This document shows positions 1 to 35,129 of a stretch of DNA of 35,129 nucleotides, one piece after another. Numbering within the stretch: the first letter of the stretch is position 1; each line of letters begins with the position of its first letter. Made by a program: the position numbers and the translations under genes. A model generated the notes under the pieces. That model was not told the DNA's origin. It worked only from the letters and a program-made list of their open reading frames with translations, and did no database searches. This DNA is from Candidatus Micrarchaeota archaeon (GTDB lineage: Archaea; Micrarchaeota; Micrarchaeia; Micrarchaeales; CABMGC01), in assembly GCA_027366155.1 (NCBI GenBank), contig DAHXKV010000002.1, forward strand, positions 1 to 35,129, in the 5' to 3' direction.

Positions 1-1
1 A

Positions 2-2443
2 TTCAACAACTACTGGAACTTCGCAGGAACAAGCCTTCCTACGGGCTGGACCTCGGCAACAACGCCAGGCTCAGGAAACACGGTAACAGTCAGCAACGGC
101 CTGCAGTTATATGTCTCCGGAGGTCCATCAAGCGGCGGAAGTCAGCAACCGGCATACGCCTATACTATGTACACAACTCCAATATCCAACTCAAACACCA
201 TGGTGGAAGAAGCCTCTGGATACCTGAACAACGACTATGTTCCAGGATACGACTATGTTGTCTTCTCTCCAACAGGATACTTCACCGAAACAACCGGAAT
301 CACTACAAGCAATCCCCTCTCCGTATTTGACCAGTACAAAGGACTAACCCTTCAGGAGGTGAGCGGTGGACAGAACTTCTACATGCAGGACAACAGCGGA
401 ACAGTTACTTACCTTTCTGCACCACCATGGATATCCAATCAGAACCCCCCTCTCTCAGTCTATTCAACCGTAATCGAGAACAGCTCGATAACGGGAAGCA
501 GCAGCGACTTTGCATACCTCAATTATACCGAAATCGGCAGCATATCCGCAAGCACGCCAAGCAGCAGCTATGTAGGAACCGGGCTAACCTTGGATTTCGA
601 TAACGGCCCCGCGCAGGAAAACCTTTACTGGATACGCACCAGGGACCTTCCCCCTAACGGCGTGATGCCTGTTGTTATCATAGGCTCCCAGTCTCAAGCC
701 TCAGACGTATTCGACCTAAGCGGACATAATTACACCGGTACTGGAACCTACGTTTCTCTAACTGCAAATCCAAACTCATCAATTTATTTTGGAGGTATTT
801 CAAAGCCGAGCAACAGCGGGAACCAGATCACCTTGAAGCTTCCTACCGGAATATCTTATTTTGTCCCAGTAAACATAATAAACTCCCAATCAATAAGCTC
901 GTCGAATAACTTCCAGCAGATGGTTACTGTCGACAGCGCAGCATACTCGTCGTACGAAGCTTCAAACCTCCAGAACATTGAGTTCTTCTACGCAAACGGC
1001 ATCATAATAAACTCATGGCTCGAGAGCGGCAACTCTAACGCCGCAACCAATACAATATACTGGCTGAAGATAGGCCCGCAGATACCTGCCTCGAACCGCC
1101 TCACAGTATACATGGGCTTCGCCTCTCAGTCAACAAACCTCTTCAACACTGCAACCACCGGCGAAGCACCGGAGCTGACCTGTTCCAACCCCTATGTTAC
1201 GGCAAAATGCTCCAACTATGCAGAGTACGACAACGGAGCAAACGTTTTCAATTTCTACACCAACTTCGCCGGTTCAAGCCTCCCATCCAACTGGAAAGAC
1301 ATCAATGGTGTGCAATACGTTGTAGCCAACGGCATCCAGATTACTGGCTATCCGAATGGCAATTCATACATAAACGCAACAATACCTGCATTCCAGCAGG
1401 GCAATGTAATCGATGCTTTAACTATCTTCTCGCCTTCTTATGATGAAAACTTTGAATTCGGAGGCATAGGCAACGGGGGCATTCAAGGCGGCAACGTGCT
1501 CGGGCTTTACGGGTTTGGCGCAACCGGCGAAGGCTACGAGCCGTTGTTCGCTTCTAGCTCCGCATCTGTTGGAACTAACTATCCATATCCCCCAACTGCA
1601 AATGCCCCACAGGTCTTTTCGGTCGTCTACAATGCAAGCATTGTCAATGACGGCATATACGACACAGTCTCTCTATGGAACTATACGAATCCGTATCCGT
1701 ACCCGGGCCAATATGGAGCCTCATATCTCTATCCTTCCGGAAATCCGATGTTTCCTGCTGTGGCTGGAACCTACTACGGGGCGCAAAATCCAACAGACCA
1801 GAATACTACATGGATAAGGGTGAGGACAAACCCTCCAAAAGGAGTCATGCCCTCTGTCACATTCGGGCCGGTGAGTTCCTACAAGACACTGTCCCTATAT
1901 TCCCTTTCGGGATCTGTCATTTCGCTACCGTCAAACAGCTTTTCCTCCAACTCCATATTCATAGAGCCGCAGAACACTGGCATGACTGCCTCATTGAACT
2001 TCATGATGTCCGAACAGCAGTCCTCCGAGGCTTCAGCAAATGCAGTCATCCTCTCGACAAACAGCAATGCCCTCTGCGGCTACGCGCTCACCATCGCATC
2101 CTCCAATTCGATTGACATGTCGGACAACTGCGGCGATTCCTACATTGGGACATACTCGTTCAAGCCGGATACATGGTACAACCTTGCGGTAACTATCTCT
2201 CCGGGCAGCAATGAACTCGAAACGTATTACGTTGACGGAACCGAGGTCAGCCAGGGGGCAAGCCCCTCATGGAACTCGGGAAACCTCTGGACAACCCTCT
2301 TCATCGGCGGGAACTTTGTCGGAGACATATACGGCATGCAGCTTTACAACTCAAGCCTCTCTCCGCAGCAGGTCTACCAACTGTATTCAGACACTCCGCA
2401 GTCGTACACTATTCAGACTGCCCAGCTCTCAAATGCGCCTTGA
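2..2443 (+). CDS. Large surface protein, 5'-truncated: two DUF2341-like/lectin-like modules plus a C-terminal LamG (ConA-like) domain
   Basis: Frame is open from base 2 (FNNYWNFAGTSLPTGW...), so the start lies outside the window. Module 1 ends WIRTRDLPPNGVMP. Module 2 runs FQQMVTVDS...IEFFYANG...SWLESGNSN...WIRVRTNPPKGVMPSVTFG. The C-terminus WYNLAVT...YYVDG...FVGDIYGMQLYNSSLSPQQVYQLY fits Laminin_G_3. Confidence 0.85.
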   Translation, partial: FNNYWNFAGTSLPTGWTSATTPGSGNTVTVSNGLQLYVSGGPSSGGSQQPAYAYTMYTTPISNSNTMVEEASGYLNNDYVPGYDYVVFSPTGYFTETTGITTSNPLSVFDQYKGLTLQEVSGGQNFYMQDNSGTVTYLSAPPWISNQNPPLSVYSTVIENSSITGSSSDFAYLNYTEIGSISASTPSSSYVGTGLTLDFDNGPAQENLYWIRTRDLPPNGVMPVVIIGSQSQASDVFDLSGHNYTGTGTYVSLTANPNSSIYFGGISKPSNSGNQITLKLPTGISYFVPVNIINSQSISSSNNFQQMVTVDSAAYSSYEASNLQNIEFFYANGIIINSWLESGNSNAATNTIYWLKIGPQIPASNRLTVYMGFASQSTNLFNTATTGEAPELTCSNPYVTAKCSNYAEYDNGANVFNFYTNFAGSSLPSNWKDINGVQYVVANGIQITGYPNGNSYINATIPAFQQGNVIDALTIFSPSYDENFEFGGIGNGGIQGGNVLGLYGFGATGEGYEPLFASSSASVGTNYPYPPTANAPQVFSVVYNASIVNDGIYDTVSLWNYTNPYPYPGQYGASYLYPSGNPMFPAVAGTYYGAQNPTDQNTTWIRVRTNPPKGVMPSVTFGPVSSYKTLSLYSLSGSVISLPSNSFSSNSIFIEPQNTGMTASLNFMMSEQQSSEASANAVILSTNSNALCGYALTIASSNSIDMSDNCGDSYIGTYSFKPDTWYNLAVTISPGSNELETYYVDGTEVSQGASPSWNSGNLWTTLFIGGNFVGDIYGMQLYNSSLSPQQVYQLYSDTPQSYTIQTAQLSNAP
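911..1164 (+). repeat. Copy A of conserved surface-protein constant block
   Basis: Aligns without gaps to 31549-31802 (about 16 mismatches in 254 by hand count) and to the reverse complement of 34285-34538. Confidence 0.95.
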
Positions 2444-2451
2444 GCCACTGC

Positions 2452-3333
2452 CTAACTTTTTGGGAGAACAAAGGCGTATCCCAGTGCCATGAATATGAGC
2501 TTGGCAACAAGGTAGTTCGGTGCAACAATCCCTCCAATGGGCAGGAGCTCGGTGAAATCCATGCCTATTGTTTCCTTACGGCTCAGCACCCCTCTCAGTA
2601 TGGAGGTTAGCTCTCCAAAGCGCAGGCCGTCAGGCTCCGGGGTCCCTGTGCTCGGCATCTCGCTTGGGTCCAGCACATCTAAGTCTATTGTAAGGTATAT
2701 TCTATCGCGCGTGTTCCTGCAGATTCTCTCGACTATCTCATCGGTATTCATCGCGCGCATATCCTTCCTGAAGAGCATTCTCCCGCCGAGATTCCTCGCA
2801 TCCTCCATGCTCACGCTTCTGACACCTACGCTGTATACGCTGCCGCAGATCTCCATTGACCTGGCGGTAACGCACGCATGCGAATACCTGCTTCCCATGT
2901 ACTCGTTCCTGGAGTCGGAATGGGCATCGAAATGCAAAACGCTGAACTCCCTTGACTTTTCGGCAAGCGCCATCTGCGCGCCAACTGTTACGGAATGCTC
3001 GCCGCCGATGAGCAGGGGTATTTTCTTGTCGGCAACTATGTTGGAAACCTCCTTCTTTATCCTCAGGATAGTCTCTTCTGCAGAATTTACGTTTGGCTCG
3101 AGCTCGTCGAGCGTGTATATGCCCAGCTCCGTCACGTCGGCGTCAAGCTCCTCGCTGTAGAACTCCATGTTCCTGCTTGCCTCTATGACTGCATGCGGCC
3201 CCTCCCTCGCGCCTGCACGGTAGCATGTGGTGGAATCATAAGGCACAGGCAGCACTGCGACCCGTGCATCCTTGTAATCAAGCCCGCGCACGCCAAAAAG
3301 CGTGTATGGCGGCATTGCATTCAGTATCTCCAT
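2452..3333 (-). CDS. speB: Agmatinase (ureohydrolase family)
   Basis: Motifs VPYDSTT, GAREGP, GGEHS, DAHSD, DLDVLDP, TGTPEPDG. Start moved to MEILNAM at 3333. Confidence 0.92.
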   Translation of the reverse strand: MEILNAMPPYTLFGVRGLDYKDARVAVLPVPYDSTTCYRAGAREGPHAVIEASRNMEFYSEELDADVTELGIYTLDELEPNVNSAEETILRIKKEVSNIVADKKIPLLIGGEHSVTVGAQMALAEKSREFSVLHFDAHSDSRNEYMGSRYSHACVTARSMEICGSVYSVGVRSVSMEDARNLGGRMLFRKDMRAMNTDEIVERICRNTRDRIYLTIDLDVLDPSEMPSTGTPEPDGLRFGELTSILRGVLSRKETIGMDFTELLPIGGIVAPNYLVAKLIFMALGYAFVLPKS

Positions 3334-3443
3334 TAAAACGATATTATATTGCCGGTCAAGGTCTAAAAAGCTAATGCAGCATCCACGAGCCAATGTTTAT
3401 AATTATGAAGCGCCATAGGATAATCTGTGAATGGGGCATCTCC

Positions 3444-4559
3444 ATGAACGGGAACAACTGCCAACGCAGAAGCATCACGCCAAACAGGCACGGCGCACTC
3501 ATATTCCTAATACTGTCAGTGCTCGTGCTGCCGCTGGCATACGCGCAGGCGGCCACAGCAATACAGTCCCAGATATGCGGCATAATCTCGATAATAAGCT
3601 CGGTAGTAGGCATACTGGCCATATTCCTCTTCGTAGTCGGCGCCCTCCTCTACTCATTAGCGCACATCTTCCCTGCCGCAGGCAACCTCAAGGGCAGCGC
3701 ACAGGGCTGGGGCATCGGTATGATAATAGGCGGGATAATCGGCATAGTCCTATACATACTCTCCTCATTCATAATCTACAGGCTTGCTTCATTCAGTGGC
3801 AACAGCAGCATACCTGCAATCACCCAGGTTGACTGCAACTCGCAGGCAACGACCACTGCCGCATCGTCTGCCCAACAGCCTCCTCCGGTATCGGTACTCT
3901 CTCAAACAAATTCCACCTCAAAGGCCGCCCGGTCTGGTGCTGGGGGCCTATATGCAATAAACAGCAAGAGCACCTCTGCGCCTCTCCAGTCTGCCAGCAT
4001 GCCACGATGCCAATACTACGGCTCCCAGGTAATAAACGGCGACTTCGGCTACGGAAATTATTCGGGATGGACCGAATCGGGCACTGGCTTCGGCTCCTCT
4101 CCTGTTAACCTGAGCGTTGCGGATTCTGAAGGAAATTACTACCTGGGGAAATGGTCCGGATATTCGGGGGCTTACTTTGCGACTACCTTCTCTAAAACGG
4201 CTTCTGAGTCGCCGGCCAGCCTGACTTCAGAGCCCTTCCTTGTGACTGCCCCATACCTCAACTTCAAGATAATCTCCCCGTACAATCTGGGGATATACCT
4301 GGAGGTTCTATCCTCAAACTCCGTCCTGCTCACCATTCACTACAACACGACAAATGGCCAGGGTTCGTATCCTCCTGGCACGTTTGCCAACGCAAGCATA
4401 TACCTGGGATCACTGATGTGCAGAAATGCAAGCATATCCATAGTCTCACAGTCAGCCGGAAGCCCAGGAGGCAGCCAGTTCATAGCCGTTGGCGACTTCC
4501 ATCTGAGCAACTATTCCGACTCAACGCCGGGCATACTCGAAAACAGCACTGTATCATAG
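3444..4559 (+). CDS. Membrane protein with a VirB2/TrbC-pilin-like N-terminus, S/T/A/P linker and C-terminal carbohydrate-binding-like jelly-roll domain
   Basis: Signal-like segment ending AYA-QA, two hydrophobic helices separated by HIFPAAGNLKGSAQGW, then NGDFGYGNYSGWT...SEPFLVTAPYLNF. TTTATAAT at about 3396. Start position uncertain. Confidence 0.6.
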   Translation: MNGNNCQRRSITPNRHGALIFLILSVLVLPLAYAQAATAIQSQICGIISIISSVVGILAIFLFVVGALLYSLAHIFPAAGNLKGSAQGWGIGMIIGGIIGIVLYILSSFIIYRLASFSGNSSIPAITQVDCNSQATTTAASSAQQPPPVSVLSQTNSTSKAARSGAGGLYAINSKSTSAPLQSASMPRCQYYGSQVINGDFGYGNYSGWTESGTGFGSSPVNLSVADSEGNYYLGKWSGYSGAYFATTFSKTASESPASLTSEPFLVTAPYLNFKIISPYNLGIYLEVLSSNSVLLTIHYNTTNGQGSYPPGTFANASIYLGSLMCRNASISIVSQSAGSPGGSQFIAVGDFHLSNYSDSTPGILENSTVS

Positions 4560-4663
4560 GCAGACGTGCTGCATTCGCATCAAAGCATATGCATGCTTCC
4601 TGCAGATGCCCCGGCTGGCCTACAGGCTTAATGCTTTAAAACCTTACATGCCCTATATAACGC

Positions 4664-5308
4664 ATGGACCTGCTCTCGAAATCTATAATAGCCGCAGCAT
4701 TCATAGTGGCGCTAATCTTCGCAGGCTATTATGTAATAGGTCATGTCTCATTCAGCAGGCAGGTCACAGAGCAGCAGGCAGTCTCACTGGTGATGCACGA
4801 CTTGCAGAACTCCTATCCAAACGCGCTGATAAACATCACAAACGTAACTCCTTCAGAATACCCCGGCAGCTGGCATCTTCTCGCATCAATAATCTTCAAT
4901 TCCACCTCGCCGTGCCCCTCGTACTACATCTATTCATTCGACTATCCAAAATACGGGTTTGTCTCAAGGATGGAAAACACTTATACCTCGGGATGCGAGG
5001 TGCTCGGAAGCTCCGGCGGCGGAAATGCGATCGGATCATACCCTGCCGCGATAACAGTCTCCTACGAGCACAGGAACTACACTGTACTGGGTCCGTTCAT
5101 AGAGAAGTATGGATTTGCCAACGTGACTGCGCACGCCACCTACTACCGATTCATCGATATACCTGGATGGAGCTGCGCAATAAGCGACTGCAACAACGTC
5201 TGGGTGGTGAATTACACTGCAGCAGGCCCTCCACAGCACAGCGTTGAGATATTCCTCTCGCAGGTAAACGGCTCAGTCCTCGCGCAGCTTCCCTCAAACT
5301 CTACCTGA
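4664..5308 (+). CDS. Hypothetical membrane-anchored extracellular protein
   Basis: N-terminal TM helix, several NxS/T sequons, Cys pairs. Confidence 0.7.
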   Translation: MDLLSKSIIAAAFIVALIFAGYYVIGHVSFSRQVTEQQAVSLVMHDLQNSYPNALINITNVTPSEYPGSWHLLASIIFNSTSPCPSYYIYSFDYPKYGFVSRMENTYTSGCEVLGSSGGGNAIGSYPAAITVSYEHRNYTVLGPFIEKYGFANVTAHATYYRFIDIPGWSCAISDCNNVWVVNYTAAGPPQHSVEIFLSQVNGSVLAQLPSNST

Positions 5309-5312
5309 ATCC

Positions 5313-5789
5313 TCAGGCGACAATCCGCCTGTGCATGCGCACCTGCCCGTCTCCCGCGGCTCCCTTCCTTTCCAAGACCTTGAAGCCTTTCCTGTAGAAA
5401 AAAGCCGCGGCACCGGCATTCGAGTCCATGACCTCTGCATAAGCCTCATCAACGCCCATTTTAATTGCCTCTTCGAGAGAGGCCATGAGCAGCATGCTGC
5501 CAATGCCTTTTCTCCTCTCCCCACGCGCAACCAGTATGCCCACAATCCCTCCCGCGGCTCCCTCCTTCACTATCTCGCACTCGCCGATTATCCTGCCGCT
5601 CTCTTCAGCGACAAGATCGACCATCTCTCCAGCCATGATGCCTACCAGCTTTGCCTTGAAAATTTCAGAGAAGCTCTTCCTGTCCTTTATCCTTCCCGGC
5701 ACCAGCGCATCGGGTCTTTCTCCCATCATCTCCTTTACAAGAGAAAAAATACCGTCAGCGTCACCGAAGTCAAGCCTCCGTATCTCCAT
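5313..5789 (-). CDS. GNAT family N-acetyltransferase
   Basis: Acetyl-CoA motif A VARGERRKGIGSML and N..A..FFYRKGF. Confidence 0.88.
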   Translation of the reverse strand: MEIRRLDFGDADGIFSLVKEMMGERPDALVPGRIKDRKSFSEIFKAKLVGIMAGEMVDLVAEESGRIIGECEIVKEGAAGGIVGILVARGERRKGIGSMLLMASLEEAIKMGVDEAYAEVMDSNAGAAAFFYRKGFKVLERKGAAGDGQVRMHRRIVA

Positions 5790-5848
5790 CTTACCAGTTC
5801 AGATGATCCAAGACAAGTCTTTTAATCTTATTATTCCTATGCTTCTTC

Positions 5849-6043
5849 ATGGCAATGAATGCCCTGGCTGCAAAGCGTATGCTTAAGGATTCCGGCGCGA
5901 AGAGGGTAAGCGCAGATGCCGCCGAAGAGCTGGCCGAGGCAGTAAACAAGTACGCCTATTCCATAGCTAAAAAGGCGGTGAGCCTCTCTGCACATGCAAA
6001 GCGGCGCACGGTGAAGAAGGCTGACATTGAGCTTGCAAAATAA
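5849..6043 (+). CDS. Archaeal histone (HMf family)
   Basis: [20 protein letters not shown]...[17 protein letters not shown] histone fold. TTTTAAT box about 25 bp upstream. Confidence 0.93.
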
Positions 6044-6047
6044 GCAG

Positions 6048-6332
6048 CTAAGCTGCAAGCATGCCCATGGCCTTGAGGATGGCCATCGTTCCAACTGCAG
6101 GAAGGCCGAATATCGCCGTTGCTATTATGACTGGAAGTACCAGCGGTATTGCAATGCCGAAGAAATAGTTCAGGGCGAAAATGGCAATGAAGCCCAGTAT
6201 GCTGTTTATGACTATGCCGAAGACCCACTTCAGTATTCCCTTGCCTATCTTGAGTATAAAGTATATGAGCCCTAAGATGACCAGCGCGACAATCGCATAG
6301 GCGACGAGGCTCATCATGCTGGGCAATGCCAT
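6048..6332 (-). CDS. BofA-like small membrane protein (pro-sigmaK processing inhibitor family)
   Basis: Three hydrophobic segments with INSILG...N...G..IP....TAIFGLPAVG pattern. Confidence 0.75.
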   Translation of the reverse strand: MALPSMMSLVAYAIVALVILGLIYFILKIGKGILKWVFGIVINSILGFIAIFALNYFFGIAIPLVLPVIIATAIFGLPAVGTMAILKAMGMLAA

Positions 6333-6343
6333 TACATCACAAG

Positions 6344-6370
6344 TATTAAATAGCTGGAAACGATTAATAA
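6344..6370. promoter_or_regulatory. Divergent TATA-like boxes for rnpB (+) and the BofA-like gene (-)
   Basis: ATTAAATA at 6345-6352 lies about 25 bp before the RNA 5' end. TTATTAAT on the minus strand (6363-6370) lies about 30 bp before ATG 6332. Confidence 0.55.
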
Positions 6371-6373
6371 CCC

Positions 6374-6608
6374 TGTGGTGTGCGGATGGCTTACGGTCAA
6401 CATGACTGAGGAAGCTCTCTCCATGCTAAGGTCGCGAGGCCCAAGGCCCCATTCGGAGCAGAAACGAACCGCTGCGGCAAAACGGCTATGACAATACGAG
6501 CCGCCGGTGCGGATGAAACGTGCCGATGCGCGCCCGATGTGCATGCAAGGCAAAACGCCGCTTAGTCGAATGCCATCTAAAACAGAAGAGGGGCTACGGC
6601 ACACCACA
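6374..6608 (+). ncRNA. rnpB: RNase P RNA, compact type-M-like
   Basis: Perfect 10 bp P1 (TGTGGTGTGC/GCACACCACA). P2 GATGGC/GCCATC. CR-I GAGGAAGCTCTCTCC (6408-6422) pairs with CR-V AACAGAAGAGGGGCTA (6581-6596). CR-II GCAGAAAC, CR-III GATGAAAC and the GCAAG junction are present. Confidence 0.93.
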
Positions 6609-6736
6609 CAATTCCGCATCTTCTCCTAGCACTGCATAAGAGCACCAGCAGGCAGCCAATGCCACTAACGCTTAATAACTTTCTCATGGAAATCAATACC
6701 AGCAAGGGCCCTGCACGGGCCTGAAAAGATGATTGT

Positions 6737-7156
6737 ATGGGTTTTGGAGGGATTGGGAGTTTGTTCGAAGAAATAAGCGGTGACGTCCAGCAGGGAAAAT
6801 CGATGCTTGGCGGTGCAGTTCCGGGGGCGAACACTGCCCAATACATGCAGCAGTCCTCGCAGCAGGCATCTTCCCAGCAGAGCGGCTCGGCTTCAACAGA
6901 CCAGCTCATGTTCGCCGCACTAACCGGAGACATAAAGACGATAAAGACCTTCCTTATCAGCAACCCGGACATAAATACAAAGGACAAGTCGGGACGCACA
7001 GCGCTCATATATGCTGCAATAGGCGCGAGCTCCGAGGCAATCTCATTCCTGCTGCAGAACAAGGCAGACCCTTCACTTATGGACAACTATGGGAAGACTG
7101 CGAAGGAGTATGTGCAGTTTATAGTGCCAAACCTGGTCAAGCTCTTTCCTGCCTAG
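6737..7156 (+). CDS. Ankyrin repeat protein with Q/S-rich N-terminal region
   Basis: LMFAALTGD...DINTKDKSGRTALIYAA...LLQNKADPSLMDNYGKTA. Confidence 0.9.
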   Translation: MGFGGIGSLFEEISGDVQQGKSMLGGAVPGANTAQYMQQSSQQASSQQSGSASTDQLMFAALTGDIKTIKTFLISNPDINTKDKSGRTALIYAAIGASSEAISFLLQNKADPSLMDNYGKTAKEYVQFIVPNLVKLFPA

Positions 7157-7159
7157 CCT

Positions 7160-8044
7160 CTACCTGTTCTCCTCCAGCATTCCGAGTATCTGTTCCTTGG
7201 TCGGGTTCCCCTGCTTAACCAGAGGCCCGTTCTTAAGCGTTATGTCCAGCTCCTCGTAAGAAGGCCTGTTGTTCTGGTAGAAAAGCCCTATCGGTATCTT
7301 CTCCCAGTTAGTCTGGAAGTCCTCCACTGCCTTTCCAAGCGCCTTTCCCAGGTCTGAAGGATCATGATTCGACTGGTCAAGCTTGTATATCCTGGGGCGG
7401 AACCAATCGTATGTATTGTCATGGTTGAATGTAACGCATGGGCTGAAAACATCAACCAGCGCAAAGCCCTTGTGCATTATTGCACCCTTTATCATCTCTG
7501 CAAGGTGGACTGTGTCTCCAGAGAAGCCCCTGGCAACGTACGTTGCGCCTGCGCTTATGGCAAGGGCAAGCGGATTGACTGGCATCTCTATGGCGCCGAA
7601 AGGCGTCGACTTGGTCTTGTGGCCCATCATCGCCGTAGGCGAGGTCTGCCCTGTAGTGAGTCCGTACGTCTCGTTATCCATCACTATGTATGTGAGGTTT
7701 ATGTTCCTCCTGGCCGTGTGCACCAGATGGCCTACGCCTATGCCATATCCGTCGCCGTCTCCGCCTGTGCCTATTACTGTGAGGTCATGGTTAGCAAGCT
7801 TCGCGCCGCTTGCTACAGGGAGCAGCCTTCCGTGAAGGCTGTGCATTCCGTATGTGCTGAAAGGCTGCGGCATAGAAGAACTGCACCCTATTCCCGAGAC
7901 TATCATCGCGTTGCTCTTGTCTACCTTAAGGTCCGTAAGGGCCTTCGTTATTGCGGCATATACTCCAAAGTCACCGCATCCCGGGCACCAGATAGGCTTT
8001 ACTCCTGATGAATACACCTGTTTTGTAGTCGCTTCTATTACCAT
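7160..8044 (-). CDS. korB: 2-oxoacid:ferredoxin oxidoreductase beta subunit
   Basis: WCPGCGDFG, SGIGCSS, GGDGD TPP motif, DNETYGLTTGQTSPT, SPCVTFN. Confidence 0.95.
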   Translation of the reverse strand: MVIEATTKQVYSSGVKPIWCPGCGDFGVYAAITKALTDLKVDKSNAMIVSGIGCSSSMPQPFSTYGMHSLHGRLLPVASGAKLANHDLTVIGTGGDGDGYGIGVGHLVHTARRNINLTYIVMDNETYGLTTGQTSPTAMMGHKTKSTPFGAIEMPVNPLALAISAGATYVARGFSGDTVHLAEMIKGAIMHKGFALVDVFSPCVTFNHDNTYDWFRPRIYKLDQSNHDPSDLGKALGKAVEDFQTNWEKIPIGLFYQNNRPSYEELDITLKNGPLVKQGNPTKEQILGMLEENR

Positions 8045-8048
8045 TGCA

Positions 8049-9791
8049 TCACTTCCTGCTTACCAGCGGCACGACGCCATCGGCGATCTCCTTCCCGGTA
8101 AGCGCCTCTCCATCGTACTTCAATATCCTGTCCTTTATCTCTATGCCAGTATTCATCATTATCACCTGCGATAGCTGCGCGGTGTAATTAACCTCTACGT
8201 CTATCAGTTTCCTGCCCTTAAGCATCTCGGCAGTCTTCTCCCTGTCAAGAGGCATGAGGTAGCTGAATGAGATGACACCCGCATTGAATCCCATGCCCTT
8301 CAGTATCTCCACCGCTTCCATTGCGGGCTCAGTGGTTGAGCCGAAAGTGACAAGGAAAAAGTCCGCGCCCTCATTGTATATTCCGGGTGCGAACACCTTC
8401 TCGTTCTTGAGCATTGTGTCTATCTTATCCATTCTCTTCTTCATCATCTTCCTCCTTACCTCGACGTACTTGTCTATTCCTGACAGCGCGTCGCTAACAA
8501 GGTCCCCATACTCATCATGCTCGTCGCTAGGCGCAACGTGCTCGGTGCCCGGAGTCCCGGGAAAAGCCCTCGGCGAGATGCCGTCCGCAGAGTAAAGGTA
8601 TCTCTTGAACCTACCCTGCTCTGGGTTAGACGCCACTACCTTGCCCCTGTCTATAGTTATTGAATTGGTGTCAAAGCCTTCTATGGTCTCCACGTGCTCT
8701 GATATGTAAAGGTCCATCATTATGATGACGGGGCACTGGTACCTGTCGGCCAGATTCAGCGCCTCTGCGGCTATGTAAAAGGATTCCTCAACGCTTCTCG
8801 GCGCTACGACGATCCTGGGGAATTCGCCCTGGGAGGCATGCATGACGAAAAGGAGGTCTCCCTGTTCTGTCTTTGTGGGAAGCCCGGTGCTGGGCCCTGT
8901 CCTCTGCGATTCTACTACCACCAGCGGCGTCTCGAGCATTCCGGCAAGCCCGAGCCCCTCAACCATCAGCGAAAAGCCGCCTCCGCTGGTGCCGCACATT
9001 GCCCTCACCCCGGTATTCGAGGCGCCTATCGCCATGTTTATCGCTGCAATCTCGTCCTCTGTCTGCTTGAAGAAGACGCCGCGGTCCGCATGCGCCGCAA
9101 ACCAGTGGAGAATGCTGCTTGCAGGAGTCATCGGATACGCAGAGTAGAACTTGCAGCCTCCTGCATACGCGCCTATCGCAAGCGCGGTGTTGCCGTCAAG
9201 CACATACCTTGATCTGCCGTCCCCCTTTATCTGGTGTATGGTGCCCAGCCCCTCGATTCCGTATCCCTGCGCCGCTGCCATCACGTTGCTATTGACTACC
9301 TTCTCTCCCTTCCTGGAGAACATGCTTTTTATGACCTCTTCGAATACCTTCATCTCTATTCCGAGCAGTCTGAGCGTGGCGCCTATTGCAACTGTGTTTC
9401 GCATTATCGGATCTCCGCTGACCTGCATTGCTATGTCGAGCATTGGTACTGGGGCAAGCCTGTACTTCGAAGCGTCAAGCGAATCAACCTTTATCTTTGT
9501 AGGGTCGTATATGACCGAGGCGCCCTGCCTGAGGTGCGGTGCCTGGTTTGTTATTGCATCCTGGTTAAGCGCGATAAGCACGTCTATCTGGTCTCCGTGG
9601 CTGTGCAGCTTGTTCTCAGCATCGCTGACCCGCACCTGAAACCAGACATGCCCGCCACGTATTATCGACTGGTAGCCGCGATAGCCGAATGCCTGCATGC
9701 CGTTCTTGGCAGCGACCTTCATTAGCAGTGCACCGCTCGACTCGACTCCGTCCCCATTTGCGCCCGCGATTCTTACAGTAACGTCTGGCAT
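8049..9791 (-). CDS. korA: 2-oxoacid:ferredoxin oxidoreductase alpha subunit (fused gamma-alpha)
   Basis: IAGANGDGV, SIIRGGH, YPMTPAS, EDEIAA, TSGGGFSLM, QRTGPSTGLPTKTEQGD. Confidence 0.95.
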   Translation of the reverse strand: MPDVTVRIAGANGDGVESSGALLMKVAAKNGMQAFGYRGYQSIIRGGHVWFQVRVSDAENKLHSHGDQIDVLIALNQDAITNQAPHLRQGASVIYDPTKIKVDSLDASKYRLAPVPMLDIAMQVSGDPIMRNTVAIGATLRLLGIEMKVFEEVIKSMFSRKGEKVVNSNVMAAAQGYGIEGLGTIHQIKGDGRSRYVLDGNTALAIGAYAGGCKFYSAYPMTPASSILHWFAAHADRGVFFKQTEDEIAAINMAIGASNTGVRAMCGTSGGGFSLMVEGLGLAGMLETPLVVVESQRTGPSTGLPTKTEQGDLLFVMHASQGEFPRIVVAPRSVEESFYIAAEALNLADRYQCPVIIMMDLYISEHVETIEGFDTNSITIDRGKVVASNPEQGRFKRYLYSADGISPRAFPGTPGTEHVAPSDEHDEYGDLVSDALSGIDKYVEVRRKMMKKRMDKIDTMLKNEKVFAPGIYNEGADFFLVTFGSTTEPAMEAVEILKGMGFNAGVISFSYLMPLDREKTAEMLKGRKLIDVEVNYTAQLSQVIMMNTGIEIKDRILKYDGEALTGKEIADGVVPLVSRK

Positions 9792-10069
9792 TTAATTTAC
9801 CTACTGGCTAAGCATAAGATTAAGTGGTTAGGTTTATAGCCTTATTTATCTGGTTCTGCGTTTGTCGTTTCTCTACATCTGCTGTTTCCCGCAAGTGGCA
9901 TACTTTATTATTTCCCATCCCATCCGCGCTTCATTGACTGCCACTCGAAAGGATGCATGGAGCAGCGCCGCCGCCAAACTGCACCAATTGCGTTTTGTTT
10001 TATTCTGAGTGACGGGCTTGCAGCTAGTATTTAAATACCTGTTGCACTGTTACTCTTTTCGGTGGATTT

Positions 10070-10579
10070 ATGGGGATGATGCAGACGATTGGGAGGGAAA
10101 GGGATTCGGCTGGAAGCGTAAGGCGTTCTAACCGATTCACGCCCGAATTAAGGGAATCCTTGTGCGCAGAAGCGAGAGAGATGCTGGATTCTGGGGTACC
10201 AAGGGCCAATGTAGTAAGGCGGCTTGTCGACCAGCACGACATCTCCATCTCCGCAGCATACAGGGCAACTTCTCCAGATGGCTTTTCCAAAAAGCCCATC
10301 ATTCCGAGAAGGGCCATAATACACAGGCATGCCGAACCTGGGCATGCAGAGATGCAGGTTCCTTCTCTGACTAAAGATCAGCAGCGCCTTGTTTCGGAGT
10401 TTAGGATCATGGCTCCAGGCCTGGTTATTGAAACGCTTAGGTTATGCTATGGCAGCGTTGGATCTGCAAGGGCGACTCTCGAAAGGCTTCGCCACGGGGG
10501 CGGAGCCATGAGTATGCAAGTTAAAGACTGGGCGACTGCAGCGTTAAGGGGCTCCGGCGAGCACAGCCCAAAGAGATGA
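10070..10579 (+). CDS. Hypothetical protein with a possible N-terminal helix-turn-helix
   Basis: TTTAAATA at 10030-10037. MLDSGVPRANVVRRL...ISISAAYR resembles an HTH. Confidence 0.5.
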   Translation: MGMMQTIGRERDSAGSVRRSNRFTPELRESLCAEAREMLDSGVPRANVVRRLVDQHDISISAAYRATSPDGFSKKPIIPRRAIIHRHAEPGHAEMQVPSLTKDQQRLVSEFRIMAPGLVIETLRLCYGSVGSARATLERLRHGGGAMSMQVKDWATAALRGSGEHSPKR

Positions 10580-10673
10580 GTGCCAAGGCGCGCAGCCACA
10601 TCCATGCACCATGGCTTATGTCTTGTGCTGTCAACAAGTTTATAATGTTTCCTGGCATTAGATTCATGATGGC

Positions 10674-11930
10674 ATGGCCCACTCACCTAAATCTGCAAGA
10701 AGCGGCAGGGAAAGGAAACCTGCGGATGAAACTCCCGGAAGCATTCCGATGCACAGGCTGGAGGAACACTTCTCTCCGGGGGAAGCGGCAGCAAAGAGAC
10801 GGTCAATGATAGAAAAGCTGACGGGTTCCAGCCTAAAATCGGTAGGCTCGTCAGGACTTGATTATTCGGGCATAGTGAACAAGAACGCCGAAAACGTGAT
10901 AGGCTTCATGCAGATGCCTCTGGGGATTGCAGGTCCGATATCCGTCAGGGGCTCATATACGAATGGCGAGTTTTACGTGCCAATGGCCACTACTGAAGGT
11001 GCGCTGATAGCGAGCATAAACCGCGGCATGAAGGCCATAACCCTTTCCGGAGGGGCATACTCTGTTGTCACAAAAGACCTGATGACAAGGGCTCCACTCT
11101 TCGAGTTCAAGAGCGCCGGAGACGCTGTCGAGTTTGTCGCATGGGCAGAAAGTAACTGGAAAGGCATAACTGCAGCCGCAGAATCAACGACAACGCACGG
11201 CAGGCTGAAGGAGATGCTGCCATTTATCATGGGCAACAACGTCTGGCTCCGCCTCGGTTTCAGCACCGGCGATGCGATGGGCATGAACATGGCGACCATG
11301 GCGAGCGAGGCTGCATGCTCCTTCATAGAAGAAAACTTCCCGAAAGGGCATATGGTAACCGTAAGCGGAAACATGTGCTCCGACAAGAAGGAATCAGGAG
11401 TCAACAGCCTCCTGGGCAGGGGCAAGACTGTCATCTCCGAGGCCCTCATAACCGAAAGCGTGCTCGGCAACGTGCTCAAATCCAACGCCCAGGGCCTCCA
11501 CAACCTCAACATGAAGAAGAACTTCCTAGGCAGCGCCAGGGCCCTGAGTGGCAAGTTCAGCGGCCATTCCGCAAATGCGATTGCGGCAATCTTCGCGGCT
11601 ACGGGCCAGGACATAGCCCAGGTTGTCGAGAGCAGCGGATGCTTCACGCTCACCGAGCCGCGCGGCAGTGACCTTTACATCTCCGTGACACTACCCTCTC
11701 TCGAGATTGGAACTGTCGGAGGTGGATCATCGCTTCCGACACAGCGCGAGGCGCTCTCAATAATGGGCGTAAGCGGCGGAGGAAACCCTGCCGGATCAAA
11801 TGCCTCCAAATTCGCAGAGATAATAAGTGCAGCCGTACTTGCCGGAGAGCTTAACCTCCTTGCAGCGCAGTTCTCCAGGGATCTGGGAAAGGCGCACGGG
11901 AGGCTCGGCAGAAATTCAGGAGCGCGCTGA
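10674..11930 (+). CDS. hmgA: HMG-CoA reductase (class I, NADPH)
   Basis: [56 protein letters not shown]. Confidence 0.96.
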
Positions 11931-11948
11931 GTCAAAAATGTTATTTGT

Positions 11949-11974
11949 AGGGGGCAGCCATGCCGCCCCCCTTT
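11949..11974 (+). terminator. GC-rich hairpin downstream of hmgA (putative terminator)
   Basis: AGGGGGC AGC CAT GCC GCCCCCCT followed by TT. Confidence 0.4.
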
Positions 11975-12010
11975 CTGGGTGTGCCAAGCCACTCTCGGCT
12001 CTAAATAATT

Positions 12011-12090
12011 ACCTATACTAATATATAATCTTTTCTATCTCAGTATCTAATTGTATAGTAAAGTATAAATACTTATACTAAAGTATATGA
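12011..12090. repeat. AT-rich array of four degenerate palindromic 14-mers (consensus TATACTAAAGTATA) at exact 20 bp spacing
   Basis: 12014 TATACTAATATATA; 12034 TCTATCTCAGTATC (weak); 12054 TATAGTAAAGTATA; 12074 TATACTAAAGTATA. Confidence 0.7.
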
Positions 12091-12159
12091 TTGCAGAAAA
12101 GCGTTGCCGACGCTATACAAGACGGCAGGGCAGAACAGCCCCTTTTCTGGGTGGTAGGA

Positions 12160-12660
12160 ATGGAAGGAAAACAAAGAGGTGAGCCGAAGGAGGAAATGTT
12201 ATGGGAGGACCTGGAGAACGCACTGCTGCGGGCAGACAGGAGGAAAGCGGCCTACGGCCTGCGCGTGCACAGGAGCATGAAAAAAAGCATCTTCTTGCTT
12301 CTGGAAGCCGCGGGCATGGAGCCTACGCACAAGCTTGCGGAGGATCTCATTGGCTGCGTGTACCTACGGGCAGGGCTGATTCGGGACAGCAGGTATTGGC
12401 AGGAAGGTTTCGGAATAGACAAGGAGTACGAGACCATCGACTATACTGGGAAGGAAGGCATAAGGCTTTCGCAATCCTCAACAAACGAGGCGGTTGTCTC
12501 CCGCCGCCTCGCGGCCCCTCCTTGCGCCGTGCTCTTGGCAAACTCGGGCCCCATTTCCCCCCACCACACACGCCTCAGTGCCTGCCATATGGCACCCTCA
12601 TTATTTATATATCTGGCAAGTGCAATAATAATCAGTCTAAAGCGGCCAGACGTGAGATAG
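12160..12660 (+). CDS. Hypothetical protein (C-terminal third looks non-coding-like)
   Basis: Plausible charged helical N-terminal ~110 aa. The tail runs through a C-rich stretch and a TTTATATA box. Confidence 0.4.
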   Translation: MEGKQRGEPKEEMLWEDLENALLRADRRKAAYGLRVHRSMKKSIFLLLEAAGMEPTHKLAEDLIGCVYLRAGLIRDSRYWQEGFGIDKEYETIDYTGKEGIRLSQSSTNEAVVSRRLAAPPCAVLLANSGPISPHHTRLSACHMAPSLFIYLASAIIISLKRPDVR

Positions 12661-12675
12661 ACGCGAGATTTTCAA

Positions 12676-13341
12676 ATGACAAAACAAACCACCTCAAGCA
12701 TGCGGGTTGCAGGGGAGCTTACTGAGGCAATCAGGACAATAGACAGACTTATGCGCGAAAACAATGAGCTTCACAAAGAAAACAATGAGCTTCGCAGGCA
12801 TGCCCATGAGGACGCGCTTACCGGCATCGGAAACAAGAGGGCATTCCTTATCGAGTTTGAAGGGGCAGTGCACGCCTACCGCAGGGATTATCCCGGAACT
12901 GTTCCATTCTCGGTTGTGGTAATAGACGCGAACAACCTCAAGATAATCAACGACGCGCTGGGGCATGCGGCAGGCGACGACCTGCTAAGGGCCATAGCAA
13001 AAGGCATAGTCTCCACAACAAGGACCGGAAAAGACTTCTCCGCAAGGATAGGCGGCGACGAATTTGTGGTGCTGATCAAAGGGCCTGCAGACGCGTTCTC
13101 GATAAGGATACATAAGGTACTCGAGGCCATAGCTGCCAAAAACGGGCTCGGATTCCCCGTAAGCATCTCGTTGGGCAGCGTCTCGATAAATGAGATAGAC
13201 ACTGAAGAAAGGCTCTCATCTCCTACTGAAAAAATCATCAAATCAATGCTTGACATTGCGGATTCGAGGATGTACGAACACAAAGCACGCTCGAAGAACG
13301 GCAGAAATCCAGCTGCGATTGCAAGCGCAATCAGGCCGTAA
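12676..13341 (+). CDS. Diguanylate cyclase (coiled coil + GGDEF domain)
   Basis: DALTGIGNKR, VIDANNLKIINDALGHAAGDDLL, ARIGGDEF, SISLG, ADSRMYEHK. Confidence 0.95.
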   Translation: MTKQTTSSMRVAGELTEAIRTIDRLMRENNELHKENNELRRHAHEDALTGIGNKRAFLIEFEGAVHAYRRDYPGTVPFSVVVIDANNLKIINDALGHAAGDDLLRAIAKGIVSTTRTGKDFSARIGGDEFVVLIKGPADAFSIRIHKVLEAIAAKNGLGFPVSISLGSVSINEIDTEERLSSPTEKIIKSMLDIADSRMYEHKARSKNGRNPAAIASAIRP

Positions 13342-13966
13342 GCTTCGTGCTGCCTGCAAGGCAAAAGGCCTCAGCAACTATATCCTCAAAGAAATAATGT
13401 ATCTTCTCCTCCTCCAGTAGGGCAAAGCCGAGCCGTTCCGCAAAGCTGTTCAGCTTTTCCAAGCTGCTTAGCGAGCTTGCAACCAGGATCGCGACCCCTG
13501 TCCCGGAGAGGTGTACCAATGCCTCCTCGAGGAACCTCATGCTGGTCTCTATGCCTTCATCGCCTCCAGACCACATTGCGTCATCAGTCTCGCCGCCTGA
13601 CCTCAGGTAAGGGGCATTGAAAATGATTATGTCATAAACCTCACCTGCCCCCACCCCTGAGAACAGATCTGTCTGGATGAAGCTGAGGCCTGCAGGCAGC
13701 GAGTGGCAGTTGGCCAAGGCGTTTTTCCTTGCAAGTCCGACTGCATCTGGATTCATGTCGGCAAACGTCACCTCTGAAGCCAGTCCGCTGCACGCGGCGA
13801 ATATCCCCAGTATGCCTGTTGCGGTGCCCATGTCGAGAACCTTGAGCTTCTTGGATGCGCCAAGCCTCTTCAGGTACCTCCCCAGCATTCCTGCCGCGAG
13901 CTCAGAGTCTTCCGAAGGGGCGTATACCCCGTCCCTATTCTCGATGCGTATTGCAGAGTATTCCAT
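13331..13966 (-). CDS. HemK2/PrmC-like SAM-dependent protein methyltransferase
   Basis: VYAPSEDSEL, VLDMGTATG, DLFS, IIFNAPYL, WSGGDEG, FFE near the C-terminus. Confidence 0.88.
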   Translation of the reverse strand: MEYSAIRIENRDGVYAPSEDSELAAGMLGRYLKRLGASKKLKVLDMGTATGILGIFAACSGLASEVTFADMNPDAVGLARKNALANCHSLPAGLSFIQTDLFSGVGAGEVYDIIIFNAPYLRSGGETDDAMWSGGDEGIETSMRFLEEALVHLSGTGVAILVASSLSSLEKLNSFAERLGFALLEEEKIHYFFEDIVAEAFCLAGSTKLTA

Positions 13967-14022
13967 CGCGCTCCGATAATCAATTCCCTAGATATATATA
14001 ATGTATTTGCAATATTCCTGGC

Positions 14023-14586
14023 ATGGAAGAGATGCCTGCCTGGATGGAATGCGAAGACATCCTCTCAAGGGTTGAGGCAGAGCTCATGTCAGAAGCCTTG
14101 GAGCTGCTGCGGAAGGAGATGGATGCCGGCAGGATAAAGGTAGAAGGGAATGTTGCGGCATCATCCGAACTGACTGCGCAGGCCGAACGCGACCTTTTCA
14201 TAATGGAGAAGCTACTCGCCGACGAGCAAAACATGCGATACAGGTATGAAAACCTGGTCAATGCGGTTGAAGAGGGCCGCGAGACAAACCCGGAGATAGT
14301 ATCAAGGACGGAAGAGGTAAAGAGGTTCCTGCTTGTTGTCTCGCAGATATCCATAACCGTAAAGTATGCAAAGGTATTCTCCCTCTGGTTTCCCGAAGCC
14401 GGGAAGATGATGAAGGGCGGCAGCGCAAAGGAGATACTGCTTGAAACTGCAAGACAGGACAGTGAGCGCCCTGAGGCCGTATCCTTCATACTGAGCAACA
14501 AGGAGTTCAGAAAAAGCGAGGTGCTCGATGCCAGGGAGATTGAGATGCTTGCCGAGATATATAAAAGGTGCACAAATGGTAACTAA
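14023..14586 (+). CDS. Hypothetical helical protein
   Basis: Acidic, helical ORF after an AT-rich TATA region; overlaps the nfo start, suggesting an operon. Confidence 0.7.
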   Translation: MEEMPAWMECEDILSRVEAELMSEALELLRKEMDAGRIKVEGNVAASSELTAQAERDLFIMEKLLADEQNMRYRYENLVNAVEEGRETNPEIVSRTEEVKRFLLVVSQISITVKYAKVFSLWFPEAGKMMKGGSAKEILLETARQDSERPEAVSFILSNKEFRKSEVLDAREIEMLAEIYKRCTNGN

Positions 14587-15421
14587 CGTGGAAAAGGCAG
14601 GCCAAAGGCTGAGACTCGGATATCATGTCTCGGTAGCCGGAGGCATCTTCAATGCATTCGAGAGGGCTGAGTCATTGGGCTGCAACTCGATGCAGATCTT
14701 TCTGAGCAACCCGCGCGGATGGGATGTAGGCCATCTGCCTCCTGAAGAAATAAGCAGATTTGCGGGGATGCGTGCCAGGCACCCCATAGACCCGGTAGTG
14801 GCGCATATGCCATACCTTCCAAACTTATCCACTTCCGACAGAGCCAAAATGAAAAAGTCAGTAGAATCCCTATCCCGCACCCTCTCACTGGCCGGGTCAC
14901 TCGGGGTAGACTATGTCGTGGCGCATCTGGGAAGCCATGGCGGCGCGGGCACGGAGAAGGGAATCGTGAACGTGATATCTGCAATAAACGCAGTGGAAAT
15001 ACCCGACAATGTGGCACTGCTCCTTGAAAACACTGCCGGAGGAACCAACAGCGTAGGCTCCTCGCTGGAAGAACTCGCGAGGATAAGGGAGGGTGCAGCA
15101 GACCAAAAAAAGATAAGATTCTGCTTAGACACCTGCCACCTCTACGCGGCGGGTTATGACATTGCAGATGCCGCGGTGGCCAACAACATCAAGAAAAAAC
15201 TGGGTCCTGACAGTATAGGCATCATCCATCTCAACGACGCAAAGTTTGAGCTTGACTCAAAGAAAGACCGCCATGCAAACATAGGCCAGGGGTACATAGG
15301 CGAGTCGGGCTTCAGGAAATTCCTTGGAAACGGTTGGGTAAGGTCAATCCCGCTGATACTCGAAACCCCGGAAAACACGCCCGAAGAGATATTGCTTGTC
15401 AGGAGGCTTGCTGGCGGGTAA
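14576..15421 (+). CDS. nfo: Endonuclease IV (AP endonuclease 2)
   Basis: GYHVS, QIF..NPRGW, HMPYLPNL, HLGS, LLENTAG, CLDTCH, HLND, DRHANIG, ILETP. Confidence 0.95.
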   Translation: MVTNVEKAGQRLRLGYHVSVAGGIFNAFERAESLGCNSMQIFLSNPRGWDVGHLPPEEISRFAGMRARHPIDPVVAHMPYLPNLSTSDRAKMKKSVESLSRTLSLAGSLGVDYVVAHLGSHGGAGTEKGIVNVISAINAVEIPDNVALLLENTAGGTNSVGSSLEELARIREGAADQKKIRFCLDTCHLYAAGYDIADAAVANNIKKKLGPDSIGIIHLNDAKFELDSKKDRHANIGQGYIGESGFRKFLGNGWVRSIPLILETPENTPEEILLVRRLAGG

Positions 15422-15446
15422 GCATGCATGGCAATATGCCTGCGGT

Positions 15447-16196
15447 TTATTTTCTTTTGGCACTTTTTACACTGAACCAACGTGACCTCTCAAAAGCGTA
15501 GGATTTTAGCCTGTCTGCAAGCTTGCTCAGGCTAAGCTGGCCGTTTCTGGAAATGATAAGTTCTAACAGCCTTGAGCCTTCCTCATGCAGGACCTCTGCA
15601 TCTGTGCCAAGACTCTTCGCTATTGCATCCACGCGCGAATCGAGGAATCTTTCTGGAACATTTCCGTGCTCAAGCAGTGTTATATAATTCTCGCTTACTC
15701 CCGTGGCGAGTGAAAACCTGTGCCTTGTCATTTTAGGGATCCTCTCGCGCCTCAGTCTGGCAGCAATGCCTACCATGACTGCTTTCCTGTAGTTTTCCGG
15801 GGAATTTTCCATGTCCCTGCATAGAGTTTCTACAAGAAACCCGAAACTTCTTCTGGACGCAGGCTCGGAGATCTTGCCTGTGGTTTCTGCCCGTCCGCCT
15901 ATCCTGAAAAGCTCTTTTGCATCAGTTCTTAGCAGCTCGGCAATTCTTTCAAGGTGGCCTGGATTAGTATCTCCAATGAAAAAGAGCCCCACGCGGATGT
16001 AGTTCATTTCCTTCTCGCCGATTCTTGCCATTGAAGCCAGCTTGTGCGAATCTATCCCCAGAAACTCCATCCTGAACTGGATTTCAGCTGAAATAGCAAG
16101 CTCTGCCGGTCTTCTTGTGAAGTATGTCATGAAGAGTCTCTCCACGGAACTCAGCCTCTCCGCTCCATTATGCTGCATTGCAATGCTCGCTCCCAT
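15447..16196 (-). CDS. Protein with two XRE/Cro-like HTH domains
   Basis: LGIDSHKLASMARI...LERIAELLRTDAKEL and LRRER...RFSLATGVSENYITLLEHG...IAKSLGTDAEVL. TTTAAATA (minus strand) about 30 bp upstream of ATG 16196. Confidence 0.7.
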   Translation of the reverse strand: MGASIAMQHNGAERLSSVERLFMTYFTRRPAELAISAEIQFRMEFLGIDSHKLASMARIGEKEMNYIRVGLFFIGDTNPGHLERIAELLRTDAKELFRIGGRAETTGKISEPASRRSFGFLVETLCRDMENSPENYRKAVMVGIAARLRRERIPKMTRHRFSLATGVSENYITLLEHGNVPERFLDSRVDAIAKSLGTDAEVLHEEGSRLLELIISRNGQLSLSKLADRLKSYAFERSRWFSVKSAKRK

Positions 16197-16269
16197 TCTA
16201 TCAAATACCCCTGATTCTCCCTGATATTTAAATTCATGCGTAAAGTGCGCATCTGACCAGGCGAAACAA

Positions 16270-17868
16270 ATGGAATACAAAAATAAAAAAACAGGATCAA
16301 GAGGAACAGCGTATGTCACATCAAGGCTTGTGCTCAAGTCGCCGTTTTTATCCCTTCCGGCATGGCGCTTCCGCAAGCATTTCCTAAAGAGGAGATTCCG
16401 GTTTGGGAAAGGAATGAACCGACATGCCCTGATTGTCGGCGAGAGTGGCAGTGGCAAGTCCAACGCCTGCCTCTCCATTATTTCCTACCTTCATTCCGAA
16501 GGCTGCAGGATCATGGCCCTGGATCCCAATGGCGATTATCTTTCCATCGCGGACATTATTGGTGCAGACGTGTATGACGCGTCAAGGAGGCCTATAAACA
16601 TAATGGAGACATGGGCCGAAGGCCGGCAGGCCGAAGACGAGATATCCTTGATGCTCTCCAAGCGGCTGAGGTTGGGCTATATCCAATCCTCGCTACTCAG
16701 GCGGTGCATAGGGTATTGCTACTGGGCAGGACGCATGCGTGGAAGAAAGCCCACGTTTGACGACCTCATAGCAACGGCGAATGCATTCCGGAAAAAAGCA
16801 CCGCAAGGCGAGTCCAGGATCCTTGATACTATATTGGGAAGGCTCTACCTGATCTCGTCTGGAAGCCAAGCCTGGGCAGTCGACTTCCAGAAAGCTGTCT
16901 CAAGAAACAGCATCTTCGTGCTATCCGAACTGCGGTCTGAGGAGTCGCAGTCGGTATACATGGAAGGGATATTGCGCAAGCTCTATGCCGCAATGCTCTC
17001 CGGCAGGCTGCACAGGCCCACCTGCCTCGTCATAGACGAAGCGAGGAAGGTTGCAGGCAGTCCCGCACTGGGAAGGCTTTTTGCAGAAGGCAGGAAGTAC
17101 GGGCTCGGAATAATAACAGTCTCACAGAGGGCAAGCAATCTCGACGAGAACGTACTAAGCAACTCCTCTCTGCTTCTCGCATTCTACCAGCGCGAGCCGC
17201 GCGAGATGGAATACATCTCGAGATACATCTCCGGAGGCAGCGAGATGGGCAGGATTGCAGAGGTGCGCAGGAGAATAAGGAACCTGCGAAAAGGCGAGGC
17301 TGTAGCCCTGGACTCCCAAGCCGGAGAGCCGTTCACGCTAATGTTCTCCAGGTTCAACGGAAACGCGACGAGCTTGGAGCATCTTATAGGAAAGGTTTCA
17401 CTGTCAGGTTCCACCGAGCCATCCATATACAATCATGCATTAAGGGCAGGTTTCAGTCATGCAGAAACCAAAGCCAGACTGGAATGCCTGCTTGCGGAGG
17501 GAAGAATCGGCAAGCATGAAATAAGATCCGGGAGGCTGAGAGGCACATGGTACGTCTCATACTTCAGAAACAGCCCGGAGCACGATCTTTTCGTGCGCCT
17601 AATAAGCAAAAAACTCACGCTCCTCGGGATAGAGAATGAGGTAGGAAACGGAAGCCGTGGGCCTGATGTGATAGCCAACATCTCCGGAAAGAGCGTAGCC
17701 ATCGAGTATGAGACGGGAAGCAAGAACCCCGAAGACACGATAAGAATGATAGAATCGAGGGTGCGGAGCTATGGTACTGTCATAGTGGTTGCGCCAGAAG
17801 CCGTTCTTGGCAGGTACAAATCCATAAATGGGGTTTCATGCATCTCAGACGCTGAGGCCTTTGAGTAA
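16270..17868 (+). CDS. HerA/FtsK-superfamily (DUF87-like) ATPase with C-terminal PD-(D/E)xK-like domain
   Basis: HALIVGESGSGKS (Walker A), LDPNGDY, VIDEA (Walker B), EGRKYG...VSQR. C-terminal H...GPDVIA...VAIEYETG. Confidence 0.85.
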   Translation: MEYKNKKTGSRGTAYVTSRLVLKSPFLSLPAWRFRKHFLKRRFRFGKGMNRHALIVGESGSGKSNACLSIISYLHSEGCRIMALDPNGDYLSIADIIGADVYDASRRPINIMETWAEGRQAEDEISLMLSKRLRLGYIQSSLLRRCIGYCYWAGRMRGRKPTFDDLIATANAFRKKAPQGESRILDTILGRLYLISSGSQAWAVDFQKAVSRNSIFVLSELRSEESQSVYMEGILRKLYAAMLSGRLHRPTCLVIDEARKVAGSPALGRLFAEGRKYGLGIITVSQRASNLDENVLSNSSLLLAFYQREPREMEYISRYISGGSEMGRIAEVRRRIRNLRKGEAVALDSQAGEPFTLMFSRFNGNATSLEHLIGKVSLSGSTEPSIYNHALRAGFSHAETKARLECLLAEGRIGKHEIRSGRLRGTWYVSYFRNSPEHDLFVRLISKKLTLLGIENEVGNGSRGPDVIANISGKSVAIEYETGSKNPEDTIRMIESRVRSYGTVIVVAPEAVLGRYKSINGVSCISDAEAFE

Positions 17869-17870
17869 GC

Positions 17871-18353
17871 TCAATGCCCAGGAGGCCTGCCTTTTGCTAT
17901 GTGTGTGAGCCTAACCTCATTCACCTTCTCCATCCTTGCGTCATATACAAATTCCATGCTGAACCTGTATCCCAGGAGGAGAAGCGGGAGCCAATACTTG
18001 TCGTCGTCCCACATCCTCTCGTAAGGAATCTTCTCGTATTGGAACCACCGTACCTCCCCCTCCTCCCCCGAGCTCGGCACGCCACTGAATTTATCAACTA
18101 CAAAAAGATACGCGTCTCCAAACTTCCGTGCCCTGCTCCCCCTGTAAAAGTCTATCCTGCCCCATCTCTCTATGCCGCTCGGCACTATTCCCGATTCCTC
18201 CTTCACTTCCCTAACTGCACTCTCCTCCGGACTCTCGCCCTTCTCTATCTTACCGCCCAAACCATTCCATTTTCCGATGCTTATGCCCCTAGTGGCCAAT
18301 TTCAGGAGCAGCCTCCTACCGGAAACAACCTCGCACAAAGTCCAGAGCACCAT
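17871..18353 (-). CDS. Nudix hydrolase, 8-oxo-dGTP diphosphatase (MTH1/MutT-like)
   Basis: KWNGLGGKIEKGESPEESAVREVKEESG Nudix box and IPYERMWDDD. Confidence 0.9.
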   Translation of the reverse strand: MVLWTLCEVVSGRRLLLKLATRGISIGKWNGLGGKIEKGESPEESAVREVKEESGIVPSGIERWGRIDFYRGSRARKFGDAYLFVVDKFSGVPSSGEEGEVRWFQYEKIPYERMWDDDKYWLPLLLLGYRFSMEFVYDARMEKVNEVRLTHIAKGRPPGH

Positions 18354-18411
18354 GCAATTACGATATCCCGAAGAAGGCAGATTTTTTATTACCAATGCAC
18401 TACATCAATAC

Positions 18412-19215
18412 ATGGAATACATGGGGCTTGGGAAAACAGGCGAAAAAATACCAGTAATAGGTATGGGCACATGGAAACTGGCAGGCGGAAAGGAATGCAT
18501 CGAAGCACTCAGAAGGGGTACAGAACTGGGCGGAAATTTCATAGACACTGCAGAAATGTACGGCACTGAAAGCACTGTCGCCCTCGCGCTAAAAGATGGT
18601 GCTGATGCATTTGTGGCTACGAAAGTCTCTCCAAACCATCTCCGCCATGACGAAGTCATAAAGGCCTGCGACCGCAGCCTAAAGGCCCTCGGCATAAAGA
18701 CCATAGACCTTTACCAGATCCACTGGCCCAACCCCAGCATACCCATAAGGGAGACCATCTCGGCAATGGAAACGCTTGTGGCTGCCGGCAAGATACGCCA
18801 CATTGGCGTAAGCAACTTTTCGAGGGAGGAGCTGGCAGAGGCACAGTCGGCCGCAAAGCGCAATGAGATCGTCTCAAACCAAATAGAGTACAGCGTCTTC
18901 GAGAGAAATCCTGAAAAATCCCTTTTTGCCTATTGCAGAAAGGAGAAAATAAGCATTATAGCATACAGTCCTCTGGGCCAGGGACTGCTCTACTCCCAGA
19001 GAAGCAGCGGCGCACTGGAAGCGCTTGCCGAAATAGGCCGGAACCATGGGAAATCGGCAGGGCAGGTCGCGCTCAACTGGCTTATCGGAAAGGGCAACGT
19101 CTTGGCCATACCAAAGTCTGGCAGCAGAGCACACGTCGAAGAGAACATGGGCTCTGCCGGATGGAGGCTCTCCGAGAGCGAGGTAGCTGCGGTTGATCGC
19201 ATATCACAATATTAA
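18412..19215 (+). CDS. Aldo/keto reductase
   Basis: IGMGTW, DTAEMYG, ATKV, IDLYQIHWP, IGVSNF, AYSPLG, IPKS. Confidence 0.95.
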   Translation: MEYMGLGKTGEKIPVIGMGTWKLAGGKECIEALRRGTELGGNFIDTAEMYGTESTVALALKDGADAFVATKVSPNHLRHDEVIKACDRSLKALGIKTIDLYQIHWPNPSIPIRETISAMETLVAAGKIRHIGVSNFSREELAEAQSAAKRNEIVSNQIEYSVFERNPEKSLFAYCRKEKISIIAYSPLGQGLLYSQRSSGALEALAEIGRNHGKSAGQVALNWLIGKGNVLAIPKSGSRAHVEENMGSAGWRLSESEVAAVDRISQY

Positions 19216-19314
19216 TTGGTGCAGGGACTCACCAGGTACCCCGGCAGCCGCACCGCGCCGCATGCAATCTTTTATAATAATGCTAGTCCAAATAAGTCCA
19301 GAATCTGTGTAAAT

Positions 19315-20070
19315 ATGGCTTCACTCAAACTAAACATACTCGTATACCTGACACTCATTCTCGTCGTGCTTGCCGGAGGCACGATAGGTACCTACTTTAT
19401 CGGCAAATACTACAACGGGTTCAATGTCCCCATACGCACGCCACTCGAGGCCGCATACTTCACTGTGATAACCGTAACCACTGTAGGCTACGGCGACATA
19501 GTTCCCGTATCTAACTCGGCAAGGATATTCGTCATGGCTCTAATACTCTCTGGAATCGGAGTGCTAATCAGCGCCGTAACGCTGATATCCAACGAGTTTG
19601 TCAACGCGAGGGTTGCAAGGATAACCGGAAGCCTGAACCCTTTTGAGAAGCGGATGCTTAAGAACCACATAGTGCTCGTGGGCACCGACTCAGTAAACAT
19701 GTCGCTGATGGTGAAGCTGAAGGAAAAGAATGCAAGGTTCATCGCGCTGAGCTCAAACCAGGAATTTGTCAGCGAGCTCAGGGAATCAGGCATAAAGGCA
19801 TTTTACGTAGACGAGACGAACGAGGAGCAGATGAAGTCGTTTGAGCTTTCCAAGGCCAAATCCATAATAATCGACATGCGCGACAAGTCGCACATGGTCT
19901 ATGCGATACTTCTCATAAGGACGCTTGCAGAGAAATCGAAGATGGTCGTCATAGCACACAACAAGGAGGAAGAGACGCATATGAGGAGCATGGGCGCCGG
20001 GATAGGCATACTCAATCCCTTCGAGATGGCCTCCAACGTGCTCATGCAGAAGCTCGAAGAACTGAAGTAA
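19315..20070 (+). CDS. 2TM potassium channel with C-terminal RCK/KTN domain
   Basis: TTVGYGD selectivity filter flanked by TM helices; Rossmann-like domain starting NHIVLVG. Confidence 0.92.
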   Translation: MASLKLNILVYLTLILVVLAGGTIGTYFIGKYYNGFNVPIRTPLEAAYFTVITVTTVGYGDIVPVSNSARIFVMALILSGIGVLISAVTLISNEFVNARVARITGSLNPFEKRMLKNHIVLVGTDSVNMSLMVKLKEKNARFIALSSNQEFVSELRESGIKAFYVDETNEEQMKSFELSKAKSIIIDMRDKSHMVYAILLIRTLAEKSKMVVIAHNKEEETHMRSMGAGIGILNPFEMASNVLMQKLEELK

Positions 20071-20094
20071 TTCTCAGGCCAGTTAGATGTATAA

Positions 20095-21195
20095 ATGTCT
20101 GTGATAATGCTAAATGTAAATCCAAACCGCCCCGACTTATCAAAGATAAGGCTGGCCGCTAAGGCGATAAAAAGCGGAAAGCTGGTTGTCTTTCCTACTG
20201 AAACCGTTTATGGCATAGGTGCAAACGCGCTTGACGGAAAGGCCTGCATGAAGATATTTCGAGTCAAGGGCAGGCCGCAGGACAACCCACTGATAGTCCA
20301 TGTCTCAAGCATGGAGATGGCCGAGAGGATTGCGGAGATACCTCCAAAGTACAGAAAACAAATAATGGCTTTATGGCCAGGTCCACTTACCCTAATCCTC
20401 AAGGCGAAGGCCGGAATACCTAAAGAAGTCACCGCAGGCCTGCCTACTGTTGCGGTGCGGTTCCCCAGCAACCTCGTCGCGCTTGCACTCATCAAGGCAG
20501 CTGGCGTACCGATAGCCGCACCAAGCGCAAACGTCTCGAAAAGGCCCTCGGCGACCGAGGCTTCCCATGCAGCATCTTACTTCCGCAAGGGTGTTGCCTA
20601 CATAATCGACTCAGGCATCTCCTCGTTCGGCATAGAATCCACGATTCTCGACCTCTCGGGCTTTAGGATACTGCGCCCTGGCGCAATGACTGTTGAGCAG
20701 ATTTCCTCCGCATTCATGAAAAGGCCTATCCTCTCTCCTGAAGCCACCGCGAAGGGCGTTAAAGGAAAGCCGATAAGCCCCGGAATGAAATACCTCCACT
20801 ACTCCCCTGAAAAGCCTCTTTTGCTCTTCACTGGAAACCGTGCTGAGCTTGCCAAGATATTCAAAAGGCACGGCAACGATGCCGCCTTCATTGGCAGTGA
20901 GGAATCCTGCATGGCACTGGGAGACCTCGTGAAAAACAAGCTCGTCCTTGGAAGAAGAAACGACCAGCGAATGGCAGCCAGGAACCTTTTCAGGTACCTG
21001 ATAAAGCTGGACAGCCTGGATGTCAATTTTGGGATAGCCGAAGCCGTGCCGGAGAATGGCCTTGGAACTGCAGTAATGAACAGGCTCAGAAAAGCCTCCG
21101 GCAACAGGGAGTGCGCAAGTGCATATGAGGCGGAAAGGTTCATCCAAAAAATCAAGGCGCCCAAAATGCGTCACAAAGCGAAGTCCAGCCATTGA
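20095..21195 (+). CDS. sua5: Threonylcarbamoyl-AMP synthase (Sua5)
   Basis: FPTETVYG, KGRPQDNPLIVH, PSANVS, SPGMKYLHYSP, MNRLRKAS. Confidence 0.96.
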   Translation: MSVIMLNVNPNRPDLSKIRLAAKAIKSGKLVVFPTETVYGIGANALDGKACMKIFRVKGRPQDNPLIVHVSSMEMAERIAEIPPKYRKQIMALWPGPLTLILKAKAGIPKEVTAGLPTVAVRFPSNLVALALIKAAGVPIAAPSANVSKRPSATEASHAASYFRKGVAYIIDSGISSFGIESTILDLSGFRILRPGAMTVEQISSAFMKRPILSPEATAKGVKGKPISPGMKYLHYSPEKPLLLFTGNRAELAKIFKRHGNDAAFIGSEESCMALGDLVKNKLVLGRRNDQRMAARNLFRYLIKLDSLDVNFGIAEAVPENGLGTAVMNRLRKASGNRECASAYEAERFIQKIKAPKMRHKAKSSH

Positions 21196-21229
21196 ATATA
21201 AACTCTCGCTTCCCTATCCTCTCGATTTC

Positions 21230-22462
21230 ATGCTCTCGTTTACCAAGAGGAGCGAATACGTAAAAAACCCCATACTGGAGATGGACGCACTTGCGGCGGA
21301 GCTCTCCAGAAAAGGCAGGGACGTGATAAAGCTCAACCGAGGAGACCCTCCATTATACTTCAAGACACCCACTTACATGATAGAGGCATACATAGAGGCG
21401 CTCAAGGAAAACATGACCAATTATTCCAGCGCCTCGGGCACCGCCGAACTCAAGGAAGCAGTCTCCAGGCGCTACAAGCGGATGTACGGCGTAAGCGTCG
21501 ACCATGCAGGCGTAATAGCGACTGCCGGGGTTACGGAGGCCCTCTCATTCATAAACCACTCGATGATAGAAAAAGGCGACTCTGCAATACTCTTCAGGCC
21601 GCACTACCCGCAATACCTGCCCAGGCTCATGTCTGAAAACGGCACACCTGTCTACTGCGACCAGCTGATGGGGCAGGACTGGGACGTGCATCTGGAAGGT
21701 TTCGAACTGAAGATCGCTTCGCTTAAGCGTAGCGGGAGGATAAAGCATGTGAAGTACGTGATTGTAACAAACCCCTGCAATCCCACTGGCAAGACCATTC
21801 CGCGCAAGACGCTTGCGCGCATCGCCGAACTCTCCAACGAGAACAACCTGCTCATAATAAGCGATGAGATATACGACGAGATTGTATACCACGGGGCAAA
21901 GTTCACAAGCATGTCCGAAGCTGCCGTAGGAATACCACACATCCTGCTCAATGGGAGCTCAAAGAACTATGACTCTACTGGTTTCAGGGTAGGCTTTATC
22001 GTCATTCCCGGTGACGACAAAACCTCAATGAGCCTAAAGGAGAAATTCACCGACTACGCCCTTACGCGGCTCTCGATAAACACACCTGCGCAGCATGCGG
22101 TCGCCGAGGGCATAAACAACGTGAAGGAGCACAGGAAAGCAATGAAGGCGATGGTGAAAGGAATGCAGGAGCGCGCCGAAACGACGGTCAGGGCAATACG
22201 CGGGAACAGGCACCTTGACGTGGTCATGCCCGACAGCACCTTCTATGTATTTCCGAGGATCAGGCTCTCCGGGCTGGACTTCAGGACCGGGGACGAGTTC
22301 GTCAAATCCGCGCTTCTCGAGGAAGGGGTGCAGCTGACCCGCGGATCAGCGTTCGGTGCGCCATCCAACTTCCGTATAGTCGCGCTGCCCGGCAAGGAAG
22401 TCCTCGAAGAAGCCATGTCAAGGATAAACCGCATGTGCGCCAGGCACTCCAGAACGCCTTAA
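21230..22462 (+). CDS. Class I/II PLP-dependent aminotransferase
   Basis: LNRGDP, NPCNPTG, SDEIY, SSKNY...GFRVG. Confidence 0.93.
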   Translation: MLSFTKRSEYVKNPILEMDALAAELSRKGRDVIKLNRGDPPLYFKTPTYMIEAYIEALKENMTNYSSASGTAELKEAVSRRYKRMYGVSVDHAGVIATAGVTEALSFINHSMIEKGDSAILFRPHYPQYLPRLMSENGTPVYCDQLMGQDWDVHLEGFELKIASLKRSGRIKHVKYVIVTNPCNPTGKTIPRKTLARIAELSNENNLLIISDEIYDEIVYHGAKFTSMSEAAVGIPHILLNGSSKNYDSTGFRVGFIVIPGDDKTSMSLKEKFTDYALTRLSINTPAQHAVAEGINNVKEHRKAMKAMVKGMQERAETTVRAIRGNRHLDVVMPDSTFYVFPRIRLSGLDFRTGDEFVKSALLEEGVQLTRGSAFGAPSNFRIVALPGKEVLEEAMSRINRMCARHSRTP

Positions 22463-22526
22463 CTGCCTCCGGAGGCCACTTATCCAAATTAATATATATC
22501 TGGAAAGGGCCAGTAAAGCTGATAAT

Positions 22527-23516
22527 ATGCCTATTTCCAAAACTCGGAGCGCATCTATTGCTTCCGCTGCAGCAGTTTCTGGATTCCTTCTGATGCATTC
22601 CGAACAGGCAAGGGCAATACCCTGGAACCTCCCCGAACAAGCTGGGTATTTTCAGGCATACAAAAAAATCAAGCCGCTCGAAAGGGACATGCAGAAAAAC
22701 AATTCTACAAAACTAGGCAACCTCGCAAGGCAAAAGGGCTGGCAGAGCATAACACTGGAAATAACGCTGAAGCCAAAGTCCCCTCCATTCTATCCTTACA
22801 ATCTCATAGAAAGGGACATAACTGCAGTAAATGCGCATGGCAAAACGGTAGACGTCAATTATCCCGGGCTGGTATACGACAGAACAACGCCCCTGCTTCC
22901 AAAGGGGTACAGGCTTCCAAAAGCCTCGGGGAGCATAATTGACGCAAGGATATACAAGACATACTGTGCTACTGAAAACAATTACATTATCACGTTGGCC
23001 GCAAGGCTTCCAAAAGACACAAACATGACGGTGCTGGGCATAACTCCTCTGGGAAAGCTTCCAGGAGGCTACACTGCGCTAAGCCCTGGAAACTTCACCA
23101 ATCTCTTTGGCGCAGCTGCCTACAACTACATGCTGCATGCAGACAGTCCGAACGTAGGGCCAAACGGCCTCGGACGGATTCCTGCAGGAGCCAAGTTCTC
23201 CGCAGAAAGATGTGGCGCACCAGAGAAAGCCCAGCCACTCGCAACGCCTATCGTGGAAAGCCATGGCATCGTATCCATTCCTCTTCCTCCAACACAATCA
23301 TCTCCAATCGGCATAGCGCCACCGGCCCCATTGCTCCCGCAGCCGATAAACGGGGCTACGGTGCACAACGAGCAGCTTCCGACGCCGCTGTTCATAACCC
23401 CAATGGAGACGCCCGCACTGCCTTCAACTCCCTCTCCGGTAAACAGGGATCCTTCCAAGGTCGGGCATGCGGTGGACGAAAGGCTTAACTCCATTCTCAA
23501 GGGGCTGGCAAGGTAA
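22527..23516 (+). CDS. Hypothetical secreted protein with Pro-rich C-terminus
   Basis: Signal-like N-terminus ending ARA-IP; TTAATATATA box upstream. Confidence 0.65.
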   Translation: MPISKTRSASIASAAAVSGFLLMHSEQARAIPWNLPEQAGYFQAYKKIKPLERDMQKNNSTKLGNLARQKGWQSITLEITLKPKSPPFYPYNLIERDITAVNAHGKTVDVNYPGLVYDRTTPLLPKGYRLPKASGSIIDARIYKTYCATENNYIITLAARLPKDTNMTVLGITPLGKLPGGYTALSPGNFTNLFGAAAYNYMLHADSPNVGPNGLGRIPAGAKFSAERCGAPEKAQPLATPIVESHGIVSIPLPPTQSSPIGIAPPAPLLPQPINGATVHNEQLPTPLFITPMETPALPSTPSPVNRDPSKVGHAVDERLNSILKGLAR

Positions 23517-23535
23517 TTTAAAGAAGAGTGGTGTA

Positions 23536-24702
23536 TCAGGCCTTCCTGCTTCTCATCAGCAACCATGTCCTTTTCTCAGCCTTCTTTCCTGCGTAAGCCT
23601 CGCTCAGGAGCGCCCTGAACGTAAGATACAATATAATCGCGGCAAAGGCTACGAAGGCAAGTGAGACCTGCCCTATCCCCATTCCCGTTACCAGATAGCC
23701 GATTCCGCCTGCAATGCTTATGAAAGCGAAGAGCGGAGGTATGGCCGGCAGCGGCTTCTTGTATATCTTGAGAAGGAGCATTGTCAGCACTATCCCTAGT
23801 ACTCCCCCAAGGATTATTATCCATGCAAACGTATAATTCGTATAAGTGTAATAGGCGCTTATCGCGGCCATGAGGGGCAGGCTCAGGTCTCCTTCGCCAA
23901 GTGAGACCTGTGAGACCACAGGCAGCTTTCCCTCCTTTATTATCCTGTTGAATTCAGGTTTCTCGGCTTCGTGAGACCTTATAAGGTATTCCTCATAGCT
24001 GTCCTCCTCCTTCTTCCCAAAATAGCCTCGTGGTATGGCCTCTATGTCCGCAACGCTTATCAGAAAGGCTATGTTCATGGAGATGAGCGCCTTGTCGAAG
24101 CTTACTATTACCTTGGTCATGAAAATGCTTATGTAATCGTAAACTGCAACTATGGCAAGTATGGCCATGGCATACAGGAAAGGAAAGCTTATTCCGAGGA
24201 GTATGCCCACGCCTATGCTGGACATCATCGTTGCCAGATCCTTTGCCCGCGGATGCAGTTCCTTGAACGCCATGAGGAATATGGCAGATATTATCGAGAA
24301 TGCATAGACTAGATCTGCGCCTGGAGTCACGGGCAGCGAGATTGCATACCCGACCTTTCCCGGAAGGGAGATCACGCCACCGACGTTTCCCGGTATTATC
24401 AGGTTATAAAACACAAGGAAGACGAAAAACGAGGTGAATCCTACGACGATAAATTCGAGTATCCTGAAGAATACGGTCTTGCTATGGTGCCTCCGCAGTG
24501 CAATCATGAGGAGCGTGCCAAATATCGCCAAATCTATTATATATGCAAAATCGGTAAACTGCGGGCTGAGCAGGCTGCTGTTTATTATGGATACCTTTGA
24601 GGTTACTATTGCCCCATAAGCCATGGAAAATCCGACGCCCATGACTATGCAGAACAGGAGTATTATTTCCGCTATTCCCCTGGTGCTTACTATCTTTATC
24701 AT
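23536..24702 (-). CDS. Presenilin-family GxGD intramembrane aspartyl protease
   Basis: Multiple TM helices, AVYD, LGEGD, PLPAIPP. Confidence 0.9.
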   Translation of the reverse strand: MIKIVSTRGIAEIILLFCIVMGVGFSMAYGAIVTSKVSIINSSLLSPQFTDFAYIIDLAIFGTLLMIALRRHHSKTVFFRILEFIVVGFTSFFVFLVFYNLIIPGNVGGVISLPGKVGYAISLPVTPGADLVYAFSIISAIFLMAFKELHPRAKDLATMMSSIGVGILLGISFPFLYAMAILAIVAVYDYISIFMTKVIVSFDKALISMNIAFLISVADIEAIPRGYFGKKEEDSYEEYLIRSHEAEKPEFNRIIKEGKLPVVSQVSLGEGDLSLPLMAAISAYYTYTNYTFAWIIILGGVLGIVLTMLLLKIYKKPLPAIPPLFAFISIAGGIGYLVTGMGIGQVSLAFVAFAAIILYLTFRALLSEAYAGKKAEKRTWLLMRSRKA

Positions 24703-24772
24703 AGCAAATCCTTCTGCCGCCGATACCTATAGGTTAGCAATGTTTTATAAACTTATATTGTGAGATATAACG

Positions 24773-24819
24773 CAAATGTATCTTTACAAATGCATCTTTA
24801 CAAATGTATTTTTACATTT
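24773..24819. repeat. Three tandem 14 bp repeats (CAAATGYATYTTTA), the last extending into an inverted repeat
   Basis: CAAATGTATCTTTA / CAAATGCATCTTTA / CAAATGTATTTTTA; AAATGTA-TTTT-TACATTT at 24802-24819. Confidence 0.85.
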
Positions 24820-24856
24820 CACGTTGCCAATTAATTGTATGAAATAACGGGATTGA

Positions 24857-26509
24857 ATGAATATGAACTTTCGCGTATTGTTTGGAATAGCAATTGTCTC
24901 CGCAGTCATGGTGCCCGGACTCATGGCCTCTTCAAATGCAAGTGTGCTCAGTTCAGCATACGCATATGCAGACTGCAAGGCTGTGTTTGCAACAGGCTAC
25001 GCCTCATACGCTGCTTCTCTGGGGGGCAATCTTTCCACCATCGGAAAAGAAGGCGCCTTCTTGGGGTCAGATGCCTCAGAGCTGGGCAGCATAGCATCAA
25101 GCGGAAATTCATCTGCTTTCTCCGCATACCTTCATGGCAGCTTCGATCCAGAACTCAATTCATTATCCCATAACCTAACTTCTACTGTAAGGTCATCAGA
25201 TCTTAACGCCACGGAGATGGCAAAGCTGCGCGCATACTACAATTCAAGCCTGACTGCATATGCAGCATGTGCATCCAATGCCACAGAAGCATTCGGCTCA
25301 AGGATACTCCTGCGTTACAACAAATCGATAAGCGAGATGTCTGACACCATATCCGCGCTCAATTCAAAGGGGATAAACACAACAAACTTGACTGTTCTGG
25401 TACAGGGTGCAAAGACAGAGATAATTGCGCCTCTCTCTTCCGGCCTTGCCTCTGCCAAAAACCTCTCGCAGGCAAAGACGGTTGTCTCAGAATACTGCCT
25501 CTTCAATGGCTGCGCCAACGGCACAAACATGCACCTGGCCGCAAGGTTCACCCTAGAGAAACTAACGCTGGAGCTCTCATACCTTGAGTCCAAGTCAAAC
25601 TCAAGCTCCACAAACACCGGATTCGCCGAGGCAAGCTCAAACCTCACGATAGCATCACAGGTCCTCGCAAGCGTGGGCACTGCTGCATATTCCGGAAATC
25701 AGAGCGCAGAAATATGGTCAAGCCTAAACCGGGCATCAGCAAGAATGCGCTTCGGAGAGACACGCGAAGCGGCAGAGGTAAAAATCTCGGAAATAGACCA
25801 GAACCTGCACGCATACCACGGAATTGAAGAGTCCCTTGCGGCAAGGGGGCTAAACACCACGCAGATAAATTCCACGCTTGCCGGTGCAGAATCCGAAGTC
25901 ATCGGCCCGCTCTCAGCCACGGTCAATGCCTCCGCCAACGCAAGCCAGATACGCTCTGCATTTGGATCATACTGTATAAGCGACGGATGCCCTGACGGAA
26001 TAAACTTCCACATAACCACAAGGCTGGAGGCTGAAGCCATCAATGCGACGTTTGCAAGGTATATATCAAGGGCCAATTTAAGCGCCATTAATCAGAGCCT
26101 TATTACGTCATTCCATAATTACTATTCTACGGCAGAATCGGAGATAGCCGATGCCGGAACCTCCCAGATACAGGCAAACGAGACAGTCGCAATAAGCGCC
26201 TACCTGAAGAATGCATCCAATGATCTTACCCGGATACAGCATGAGCATGAAGGAAGGGACACCCACACTAACGAGTCTGCAACGGCAGTCAAGCACGAAA
26301 ACGAGTCTGCAACAAATCAGGGCAACGCATCTGCTGTTGGCCCCTCTGCGGTGGCCCATTCAAGCGCCAGACAAAATACGGAAGGGCAGAATGCCAGCAT
26401 TTCTTCAAACTCTAATATCGGGGTAAATACTTCTGTGGTTGGAACAGGAGGCTCGAGCTCGATCTCTGTGGACGGAGAAGCAAAGACCTCGGCCCACAAT
26501 GGCTCTTAA
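24857..26509 (+). CDS. Secreted, probably N-glycosylated helical protein with two internal repeats
   Basis: Signal peptide; many NxS/T sequons; repeats GINTT...EYCLFNGCANGTNMH and GLNTT...SYCISDGCPDGINFH. Confidence 0.85.
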   Translation: MNMNFRVLFGIAIVSAVMVPGLMASSNASVLSSAYAYADCKAVFATGYASYAASLGGNLSTIGKEGAFLGSDASELGSIASSGNSSAFSAYLHGSFDPELNSLSHNLTSTVRSSDLNATEMAKLRAYYNSSLTAYAACASNATEAFGSRILLRYNKSISEMSDTISALNSKGINTTNLTVLVQGAKTEIIAPLSSGLASAKNLSQAKTVVSEYCLFNGCANGTNMHLAARFTLEKLTLELSYLESKSNSSSTNTGFAEASSNLTIASQVLASVGTAAYSGNQSAEIWSSLNRASARMRFGETREAAEVKISEIDQNLHAYHGIEESLAARGLNTTQINSTLAGAESEVIGPLSATVNASANASQIRSAFGSYCISDGCPDGINFHITTRLEAEAINATFARYISRANLSAINQSLITSFHNYYSTAESEIADAGTSQIQANETVAISAYLKNASNDLTRIQHEHEGRDTHTNESATAVKHENESATNQGNASAVGPSAVAHSSARQNTEGQNASISSNSNIGVNTSVVGTGGSSSISVDGEAKTSAHNGS

Positions 26510-26516
26510 TGGTGTA

Positions 26517-26858
26517 ATGATGAACAAGACGATAATCGCGATAATAATCGTTCTGGCAGTAGCTGCAGTTGCGGCTATATTTGCATTTGGAATAAAACCT
26601 GCTTCACACCAGGTTCCTCCTGCCAATGCAAATAACACCGGGCAGGCAACCACCGTCCCGATAAATTCGGGCTCAACTAAAAATGCAACCCCAGCACAGC
26701 AGAACTACACTTCTCCGGCAAACCAGACATTTAATTCAACATTCAACTCAATATCCAACTCAACGCTTCCAAACCCGCGGTTTAACGGAACACCTGTGGA
26801 GCCTCCTGCACAGAATGCGAGCCTTCTCAGCAATGGAAAAATTCCTGCGCAGCCGTAA
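26517..26858 (+). CDS. Small membrane-anchored low-complexity (N/P/T-rich) protein
   Basis: GGTG SD-like element before the ATG; one TM helix; dense sequons. Confidence 0.75.
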   Translation: MMNKTIIAIIIVLAVAAVAAIFAFGIKPASHQVPPANANNTGQATTVPINSGSTKNATPAQQNYTSPANQTFNSTFNSISNSTLPNPRFNGTPVEPPAQNASLLSNGKIPAQP

Positions 26859-26982
26859 TTCTGCGCAACACACGCAGGTCTGTAGTCCTTCTCTTTCAGC
26901 TGCAGGCAACACGCCGCCAGATCCTGCAACATGCGGCAGATGGTAAAAGAAGAGATAAAAGGCTTGGCTACAATCTAATAGT

Positions 26983-28299
26983 ATGCTCATCTTCAGGATA
27001 AACTACTTCCTGCTCCCAACAGAGATATGGATAGTTGTCACCACTACAATAGTGATATGGATAACGCGCATATATCTAAATTCATTCCTCGCGCTAAGGA
27101 AGGGCAAAGTGAAAGAGCGCAAGCCTTCAACCGCCGTGCTCCACGGCTCGGAGCCCCTTGTAAGCATAATACTCCCCACGTACAACGAGTCCAGGGTGAT
27201 AGGCAGGCTCCTCTCGGCAGTCACCAAAATAGACTACAGGAACTTCGAGGTTATAGTCGCTGACGACTCTACCGATGGAAAGACAATGGAGGTCCTCGGC
27301 CAATGGCAGGAAAAAGGAATCAGGGTAATACACAGGGACTCGAGGAAGGGCTTCAAGGCAGGCGCGCTGAACAACGCAATGCTCCACATCTCACCCAAAT
27401 CCGAATACATCCTCATATTCGATGCCGACTACGTGCCCCAAAAGGAGATCATCTGGCAGATGCTTGGAGATTTCTCCTCAAAAGAGATAGCTGCGGTACA
27501 GGGCTACACCAAGCACACGCTCAACGCCTCCAAAAACATCTGGACGAAGGCTGTCTCGATAGGCTTCTCGGCATATTCGCTGGTAGACATACCAATACGC
27601 AAGAAGCTAAATGGCTTCATCCCTCTCTTCGGGAGCGTCACCATGGTCTCTCGGCAGGCACTTTCAGAGGTTAACGGCTTCTCCGAGGACTCTATAACAG
27701 AGGATTACGAGCTCGCCTGCAAGCTGGAGGCATGCGGCTACAGTATCATGTTCGATGAAGGCATAGCCGTACCTGCAGAGTGCCCTGACTCGTTCAGGGT
27801 ATTGCTAAAACAGCAGATGCGCTGGGCAGAGGGAATAACACGCGACACTAAGAACCACCTGCGCAGGCTGCTCTCCAGCAAAAAACTCAACCTGATGAAA
27901 AAATTTGACTATGTTTATTACGGATTCAGCTCTCTCAACGGAATAATAGGTACGGCGGCATACTCGCTGACCGCATTTGTCTTCATGGTCCAGCACCACC
28001 TGATACTGCATTCACTAGGGGTAGACAGCACATTCGTCACGGCTCTCGGCCCCTATGGCAACTTCCTGCTCAACGTTGCGCCAGGATATGTTGCGTTGGG
28101 CCTGATATCCATGGTAATTGTGGGTCTGTATCGCGAAGGCAGGCTGCACGATGTGCTCTGGGTTGCATACTTTTATCTTGTAACGCTCCTGCTGGCGCCG
28201 TTTATAGCGATAAGCGGTATACGCGGCCTCCTTCTGAAGAAGGGTTCCTGGTCGCGCACAAAGAAAACCGGGGAAGTCATTCGCGAAGTGCACCCTTAG
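26983..28299 (+). CDS. Processive GT2 glycosyltransferase (CesA/Csl-like)
   Basis: PTYNE, DDS, FKAGALN, DAD, TED and QQMRW motifs; C-terminal TM helices. Confidence 0.93.
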   Translation: MLIFRINYFLLPTEIWIVVTTTIVIWITRIYLNSFLALRKGKVKERKPSTAVLHGSEPLVSIILPTYNESRVIGRLLSAVTKIDYRNFEVIVADDSTDGKTMEVLGQWQEKGIRVIHRDSRKGFKAGALNNAMLHISPKSEYILIFDADYVPQKEIIWQMLGDFSSKEIAAVQGYTKHTLNASKNIWTKAVSIGFSAYSLVDIPIRKKLNGFIPLFGSVTMVSRQALSEVNGFSEDSITEDYELACKLEACGYSIMFDEGIAVPAECPDSFRVLLKQQMRWAEGITRDTKNHLRRLLSSKKLNLMKKFDYVYYGFSSLNGIIGTAAYSLTAFVFMVQHHLILHSLGVDSTFVTALGPYGNFLLNVAPGYVALGLISMVIVGLYREGRLHDVLWVAYFYLVTLLLAPFIAISGIRGLLLKKGSWSRTKKTGEVIREVHP

Positions 28300-29533
28300 C
28301 CGGATGTCTATTCTGTAAAACCTTCCTTCCAAGCATCGGATAAGCGCTTCTTAGAAGCGCGCCTGTCATCGTCTGATCTACTAAAAAACCAAGCCCGTGT
28401 ATCCTGAAATCCTCTTCGGATACCTTTGATATCCTATTCAGATCCCTAGCGCTTATGCCGAGTTCCGATTCAACAAGCCACCTGGTGGCGCTTCTTGCAA
28501 TCTCAGGGTTTTTGCGGGCGAATTCACTTATCTCCTTCAATTCCCACGGCAGTATGCGGTGCTCCGGAAACGCATCGTTCAGTGCAAGGAAAACGTTCCC
28601 TCCATAATATTCTGAAAACATATCCGCCAAGCACCCTCTGGACAGGTCACTGCTTGATATCCCGAGGACTGACCTCCTATCCGAGACGTCAACCCCGGAG
28701 ACCTCCGCTGCCCATCTTATTGCGCGTCCCCTCTTCTCCTTGGGCTCGAAGAATTCACTGCTTAGGTGCTTCATCTCCCATTCCATTATCTTATATTCGG
28801 GATAGGAAGCATTGACTGCTTCATAAACATTACCACCAAAAAACCGGTATAGCAGTATCCTGTGCCAGCGCCTGAAATGCCTCTCATGCACTGAGAGCAG
28901 TCCTTCTCTTTTCTGCTTCTCTCCGAGTACATATTTGGCCAGCATAAGCCTTATTTCTTTCACAGCATTTTTCCTTTCTTCCAGCACATCCGGCTGGGCA
29001 AGATATTCCTTGACTGTTTCTGGGCTTGCGCTTTCAGTGTCCAAACTCCTTCCTGCGCCTTCTGCATCTGTATTTTCTGCTCCTGCGCTCTTGCTGCCCC
29101 GCAGCGCTGCGTGCATCCTAGCATAATACTCTGCGCTGGCCGGAACAGATTTTCCTCCCTGCGCGGTTGCCATCCTTGAAAACAGCCTGACCATGCTCTT
29201 AGCCGTCTCCATTGGGGACTTCCTTGATTCGCCTTTTATGTTTGTGTGCGCGCCAAAACCCACTGCGAGCTCTAGCATTCCTATCAGCTGCTCTGTCTGC
29301 GGCAGTGTAATCAGGAAGTTTACAAGCTGGAGGTTCTCGTTTTCCCCAAATTTACCATACTTCGCAAGCCATCTATCCTTGCTGAGAATATCTGCAAAGG
29401 CTGCCACATCTTTCCTTCTGGCAGCTTCCTCCACAAGCGCTGCAACAGGGTTCCTGCCTCTAATCCCCTGCCCTGCATTTGCATTTTCGGCTACAATGCC
29501 ACCCATACGATCAAAATTCAATATATCTGCCAT
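28277..29533 (-). CDS. Hypothetical protein: degenerate ankyrin-like N-terminus plus DUF4046-like repeats
   Basis: LELAVGFGAHTNIKGESRKSPMETA; repeats FFGGNVYEAVNASYPEYKIMEWEMK...AIRW and YYGGNVFLALNDAFPEHRILPWELK...ATRW. Confidence 0.7.
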   Translation of the reverse strand: MADILNFDRMGGIVAENANAGQGIRGRNPVAALVEEAARRKDVAAFADILSKDRWLAKYGKFGENENLQLVNFLITLPQTEQLIGMLELAVGFGAHTNIKGESRKSPMETAKSMVRLFSRMATAQGGKSVPASAEYYARMHAALRGSKSAGAENTDAEGAGRSLDTESASPETVKEYLAQPDVLEERKNAVKEIRLMLAKYVLGEKQKREGLLSVHERHFRRWHRILLYRFFGGNVYEAVNASYPEYKIMEWEMKHLSSEFFEPKEKRGRAIRWAAEVSGVDVSDRRSVLGISSSDLSRGCLADMFSEYYGGNVFLALNDAFPEHRILPWELKEISEFARKNPEIARSATRWLVESELGISARDLNRISKVSEEDFRIHGLGFLVDQTMTGALLRSAYPMLGRKVLQNRHPAKGALRE

Positions 29534-29711
29534 GGTATTTAGACATTGGGCTTTTAGGGCATCTACTTAAAAATACAACTGCAATCCCCGGCCTGCAACG
29601 GATTTGTTGAATATGTGTCTTTTTGAGCTATCTTATCTAACAGACTCGCCTGCAACAAAACTCCTAAATATGAGCAATACAAAACAATCCTATTGTAATG
29701 ATGGTCATTGC

Positions 29712-30560
29712 ATGAAGCTAACCACAATATCTACATGGTCGAGTATTCGGGCTTCAGGAAGCGTAAGCAATCCAGAGCCAAAAGACATAGTAAGAATGAT
29801 AGCCACTGGCGACACAGACTCGCTCAGGTCTCTCGGCCCAGAAATGCTTGGGCACAATTATTCTAAATTTGGTTACGGGAATTCCCTGCTAAAGGTTATA
29901 ATCAGGATATCGCCCCCAGGGTCCATGAATGAAGCTTTGCAGATAGCACTAAAGGCAGGCGCAGAACCTTCCACCGAAGAGATAGTCGCGCTCAATAAGA
30001 AGATTGCATACTTTAGGTCCAAGCGAATTGTGCACACTGCCAAAAACATAGACAGAGAAGGCAATCTGGCAGACAGCGTGCTGGCGCTTAAGCGCGCGAT
30101 GGCAAGCAAACAGTCTGCGGATGCCATCGCCGCAGGAAGCCAGATGCCTGCAACACACACCGAAACGGCCAGAGGAAGCTATGAATCGGCCTCAGGCCTG
30201 CGTATATCCGCAATAAGAAGGGCACTTGACAATGCTGATGTCCAGGGACTATCCCGGGCGCTCTCCACACTCTCCAAGTCAACCGGCACCACAGGCCCAC
30301 TTTCTGCGGATTATGGCGACGGGATGCAAAAAGCCTCCCTGCTAAGCAGGATAGTCGACCTGCACTTCAGAAATGGGCTTGATCCAAGTCCGACAATCAA
30401 ACTTGTTGAGCTGGCGCTGAGCCGTGGAGCAGTTCCTGACTACGACCTCCTCCGCAGAGTGGCTGCAATGAATAACGCCGCGGTCAATTTCAAAGAAGGG
30501 GATCCGGCAAAGATTTTCCCTGAAACCCTTTTCACGGTTCTCCTTCCGATGCGCAAATAA
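29712..30560 (+). CDS. Hypothetical protein with two degenerate ankyrin-like modules
   Basis: IATGDTDSL...LQIALKAGAEPS and ALDNADVQGL...VELALSRGAVPD. Start uncertain. Confidence 0.6.
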   Translation: MKLTTISTWSSIRASGSVSNPEPKDIVRMIATGDTDSLRSLGPEMLGHNYSKFGYGNSLLKVIIRISPPGSMNEALQIALKAGAEPSTEEIVALNKKIAYFRSKRIVHTAKNIDREGNLADSVLALKRAMASKQSADAIAAGSQMPATHTETARGSYESASGLRISAIRRALDNADVQGLSRALSTLSKSTGTTGPLSADYGDGMQKASLLSRIVDLHFRNGLDPSPTIKLVELALSRGAVPDYDLLRRVAAMNNAAVNFKEGDPAKIFPETLFTVLLPMRK

Positions 30561-30613
30561 TGCCATTTAATATATCTGAACAGGCGCAATATAAGAATTG
30601 AAAGAGTGTTGTA

Positions 30614-31141
30614 ATGCAAACCACAAGAACCAGATCTCCTGAAATGCAGCATGTACCATCGGCTACGGGTTCATTAACCTCAGGCAACCAGTTGACTTCC
30701 AGAAAGCTTCCTTCCTTCATGCTTGTAGGCATGGCTGTTGCAGGGCTTTCACTCAACGGATGCGCACAAAATCTCGGAAACACGACCAAGGTAGATATAG
30801 GCCGGAAAACGATGTACGTGCGTGTACAGAATCCCAGCTACGGGGGCATGAGCTCTTTAAACTTCCACCGGTTTCATTACGAGGTAACTGCAAAACGATT
30901 TGGCTCAACCTGTATCACATACGCCGCTGATTTGGATGCAACTTTCCCCCCAAACCTCGGAGGCAGGGTGCCGTTTGCAATGCCTGAATTCTACTACCCG
31001 AAGGAACTGCGCCGTGCGATAATTGACAATACCGACCAGACAATCGGGATAATCAGCAGGGCATGCAACCTCGGCCAAATATCAGCGCATGTCAAGATTA
31101 CCGGATATCCTGCTGAGCTAATAGGCTTCAAGAGGAACTAG
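30614..31141 (+). CDS. Hypothetical putative lipoprotein
   Basis: Hydrophobic stretch followed by lipobox-like LSLNGC; TTTAATAT box upstream. Confidence 0.6.
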   Translation: MQTTRTRSPEMQHVPSATGSLTSGNQLTSRKLPSFMLVGMAVAGLSLNGCAQNLGNTTKVDIGRKTMYVRVQNPSYGGMSSLNFHRFHYEVTAKRFGSTCITYAADLDATFPPNLGGRVPFAMPEFYYPKELRRAIIDNTDQTIGIISRACNLGQISAHVKITGYPAELIGFKRN

Positions 31142-31395
31142 TATCCTCAAGCGTCGCCATGCGGTCTCTGGCCTTGCCTCTGTACTGCCATACGCAAGCC
31201 ATACGTTTTAAGGCGCAATGCCTTTTTACTGCTTTTCCGAAAGCGGAGCCAGGGTTTCATGGAAACCGGAAAGCTTTATTAATCTTTCTAACCACTACCG
31301 CAAAGGTTTAAATACCTTGCACGAACAACCTTCTTGTTTGTGTGGTTCTGCATGGTTGGAGGCCTTGCAGTGTAGCCCGCAAGCAATGTGATATA

Positions 31396-32427
31396 ATGGG
31401 AAATAGGTCCTACGTTATAGTGTTACTTGGTATGTTGCTGGCACTGATGCCTGTCCTGAACGCAGCAGGAGCGATCGCTCCCTCTGGAATACTCAAGTAC
31501 GTTCCAATCACCATATCCAATGCGCAGTCCTCAGCCACGCCTCTGAACTTCCAGCAGATGGTTACTGTTGACAGCGCAACATACTCGTCGTACGAAGCTT
31601 CAAACCTCCAGAACATTGAGTTCTTCTACGCAAACGGCATTATAATAAACTCATGGCTCGAGAGCGGCAACTCTAACGCCGCCTCAAGTACCTTATATTG
31701 GCTGAACATAGGCCCGCAGATACCTGCCTCAGGCAGCCTTACAGTATACATGGGCTTCGCCTCTCAGTCAACAAACCTCTTCAACACTGCAACCACCGGC
31801 GAGGCCCCGCAGCTCTCGCCCAGCTACGCCGAGTACGACAACGGCGCAGGCGTATTCAATTTCTACGATGACTTTGCAGGGACGACCCTAAGCTCCAAAT
31901 GGACGCCGTCTTCCCAATTATCCTATTATGTGGACAACGGAATAACGGTAAACGGGCAATCCACTACCTTCCCGTCGGGAATAACTACAAATACCCTAAC
32001 AAACCCCTACACATTCAATGCACCTGGCATAGTTGAGTTCTATGGATATGTAGGAATAGACACATATGGGGAGTCGGAAGGTTTTGCAGGGTCACCAACA
32101 GCCTCTATCTTTACATACGAATATGGTGGCGATCAGTGGTATGCCTGCAACACTTCCACCTGTGCGGGCTTCGGCTCTTTTGGAAATGGGGAAGGCTTAT
32201 ACGGGGCTGAAGTAGAAAGCAATGGCAATGTCTTTTATTACGAGAACTACAACACATACACAGCTACCGAGACCTCATACAACGCCGCGCTATCTCCATT
32301 ATGGTTAACGATCGTCGGAGGCGCCGGCAATGGTGGCAACAATGCCGGACCAGTATACTATATGCGCGAGCGTGCATACCCGCCCAACGGCGTCATGCCT
32401 TCGGTCTCATTCGGATCAATCCAATGA
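31396..32427 (+). CDS. Secreted single-module DUF2341-like surface protein
   Basis: Signal peptide; YVPITISNAQS...FQQMVTVDS...; ends RAYPPNGVMPSVSFG. Confidence 0.88.
   Translation: MGNRSYVIVLLGMLLALMPVLNAAGAIAPSGILKYVPITISNAQSSATPLNFQQMVTVDSATYSSYEASNLQNIEFFYANGIIINSWLESGNSNAASSTLYWLNIGPQIPASGSLTVYMGFASQSTNLFNTATTGEAPQLSPSYAEYDNGAGVFNFYDDFAGTTLSSKWTPSSQLSYYVDNGITVNGQSTTFPSGITTNTLTNPYTFNAPGIVEFYGYVGIDTYGESEGFAGSPTASIFTYEYGGDQWYACNTSTCAGFGSFGNGEGLYGAEVESNGNVFYYENYNTYTATETSYNAALSPLWLTIVGGAGNGGNNAGPVYYMRERAYPPNGVMPSVSFGSIQ
31549..31857 (+). repeat. Copy C of constant block; left arm of a 309 bp inverted repeat
   Basis: About 13 mismatches in 309 (hand count) and no gaps against the reverse complement of 34230-34538. 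Confidence 0.95.
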
Positions 32428-32455
32428 ATATCAGGGACACCTTCCCTCAGGCGCG

Positions 32456-33484
32456 TCATTTGTACATTCCCGCAATCCCTCCGAAGGACTCCAGCTGCTT
32501 TCCGGCTTCATCTTCAGAATTGAATATCTCTATCGCTACTCCGTGCCTGTCCGCATCATTCAGAATTTTTTTTATTTCCTCTGTGTTGAGTTTCGAGTCG
32601 TTTACGAGAATCATCTCTATCTTGTAATCGTTCAGATGCTCGCGTATCTTCTCGACGCCGAGGAGCGCTGACCCACTGCGCATGCCCCTGAAAAGTGCAT
32701 CAAGGAGCTCGAACTCCCTTCTGACGTGCTCTGTTTCAAGCATCTTCGAGACTTCATGGCTGCGCACAGCTTCTCTTATGCCCGACCGCTCCGCATCGCC
32801 CACTGGCACATAGACAAGCCTCTTCCCTGTCTCAATCCCTTTGTATTCTACGTATTTCCTTATATCATCCTTGGTGAACCCCGGCCCTGCAATTATGACG
32901 AGTTCGACGTCCATCCTCTTCACTGAATCTATGATGTCTTTGAAATACTTCTCGCGCTGCGCTTCGAAATCCTTCTCCTTCATCCTTTTGCTCAGGTGTG
33001 AAAACAGCTCTCCGGAGAGGTCTATTCCATATCCCCGTATGTATGCCAAGGTTGCCTTTTCGTCATCCACTGCGATGACTCCCAGCCTCGGCCGTTTGGA
33101 ATCAAGAACTGCCTGTCTTATCCTCCTTATTATGAAATCTCCCCAGCCCTCTGGCTTCTCTATCTCAATCTCGTCCAAAGGCCCGACAGTGAGGGTGTGG
33201 TAGCTGTTTACCTGTATATATTCCTCAGGATGGCCCGAGACTATCTTCCCTATTATGCGTAGCCTTCCTGCCCCTCTGTCAAGTTCAGTTTTTTCAACAA
33301 CCAGCCTTACGAACACCTCCTTCTGCTCGCCTTTGTCTGTCTCGCTGGCCTTGAACCTGCGGTAGCTCTTGGAGGAGACATAATTGTCTTTAGATACCAC
33401 CATTGCAAGAAGGTAAAGATCCTCGAATGACTCAGGGACTAGCTTTACTGTGTTTGTTGAATCATAAAACTTTACTGACTTCAT
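32456..33484 (-). CDS. pelA: Pelota (Dom34) ribosome rescue factor
   Basis: LVPESFEDLYLL, RLRIIGKI, YHTL, IIAGPGFTK, AGKQLESFGGIAG. Confidence 0.95.
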   Translation of the reverse strand: MKSVKFYDSTNTVKLVPESFEDLYLLAMVVSKDNYVSSKSYRRFKASETDKGEQKEVFVRLVVEKTELDRGAGRLRIIGKIVSGHPEEYIQVNSYHTLTVGPLDEIEIEKPEGWGDFIIRRIRQAVLDSKRPRLGVIAVDDEKATLAYIRGYGIDLSGELFSHLSKRMKEKDFEAQREKYFKDIIDSVKRMDVELVIIAGPGFTKDDIRKYVEYKGIETGKRLVYVPVGDAERSGIREAVRSHEVSKMLETEHVRREFELLDALFRGMRSGSALLGVEKIREHLNDYKIEMILVNDSKLNTEEIKKILNDADRHGVAIEIFNSEDEAGKQLESFGGIAGMYK

Positions 33485-33617
33485 GGCACTCACGCGCTGA
33501 AACTGATGCGTTATGGGGATATTTAAGGGATTGCCATTTAGCCTTTTTATCTGGCGTTCGGTGGCTTGAACGGCCAGATGGCGCGGCTATCCTCCGTGAA
33601 AGTATTATACTATAAAC

Positions 33618-35129
33618 TTATCCTATGGCTCCAAACGTGACAGAGGGCATTACGCCATTGGGAGGGTAGGCACGGGTGCGGAGCCATTGAAGATTTGCCG
33701 GATACGGATATGTATATGCCTCAGCATAAGCCCCTGATTCAAATATTGCAGGGTAAAGCGGAAGCGATACGGAAGGCGAGGTGAGAGTGCTCCCCAGCTT
33801 TGCATAGTTTGAATAGTAAGCAGAGCTTGAGGCAGAGATGAATGCCACCGACCATATCTGGTTTGCATTTTGGGCTTGGGTGTCGCCGGTGATGCTGTAT
33901 GCAGTACTCTCTGTCTGCGTGCCTTGGAAGTACCCTCCTGGATAAAAACCAGAGCTACTAAACCCTGTGGACAGTGTCATGCCCTGGTAACCGGCTTGAT
34001 TAACTACCGGAACGGTCATCACTCCTATCCCTGTCCAATATATTGATGACGTTTCGTAGAGATTGCCGTAGCCTTCAATCACATTTCCAGGCTGCAAGGC
34101 TGTGCCATACGAGATGTACCCACTGGCTGCCGTTTTTGTAGCGGTAATTCCGTTGTTCACTGTATATGTTATGCCTGTGTTTGTCCATCCGCTCGGCAGG
34201 CTTGCCCCTGCAAAGTTCCAGTAGTTGCTGAATACGTCTGCGCCGTTGTCGTATTCGGCGTAGCTGGGAGAGAGCTGCGGGGCTTCGCCGGTGGTTGCAG
34301 TGTTGAAGAGGTTTGTTGACTGAGAGGCGAAGCCCATGTATACTGTGAGGCTGCTTGAGGCAGGAATCTGCGGGCCTATGTTCAGCCAGTATAAGGTACT
34401 CGAGGCGGCGTTAGAGTTGCCGCTCTCGAGCCATGAGTTTATTATGATGCCATTTGCGTAGAAGAACTCAATGTTCTGGAGGTTTGAAGCTTCGTACGAC
34501 GAGTATGTTGCACTGTCAACAGTGACCATCTGCTGGAAGTCTGAAGGCGTGTTTGAGGACTGGGAGTTCGTGATTGTTATCGGAACGTATGCGGCGATTC
34601 CGGATGGTGTGTTGATGCTGACCTGAATTATGCTGTTTGAGGTGGTTGTAATCAGCGCTGGCGTTTCCGAGTCTATGACGTTTGCATAGAAAGTGTAATT
34701 GCCAAGGGCAGTCTGTTGGTTAGTGTTTAGGAGATAGTTTGAGGAGGAGGCGCCGGATATCTGGGAGAAGGAGTTAGCGCCGGGCGCCTCCTCGTACCAC
34801 TGGTAGGTGTAGGGCGGCAGACCGCCGGTGCTTCCGAGGTAGATTTCCTGCGTCTGGCCCGATTTTATGGAGGAGAATACGGGAAAGATGTTCGAATTGA
34901 GTGGGACGGGCTTGAATGTAACGGTTTCTGAGGAAGTGCATGAGCCGAAAACCGCAATTATGTTTGCGGATCCCGGAGTATTTGAAGAAGCCGAAGAGAG
35001 GGAATTGCCTGCATAGTTTGAATTGGAGTAGAGGCTCTGGAATTCCACATGTGGATCGTTTGAGGAGAACGCGACAGTGGCGCCCGCGATACTCGTCCCG
35101 AGGATGGATACCTGCGCGGCCAGCGGGTC
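33618..35129 (-). CDS. Large surface protein, 5'-truncated: Ig/PKD-like domain plus C-terminal DUF2341-like module
   Basis: Frame is open to the window edge. GGLPPYTYQWY...GNYTFYANVIDS is Ig-like; then YVPITITNSQS...FQQMVTVDS...RAYPPNGVMPSVTFG. Confidence 0.87.
   Translation of the reverse strand, partial: DPLAAQVSILGTSIAGATVAFSSNDPHVEFQSLYSNSNYAGNSLSSASSNTPGSANIIAVFGSCTSSETVTFKPVPLNSNIFPVFSSIKSGQTQEIYLGSTGGLPPYTYQWYEEAPGANSFSQISGASSSNYLLNTNQQTALGNYTFYANVIDSETPALITTTSNSIIQVSINTPSGIAAYVPITITNSQSSNTPSDFQQMVTVDSATYSSYEASNLQNIEFFYANGIIINSWLESGNSNAASSTLYWLNIGPQIPASSSLTVYMGFASQSTNLFNTATTGEAPQLSPSYAEYDNGADVFSNYWNFAGASLPSGWTNTGITYTVNNGITATKTAASGYISYGTALQPGNVIEGYGNLYETSSIYWTGIGVMTVPVVNQAGYQGMTLSTGFSSSGFYPGGYFQGTQTESTAYSITGDTQAQNANQIWSVAFISASSSAYYSNYAKLGSTLTSPSVSLPLYPAIFESGAYAEAYTYPYPANLQWLRTRAYPPNGVMPSVTFGAIG
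34230..34538 (-). repeat. Copy D of constant block; right arm of the inverted repeat
   Basis: Reverse complement matches 31549-31857 and 911-1164. Confidence 0.95.

Follow-up and report, generated by a model that had tools for sequence, protein, structure and literature searches.

The babA, babB and babC genes of Helicobacter pylori encode paralogous adhesins at separate loci, with near-identical ends, divergent ligand-binding middles and chimeras produced by gene conversion. The products are bacterial outer-membrane proteins whose switching has been measured in experiments and is tied to phase variation. In the pilE/pilS system of Neisseria, a constant N-terminal part of the pilin is combined with variable cassettes by conversion via short conserved stretches. 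Essential to this system are a store of partial copies, silent and lacking promoters, and a single expression locus. For ARMAN and other DPANN archaea, contact with a host cell is a necessity.

The general principle of pilin antigenic variation in Neisseria is set out in the available part of PMC5422504. The modular type IV pilins of Streptococcus sanguinis, in the excerpts at hand, join a pilin N-terminus to a bulky adhesive module, lectin-type folds included: PilB carries a vWA module and a minor pilin carries a concanavalin-like module. They differ from the proteins described here in being bacterial and single-copy, and these excerpts report no cassette exchange. For archaea, a role of DUF2341 proteins as tip adhesins of type IV pili was proposed by Makarova et al. 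2016 (PMC4858521), and Golyshina et al. 2017 (PMC5498576) described a cultured ARMAN archaeon in which LamG-like proteins are expanded, with some adjoining pilus loci. In the accessible sections of these two papers, gene conversion, homogenised N-blocks and cassette exchange are not mentioned.

With the pilus-locus proteins (arCOG03508, Methanococcus Epd-type; PMC4858521) and the LamG-like proteins of ARMAN archaeon Mia14 (PMC5498576), the genes A, C and D analysed here have in common the Pfam domain, large secreted or pilin-like products, heads of concanavalin-like type and a tiny archaeal lineage that depends on hosts. Unlike the published ones, they are surrounded by ordinary genes and not by a pilus operon. 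The recombination pattern seen in them is known from bacterial adhesins, and we found no description of it for ARMAN-type archaea. In mechanism, the closest analogue among the systems considered is babA/babB/babC of H. pylori; the present genes are archaeal.

Three predicted surface-protein genes with four modules

The stretch analysed (the window, 35,129 nt) is an entire contig, C52, of a 778-kb metagenome-assembled genome of an ARMAN-type archaeon, a tiny acid-mine organism. The assembly is a metagenome bin of 61 contigs, 78% complete, with contig breaks at or near the modules. Three genes of the window (A, C and D) hold four modules, M1-M4, of DUF2341 plus concanavalin-like type. All four had been recognised in a preliminary description, and the architecture proposed there holds in alignment: a constant N-block is followed by F..Y..FAG..L...W, a variable core and W.R.R..PP.GVMP.

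The 3' two thirds of gene A form an open frame at 2..2443 (+). The full gene (1411 aa) starts on contig C61 (−), and an exact 141-nt overlap in the join C61(−) to C52(+) links its two parts. Its product is predicted to be a pilin-like surface protein, in which modules M1 and M2 are accompanied by two Laminin_G_3 domains, the C-terminal one at 1973..2374 (+; Pfam PF13385, E 8.1e-11, aa 658-791 of P0001) and the other in the C61 part (E 9.5e-14). Within the window, module M1 (2..685, +) comprises F..Y..FAG..W, the concanavalin-like variable core and W.R.R..PPNGVMP. The N-block belonging to it is found on the neighbouring contig instead (C61:~33-524, −), and the pairing of this block with the M1 core depends on the one 141-nt overlap. 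Module M2 (857..1873, +) consists of N-block, a private 10-aa insertion, core and C-motif.

Gene C (31396..32427, +; P0004, 343 aa from ATG) encodes a protein with a Sec-type signal peptide and one module only, M3 (31498-32424, +). The 3' part of gene D lies at 33618..35129 (−); the full gene, 713 aa (696 aa from MKVSK), starts on contig C4 and encodes a pilin-like N-terminus, an Ig-like region and module M4 (33621-34589, −). As noted at the outset, genes A and D lie in opposite orientation (+ and −), with their N-blocks 33 kb apart. The inverted N-blocks of C and D are separated by only 2.3 kb, and a housekeeping gene of the Pelota/eRF1 family (32456..33493, −; Pfam eRF1_1/2/3) sits between them. 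About 29 kb of ordinary genes outside the system (2452..31141, Pfam scan) lie between the putative adhesin genes and include agmatinase/arginase, pyruvate:ferredoxin oxidoreductase, HMG-CoA reductase, Sua5, an aminotransferase and a glycosyltransferase. The Pfam scan covered 30 ORFs and gave matches in 18.

A silent-site mosaic and the chimeric module M2

In the consensus of 50 homologues, no other protein segment of the family is as well conserved as the N-block. A genome-wide DNA search returned four copies, all within full-length genes; the fourth is M1's own (C61:230-449, 89% identical), on the contig adjoining the window. The open frames bearing them all carry signal sequences (4/4). Across an 83-codon core the four copies are 87-96% identical in DNA. 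A range of 94-96% had been given for the N-blocks; for the three N-blocks inside the window, the values in a 213-nt core are 92.5%, 92.5% and 95.8%, so that the range does not hold throughout. The homogenised tracts, delimited by DNA identity and dS comparisons, cover 31546..31814 (+) in M3 and 34278..34541 (−) in M4, the latter 96% identical in DNA to that of M3; at the protein level the N-blocks of genes C and D are 98% identical. The M2 tract (908..1176, +), running from NFQQM to TGEAP, is 93% identical to M3 over 269 nt, and the M2 N-block protein is 82-92% identical to those of M1, M3 and M4. The blocks also appear as repeats, one of them direct (841-1140 / 31479-31778, 84% over 300 nt) and two inverted (31480-31889 / 34198-34607, 89% over 410 nt; 812-1176 / 34273-34637, 83% over 365 nt). 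The best foreign DNA match of the N-block, in 60 other genomes with the family, is 71-74%, against 84-93% within the genome.

Silent sites were compared along the paralogues, and a mosaic was found in place of uniform divergence. In pairs of M1-M4, dS in the N-block core is 0.16-0.38 over 83 codons (0.20-0.39 over 71 codons). In the conserved motifs that flank it, dS is about 0.4-1.8 or saturated, and 0.94-2.4 for pooled flanks. The difference between core and flanks is significant in all six pairs (Fisher tests, p = 4.8e-7 to 3.9e-3). For the M2 tract, dS to M3 and M4 is 0.16-0.19, while the M2 flanks give 1.2-1.8 or are not computable (saturated). The early observation on synonymous sites was likewise confirmed: identical residues are written with differing codons in 11-21% of cases in the N-block core and in 47-67% in the PPNGVMP motif. 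The tract ends vary, M1 diverging past YMGFA and M2 only past TGEAP, and the segment next to the tract has 84% DNA identity between M1 and M4 but not between M3 and M4. Given dS of 0.16-0.38, the tracts are not very recent.

The cores barely align among the modules (14-25% protein identity), as had been reported, and searches with them rank foreign proteins above paralogues. For the M4 core, P0092 and P0064 match at 38-39% identity (E 1e-25), and the paralogues rank 50th, 69th and 85th. Modules of congeners G003 and G005 match the M2 core at 62, 59 and 57% identity and also have the private ELTC..C insertion. The N-block cores of the same orthologues are only 45, 42 and 42% identical to that of M2 in protein, and the M2 tract is of the M3/M4 type. 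Thus, M2 is a chimera and was the recipient of conversion.

In a tree of 61 N-blocks (92 columns), those of M1-M4 form one clade (support 99/96). Such clustering by genome was seen in none of 14 other genome groups, the genome's own two modules on contig C17 included. Homogenisation is therefore lineage-specific and not family-wide, and it may reflect a handful of chance events without any role. For annotation, domain trees of the DUF2341 module family follow neither gene nor species trees.

Gene conversion and competing explanations

The silent-site mosaic, the M2 chimera and the genome-specific clade bear out the proposal that the N-block was homogenised by recombination. Ectopic gene conversion of the N-blocks, with the cores keeping their old divergence, is the best explanation and in our judgement a probable one. 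The proteins would be surface proteins, either secreted or pilin-anchored, in which one module of two domains recurs: a small conserved beta-sandwich (the DUF2341 N-block), then a concanavalin-A-like jelly roll whose first and last strands (F..Y..FAG..W and W.R.R..PPNGVMP) are conserved and whose remainder, the core, is highly divergent. After the split from the congeners, two or three events at minimum, whose end points differ, would have copied an N-block tract of ~250-270 nt among the four modules. The outcome would be nearly alike N-blocks beside cores and adjoining conserved motifs of saturated divergence. The same process, breaking in the border motifs, may also move whole cores between genes, which is directly seen only in a sister lineage.

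In that lineage, a 698-nt core is 98.4% identical in two genes of one metagenome-assembled genome that have different N-blocks; its flanks match the orthologous locus of another species at 90-91%, and the breakpoints fall within the conserved border motifs. The flanks of this orthologous locus are conserved in six Parvarchaeum-like genomes. Those of one locus (L082) have 79-91% DNA identity to four other loci, and its core gave no DNA alignment to any of these four. The proteins P0005 and P0006 differ by only 1-2 residues per flank and have unalignable cores. Among the congeners, one core type occurs with three N-block types, and one N-block type is carried by two cores that are 30% identical to each other; block-core pairings fixed in relatives, which would have spoken for simple duplication, are thus not the case.

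These observations all favour a selected, population-level adhesin-shuffling system, in which N-blocks and border motifs would be kept as recombination handles and lectin heads would be redistributed among scaffolds, one freely secreted and the others pilin-anchored. Exchange would proceed by conversion or by crossing-over between the inverted N-blocks of C and D or of A and D; the short distance between those of C and D also speaks for it. In the sample contigs, N-blocks run on into sequence missing from the bin, and the word depth of the N-block is ~5-7 times that of its flanks in two runs. However, no silent or promoterless cassettes were found in the 778-kb, 78%-complete assembly; as every core is present once and all four N-blocks are in full-length genes, no silent cassette store was found. 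For the same reason programmed variation of the pilE/pilS type was rejected on this 78%-complete assembly. No strand-changing joint was seen among the short Logan contigs, the homogenised N-blocks are confined to this genome among the groups compared, and the gene D core differs by a single residue between two assemblies. The N-block as a handle for cassette shuffling, suggested in the preliminary description, therefore fits the unfixed pairings in congeners and the core copy in the sister lineage, but cassette transfer was not seen within this genome itself (78%-complete assembly), and we regard a selected shuffling system as unlikely. A diversity-generating retroelement was also rejected: the 78%-complete assembly gave no RVT_1 match, and the cores differ throughout and not only at adenine-templated sites.

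Constraint on the N-block DNA itself, by RNA structure, an overlapping gene or extreme codon preference, could in principle keep silent sites alike without recombination, and the N-block being also the family's most conserved protein segment would agree with it. In a pair of true orthologues (G003:C31 / G005:C6), however, the N-block has dS 0.67 and dN 0.046, and the core has dS 0.95. Since dS is roughly even along the module in this pair, the N-block has no intrinsic silent-site constraint. The low DNA identity of foreign N-blocks (at most 71-74%), the quite different N-blocks in M2's orthologues and the lack of any other-frame ORF of at least 100 aa overlapping the N-blocks make such constraint scarcely credible. 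As a control, 11 pilin genes of the same genome encode an N-terminal helix almost identical in protein, with a median DNA identity of 71%. Chimeric joins across strains or paralogues have to be considered for a metagenome bin with contig breaks within gene D and where the M1 block meets its core, and the samples contain further N-block variants. Yet the copies differ by 4-13%, their exact shared runs are only 47-86 nt, below the assembly's 141-nt overlap, and the M2 chimera lies within one contig with its reading frame intact. Unique parts of genes C and D are covered by Logan contigs of two runs (most pieces at least 95% alike), and gene D is almost unchanged in a separate public assembly. 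An assembly or binning artefact is thus very improbable as the source of the near-identical N-blocks. In that independent assembly the gene D protein (P0124) shows 5 differences in 696 residues; three are in the N-domain, all with M3's residue, which speaks for conversion, and one is in the core. This allele could itself be an assembly chimera, because M3 and M4 have exact shared runs of up to 62 nt.

Fold and surface setting

DUF2341 (PF10102) was matched in gene C (31.8 bits against a cut-off of 23.4, E 2.1e-7). The two N-blocks of gene A scored 23.0 and 19.3 bits, just under the cut-off, and gene D gave no DUF2341 match at E<=0.01. In the AlphaFold model of gene C (pLDDT 77 overall, weaker at residues 149-165 and 254-265), residues 171-347 matched 3zyp (Z 14.3, rmsd 3.0, 168 aligned), 3i4i (Z 13.4) and Emp47p 2a6z (Z 11.9). 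Foldseek returned 14 matches at E<=1e-3, and the fold matches listed include GH16 enzymes, L-type lectins and phage receptor-binding domains. The lectin-like fold suspected for the cores is thus supported by the predicted structure, which resembles a concanavalin A-like jelly roll. A GH16-type glycoside hydrolase was rejected, as no acidic residue of the jelly roll is invariant or 90% conserved in 50 homologues; the only invariant columns there are F172, R344, P347 and P353. The variable cores would be the parts of interest for ligand binding, and the lectin-type heads may bind host or biofilm glycans.

Class III signal peptides are marked by the motif [KR]-x-Q-x-S/A-x-E and, after it, a hydrophobic helix. 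Proteins A and D have both, and 15 frames of the genome show the motif 7-39 residues past the nearest upstream in-frame stop. Pfam gave no class III signal-peptide family or other family in the first 60 residues of A and D, and the pilin-like reading therefore rests on the motif and its recurrence in the genome. One prepilin peptidase (Peptidase_A24, 33.5 bits) and two T2SSE ATPases are encoded. The proteins are putative adhesins that would be carried on type IV pilus-like fibres or close to them.

Among candidates for host recognition in ARMAN and DPANN archaea, these modular pilin-lectin proteins are leading ones. On the present evidence their parts are exchanged by recombination, constant domains being overwritten here and whole lectin heads copied in the sister lineage. 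This offers a testable model for possible rapid shifts of binding specificity in very small genomes. A role in host attachment or virus evasion, as first suggested, is conceivable. Were the cores indeed shuffled, a host-dependent archaeon could retarget its attachment or evade viruses, which would be the archaeal equivalent of adhesin and pilin variation in bacteria.

The module also resembles phage tail receptor-binding proteins, namely the central fibre Douge gp20 (8zdp, Foldseek E 5.7e-6) and the C-terminal domain of TM4 gp23 (9n6a, Z 11.6). The likeness is one of fold only (7-13% identity), and A, C and D lie in a cellular genome. The phage proteins are likewise evolutionary mosaics, with conserved adaptors and swapped heads.

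Modules, genes and their genomic setting

Four modules are carried by three surface-protein genes, each module in the order constant N-block, F..Y..FAG..L...W, variable core and W.R.R..PP.GVMP. Gene A (+ strand, 1411 aa) runs from the neighbouring contig C61 to window 2443. Behind a pilin-like N-terminus, its product carries modules M1 and M2, with one Laminin_G_3 domain on either side of the pair. Gene C (31396-32427, + strand, 343 aa) has a Sec-type signal peptide and the single module M3. Gene D (33618-35129, - strand, continuing onto contig C4; 713 aa) has a pilin-like N-terminus, an Ig-like region and module M4. Open frames and alignment bore out all the module ends, motifs and orientations of the preliminary description. 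The DNA search of the bin that it had proposed for counting copies returned four N-blocks, the fourth being M1's own at C61:230-449, outside the window. NCBIfam gave no match above cut-off on the three proteins.

The window corresponds to the whole of contig C52, one of 61 in a 778-kb bin that is 78% complete. The contigs are chained by exact 141-nt overlaps as C6(-), C61(-), C52(+), C4(+), the contig ends at window 1-141 and 34989-35129 each overlapping the neighbour by exactly 141 nt. The genes cut at the window ends could therefore be read through across contigs, which was done computationally, by script. The left contig end falls right at the M1 N-block/core junction, suggesting a branch of the assembly graph there, due for example to strain variants or further copies. 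The best homologues in the protein search are labelled Candidatus Micrarchaeaceae, Parvarchaeota or Parvarchaeum, and the runs matching the window sequence are labelled mine drainage metagenomes.

The ~29 kb separating the adhesin genes holds ordinary genes in a Pfam scan, and a pelota-family gene sits between genes C and D. A 221-aa ORF at 12676-13341 (+) has a clear GGDEF diguanylate-cyclase domain (E 7.6e-26), a domain uncommon in archaea. A HerA/DUF87-type P-loop ATPase, with weak TraG/TrwB-like matches, is encoded at 16270-17868 (+), and a presenilin/signal-peptide-peptidase homologue at 23536-24702 (-). Elsewhere in the bin, a 1640-aa protein encoded on contig C17 (8044-12966; locus L075:44-4966) carries two more modules of far greater divergence; Pfam found no match on this protein at E<=0.01. 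The N-blocks of these two modules are 36-38% identical to those of M1-M4 and have not been drawn into the homogenised set.

Probable gene conversion of the N-block

Over a 71-codon core, the N-blocks of M1-M4 are 88.7-95.8% identical in DNA. Codons that differ at identical residues make up 11-21% in this core, 22-76% (mostly >40%) elsewhere and 47-67% in the PPNGVMP motif. Correspondingly, dS is 0.20-0.39 in the N-block core versus 0.94-2.4 in the pooled conserved flanks, and core and flanks differ by Fisher test in 6/6 pairs (p 4.8e-7 to 3.9e-3). As controls, a true orthologue pair from two congeneric genomes (G003:C31 and G005:C6) gave dS of 0.67 in the N-block and 0.95 in the core, and the eleven pilin-like genes of this genome, the N-terminal helix of which is almost invariant, show a median DNA identity of only 71% over their first 117 nt. 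The N-block DNA search found matches in 32/61 genomes (the present genome counted and the unpublished G056 included), and the best match among the 60 other family genomes was 71-74% identical. Conservation of the N-block DNA thus exceeds protein constraint. Constraint acting on the nucleotide sequence itself was rejected as a rival explanation, and an assembly artefact was considered as the source of the likeness and likewise rejected.

The history of M2 indicates the direction of transfer. Orthologues of its core are present in the two congeners (G003:C4, 62% identity; G005:C6, 59%; G003:C31, 57%), and they have in common with M2 a 10-residue insertion absent from all other modules of this genome. 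The N-block cores of these orthologues are only 42-45% identical to that of M2, versus 82-92% between M2 and M1, M3 and M4. Since the core is orthologous but the N-blocks are unlike, the N-block core of M2 (window 908-1176) was replaced, once the species had split, by sequence from a donor of the M3/M4 type. dS is ~2 between the M2 core and its orthologues versus 0.16-0.19 for the tract. Because the tracts do not end at the same points in the different modules, a single event would not suffice.

A maximum-likelihood tree of 61 N-blocks (92 columns) places M1-M4 in a single clade (support 99/96). Monophyly by genome was found in 0/14 other genome groups, those including the two diverged C17 modules, with only 1-3 copies sampled per genome because loci were fetched as best matches to the protein of this genome. 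Matches covering <70 of the 88 query residues were dropped, L013 (from the unpublished G038), L046 and L048 were excluded, and L028, L030 and L031 were swapped for longer fetches of the same places. The cores behave in the opposite way to the N-blocks, foreign proteins being found ahead of paralogues: for the M4 core, foreign proteins match at 38-39% identity (E 1e-25), and its own paralogues rank 50th to 85th.

The case for conversion was built on segment-wise dS, Fisher tests, orthologue comparison and the tree. The uneven dS along the modules, the chimeric M2 and the M1-M4 clade uphold the view that the N-block is homogenised by recombination. The pattern is genuine, and gene conversion explains it well: ordinary ectopic conversion between paralogous surface-protein genes, a process of the same kind as is known from Helicobacter bab genes and pilin systems.

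Block-core pairings and possible cassette exchange

The preliminary description had gone further and proposed that the N-block serves as a handle for shuffling ligand-binding cassettes. Fixed block-core pairings in related species, which that description had listed among the signs that would refute it, are not what is found. Among the congeners, three types of N-block carry the same core type, and N-blocks of a single type (G003:C4 and G005:C3, 83% identical) are joined to cores only 30% identical. A core has also been copied in a sister lineage. In one Parvarchaeum-like MAG, nt 592-1289 of an orthologous gene (L082:4592-5289) are 98.4% identical (687/698) to a module of another gene, of 2732 aa (L085:4280-4977). 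The two genes carry different N-blocks, and the breakpoints fall within the ...TGEAPQ... and ...PPNGVMP... motifs. The flanks of the first gene follow the orthologous locus of another species (L082 versus L083, 91% and 90% in DNA), and its first core gave no DNA alignment with any of the four other loci compared. This 698-nt lectin core is a clean cassette conversion.

Support for a dedicated shuffling system with N-blocks as handles is indirect. While the varying pairings and the copied core speak for it, no silent copies and no reverse transcriptase were found in the 78%-complete assembly, in which each core is single-copy. By this lack of a silent store the system departs from programmed cassette variation, which such a store defines. 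The gene D core is moreover stable between two assemblies, and Logan contigs of four runs placed on the window contained no strand-changing joint, though these data, fragmented across the N-blocks, could hardly show one. They contained one weak 'skips 100' joint, with 22 letters on one side.

The gene D allele in another public assembly differs at 5/696 residues, three of them in the N-domain and all three being M3's residue. In a truncated gene D variant, 5/6 differences lie in the N-domain and three match paralogues. Both variants might also be assembly chimeras. P0011, a 528-aa variant of gene D from a 4219-nt contig of another assembly, matches gene D over ~487 residues bar six substitutions; beyond YAEYD all likeness is lost, and the protein stops 41 residues further on. 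A broken allele, an alternative junction or a misassembly could account for this. A search of JGI metagenome contigs for close strain relatives gave 13 loci, the best of them 41% identical and none close enough for allele comparison.

In Logan contigs of two mine-drainage runs, the summed N-block word depth was ~5-7x that of the flanks in most bins (window 31552-31827 and 34174-34587). Two loose-end continuations (at 34202 and 31612) have no counterpart in the bin when up to 3 mismatches are allowed; other strains, other species or unbinned copies could be their source. The raised depth together with these continuations points to N-block-bearing genes in the population beyond the four assembled. 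A variant at 34541-34544 may reflect paralogue cross-mapping at the chosen 92% threshold.

Predicted structure and putative function

An AlphaFold model of the gene C protein, built from 50 homologues (pLDDT 77), predicts two domains. Residues ~52-148, the N-block, are modelled as a small beta-sandwich (pLDDT 93 when modelled alone). No convincing solved relative of the N-block alone was found (best Z 5.2, 2wyh, rmsd 2.5, 75 aligned; none in Foldseek at E<=1e-3), and as this Z lies below the noise level of the tool, no fold family is assigned beyond small beta-sandwich. Residues 171-347 are predicted to form a concanavalin-like jelly roll (best match 3zyp, Z 14.3), with further structural matches to GH16 enzymes, L-type lectins, CBM66 and phage receptor-binding domains. 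The lectin-like fold of the core, for which a test by structure prediction had been proposed, is supported by the gene C model. On this model, the conserved motifs would be the first and last jelly-roll strands and the 'hypervariable core' the remainder of the jelly roll. No acidic residue of the jelly roll is conserved across the 50 homologues, and a putative binding role therefore fits better than an enzymatic one.

The DUF2341 module family is widespread and multi-copy in the order, with matches in 34/41 genomes (the unpublished G038 counted), up to 19 per genome, and 496 proteins at E<=1e-3 among 5321 candidates. DUF2341 proteins have been proposed as pilus tip adhesins (PMC4858521), and LamG-like expansions are described in a cultured ARMAN archaeon (PMC5498576). 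In the literature searched, supplementary tables apart, no description of gene conversion or cassette exchange was found for DUF2341/LamG proteins of ARMAN/DPANN archaea.

Genes A and D start with a Q-x-S/A-x-E motif and a hydrophobic helix. In 15 frames of the genome the same motif follows the preceding in-frame stop at a distance of 7-39 residues, and the genome encodes a prepilin peptidase and two secretion ATPases. Pfam matched no family on the signal-peptide regions. From the domains, the pilin motif and the published proposals, the best inference for genes A, C and D is a putative adhesin role. Eleven pilin-like genes (94-309 aa) lie outside the window, on contigs C3, C17, C23, C27, C30, C35 (two), C42, C44 and C51 (two). 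The K/R-x-QSAMEYLMTYGWAIL... helix with which they start is almost identical in all of them, and the proteins are otherwise 11-90% identical; this is a large family for a genome of <1 Mb.

Follow-up and report, generated by a model that had tools for sequence, protein, structure and literature searches.

Until 2026 it was unsettled whether archaea use c-di-GMP, and the locus described here raises this question in a specific form: does a tiny symbiotic archaeon from mine drainage (Micrarchaeota, DPANN) encode a diguanylate cyclase of its own, and if so, what sets its activity and what reads its product? The gene lies within a 35,129-nt stretch of DNA, hereafter referred to as the window, and we consider it likely to be a native Micrarchaeota gene for a minimal diguanylate cyclase, which would be dimerized via a coiled coil, inherited vertically within its family, and maintained under purifying selection.

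Sidorov et al. (Mol Microbiol, September 2026, PMC13725321) have reported GGDEF proteins, many of which are short and GGDEF-only or nearly so, in archaeal isolates as well as in DPANN MAGs. According to the main text of that report, a riboswitch assay pointed to cyclase activity in three of the seven MAG proteins presented, none of the seven was consistent across all three assays, and archaeal GGDEF occurrence is called occasional or sporadic with its origin unresolved. The 221-aa protein is therefore a further example of the published archaeal GGDEF cyclases rather than a first, and the suggestion of an earlier note on this DNA that archaeal c-di-GMP signaling is unrecognized has been outdated by that report. 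The short proteins described there share several features with the one encoded here: archaeal contigs, an N-terminus too short for a domain, an intact GG(D/E)EF motif along with the signature residues, and no Hypr serine. The main text of PMC13725321 makes no mention of Micrarchaeota, its 20 proteins being listed in the supplement (Figures S6 and S7). In contrast to an occasional occurrence, GGDEF genes were found in 78 of the 248 genomes of the order and in 149 of the 401 sampled genomes of the phylum, and the rarity in archaea assumed by the earlier note does not extend to the Micrarchaeota.

Domain, catalytic residues and predicted dimerization

The features of the locus are as follows, with residue numbers counted by hand along the 221-aa translation.

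10674..11930, + strand: class-I (NADPH) HMG-CoA reductase, upstream neighbor in a conserved block (PF00368, 408.4 bits)
12091..12660, + strand: small conserved ORF between the reductase and the GGDEF gene (equivalently placed homologs in G007, G036 and G002)
12604..12611, + strand: TATA-box-like element TTTATATA of archaeal type, 72 nt before the ATG, inside the string TTATATATCTGG
12676..13341, + strand: GGDEF gene, coiled coil plus GGDEF domain, 221 aa, stop codon included (ATG-start ORF; Pfam, TIGR00254, AlphaFold2, Foldseek)
12688..12807, + strand: N-terminal helix, residues 5-44, running into the DxLTG turn (AlphaFold2 model)
12802..13299, + strand: GGDEF catalytic domain (Pfam match)
13021..13035, + strand: variant inhibitory (I) site R116-T-G-K-D120, RxxxD (sequence; alignments to 3icl and the family)
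13051..13065, + strand: active-site motif G126-G-D-E-F130 (sequence; aligned with solved cyclases and relatives)
13331..13966, - strand: HemK2/MTQ2-type methyltransferase, convergent with the GGDEF gene (TIGR00537, 89.5 bits, cut-off 87; PF05175, 48.7 bits)
19216..20070, + strand: potassium channel with a TrkA_N (RCK) domain, same conserved block (Ion_trans_2, 57.6 bits; TrkA_N, 57.9 bits)

The earlier note had described an intact-looking GGDEF cyclase that has a coiled coil but lacks a sensor domain, and this description holds: every motif it quoted is found in the translation, the profile scores exceed their cut-offs, and the structural model consists of a single helix with a zipper pattern followed by the GGDEF domain. 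Pfam GGDEF (PF00990) matches residues 43-208 over positions 1-160 of its 161 with 91.2 bits (E 7.6e-26, cut-off 23.8), while TIGR00254 scores 93.6 bits (cut-off 37.4). The AlphaFold2 model (pLDDT 90.4, pTM 0.80) has its best Foldseek matches in WspR 3bre (E 7.6e-13), GCN4-WspR 3i5c (1.8e-12), SiaD 7e6g and DgcB 6ttr; at least 100 PDB chains match it at E <= 0.001, and all of the chains listed are GGDEF proteins. A sequence search of solved structures yielded 27 GGDEF proteins at E <= 1e-10. At the N-terminus, neither Pfam nor the model reveals any domain besides the helix.

The translation contains D46-A-L-T-G50, V82-I-D84-A-N-N87 and the stretch from K89 to D101 (KIINDALGHAAGD). The metal-binding Asp, the guanine-reading Asn and Asp, and the phosphate-binding Lys are all present as D84, N92, D101 and K203, whose PleD equivalents we take to be D327, N335, D344 and K442. 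Among 19 Micrarchaeota proteins, D84, N92, G100, R124, G126, D128, E129 and K203 are invariant and D101 is nearly so; across 60 related sequences, D84 is retained in all 60, N92 in 59, D101 in 56 and K203 in 59. The catalytic columns of the 221-aa protein are thus intact, yet synthesis of c-di-GMP is a prediction from sequence and model.

Many degenerate GGDEF proteins keep the fold as a scaffold or regulator, and this protein could conceivably also be no longer an enzyme, serving as a scaffold or nucleotide-binding regulator. The motif does drift among the 60 related Micrarchaeota sequences (GGDEF 50, GADEF 4, GGDEI 2, and GGDEM, GGDEY and TGDEF 1 each), and the nearest syntenic relative (G007) reads CGDRGDEF, an odd motif-adjacent insertion that resembles the RYGGDKGDEF of PMC13725321; given such altered motifs in some close relatives, activity is not uniform across the family. 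Catalysis-independent phenotypes of archaeal GGDEF proteins are reported in the main text of the same source, and a response regulator of Ca. Micrarchaeum acidiphilum that combines a REC domain with an inactivated GGDEF is described in a passage of Galperin et al. 2018 (PMC5847659). The latter is an earlier record of a GGDEF-fold protein in Micrarchaeota, although it pairs a receiver with a dead GGDEF, whereas the protein encoded in the window has no receiver and an intact motif. Against loss of catalysis, GGDEF, D84, N92, D101, R124 and K203 are all intact, and six within-genus pairs of related GGDEF genes (dS 0.39-0.77) give dN/dS values of 0.09-0.33; none of these pairs includes the gene of the window. 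A dead enzyme is accordingly a quite improbable reading.

With regard to the preferred reading, a minimal cyclase, the N-terminal helix would serve as the dimerization device. Heptads read by eye place L25, L32 and L39 at d and I22, N29 and N36 at a, with L..EN..L being the family consensus in the helix, and the match to the GCN4-WspR fusion 3i5c begins at residue 22, within the zipper. Buried Asn residues presumably favor parallel dimers, as in GCN4, and by applying this to the Asn positions of the zipper we presume that the helix is a parallel dimerizing leucine zipper, or stalk. The heptads and the predicted 40-residue helix would support homodimerization joining two half-sites. A two-copy complex prediction (with alignment) speaks neither for nor against such pairing, with a score of 0.40 against a mark of 0.42 and controls of 0.00, 0.15 and 0.00. 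In the mechanism we propose, two copies would pair via the N-terminal zipper (residues about 15-44), pairing would unite two GGDEF half-sites holding one GTP each, and the two GTPs would be condensed to cyclic di-GMP.

This architecture has bacterial parallels. In WspR (3bre) and GCN4-WspR (3i5c), a parallel coiled coil likewise runs directly into the DxLTG turn and the GGDEF domain; WspR differs in having a receiver domain and a canonical RxxD, whereas the archaeal protein lacks a sensor and departs from the canonical spacing, and identity is 24-26%. SiaD of Pseudomonas aeruginosa (7e6g, TM-score 0.74) and DgcB of Caulobacter (6ttr) are also coiled-coil GGDEF proteins of similar size without a classical sensor. 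The NCBIfam SiaD model NF038266 matches residues 19-204 with 78.7 bits, far below its equivalog cut-off of 290, and while SiaD requires the activator SiaC, the genome encoding the archaeal protein (78% complete) has no SiaC (PF09345) match.

Genomic setting and descent

The earlier note had placed the gene between hmgA and a prmC-like gene and overlapping the 3' end of the latter. Both neighbors are present and the overlap with the methyltransferase gene is 11 nt (13331-13341); on the reductase side, the small ORF intervenes. The reductase scores 427.9 bits with TIGR00533, slightly below the cut-off of 441.8, and is syntenic in relatives. The small ORF probably has a later start than annotated, its C-terminal tail is not conserved, and it has no match in Pfam or PADLOC. 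It was rejected as an obligatory cyclase partner, since G002 retains it with a PIN/VapBC-like pair, rather than a GGDEF gene, in the adjoining slot. As for an anti-phage role, the GGDEF protein and its two neighbors of no known function have no PADLOC match. The TATA-like element, named by what we take to be the archaeal consensus, is presumed to be the GGDEF gene's own promoter: 7 of 21 upstream regions contain the strict pattern, versus 0.019 expected per 150 nt from a genome-wide count, and the longer string TTATATATCTGG is also found upstream of the GGDEF gene in G034, G036, G003 and G005. As the protein has no sensor domain, its output would be set by transcription from this TATA-box promoter or by a partner acting on the stalk.

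The great majority of GGDEF domains are bacterial, which raises the possibility that the gene is foreign to the archaeon, be it through contamination with bacterial DNA, chimeric assembly or horizontal transfer in the very recent past. The best 80 loci in named genomes (single-protein query, own genome left out) are indeed all bacterial, at 28-42% identity and in far longer proteins, and the bin of one relative (G007) includes contigs of 2-3 kb with PAS-GGDEF and EAL genes of bacterial appearance. Several observations contradict a foreign origin: 1) the 35-kb contig carries pelota, an archaeal-type HemK2 and a class-I HMG-CoA reductase, and the best named relatives of the pelota are Micrarchaeota, 2) the gene's composition is that of its genome (GC is 0.509 versus a mean of 0.503 +/- 0.029 over ORFs, the codon score ranks at the 48th percentile, and the 4-mer distance is ordinary), 3) two runs, which may be the assembly's source, yielded contigs of 11.3 and 12.0 kb that cover 10500-15500 whole, while short independent contigs of run X4, from the same study, bridge the overlap with HemK2 (13123-13422) and one from run X3, from another study, covers part of the GGDEF gene, and 4) there is no close donor, the best match being 38% identical, one 98% copy aside. 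A profile search of 1.84 billion representatives gave 601,057 matches at E <= 0.001, of which the best 150 are nearly all long with at least two GGDEF stretches, so this search has no bearing on the clade.

The gene's surroundings are conserved as well. In the block korAB-HMGR-small ORF-GGDEF-HemK2-orf-nfo-HerA-like, a GGDEF gene is present in 10 of the 21 loci examined, representing nine genomes of six genera with the window counted in, and the convergent GGDEF/HemK2 pair recurs in G007, G014, G021, G018 and G036. In G003 and G005, the GGDEF gene lies on the opposite side of HemK2, and same-genus GGDEF proteins are only 31-35% identical to the 221-aa protein, versus 62-71% for the neighboring reductase, so that the genes in the slot are not assured orthologs. 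Labeling the tips of the tree as Micrarchaeota or bacteria requires 4 changes, compared with 46 after shuffling, and the small Micrarchaeota proteins cluster. In an AU test on a 61-row subsample of the 141-row tree under a simpler model (LG+G4), a topology with 29 small Micrarchaeota proteins as one clade was not rejected (p-AU 0.931) and exceeded the free quick tree by 50 log-likelihood units; the group was named after the first tree was seen, and the four rows left out of it are set apart by length and architecture. Taken with the composition, the spanning assemblies and the block shared by six genera, these results speak against a recent bacterial insert and against the chimeric one that the earlier note had named as its own refutation; the genome itself is genuinely archaeal (DPANN, Micrarchaeota), in line with that note. 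A foreign gene is already contradicted and extremely unlikely; the native gene would have been passed vertically within the family and kept by purifying selection.

Signaling partners and the inhibitory site

The earlier note had seen no EAL, HD-GYP or PilZ gene in the window, and the whole of its genome (778 kb, 78% complete, window included) proved equally blank, with zero matches for EAL, HD-GYP (HD_5), PilZ and MshEN. Among 61 genomes of the order, PilZ and HD_5 are found in none and EAL in one, where the match sits on a short contig and the bin is probably contaminated. In the sampled Micrarchaeota, EAL and PilZ hardly ever occur, while HD-GYP-type domains are confined to other families of the phylum, often in GGDEF-positive genomes. 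A 322-aa DHH protein and two HD proteins would be candidate phosphodiesterases. A search of the same 78% complete genome for the c-di-GMP-II riboswitch gave 0 hits, and one for c-di-GMP-I was blank in a setting in which the control was also silent in every genome; a complete c-di-GMP module, i.e. a phosphodiesterase plus a receptor, was thus not encountered there. A second messenger without a reader is hard to explain and counts against the reading we prefer. A search for the c-di-AMP cyclase (DAC) gave matches in 22 of 201 genomes of the order and 6 of 100 of the family but none in the archaeon's own genome, which makes the GGDEF protein the sole recognizable cyclic-dinucleotide cyclase here.

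The I site was described in the earlier note as degenerate, RTGKD rather than RxxD, in agreement with a gap in the 3icl alignment and with the family alignment. D120 stands the canonical five residues before GG, whereas R116 is one residue too far upstream, and this non-canonical spacing counts against our preferred reading. Owing to the one-residue insertion, product feedback may be weakened; the constitutive, feedback-free cyclase that the earlier note proposed would be no more than a possibility. The site may still work, since 58 of 60 related sequences retain its R and D and three relatives (L137, L142, L146) share the RxxxD spacing. The canonical RxxD-x5-GG is present in 42 of the 60 relatives versus 16 of the 80 nearest bacterial matches, and the conserved site is in keeping with a family whose members bind the c-di-GMP they make.

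It is conceivable that the domain is active but forms another product (cGAMP as in Hypr GGDEFs, c-di-AMP or linear pppGpG), or that, rather than serving as an internal messenger, the dinucleotide is handed to the archaeal host that Micrarchaeota live on, or is sensed by it. Both the scarcity of DAC and the lack of a canonical c-di-GMP reader or phosphodiesterase, in the archaeon's own genome as well as in the 61 of the order once the EAL of the probably contaminated bin is set aside, would fit such a scenario. The Hypr marker is a Ser replacing the Asp of the GD pair at the PleD D344 position (main text of PMC13725321). A Ser does occur in that column in 1 of 60 relatives; in the 221-aa protein, the guanine-reading position 101 is Asp, which argues for GTP over a mixed product, N92 is present too, and the family's conserved I site suits c-di-GMP binding. 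A transfer to the host is opposed by the absence of a signal peptide-like or membrane segment from the protein, whose model is one helix plus the domain. We therefore regard a different product or a host-directed one as unlikely.

Returning to c-di-GMP as the product, a bolder version can be formulated, in which an orphan zipper-GGDEF cyclase makes these cells' only cyclic dinucleotide, to be read by a non-canonical receptor or handed to the host cell. The best receptor lead would be the RCK/TrkA_N potassium channel, because it shares the cyclase's block and its homolog directly adjoins the cyclase gene in two separate lineages (G025 and four genomes of genus g52). The channel is a speculative effector, and this version as a whole has a low probability in our estimation; if it were true, c-di-GMP would have taken over a role in potassium control that is held elsewhere by c-di-AMP. 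A PgaC/cellulose-synthase-like GT2 glycosyltransferase (26983-28299) was rejected as a conserved effector, as it occurs in 2 of 61 genomes (the archaeon's own and G024), and G024 has no GGDEF match.

Implications for Micrarchaeota signaling

To the question of c-di-GMP use by archaea, this locus contributes a clear example of long-term residence, with a block conserved in six genera and relatives under purifying selection, in a phylum in which more than a third of the sampled genomes carry a GGDEF gene. Being small and having no sensor, the protein should be easy to express and assay. Since the cyclase stands alone in its order, with no known phosphodiesterase or receptor domain, an unrecognized reader must exist if the enzyme is active, and given the HD-GYP-type domains of other families, a phylum-wide comparison could reveal what has replaced them.

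The GGDEF gene and its predicted product

An archaeal GGDEF gene does lie at 12676–13341, as the earlier note had observed, and its predicted product is most likely an active, zipper-dimerised diguanylate cyclase. The gene and its principal neighbours are:

10674–11930: class-I HMG-CoA reductase (HMGR), preceding the GGDEF gene
12091–12660: small conserved ORF separating the reductase from the GGDEF gene
12676–13341, + strand: GGDEF gene, ATG start, 221-codon open frame
13331–13966, − strand: HemK2/MTQ2-type methyltransferase, convergent with the GGDEF gene, its 3' end overlapped by 11 nt
16270–17868, + strand: HerA/CedD/VirB4-like ATPase, conserved in the block described below
19216–20070: potassium channel with a TrkA_N/RCK domain, 5.9 kb downstream of the GGDEF gene and within the same block

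The protein spans the full Pfam GGDEF profile (91.2 bits, E = 7.6e-26, positions 1–160 of 161) and scores 93.6 bits against TIGR00254. All of the motifs previously read from the DNA are found in the translation, namely DALTG (the DxLTG turn, residues 46–50), VIDANN (82–87), KIINDALGHAAGD (89–101), RTGKD (116–120) and GGDEF (126–130). The inhibitory site (I-site) had been called degenerate, and RTGKD is indeed an RxxxD form: D120 is located at the usual five-residue distance before GG, whereas R116 is one residue farther upstream than in RxxD, a displacement that appears as a one-residue gap relative to 3icl (HMMER) and as an insertion in the family alignment. Upstream of the gene, a TTTATATA box is located 72 nt 5' of the ATG, and the longer string TTATATATCTGG also occurs upstream of the GGDEF gene in four related genomes (G034, G036, G003 and G005).

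An AlphaFold2 model using 19 Micrarchaeota sequences (pLDDT 90.4, pTM 0.80) consists of a single helix (residues 5–44) followed by the GGDEF fold. Its best Foldseek matches are WspR (3bre), a GCN4 zipper–WspR fusion (3i5c), SiaD (7e6g), DgcB (6ttr) and phytochrome-linked cyclases; DgcB is matched via its coiled-coil plus GGDEF piece, the counterpart of the helix plus GGDEF arrangement of the window protein. Helix heptads place Leu at d (25, 32, 39) and Ile or Asn at a (22, 29, 36), and the helix consensus in the family alignment is L..EN..L. Buried Asn in a zipper favours parallel dimers, as in GCN4.

Thirteen positions are invariant in 19 relatives (T49, D84, N92, G100, R116, D120, R124, G126, D128, E129, G167, A195 and K203). 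Among 60 Micrarchaeota sequences, comprising 20 from flanked loci and 40 further ones and including two identical sequences and four long multi-domain proteins, the motif columns read GGDEF in 50, GADEF in 4, GGDEI in 2, and GGDEM, GGDEY, GGEEF and TGDEF in one each. At the I-site, R and D are conserved in 58/60, and the exact RxxD-x5-GG spacing is found in 42/60 vs 16/80 of the nearest bacterial matches; the RxxxD form of the window protein recurs in three other sequences (L137, L142, L146). Ser, a mark of cGAMP-forming Hypr GGDEFs, occupies the D101 column in 1/60. The window's nearest syntenic relative (L041 of genome G007) has the active-site hairpin CGDRGDEF, while L028, L029, L168 and L171 have the altered form R(R/K)G(R/K/N)GADEF, all of which resemble the unconventional motifs described in PMC13725321. 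In six within-genus pairs of GGDEF genes, none including that of the window, dN/dS is 0.09–0.33 at unsaturated dS (0.39–0.77).

Archaeal residence of the gene

The GGDEF gene is a genuine, long-resident archaeal gene. The window constitutes the entire contig C52 of a 778-kb assembly (61 contigs, completeness 78.19%, contamination 0.39%) and encodes pelota (205 bits, above cut-off), an archaeal HemK relative, endonuclease IV and KorAB, among others. The best named relatives of pelota, at 49–58% identity, carry Candidatus Micrarchaeota, Micrarchaeia or Micrarchaeaceae labels, with a few labelled Marsarchaeota, and the sequencing runs containing window DNA are mine-drainage metagenomes. Furthermore, the composition of the gene resembles the remaining genome: GC is 0.509 vs 0.503 ± 0.029 across 476 long ORFs, GC3 is 0.577 vs 0.587 ± 0.061, the codon score falls at the 48th percentile, and the 4-mer distance is ordinary.

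The earlier note had also raised a chimeric bacterial insert as the alternative, of which the spanning contigs give no sign. Two runs, from which the assembly may derive, yield Logan contigs (11.3 and 12.0 kb) that span 10500–15500 unbroken with 3 and 5 differences; a third run from that study has a 300-nt contig bridging 13123–13422, and 12981–13131 is present unchanged in a run from another study.

Conserved block, slot turnover and descent

A query with the GGDEF protein matched 21/61 genomes of its order at 30–44% identity, the window's own genome among them, and for 20 of the 21 loci roughly 6 kb of flanking sequence per side was taken for ORF clustering. The resulting block has the order korB–korA–HMGR–small ORF–GGDEF–(rhodanese-like gene)–HemK2–orf14023–nfo–HerA/CedD-like–aldo-keto reductase–K+ channel, and it can be recognised at 10/21 GGDEF loci, window counted, corresponding to nine genomes (G000, G007, G003 on two contigs, G005, G014, G034, G021, G018 and G036) and six genera. 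In three genomes from another family (G038, G048, G052), the GGDEF context is also conserved but differs from this block. The earlier note had correctly placed the reductase on one side of the gene and the methyltransferase, with its overlapped 3' end, on the other, but the intervening ORF at 12091–12660 had been overlooked. Homologues of this ORF occur in G002 (L124, 3680–4105), G036 and G007, with the common stretch ...EYE..Y..K(D/E)GIRL(F/S)QSST..., and searches of Pfam and PADLOC gave no match for it. In G003, G005, G034 and G018, the equivalent place is taken by a second small family, c10, which may be distantly homologous.

Several other genes were encountered around the block and elsewhere in the window. 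In many relatives, GGDEF and HemK2 are separated by a rhodanese-like gene for a protein of about 105 aa with a CxHGNxS loop (weak Pfam Rhodanese match, 19.6 bits, below cut-off), as at L029 4880–5200, L030 5390–5707, L033 5268–5594, L022 4283–4666 and others; it also adjoins GGDEF in G031, which lacks the remainder of the block, and in the window's genome it is found on another contig (C21, about 4226–4531). A 343-aa ORF without family match (15447–16478, − strand) overlaps the start of the HerA/CedD/VirB4-like gene by about 200 nt, and start codons around 15447–17868 probably need revision. At 26983–28299, a processive GT2 glycosyltransferase resembles PgaC/IcaA (114 bits) and cellulose synthase (94 bits), with both scores short of the equivalog cut-offs; it has a counterpart in just one other of the 61 related genomes, and is thus a rare accessory exopolysaccharide gene.

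The slot itself turns over, since the GGDEF gene is found on the opposite side of HemK2 in G003 and G005, while in G002, of the window's own genus, the slot, flanked by the small ORF and HemK2, is filled by an 83-aa ORF and a PIN-domain protein (L124 4105–4751; PF01850, 64 bits) that look like a VapBC-type pair. Compared with same-genus relatives, the GGDEF protein is 31–35% identical, whereas the adjoining reductase is 62–71% identical. We read this as vertical descent accompanied by fast evolution, although it is possible that GGDEF genes have instead been replaced within the slot.

Vertical descent with fast evolution aside, the deeper origin of the family was examined against 5.8 billion proteins, amongst which the top identity to the window protein is 38%, bar a single copy at 98%, carried by a 1.5-kb contig. 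All of the 80 best loci from named genomes belong to bacteria (28–42% identity) and lie in stop-to-stop frames of 248–1189 codons, most exceeding 400. On a quick maximum-likelihood tree of 141 domains and 158 columns, the Micrarchaeota/bacteria label changes 4 times, compared with 46 on average after shuffling. An unsupported split unites all 57 small Micrarchaeota proteins with two bacterial rows and the G007 PAS-GGDEF protein; the other three long proteins (L132–L134) are placed among bacterial sequences. For a 61-row subsample, a tree constrained to group 29 small proteins beats the free quick search by 50 log-likelihood units (p-AU 0.931). The data are therefore compatible with, but do not prove, a single origin of the small family.

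Partner domains and the receptor question

Pfam matches in the window's own genome, its order and a phylum sample
Domain; own genome; order; phylum sample
GGDEF; 1; 78/248 at E ≤ 1e-5; 149/401
EAL; 0; 1/61; 1/251
PilZ; 0; 0/61; 1/251
HD_5 (HD-GYP type); 0; 0/61; 38/251

Within the order, 77/78 GGDEF matches are above cut-off and include 26/86 high-quality genomes and 27/60 genera, the genes being nearly all single-copy with frames of 186–311 codons. Matches across the phylum sample include 73/188 high-quality genomes and 71/155 genera, and in other Micrarchaeota families the proteins are often longer, with up to four copies. Without one unpublished genome (G050), the counts are 77/247 for the order, 148/400 for the phylum and 20/60 for the protein query.

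The genome search suggested in the earlier note yields one GGDEF gene and no EAL, PilZ, HD_5 or MshEN (Pfam) in the window's genome at 78.19% completeness. A c-di-GMP-II riboswitch search of this genome was blank, and two HD and two DHH proteins were the generic phosphoesterase candidates found in it. The single EAL match among the 61 genomes of the order is on a 2.1-kb contig (C185, L042) of G007, a bin of 1.4 Mb in 310 contigs, which also has a bacterial-looking PAS-GGDEF gene on a 3.5-kb contig (C105, L038); both look like bacterial contamination, to be excluded from Micrarchaeota genes. The single phylum EAL match is part of an 868-codon GGDEF-EAL frame. HD_5 is above cut-off in 29 of the 38 matching genomes, all outside the window's order and 19/29 also GGDEF-positive, and the two large families of the order have none (0/47 and 0/64). 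The c-di-AMP cyclase DAC is rarer than GGDEF in the order (22/201; 6/100 in the family, 0/5 in the genus, 0 in the own genome).

Archaeal GGDEF genes as a kind are already in print: in PMC13725321 (Mol Microbiol, September 2026), GGDEF proteins are described from archaeal isolates, along with 20 chosen MAG proteins, mainly DPANN, several of them GGDEF-only, a type called rare in bacteria, and some with insertions beside the motif. In the riboswitch assay of its section 2.13, 3/7 proteins gave signs of cyclase activity, with 0/7 consistent across all three assays; receptors, phosphodiesterases, distribution and origin are named as open questions, and Micrarchaeota are absent from its main text. 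Galperin et al. 2018 (PMC5847659) lists a REC plus inactivated GGDEF regulator in Ca. Micrarchaeum and doubts archaeal GGDEFs. The literature found on Micrarchaeota or Micrarchaeum with diguanylate cyclase, GGDEF or cyclic di-GMP comprised just this census and PMC9938205, a groundwater survey counting diguanylate cyclase genes in ultra-small organisms, with Micrarchaeota not named for them. Beyond the print consulted are the high GGDEF frequency in Micrarchaeota, the conserved block and the lack of canonical partner domains in the order.

The real question raised by the predicted cyclase is its receptor, for which the TrkA_N potassium channel is a candidate, as a weak lead only. In G025 (L023) a channel homologue directly follows the GGDEF gene after a 45-nt gap, and in four genomes of genus g52, from another family (L147, L149, L151, L154), the channel is divergent at about 200 nt; this adjacency could be either a synteny remnant or a functional link. 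More broadly, larger-genome Micrarchaeota may have a fuller c-di-GMP module, which may have been reduced to the cyclase alone in the window's order.

Follow-up and report, generated by a model that had tools for sequence, protein, structure and literature searches.

INTRODUCTION

DPANN archaea have a host-attached way of life, and to our knowledge little is understood of how hosts are recognized. In the sap system of Campylobacter fetus, a conserved 5' block, essentially 100% identical among its copies, allows an inversion to move one promoter between complete cassettes. In the pilE/pilS system of Neisseria and MgPa of Mycoplasma genitalium, two gene-conversion systems that vary the cell surface, conserved segments flank variable ones, and non-reciprocal recombination takes place between the copies.

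Invertible hsdS loci of Type I restriction-modification systems, as presented in the available text of two reports, have an invertase next to them and repeats that are short or identical, and each has been documented in both orientations (PMC4948785, PMC7672463). Long-read data on intragenic or partial invertons include, in the accessible part of that study, 12 putative archaeal cases among 42 archaeal genomes (PMC10028968). A further report, in its available portion, proposes that the large DUF2341 proteins encoded in archaeal type IV pilus loci serve as adhesins at the pilus tip (PMC4858521).

Here we describe a surface-protein locus of an ARMAN-type, Micrarchaeota-labelled genome from an acid mine, whose assembly is 78% complete. 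The window, that is, the whole stretch of DNA that was analyzed, comprises 35,129 nucleotides. A preliminary description had read its inverted repeat as a shufflon-like locus swapping variable surface-protein tips around the pelota gene. We find it rather likely that the DUF2341 repeat is a homogenized paralogue block, with inversion as a by-product and not a programmed switch.

RESULTS

An inverted coding repeat around pelA

The repeat search returned a single inverted pair, 31480-31889 versus 34198-34607, which is 410 nt long, 88.5 to 89% complementary, and separated by 2,308 nt. Chance cannot account for a repeat this long. The features of the locus are as follows.

31342-32427, plus strand: gene A, an ORF of 361 aa with a Sec-type signal-like N terminus, the DUF2341 block, and a variable tip
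31480-31889, plus strand: arm A (core 31549-31857), encoding the DUF2341 beta-sandwich
31858-32427, plus strand: tip A, variable and aromatic-rich, with a predicted concanavalin-A-like domain, ending in a conserved RAYPPNGVMPSVSFG segment
32353-32427, plus strand: conserved 3' segment of gene A, encoding RAYPPNGVMPSV.FG (inverted partner, 33618-33692)
32456-33493, minus strand: pelA (pelota), likely start ATG at 33484, with eRF1_1, eRF1_2, and eRF1_3 at E values of 1.9e-19 to 7e-10
33519-33526, minus strand: TATA-like box TTAAATAT of putative function, approximately 35 nt upstream of the pelA ATG at 33484 and within the putatively invertible segment
33618-34229, minus strand: tip B, also variable, with no relation to tip A except at the two ends
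33618-35129, minus strand: gene B, 3' 503 codons, open at the contig end
34198-34607, minus strand: arm B (core 34230-34538)

The core (31549-31857 versus 34230-34538) spans 309 nt with 13 mismatches and no gaps, corresponding to 95.8% identity, and lies in the same codon phase in both arms. This recalculation bears out the earlier report of two convergent genes carrying a gap-free inverted block of 309 bp and about 96% identity, in frame around pelA. The arm-arm differences are mostly third-position transitions, the longest exact run common to both arms is 62 nt, and identity falls steeply at the block edges. With 13 differing sites between them, 11 synonymous at the codon level, the arms have not undergone recent homogenization.

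The interior holds both tips together with pelA (eRF1 domains 1 to 3) and its own TATA-like box (TTAAATAT at 33526-33519), as first described. Orthologues of pelA are present in 37 of 41 related genomes, with alignments that start at residue 3 or 4. In 11 of 13 loci of the same genus or family, pelA is next to dedA and the two genes diverge. Here, gene B stands between the two, and pelA is still in its ancestral orientation towards dedA. Genes A and B are convergent only because gene B lies between these two genes, which are neighbors in relatives. Both a single insertion and two successive inversions were considered for the position of gene B, and the data fit either.

Genes A and B have a common DUF2341 block and different tips

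The proteins encoded by genes A and B are 84% identical over 156 aa. At 343 aa, the database version of the gene A protein (P0001) matches it with 100% identity; its start would be the ATG near 31396. The putative signal peptide of gene A was read by eye. Gene B runs on into contig C4 (positions 1-789, minus strand) to a total of approximately 696 to 719 aa, with a pilin-like N terminus, and P0008 matches its N-terminal 240 aa at 100%. By eye, the N termini of gene B (on C4) and of the giant gene described below (on C61) show the putative features of an archaeal type IV pilin-like class III signal peptide, namely a short stretch with charged residues, a cleavage motif, and a hydrophobic helix.

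The Pfam family DUF2341 (PF10102) matches gene A over the gathering score (31.8 bits versus a cut-off of 23.4). The matches of gene B and of the arm alone are below the cut-off, and gene B is 84% identical to gene A in this region. The description of gene B as an Ig-containing carrier has a weak basis in the Big_1 match (E = 0.001; 19.5 bits versus a cut-off of 34.9). Neither tip matches a Pfam or NCBIfam family, and neither gene matches an NCBIfam family.

The inner parts after the block had been called very different, aromatic-rich tips, and the numbers agree. They measure 192 aa (tip A) and 206 aa (tip B), have 69 of 206 residues in common, mostly at the two ends, and contain 17.7% and 16.0% aromatic residues, respectively, versus 9.0% in long ORFs of the genome. 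The last approximately 75 nt of the two genes (49 of 75 nt identical) encode the RAYPPNGVMPSV motif.

In the AF2 model of gene A (pLDDT 76.4; pTM 0.75), residues 174 to 357 contain 14 strands. The inner edge of the repeat coincides with the point where the model passes from a 7-strand sandwich (DUF2341) to a jelly roll of approximately 190 aa, the predicted boundary between the DUF2341 and tip folds. Foldseek matched the model to GH16 glucanases, GH43 C-terminal sandwiches, SPRY domains, and the Emp47 lectin (E values of 1e-4 to 1e-7), with a probability of 1.0 for these fold classes and a TM score of up to 0.64 on a 186-aa target (aligned residues not reported). The model thus predicts a concanavalin-A-like lectin/glucanase fold for tip A, and the DUF2341-tip proteins may act as adhesins.

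The block occurs in at least four copies and is mosaic

Contigs C61 (minus), C52 (plus), and C4 (plus) are joined by exact 141-nt overlaps, which suggest an assembly k of 141. Within approximately 41 kb of these linked contigs, a module occurs at least four times, twice in a giant gene and once each in genes A and B. It consists of DUF2341, then a hypervariable concanavalin-A-like tip, and then a conserved W.R.RxxPPNGVMP end ("PPNGVMP"). Two further features lie at the start of the window.

2-2443, plus strand: 3' part of a giant pilin-like gene continuing from C61 (1,414 codons stop to stop), carrying modules G1 and G2 and, at its C terminus, a Laminin_G_3 domain
908-1176, plus strand: third block copy (module G2), with 93% identity to each arm, in direct orientation to arm A and in inverted orientation to arm B

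The Pfam match of Laminin_G_3 to the giant gene's C terminus has a value of 7.2e-11. A fourth block copy (C61:106-449) is 84 to 87% identical. Copies A, G1, and G2 have the same strand, opposite to that of B, and the copies are 84 to 100% identical in patches; in the central block, arm B is nearer to copy G1 than to arm A. The DUF2341 arms therefore belong to a family of at least four copies and form no dedicated pair. Tips A and B have no further match in the assembled genome (78% complete), and hence no silent donor copies there.

Sites at which only G1 or only G2 is the outlier number 27 and 17, respectively, and these 44 sites fall into just 4 runs. Shuffling gave a mean of 21.9 runs and a minimum of 9, with 0 of 100,000 shuffles reaching 4 or fewer. 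Pairwise identities switch along the block, as seen for G1 and B, which are 98 to 100% identical in windows 51 to 90 and 65% identical in window 101. Because different copies are the outlier in successive stretches, this pattern is a signature of gene conversion. Judging by this mosaic, homologous recombination between block copies has clearly occurred, and RadA-dependent conversion may be the mechanism.

Recombination genes

In line with the preliminary description, none of the larger ORFs of the window matched a site-specific recombinase. The one tyrosine recombinase gene of the genome lies on an unlinked contig of 2.5 kb (C50), and its best match is archaeal XerA, with 111.8 bits versus a cut-off of 220. 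Resolvase/invertase family genes gave no match in the genome (78% complete), and the searches found no dedicated recombinase at or near the locus. The only Rad51-family match in this genome (78% complete) scores 20 bits, below the cut-off; in 17 of 21 related genomes, RadA exceeds the cut-off. No pilus assembly genes were found in the window.

The locus was also considered as a target of a diversity-generating retroelement, which would call for a reverse transcriptase and a template repeat whose differences fall on adenines. This was rejected, as RVT_1 (reverse transcriptase) has no match in the genome (78% complete) and the arm differences are of the transition type noted above.

The family in relatives and public proteins

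Outside this genome, DNA matches to the block reach at best 71% over 312 nt, and they occur in 48 of 101 family genomes. Across 36 family members, the RAYPPNGVMPSV motif is nearly invariant and many block residues are invariant too. Among nine relatives' loci with family genes, eight hold direct repeats, several with a spacing of 1.2 to 1.4 kb and up to 94 to 95% identity, and one holds an inverted pair.

In four of nine family pairs examined, the same head and block are followed by unrelated tips. Such otherwise identical genes with unrelated tips indicate exchange of tips over evolutionary time. The closest public relative of tip B, 82% identical to it, is the tip of P0121, a B-like carrier. 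Against the species-representative genomes, tip B matched eight loci; seven span the tip at 29 to 32% identity, and the eighth covers only its first 48 residues, at 49%. The tip B search of the protein database returned no head A with tip B, and tip A had no match among longer proteins, a result of little weight. Searches of genomes G155, G036, and G040 for the alternative tips of P0056 and P0087, run without a positive control, returned nothing. The pelA orientation and tip assignment in relatives, put forward earlier as a check on inversion, thus gave an ancestral orientation for pelA and no recombinant head-tip form among public proteins.

Orientation of the locus in public data

Public data comprised nine runs from four studies, kept as k=31 contigs, and four runs were compared with the locus. 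These contigs end at 31565 and 34253 and resume at 31829 and 34569/34581, and none spans an arm; uncovered stretches carry no weight as evidence. Two runs' contigs independently cover 31829-32578 (tip A into pelA), and contigs from two runs also cover 32549-34253 (pelA through tip B to the arm edge), with 2 to 7 mismatches. Both outer edges of the repeat are covered as well, and the depth of the repeat is 5 to 10 times that of the flanks. The head-to-tip phasing comes from one assembly. No pelA relatives and no exact 53-nt piece of the block were found in metagenome contigs.

Five loose-end strings of the public contigs have no match in the genome with up to 4 substitutions, so that other organisms or strains, not rearrangements at this locus, are their source. 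The two contig breaks, C61|C52 just after the G1 block and C52|C4 within the gene B head, point to possible population heterogeneity around the DUF2341 genes, and a minority inverted form is possible. The P0008 contig folds back on itself directly after the block.

DISCUSSION

A probable homogenized paralogue block

In the explanation that we favor, the inverted repeat would be the coding block of a DUF2341 beta-sandwich "stalk" in a repeated surface-protein module. Non-reciprocal homologous recombination (gene conversion) would hold the block copies alike in patches, and the tips would escape homogenization and diverge or be replaced. If a crossover took place in the block, the interior of approximately 2.3 kb would be turned around and the tips swapped in frame, with pelA and its own upstream region left intact. 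Such inversion would probably occur at the low rate that we infer for 300-bp repeats of 96% identity.

The swap geometry of the preliminary description can be retained in this respect, since the arms are gap-free and in phase and a crossover would exchange the tips with pelA intact, but a programmed switch is unsupported. The designation as a shufflon-like locus is likewise unsupported, given a block of at least four copies, 13 differences between the arms, no invertase in the searches, relatives with mainly direct tandem copies, and no recombinant form in the protein database. Inversion of the A-B interior is possible but unproven.

Alternative explanations

A reversible inversion by homologous recombination, with both states in the population and lectin-like tips swapping between small secreted and pilin-anchored carriers, strikes us as unlikely. 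In its favor, the arms are gap-free and in frame, the repeat ends about where the fold of the model changes, the pelA upstream region lies within the segment, and the mosaic demonstrates recombination between block copies. Reciprocal exchange also predicts pairs such as the unrelated tips on identical heads and blocks in relatives, and one contig break falls at a block/tip junction. However, assembly of the contig ran through both arms in a single orientation, and frequent exchange should keep the arms identical, whereas they differ by 4%, with 11 of the 13 differences synonymous and no exact run above 62 nt. Nor are the arms a privileged pair, and relatives hold the conserved block in direct tandem. 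Searches of the protein database returned neither head A with tip B nor head B with tip A (the tip A search being weak), and the alternative tips are not found elsewhere in G155 and G036 (searched without a positive control).

An extended form of this idea, which we hold to be quite improbable, would make the DUF2341 block and the PPNGVMP segment recombination handles for the exchange of pilus-tip lectin cassettes in ARMAN-type DPANN. A RadA crossover would then swap secreted and pilin-anchored tips, the population would hold both forms, and host-binding specificity would change without an invertase.

A recent duplication or domain shuffle, followed by purifying selection on DUF2341 alone and no ongoing recombination, is very unlikely. 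It would fit a block conserved at the protein level, with many invariant residues in 36 members, and the predominance of synonymous changes between A and B (11 of 13). However, synonymous sites are conserved as well, the alternating outliers among the four copies fit no single tree, and identity drops sharply at the block edges.

We give very little credence to a chimeric contig assembled through the multi-copy repeat. This artefact is suggested by the repeat's depth of 5 to 10 times the flanks in public contigs, by contig ends near repeat copies, and by the fold-back of public contig P0008 right after the block. Against it, two runs independently cover 31829-32578 and 32549-34253 with 2 to 7 mismatches, plus the outer edges, and with no exact arm-arm stretch longer than 62 nt, assembly at k 141 would keep the arms apart.

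A true shufflon or inverton, with a site-specific recombinase acting on sites within the repeat, is scarcely credible. The genome's one tyrosine recombinase gene (C50) speaks for it. Against it, that gene is XerA-like, below the cut-off, and on an unlinked 2.5-kb contig, no resolvase/invertase family gene was found in the genome (78% complete) and no recombinase among the larger ORFs of the window, and the repeat is a long coding block and not a short site.

Comparison with described systems

Like sap, the locus has several surface-protein genes with a common block of a few hundred bp, present in inverted orientation (four copies, B opposite to A, G1, and G2), and homologous recombination can rearrange the variable part. 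Unlike in sap, the heads lie outside the segment, only the C-terminal tips are exchangeable, and the inversion is a sequence-based prediction. The arms, at 96%, also lack the near-identity expected from frequent exchange (13 of 309 positions mismatched; longest exact run, 62 nt). The mosaic of conversion tracts resembles pilE/pilS and MgPa, but here the conserved block is converted and not the variable part, and there are no silent tip donors in the assembled genome.

As in the hsdS loci, in the available text of those reports, inverted repeats within paralogous genes allow in-frame exchange, which in hsdS concerns target-recognition halves (PMC4948785, PMC7672463); by comparison, no invertase was found here (genome 78% complete), and the k=31 public contigs span no arm. 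The invertons in the accessible part of PMC10028968 are like the A-B inversion model in that DNA inversion alters the coding sequence; unlike this locus, they are enzyme-mediated, mostly small, and demonstrated by reads, and that part names none for DPANN. Gene B and the giant gene resemble the DUF2341 proteins of PMC4858521, as far as its available text describes them, in being large, containing DUF2341, and having pilin-like N termini. They differ from those loci in that the window contains no pilus assembly genes, and the available text does not describe homogenized blocks or tip replacement.

On present evidence, the locus results from ordinary recombination among paralogues; should inversion be demonstrated, archaea would have a recombinase-free tip switch. 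The conserved flanks can be used as primers or anchors for population studies. What emerges is a pilin-linked family in which the stalk appears to be kept uniform within the genome by recombination and the lectin-like tip is wholly different between otherwise identical genes. This contrast makes the tips good candidates for host-specificity determinants.

An inverted repeat in two convergent genes around pelA

The window spans all of contig C52 in a 778-kb genome of 61 contigs (78% complete, 49.6% G+C). A repeat search of positions 29000-35129 returned a single inverted pair, 31480-31889 against 34198-34607 (410 nt, 89% complementary). Its 309-nt core is gap-free with 13 mismatches (95.8%), and the longest exact run shared by the arms is 62 nt. 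The repeat and its surroundings comprise the following features.

31342-32427, plus strand: gene A, putative small secreted carrier, convergent with gene B and facing pelA
32456-33493, minus strand: pelA, between genes A and B
33526-33519, minus strand: TTAAATAT box, TATA-like, upstream of pelA
33618-35129, minus strand: gene B, large carrier, open at the contig end, convergent with gene A
834-1466 of neighboring contig C4: dedA, with gene B between it and pelA

After the block, the variable tips of genes A and B (192 and 206 aa) have 69 of 206 residues in common, mainly at both ends. Their aromatic content is 17.7% and 16.0%, respectively, versus 9.0% in the long open reading frames (ORFs) of the genome. 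As the repeat, genes, tips, and box are all as measured, the preliminary description of a roughly 96% identical inverted block, followed by very different aromatic-rich C-terminal regions and enclosing pelA and its TATA-like box, is correct.

The block is part of a multicopy module

Further copies of the block occur at window positions 908-1176 (93%) and C61:106-449 (84 to 87%). Exact 141-nt overlaps between contig ends, which in the window involve 1-141 and 34989-35129, place the contigs in the order C6(-), C61(-), C52 (the window, +), C4(+). Read over these joins, gene B encodes about 696 to 719 aa and starts in C4 with a short, charged stretch followed by a hydrophobic helix, an N terminus that looks pilin-like by eye. 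Window ORF 2-2443 is the 3' end of a 1,414-codon frame (stop to stop) that starts in C61, has an N terminus similar to that of gene B, and contains two modules, G1 and G2. All four copies share one plan: a DUF2341 block of ~100 aa, a variable part of 180 to 220 aa, and a conserved W.R.RxxPPNGVMP end. Genes A and B match at 49 of their last 75 nt. Of the contig breaks, one follows a DUF2341 block directly and one falls within the gene B head. Such positions suggest that the assembly graph branches at these genes and hence that strain variants exist there.

Two plus-strand ORFs (C61:3734-4150 and 4374-5576), roughly 2 kb away from where the giant pilin-like frame of G1 and G2 begins, look by eye like a transposase of the IS200/IS605 type and a TnpB-like protein. 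Elsewhere in the window, a 221-aa ORF (12676-13341, plus strand) encodes a complete GGDEF diguanylate-cyclase domain (E value, 7.6e-26), which is unusual for an archaeon.

Gene A was modeled with AlphaFold2 from a 36-sequence alignment (mean pLDDT, 76.4; pTM, 0.75). The model has seven strands in residues 52 to 154 (pLDDT mostly 85 to 97) and fourteen in residues 174 to 357. Foldseek matched it to concanavalin-A-like jelly rolls in the PDB (E values of 1e-4 to 1e-7; TM up to 0.64, on a 186-aa target), including GH16 glucanases, a GH43 xylosidase C-terminal sandwich, SPRY/B30.2 domains, and the Emp47 lectin. Since Foldseek does not give the aligned residues, the predicted jelly roll is assigned to the tip from lengths and strand counts. 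DUF2341 was recognized in gene A by Pfam (31.8 bits; cut-off, 23.4), and tips A and B matched no Pfam family. From the strand layout and fold matches, the repeat would stop at about the change from one fold to the next. Makarova et al. (2016, PMC4858521) describe large DUF2341 proteins encoded in archaeal type IV pilus loci and, taking PilY as the analogue, propose that they act as adhesins at the pilus tip. Lectin-like domains are among the predictions for DPANN surface proteins in a Nanobdella preprint (10.1101/2023.10.27.564410).

Block copies have recombined with each other

The four modules were aligned by codon, and identity was compared in windows along the block. G1 and B are 98 to 100% identical in windows 51 to 90, fall to 65% at window 101, and recover to 93% over windows 121 to 131; G2 and A reach 97 to 98% in windows 31 to 51 and 87% in windows 61 to 71; A and B remain at 94 to 98% across all of windows 31 to 121. 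Sites at which G1 alone or G2 alone departs from the other three copies (27 and 17, respectively) are grouped in 4 runs, compared to a mean of 21.9 and a minimum of 9 after shuffling (4 or fewer runs in 0 of 100,000 shuffles). Judged from this alignment, the alternating outliers cannot be accommodated by one tree, and the run pattern is what gene conversion leaves among paralogues. Duplication with selection only is an improbable account of these copies. The A and B cores differ at 13 codons, 11 of them synonymously, so their last homogenization was not recent.

Of the 101 family genomes, 48 contain DNA that matches the block to some extent, a tally that takes in one genome flagged as unpublished (G056), and the best of these matches is 71% over 312 nt. 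The identity of 84 to 100% within the genome thus reflects concerted evolution rather than general conservation. Direct repeats are present at eight of the nine fetched relatives' loci with family genes, several 1.2 to 1.4 kb apart and up to 94 to 95% identical, and one locus has an inverted pair (143 nt, 85%). At these loci, the block thus normally lies head to tail, so that a crossover would lead to loss or duplication of modules, and the block is conserved independently of inversion.

Tips are replaced between otherwise identical genes

Homologues of gene A numbered 494 (E ≤ 1e-5) among 5,212 candidates. The best 120 of these 494 contain 82 modules with recognizable ends, and pairwise comparison was limited to those with a full-length block. 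Blocks are at least 85% identical in 20 module pairs, with tips at most 38% identical in 18 and at least 90% in 2; since all-alike pairs have been collapsed by the 90% identity clustering of the database, this ratio is meaningless and the existence of the 18 pairs is what counts. In four of nine pairs examined closely, all from related archaea (P0056/P0068, P0040/P0087, P0002/P0003, and P0066/P0105), tips of 25 to 36% identity sit in proteins that are otherwise 86 to 100% identical (head and DUF2341 block, 95 to 100%; C-terminal end, 86 to 100%). This indicates that tips get replaced between otherwise identical genes. P0068 and P0040 are encoded at the corresponding locus of genomes G155 and G036; a search without a positive control found the alternative tips nowhere else in these two genomes, and thus no same-genome donor in either case. 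P0002 and P0003 both end at a contig end directly after a second block.

Does the locus invert?

The preliminary description proposed that a crossover in the arms would invert the interior and exchange the tips. The geometry of the arms is right for such an inversion, working without a recombinase. However, the 4% arm divergence speaks against frequent exchange, and we consider this reading doubtful.

pelA is present in 37 of 41 related genomes (including G038, flagged as unpublished). Thirteen pelA loci were fetched from genomes of the same genus or family, and at 11 of them it is adjacent to and divergent from a dedA-like gene; the remaining two gave no dedA match within the fetched stretch. 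In this genome, where gene B lies between the two, pelA has the ancestral orientation relative to dedA. The gap between the two genes is about 75 to 150 nt at 10 of the 11 adjacent loci and about 430 nt at one. Here, pelA retains 124 nt upstream (33494-33617) and dedA about 45 nt (C4:790-833). In one relative (G004), family genes are convergent with pelA on its other side, like gene A. The present order is explicable either by one insertion of gene B or by two successive inversions.

The public data consist solely of contigs assembled from short words, which in two sequencing runs (X1 and X2) cover 30000-31565, 31829-32578, 32549/32617-34253, and 34569-35129 and end inside the arms. They confirm the interior as well as each of the four repeat edges; none spans an arm, and hence they are uninformative on orientation. 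An assembly artefact is very improbable. Summed contig depth is 5- to 10-fold higher in the arms than in the flanks, which is what a multicopy block would give. Depth left of arm A is two to three times below that over pelA and tip B (X1, 4.65 to 6.28 over 30000-31400 versus 18.1 over 32549-34253; X2, about 27 versus 65), with tip A intermediate, and loose contig ends lie at 32493 and 32534, within the 3' end of pelA. A mixture of several strains with pelA and tip B in common but differences on the gene A side may account for this.

Metagenome scans gave zero matches, and head A joined to tip B was absent from the protein search results. The B-like carrier P0121 (779 aa) has a tip that shares 82% identity with tip B; tip A had no close relative in either protein length class searched. 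A separate public contig of 4,219 nt encodes P0008 (528 aa), which corresponds to window 34206-35129 plus C4:1-720 and has a near-identical gene B head and block (first 240 aa, 100%; six differences before residue 488). Directly after ...YAEYD, it continues into the reverse complement of the same block's outer part, to the stop of the window's reverse frame. This contig folds back, probably as an artefact, although its turn coincides precisely with the repeat's inner edge.

Family searches of the larger window ORFs found no recombinase, as previously noted. The genome has one tyrosine recombinase, nearest to archaeal XerA, below cut-off and on a 2.5-kb contig. Neither a resolvase-family gene, a reverse transcriptase, nor a RadA match over the cut-off was found in this 78% complete genome; among 21 related genomes, 17 gave a RadA score above that threshold. 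A site-specific shufflon is the least probable of the readings and, like duplication only or an artefact, unlikely.

Systems for comparison are Campylobacter fetus sap and Neisseria pilE/pilS. No such DPANN locus was found in the literature on archaeal DUF2341, DPANN surface proteins and concanavalin, or archaeal surface-protein DNA inversion. One survey of 42 genomes of Euryarchaeota and Crenarchaeota lists 12 putative archaeal invertons (PMC10028968).

Taken together, these genes are probably paralogues of one adhesin-like family in which gene conversion homogenizes the stalk block, with the inverted pair flanking pelA being an accident of gene placement.
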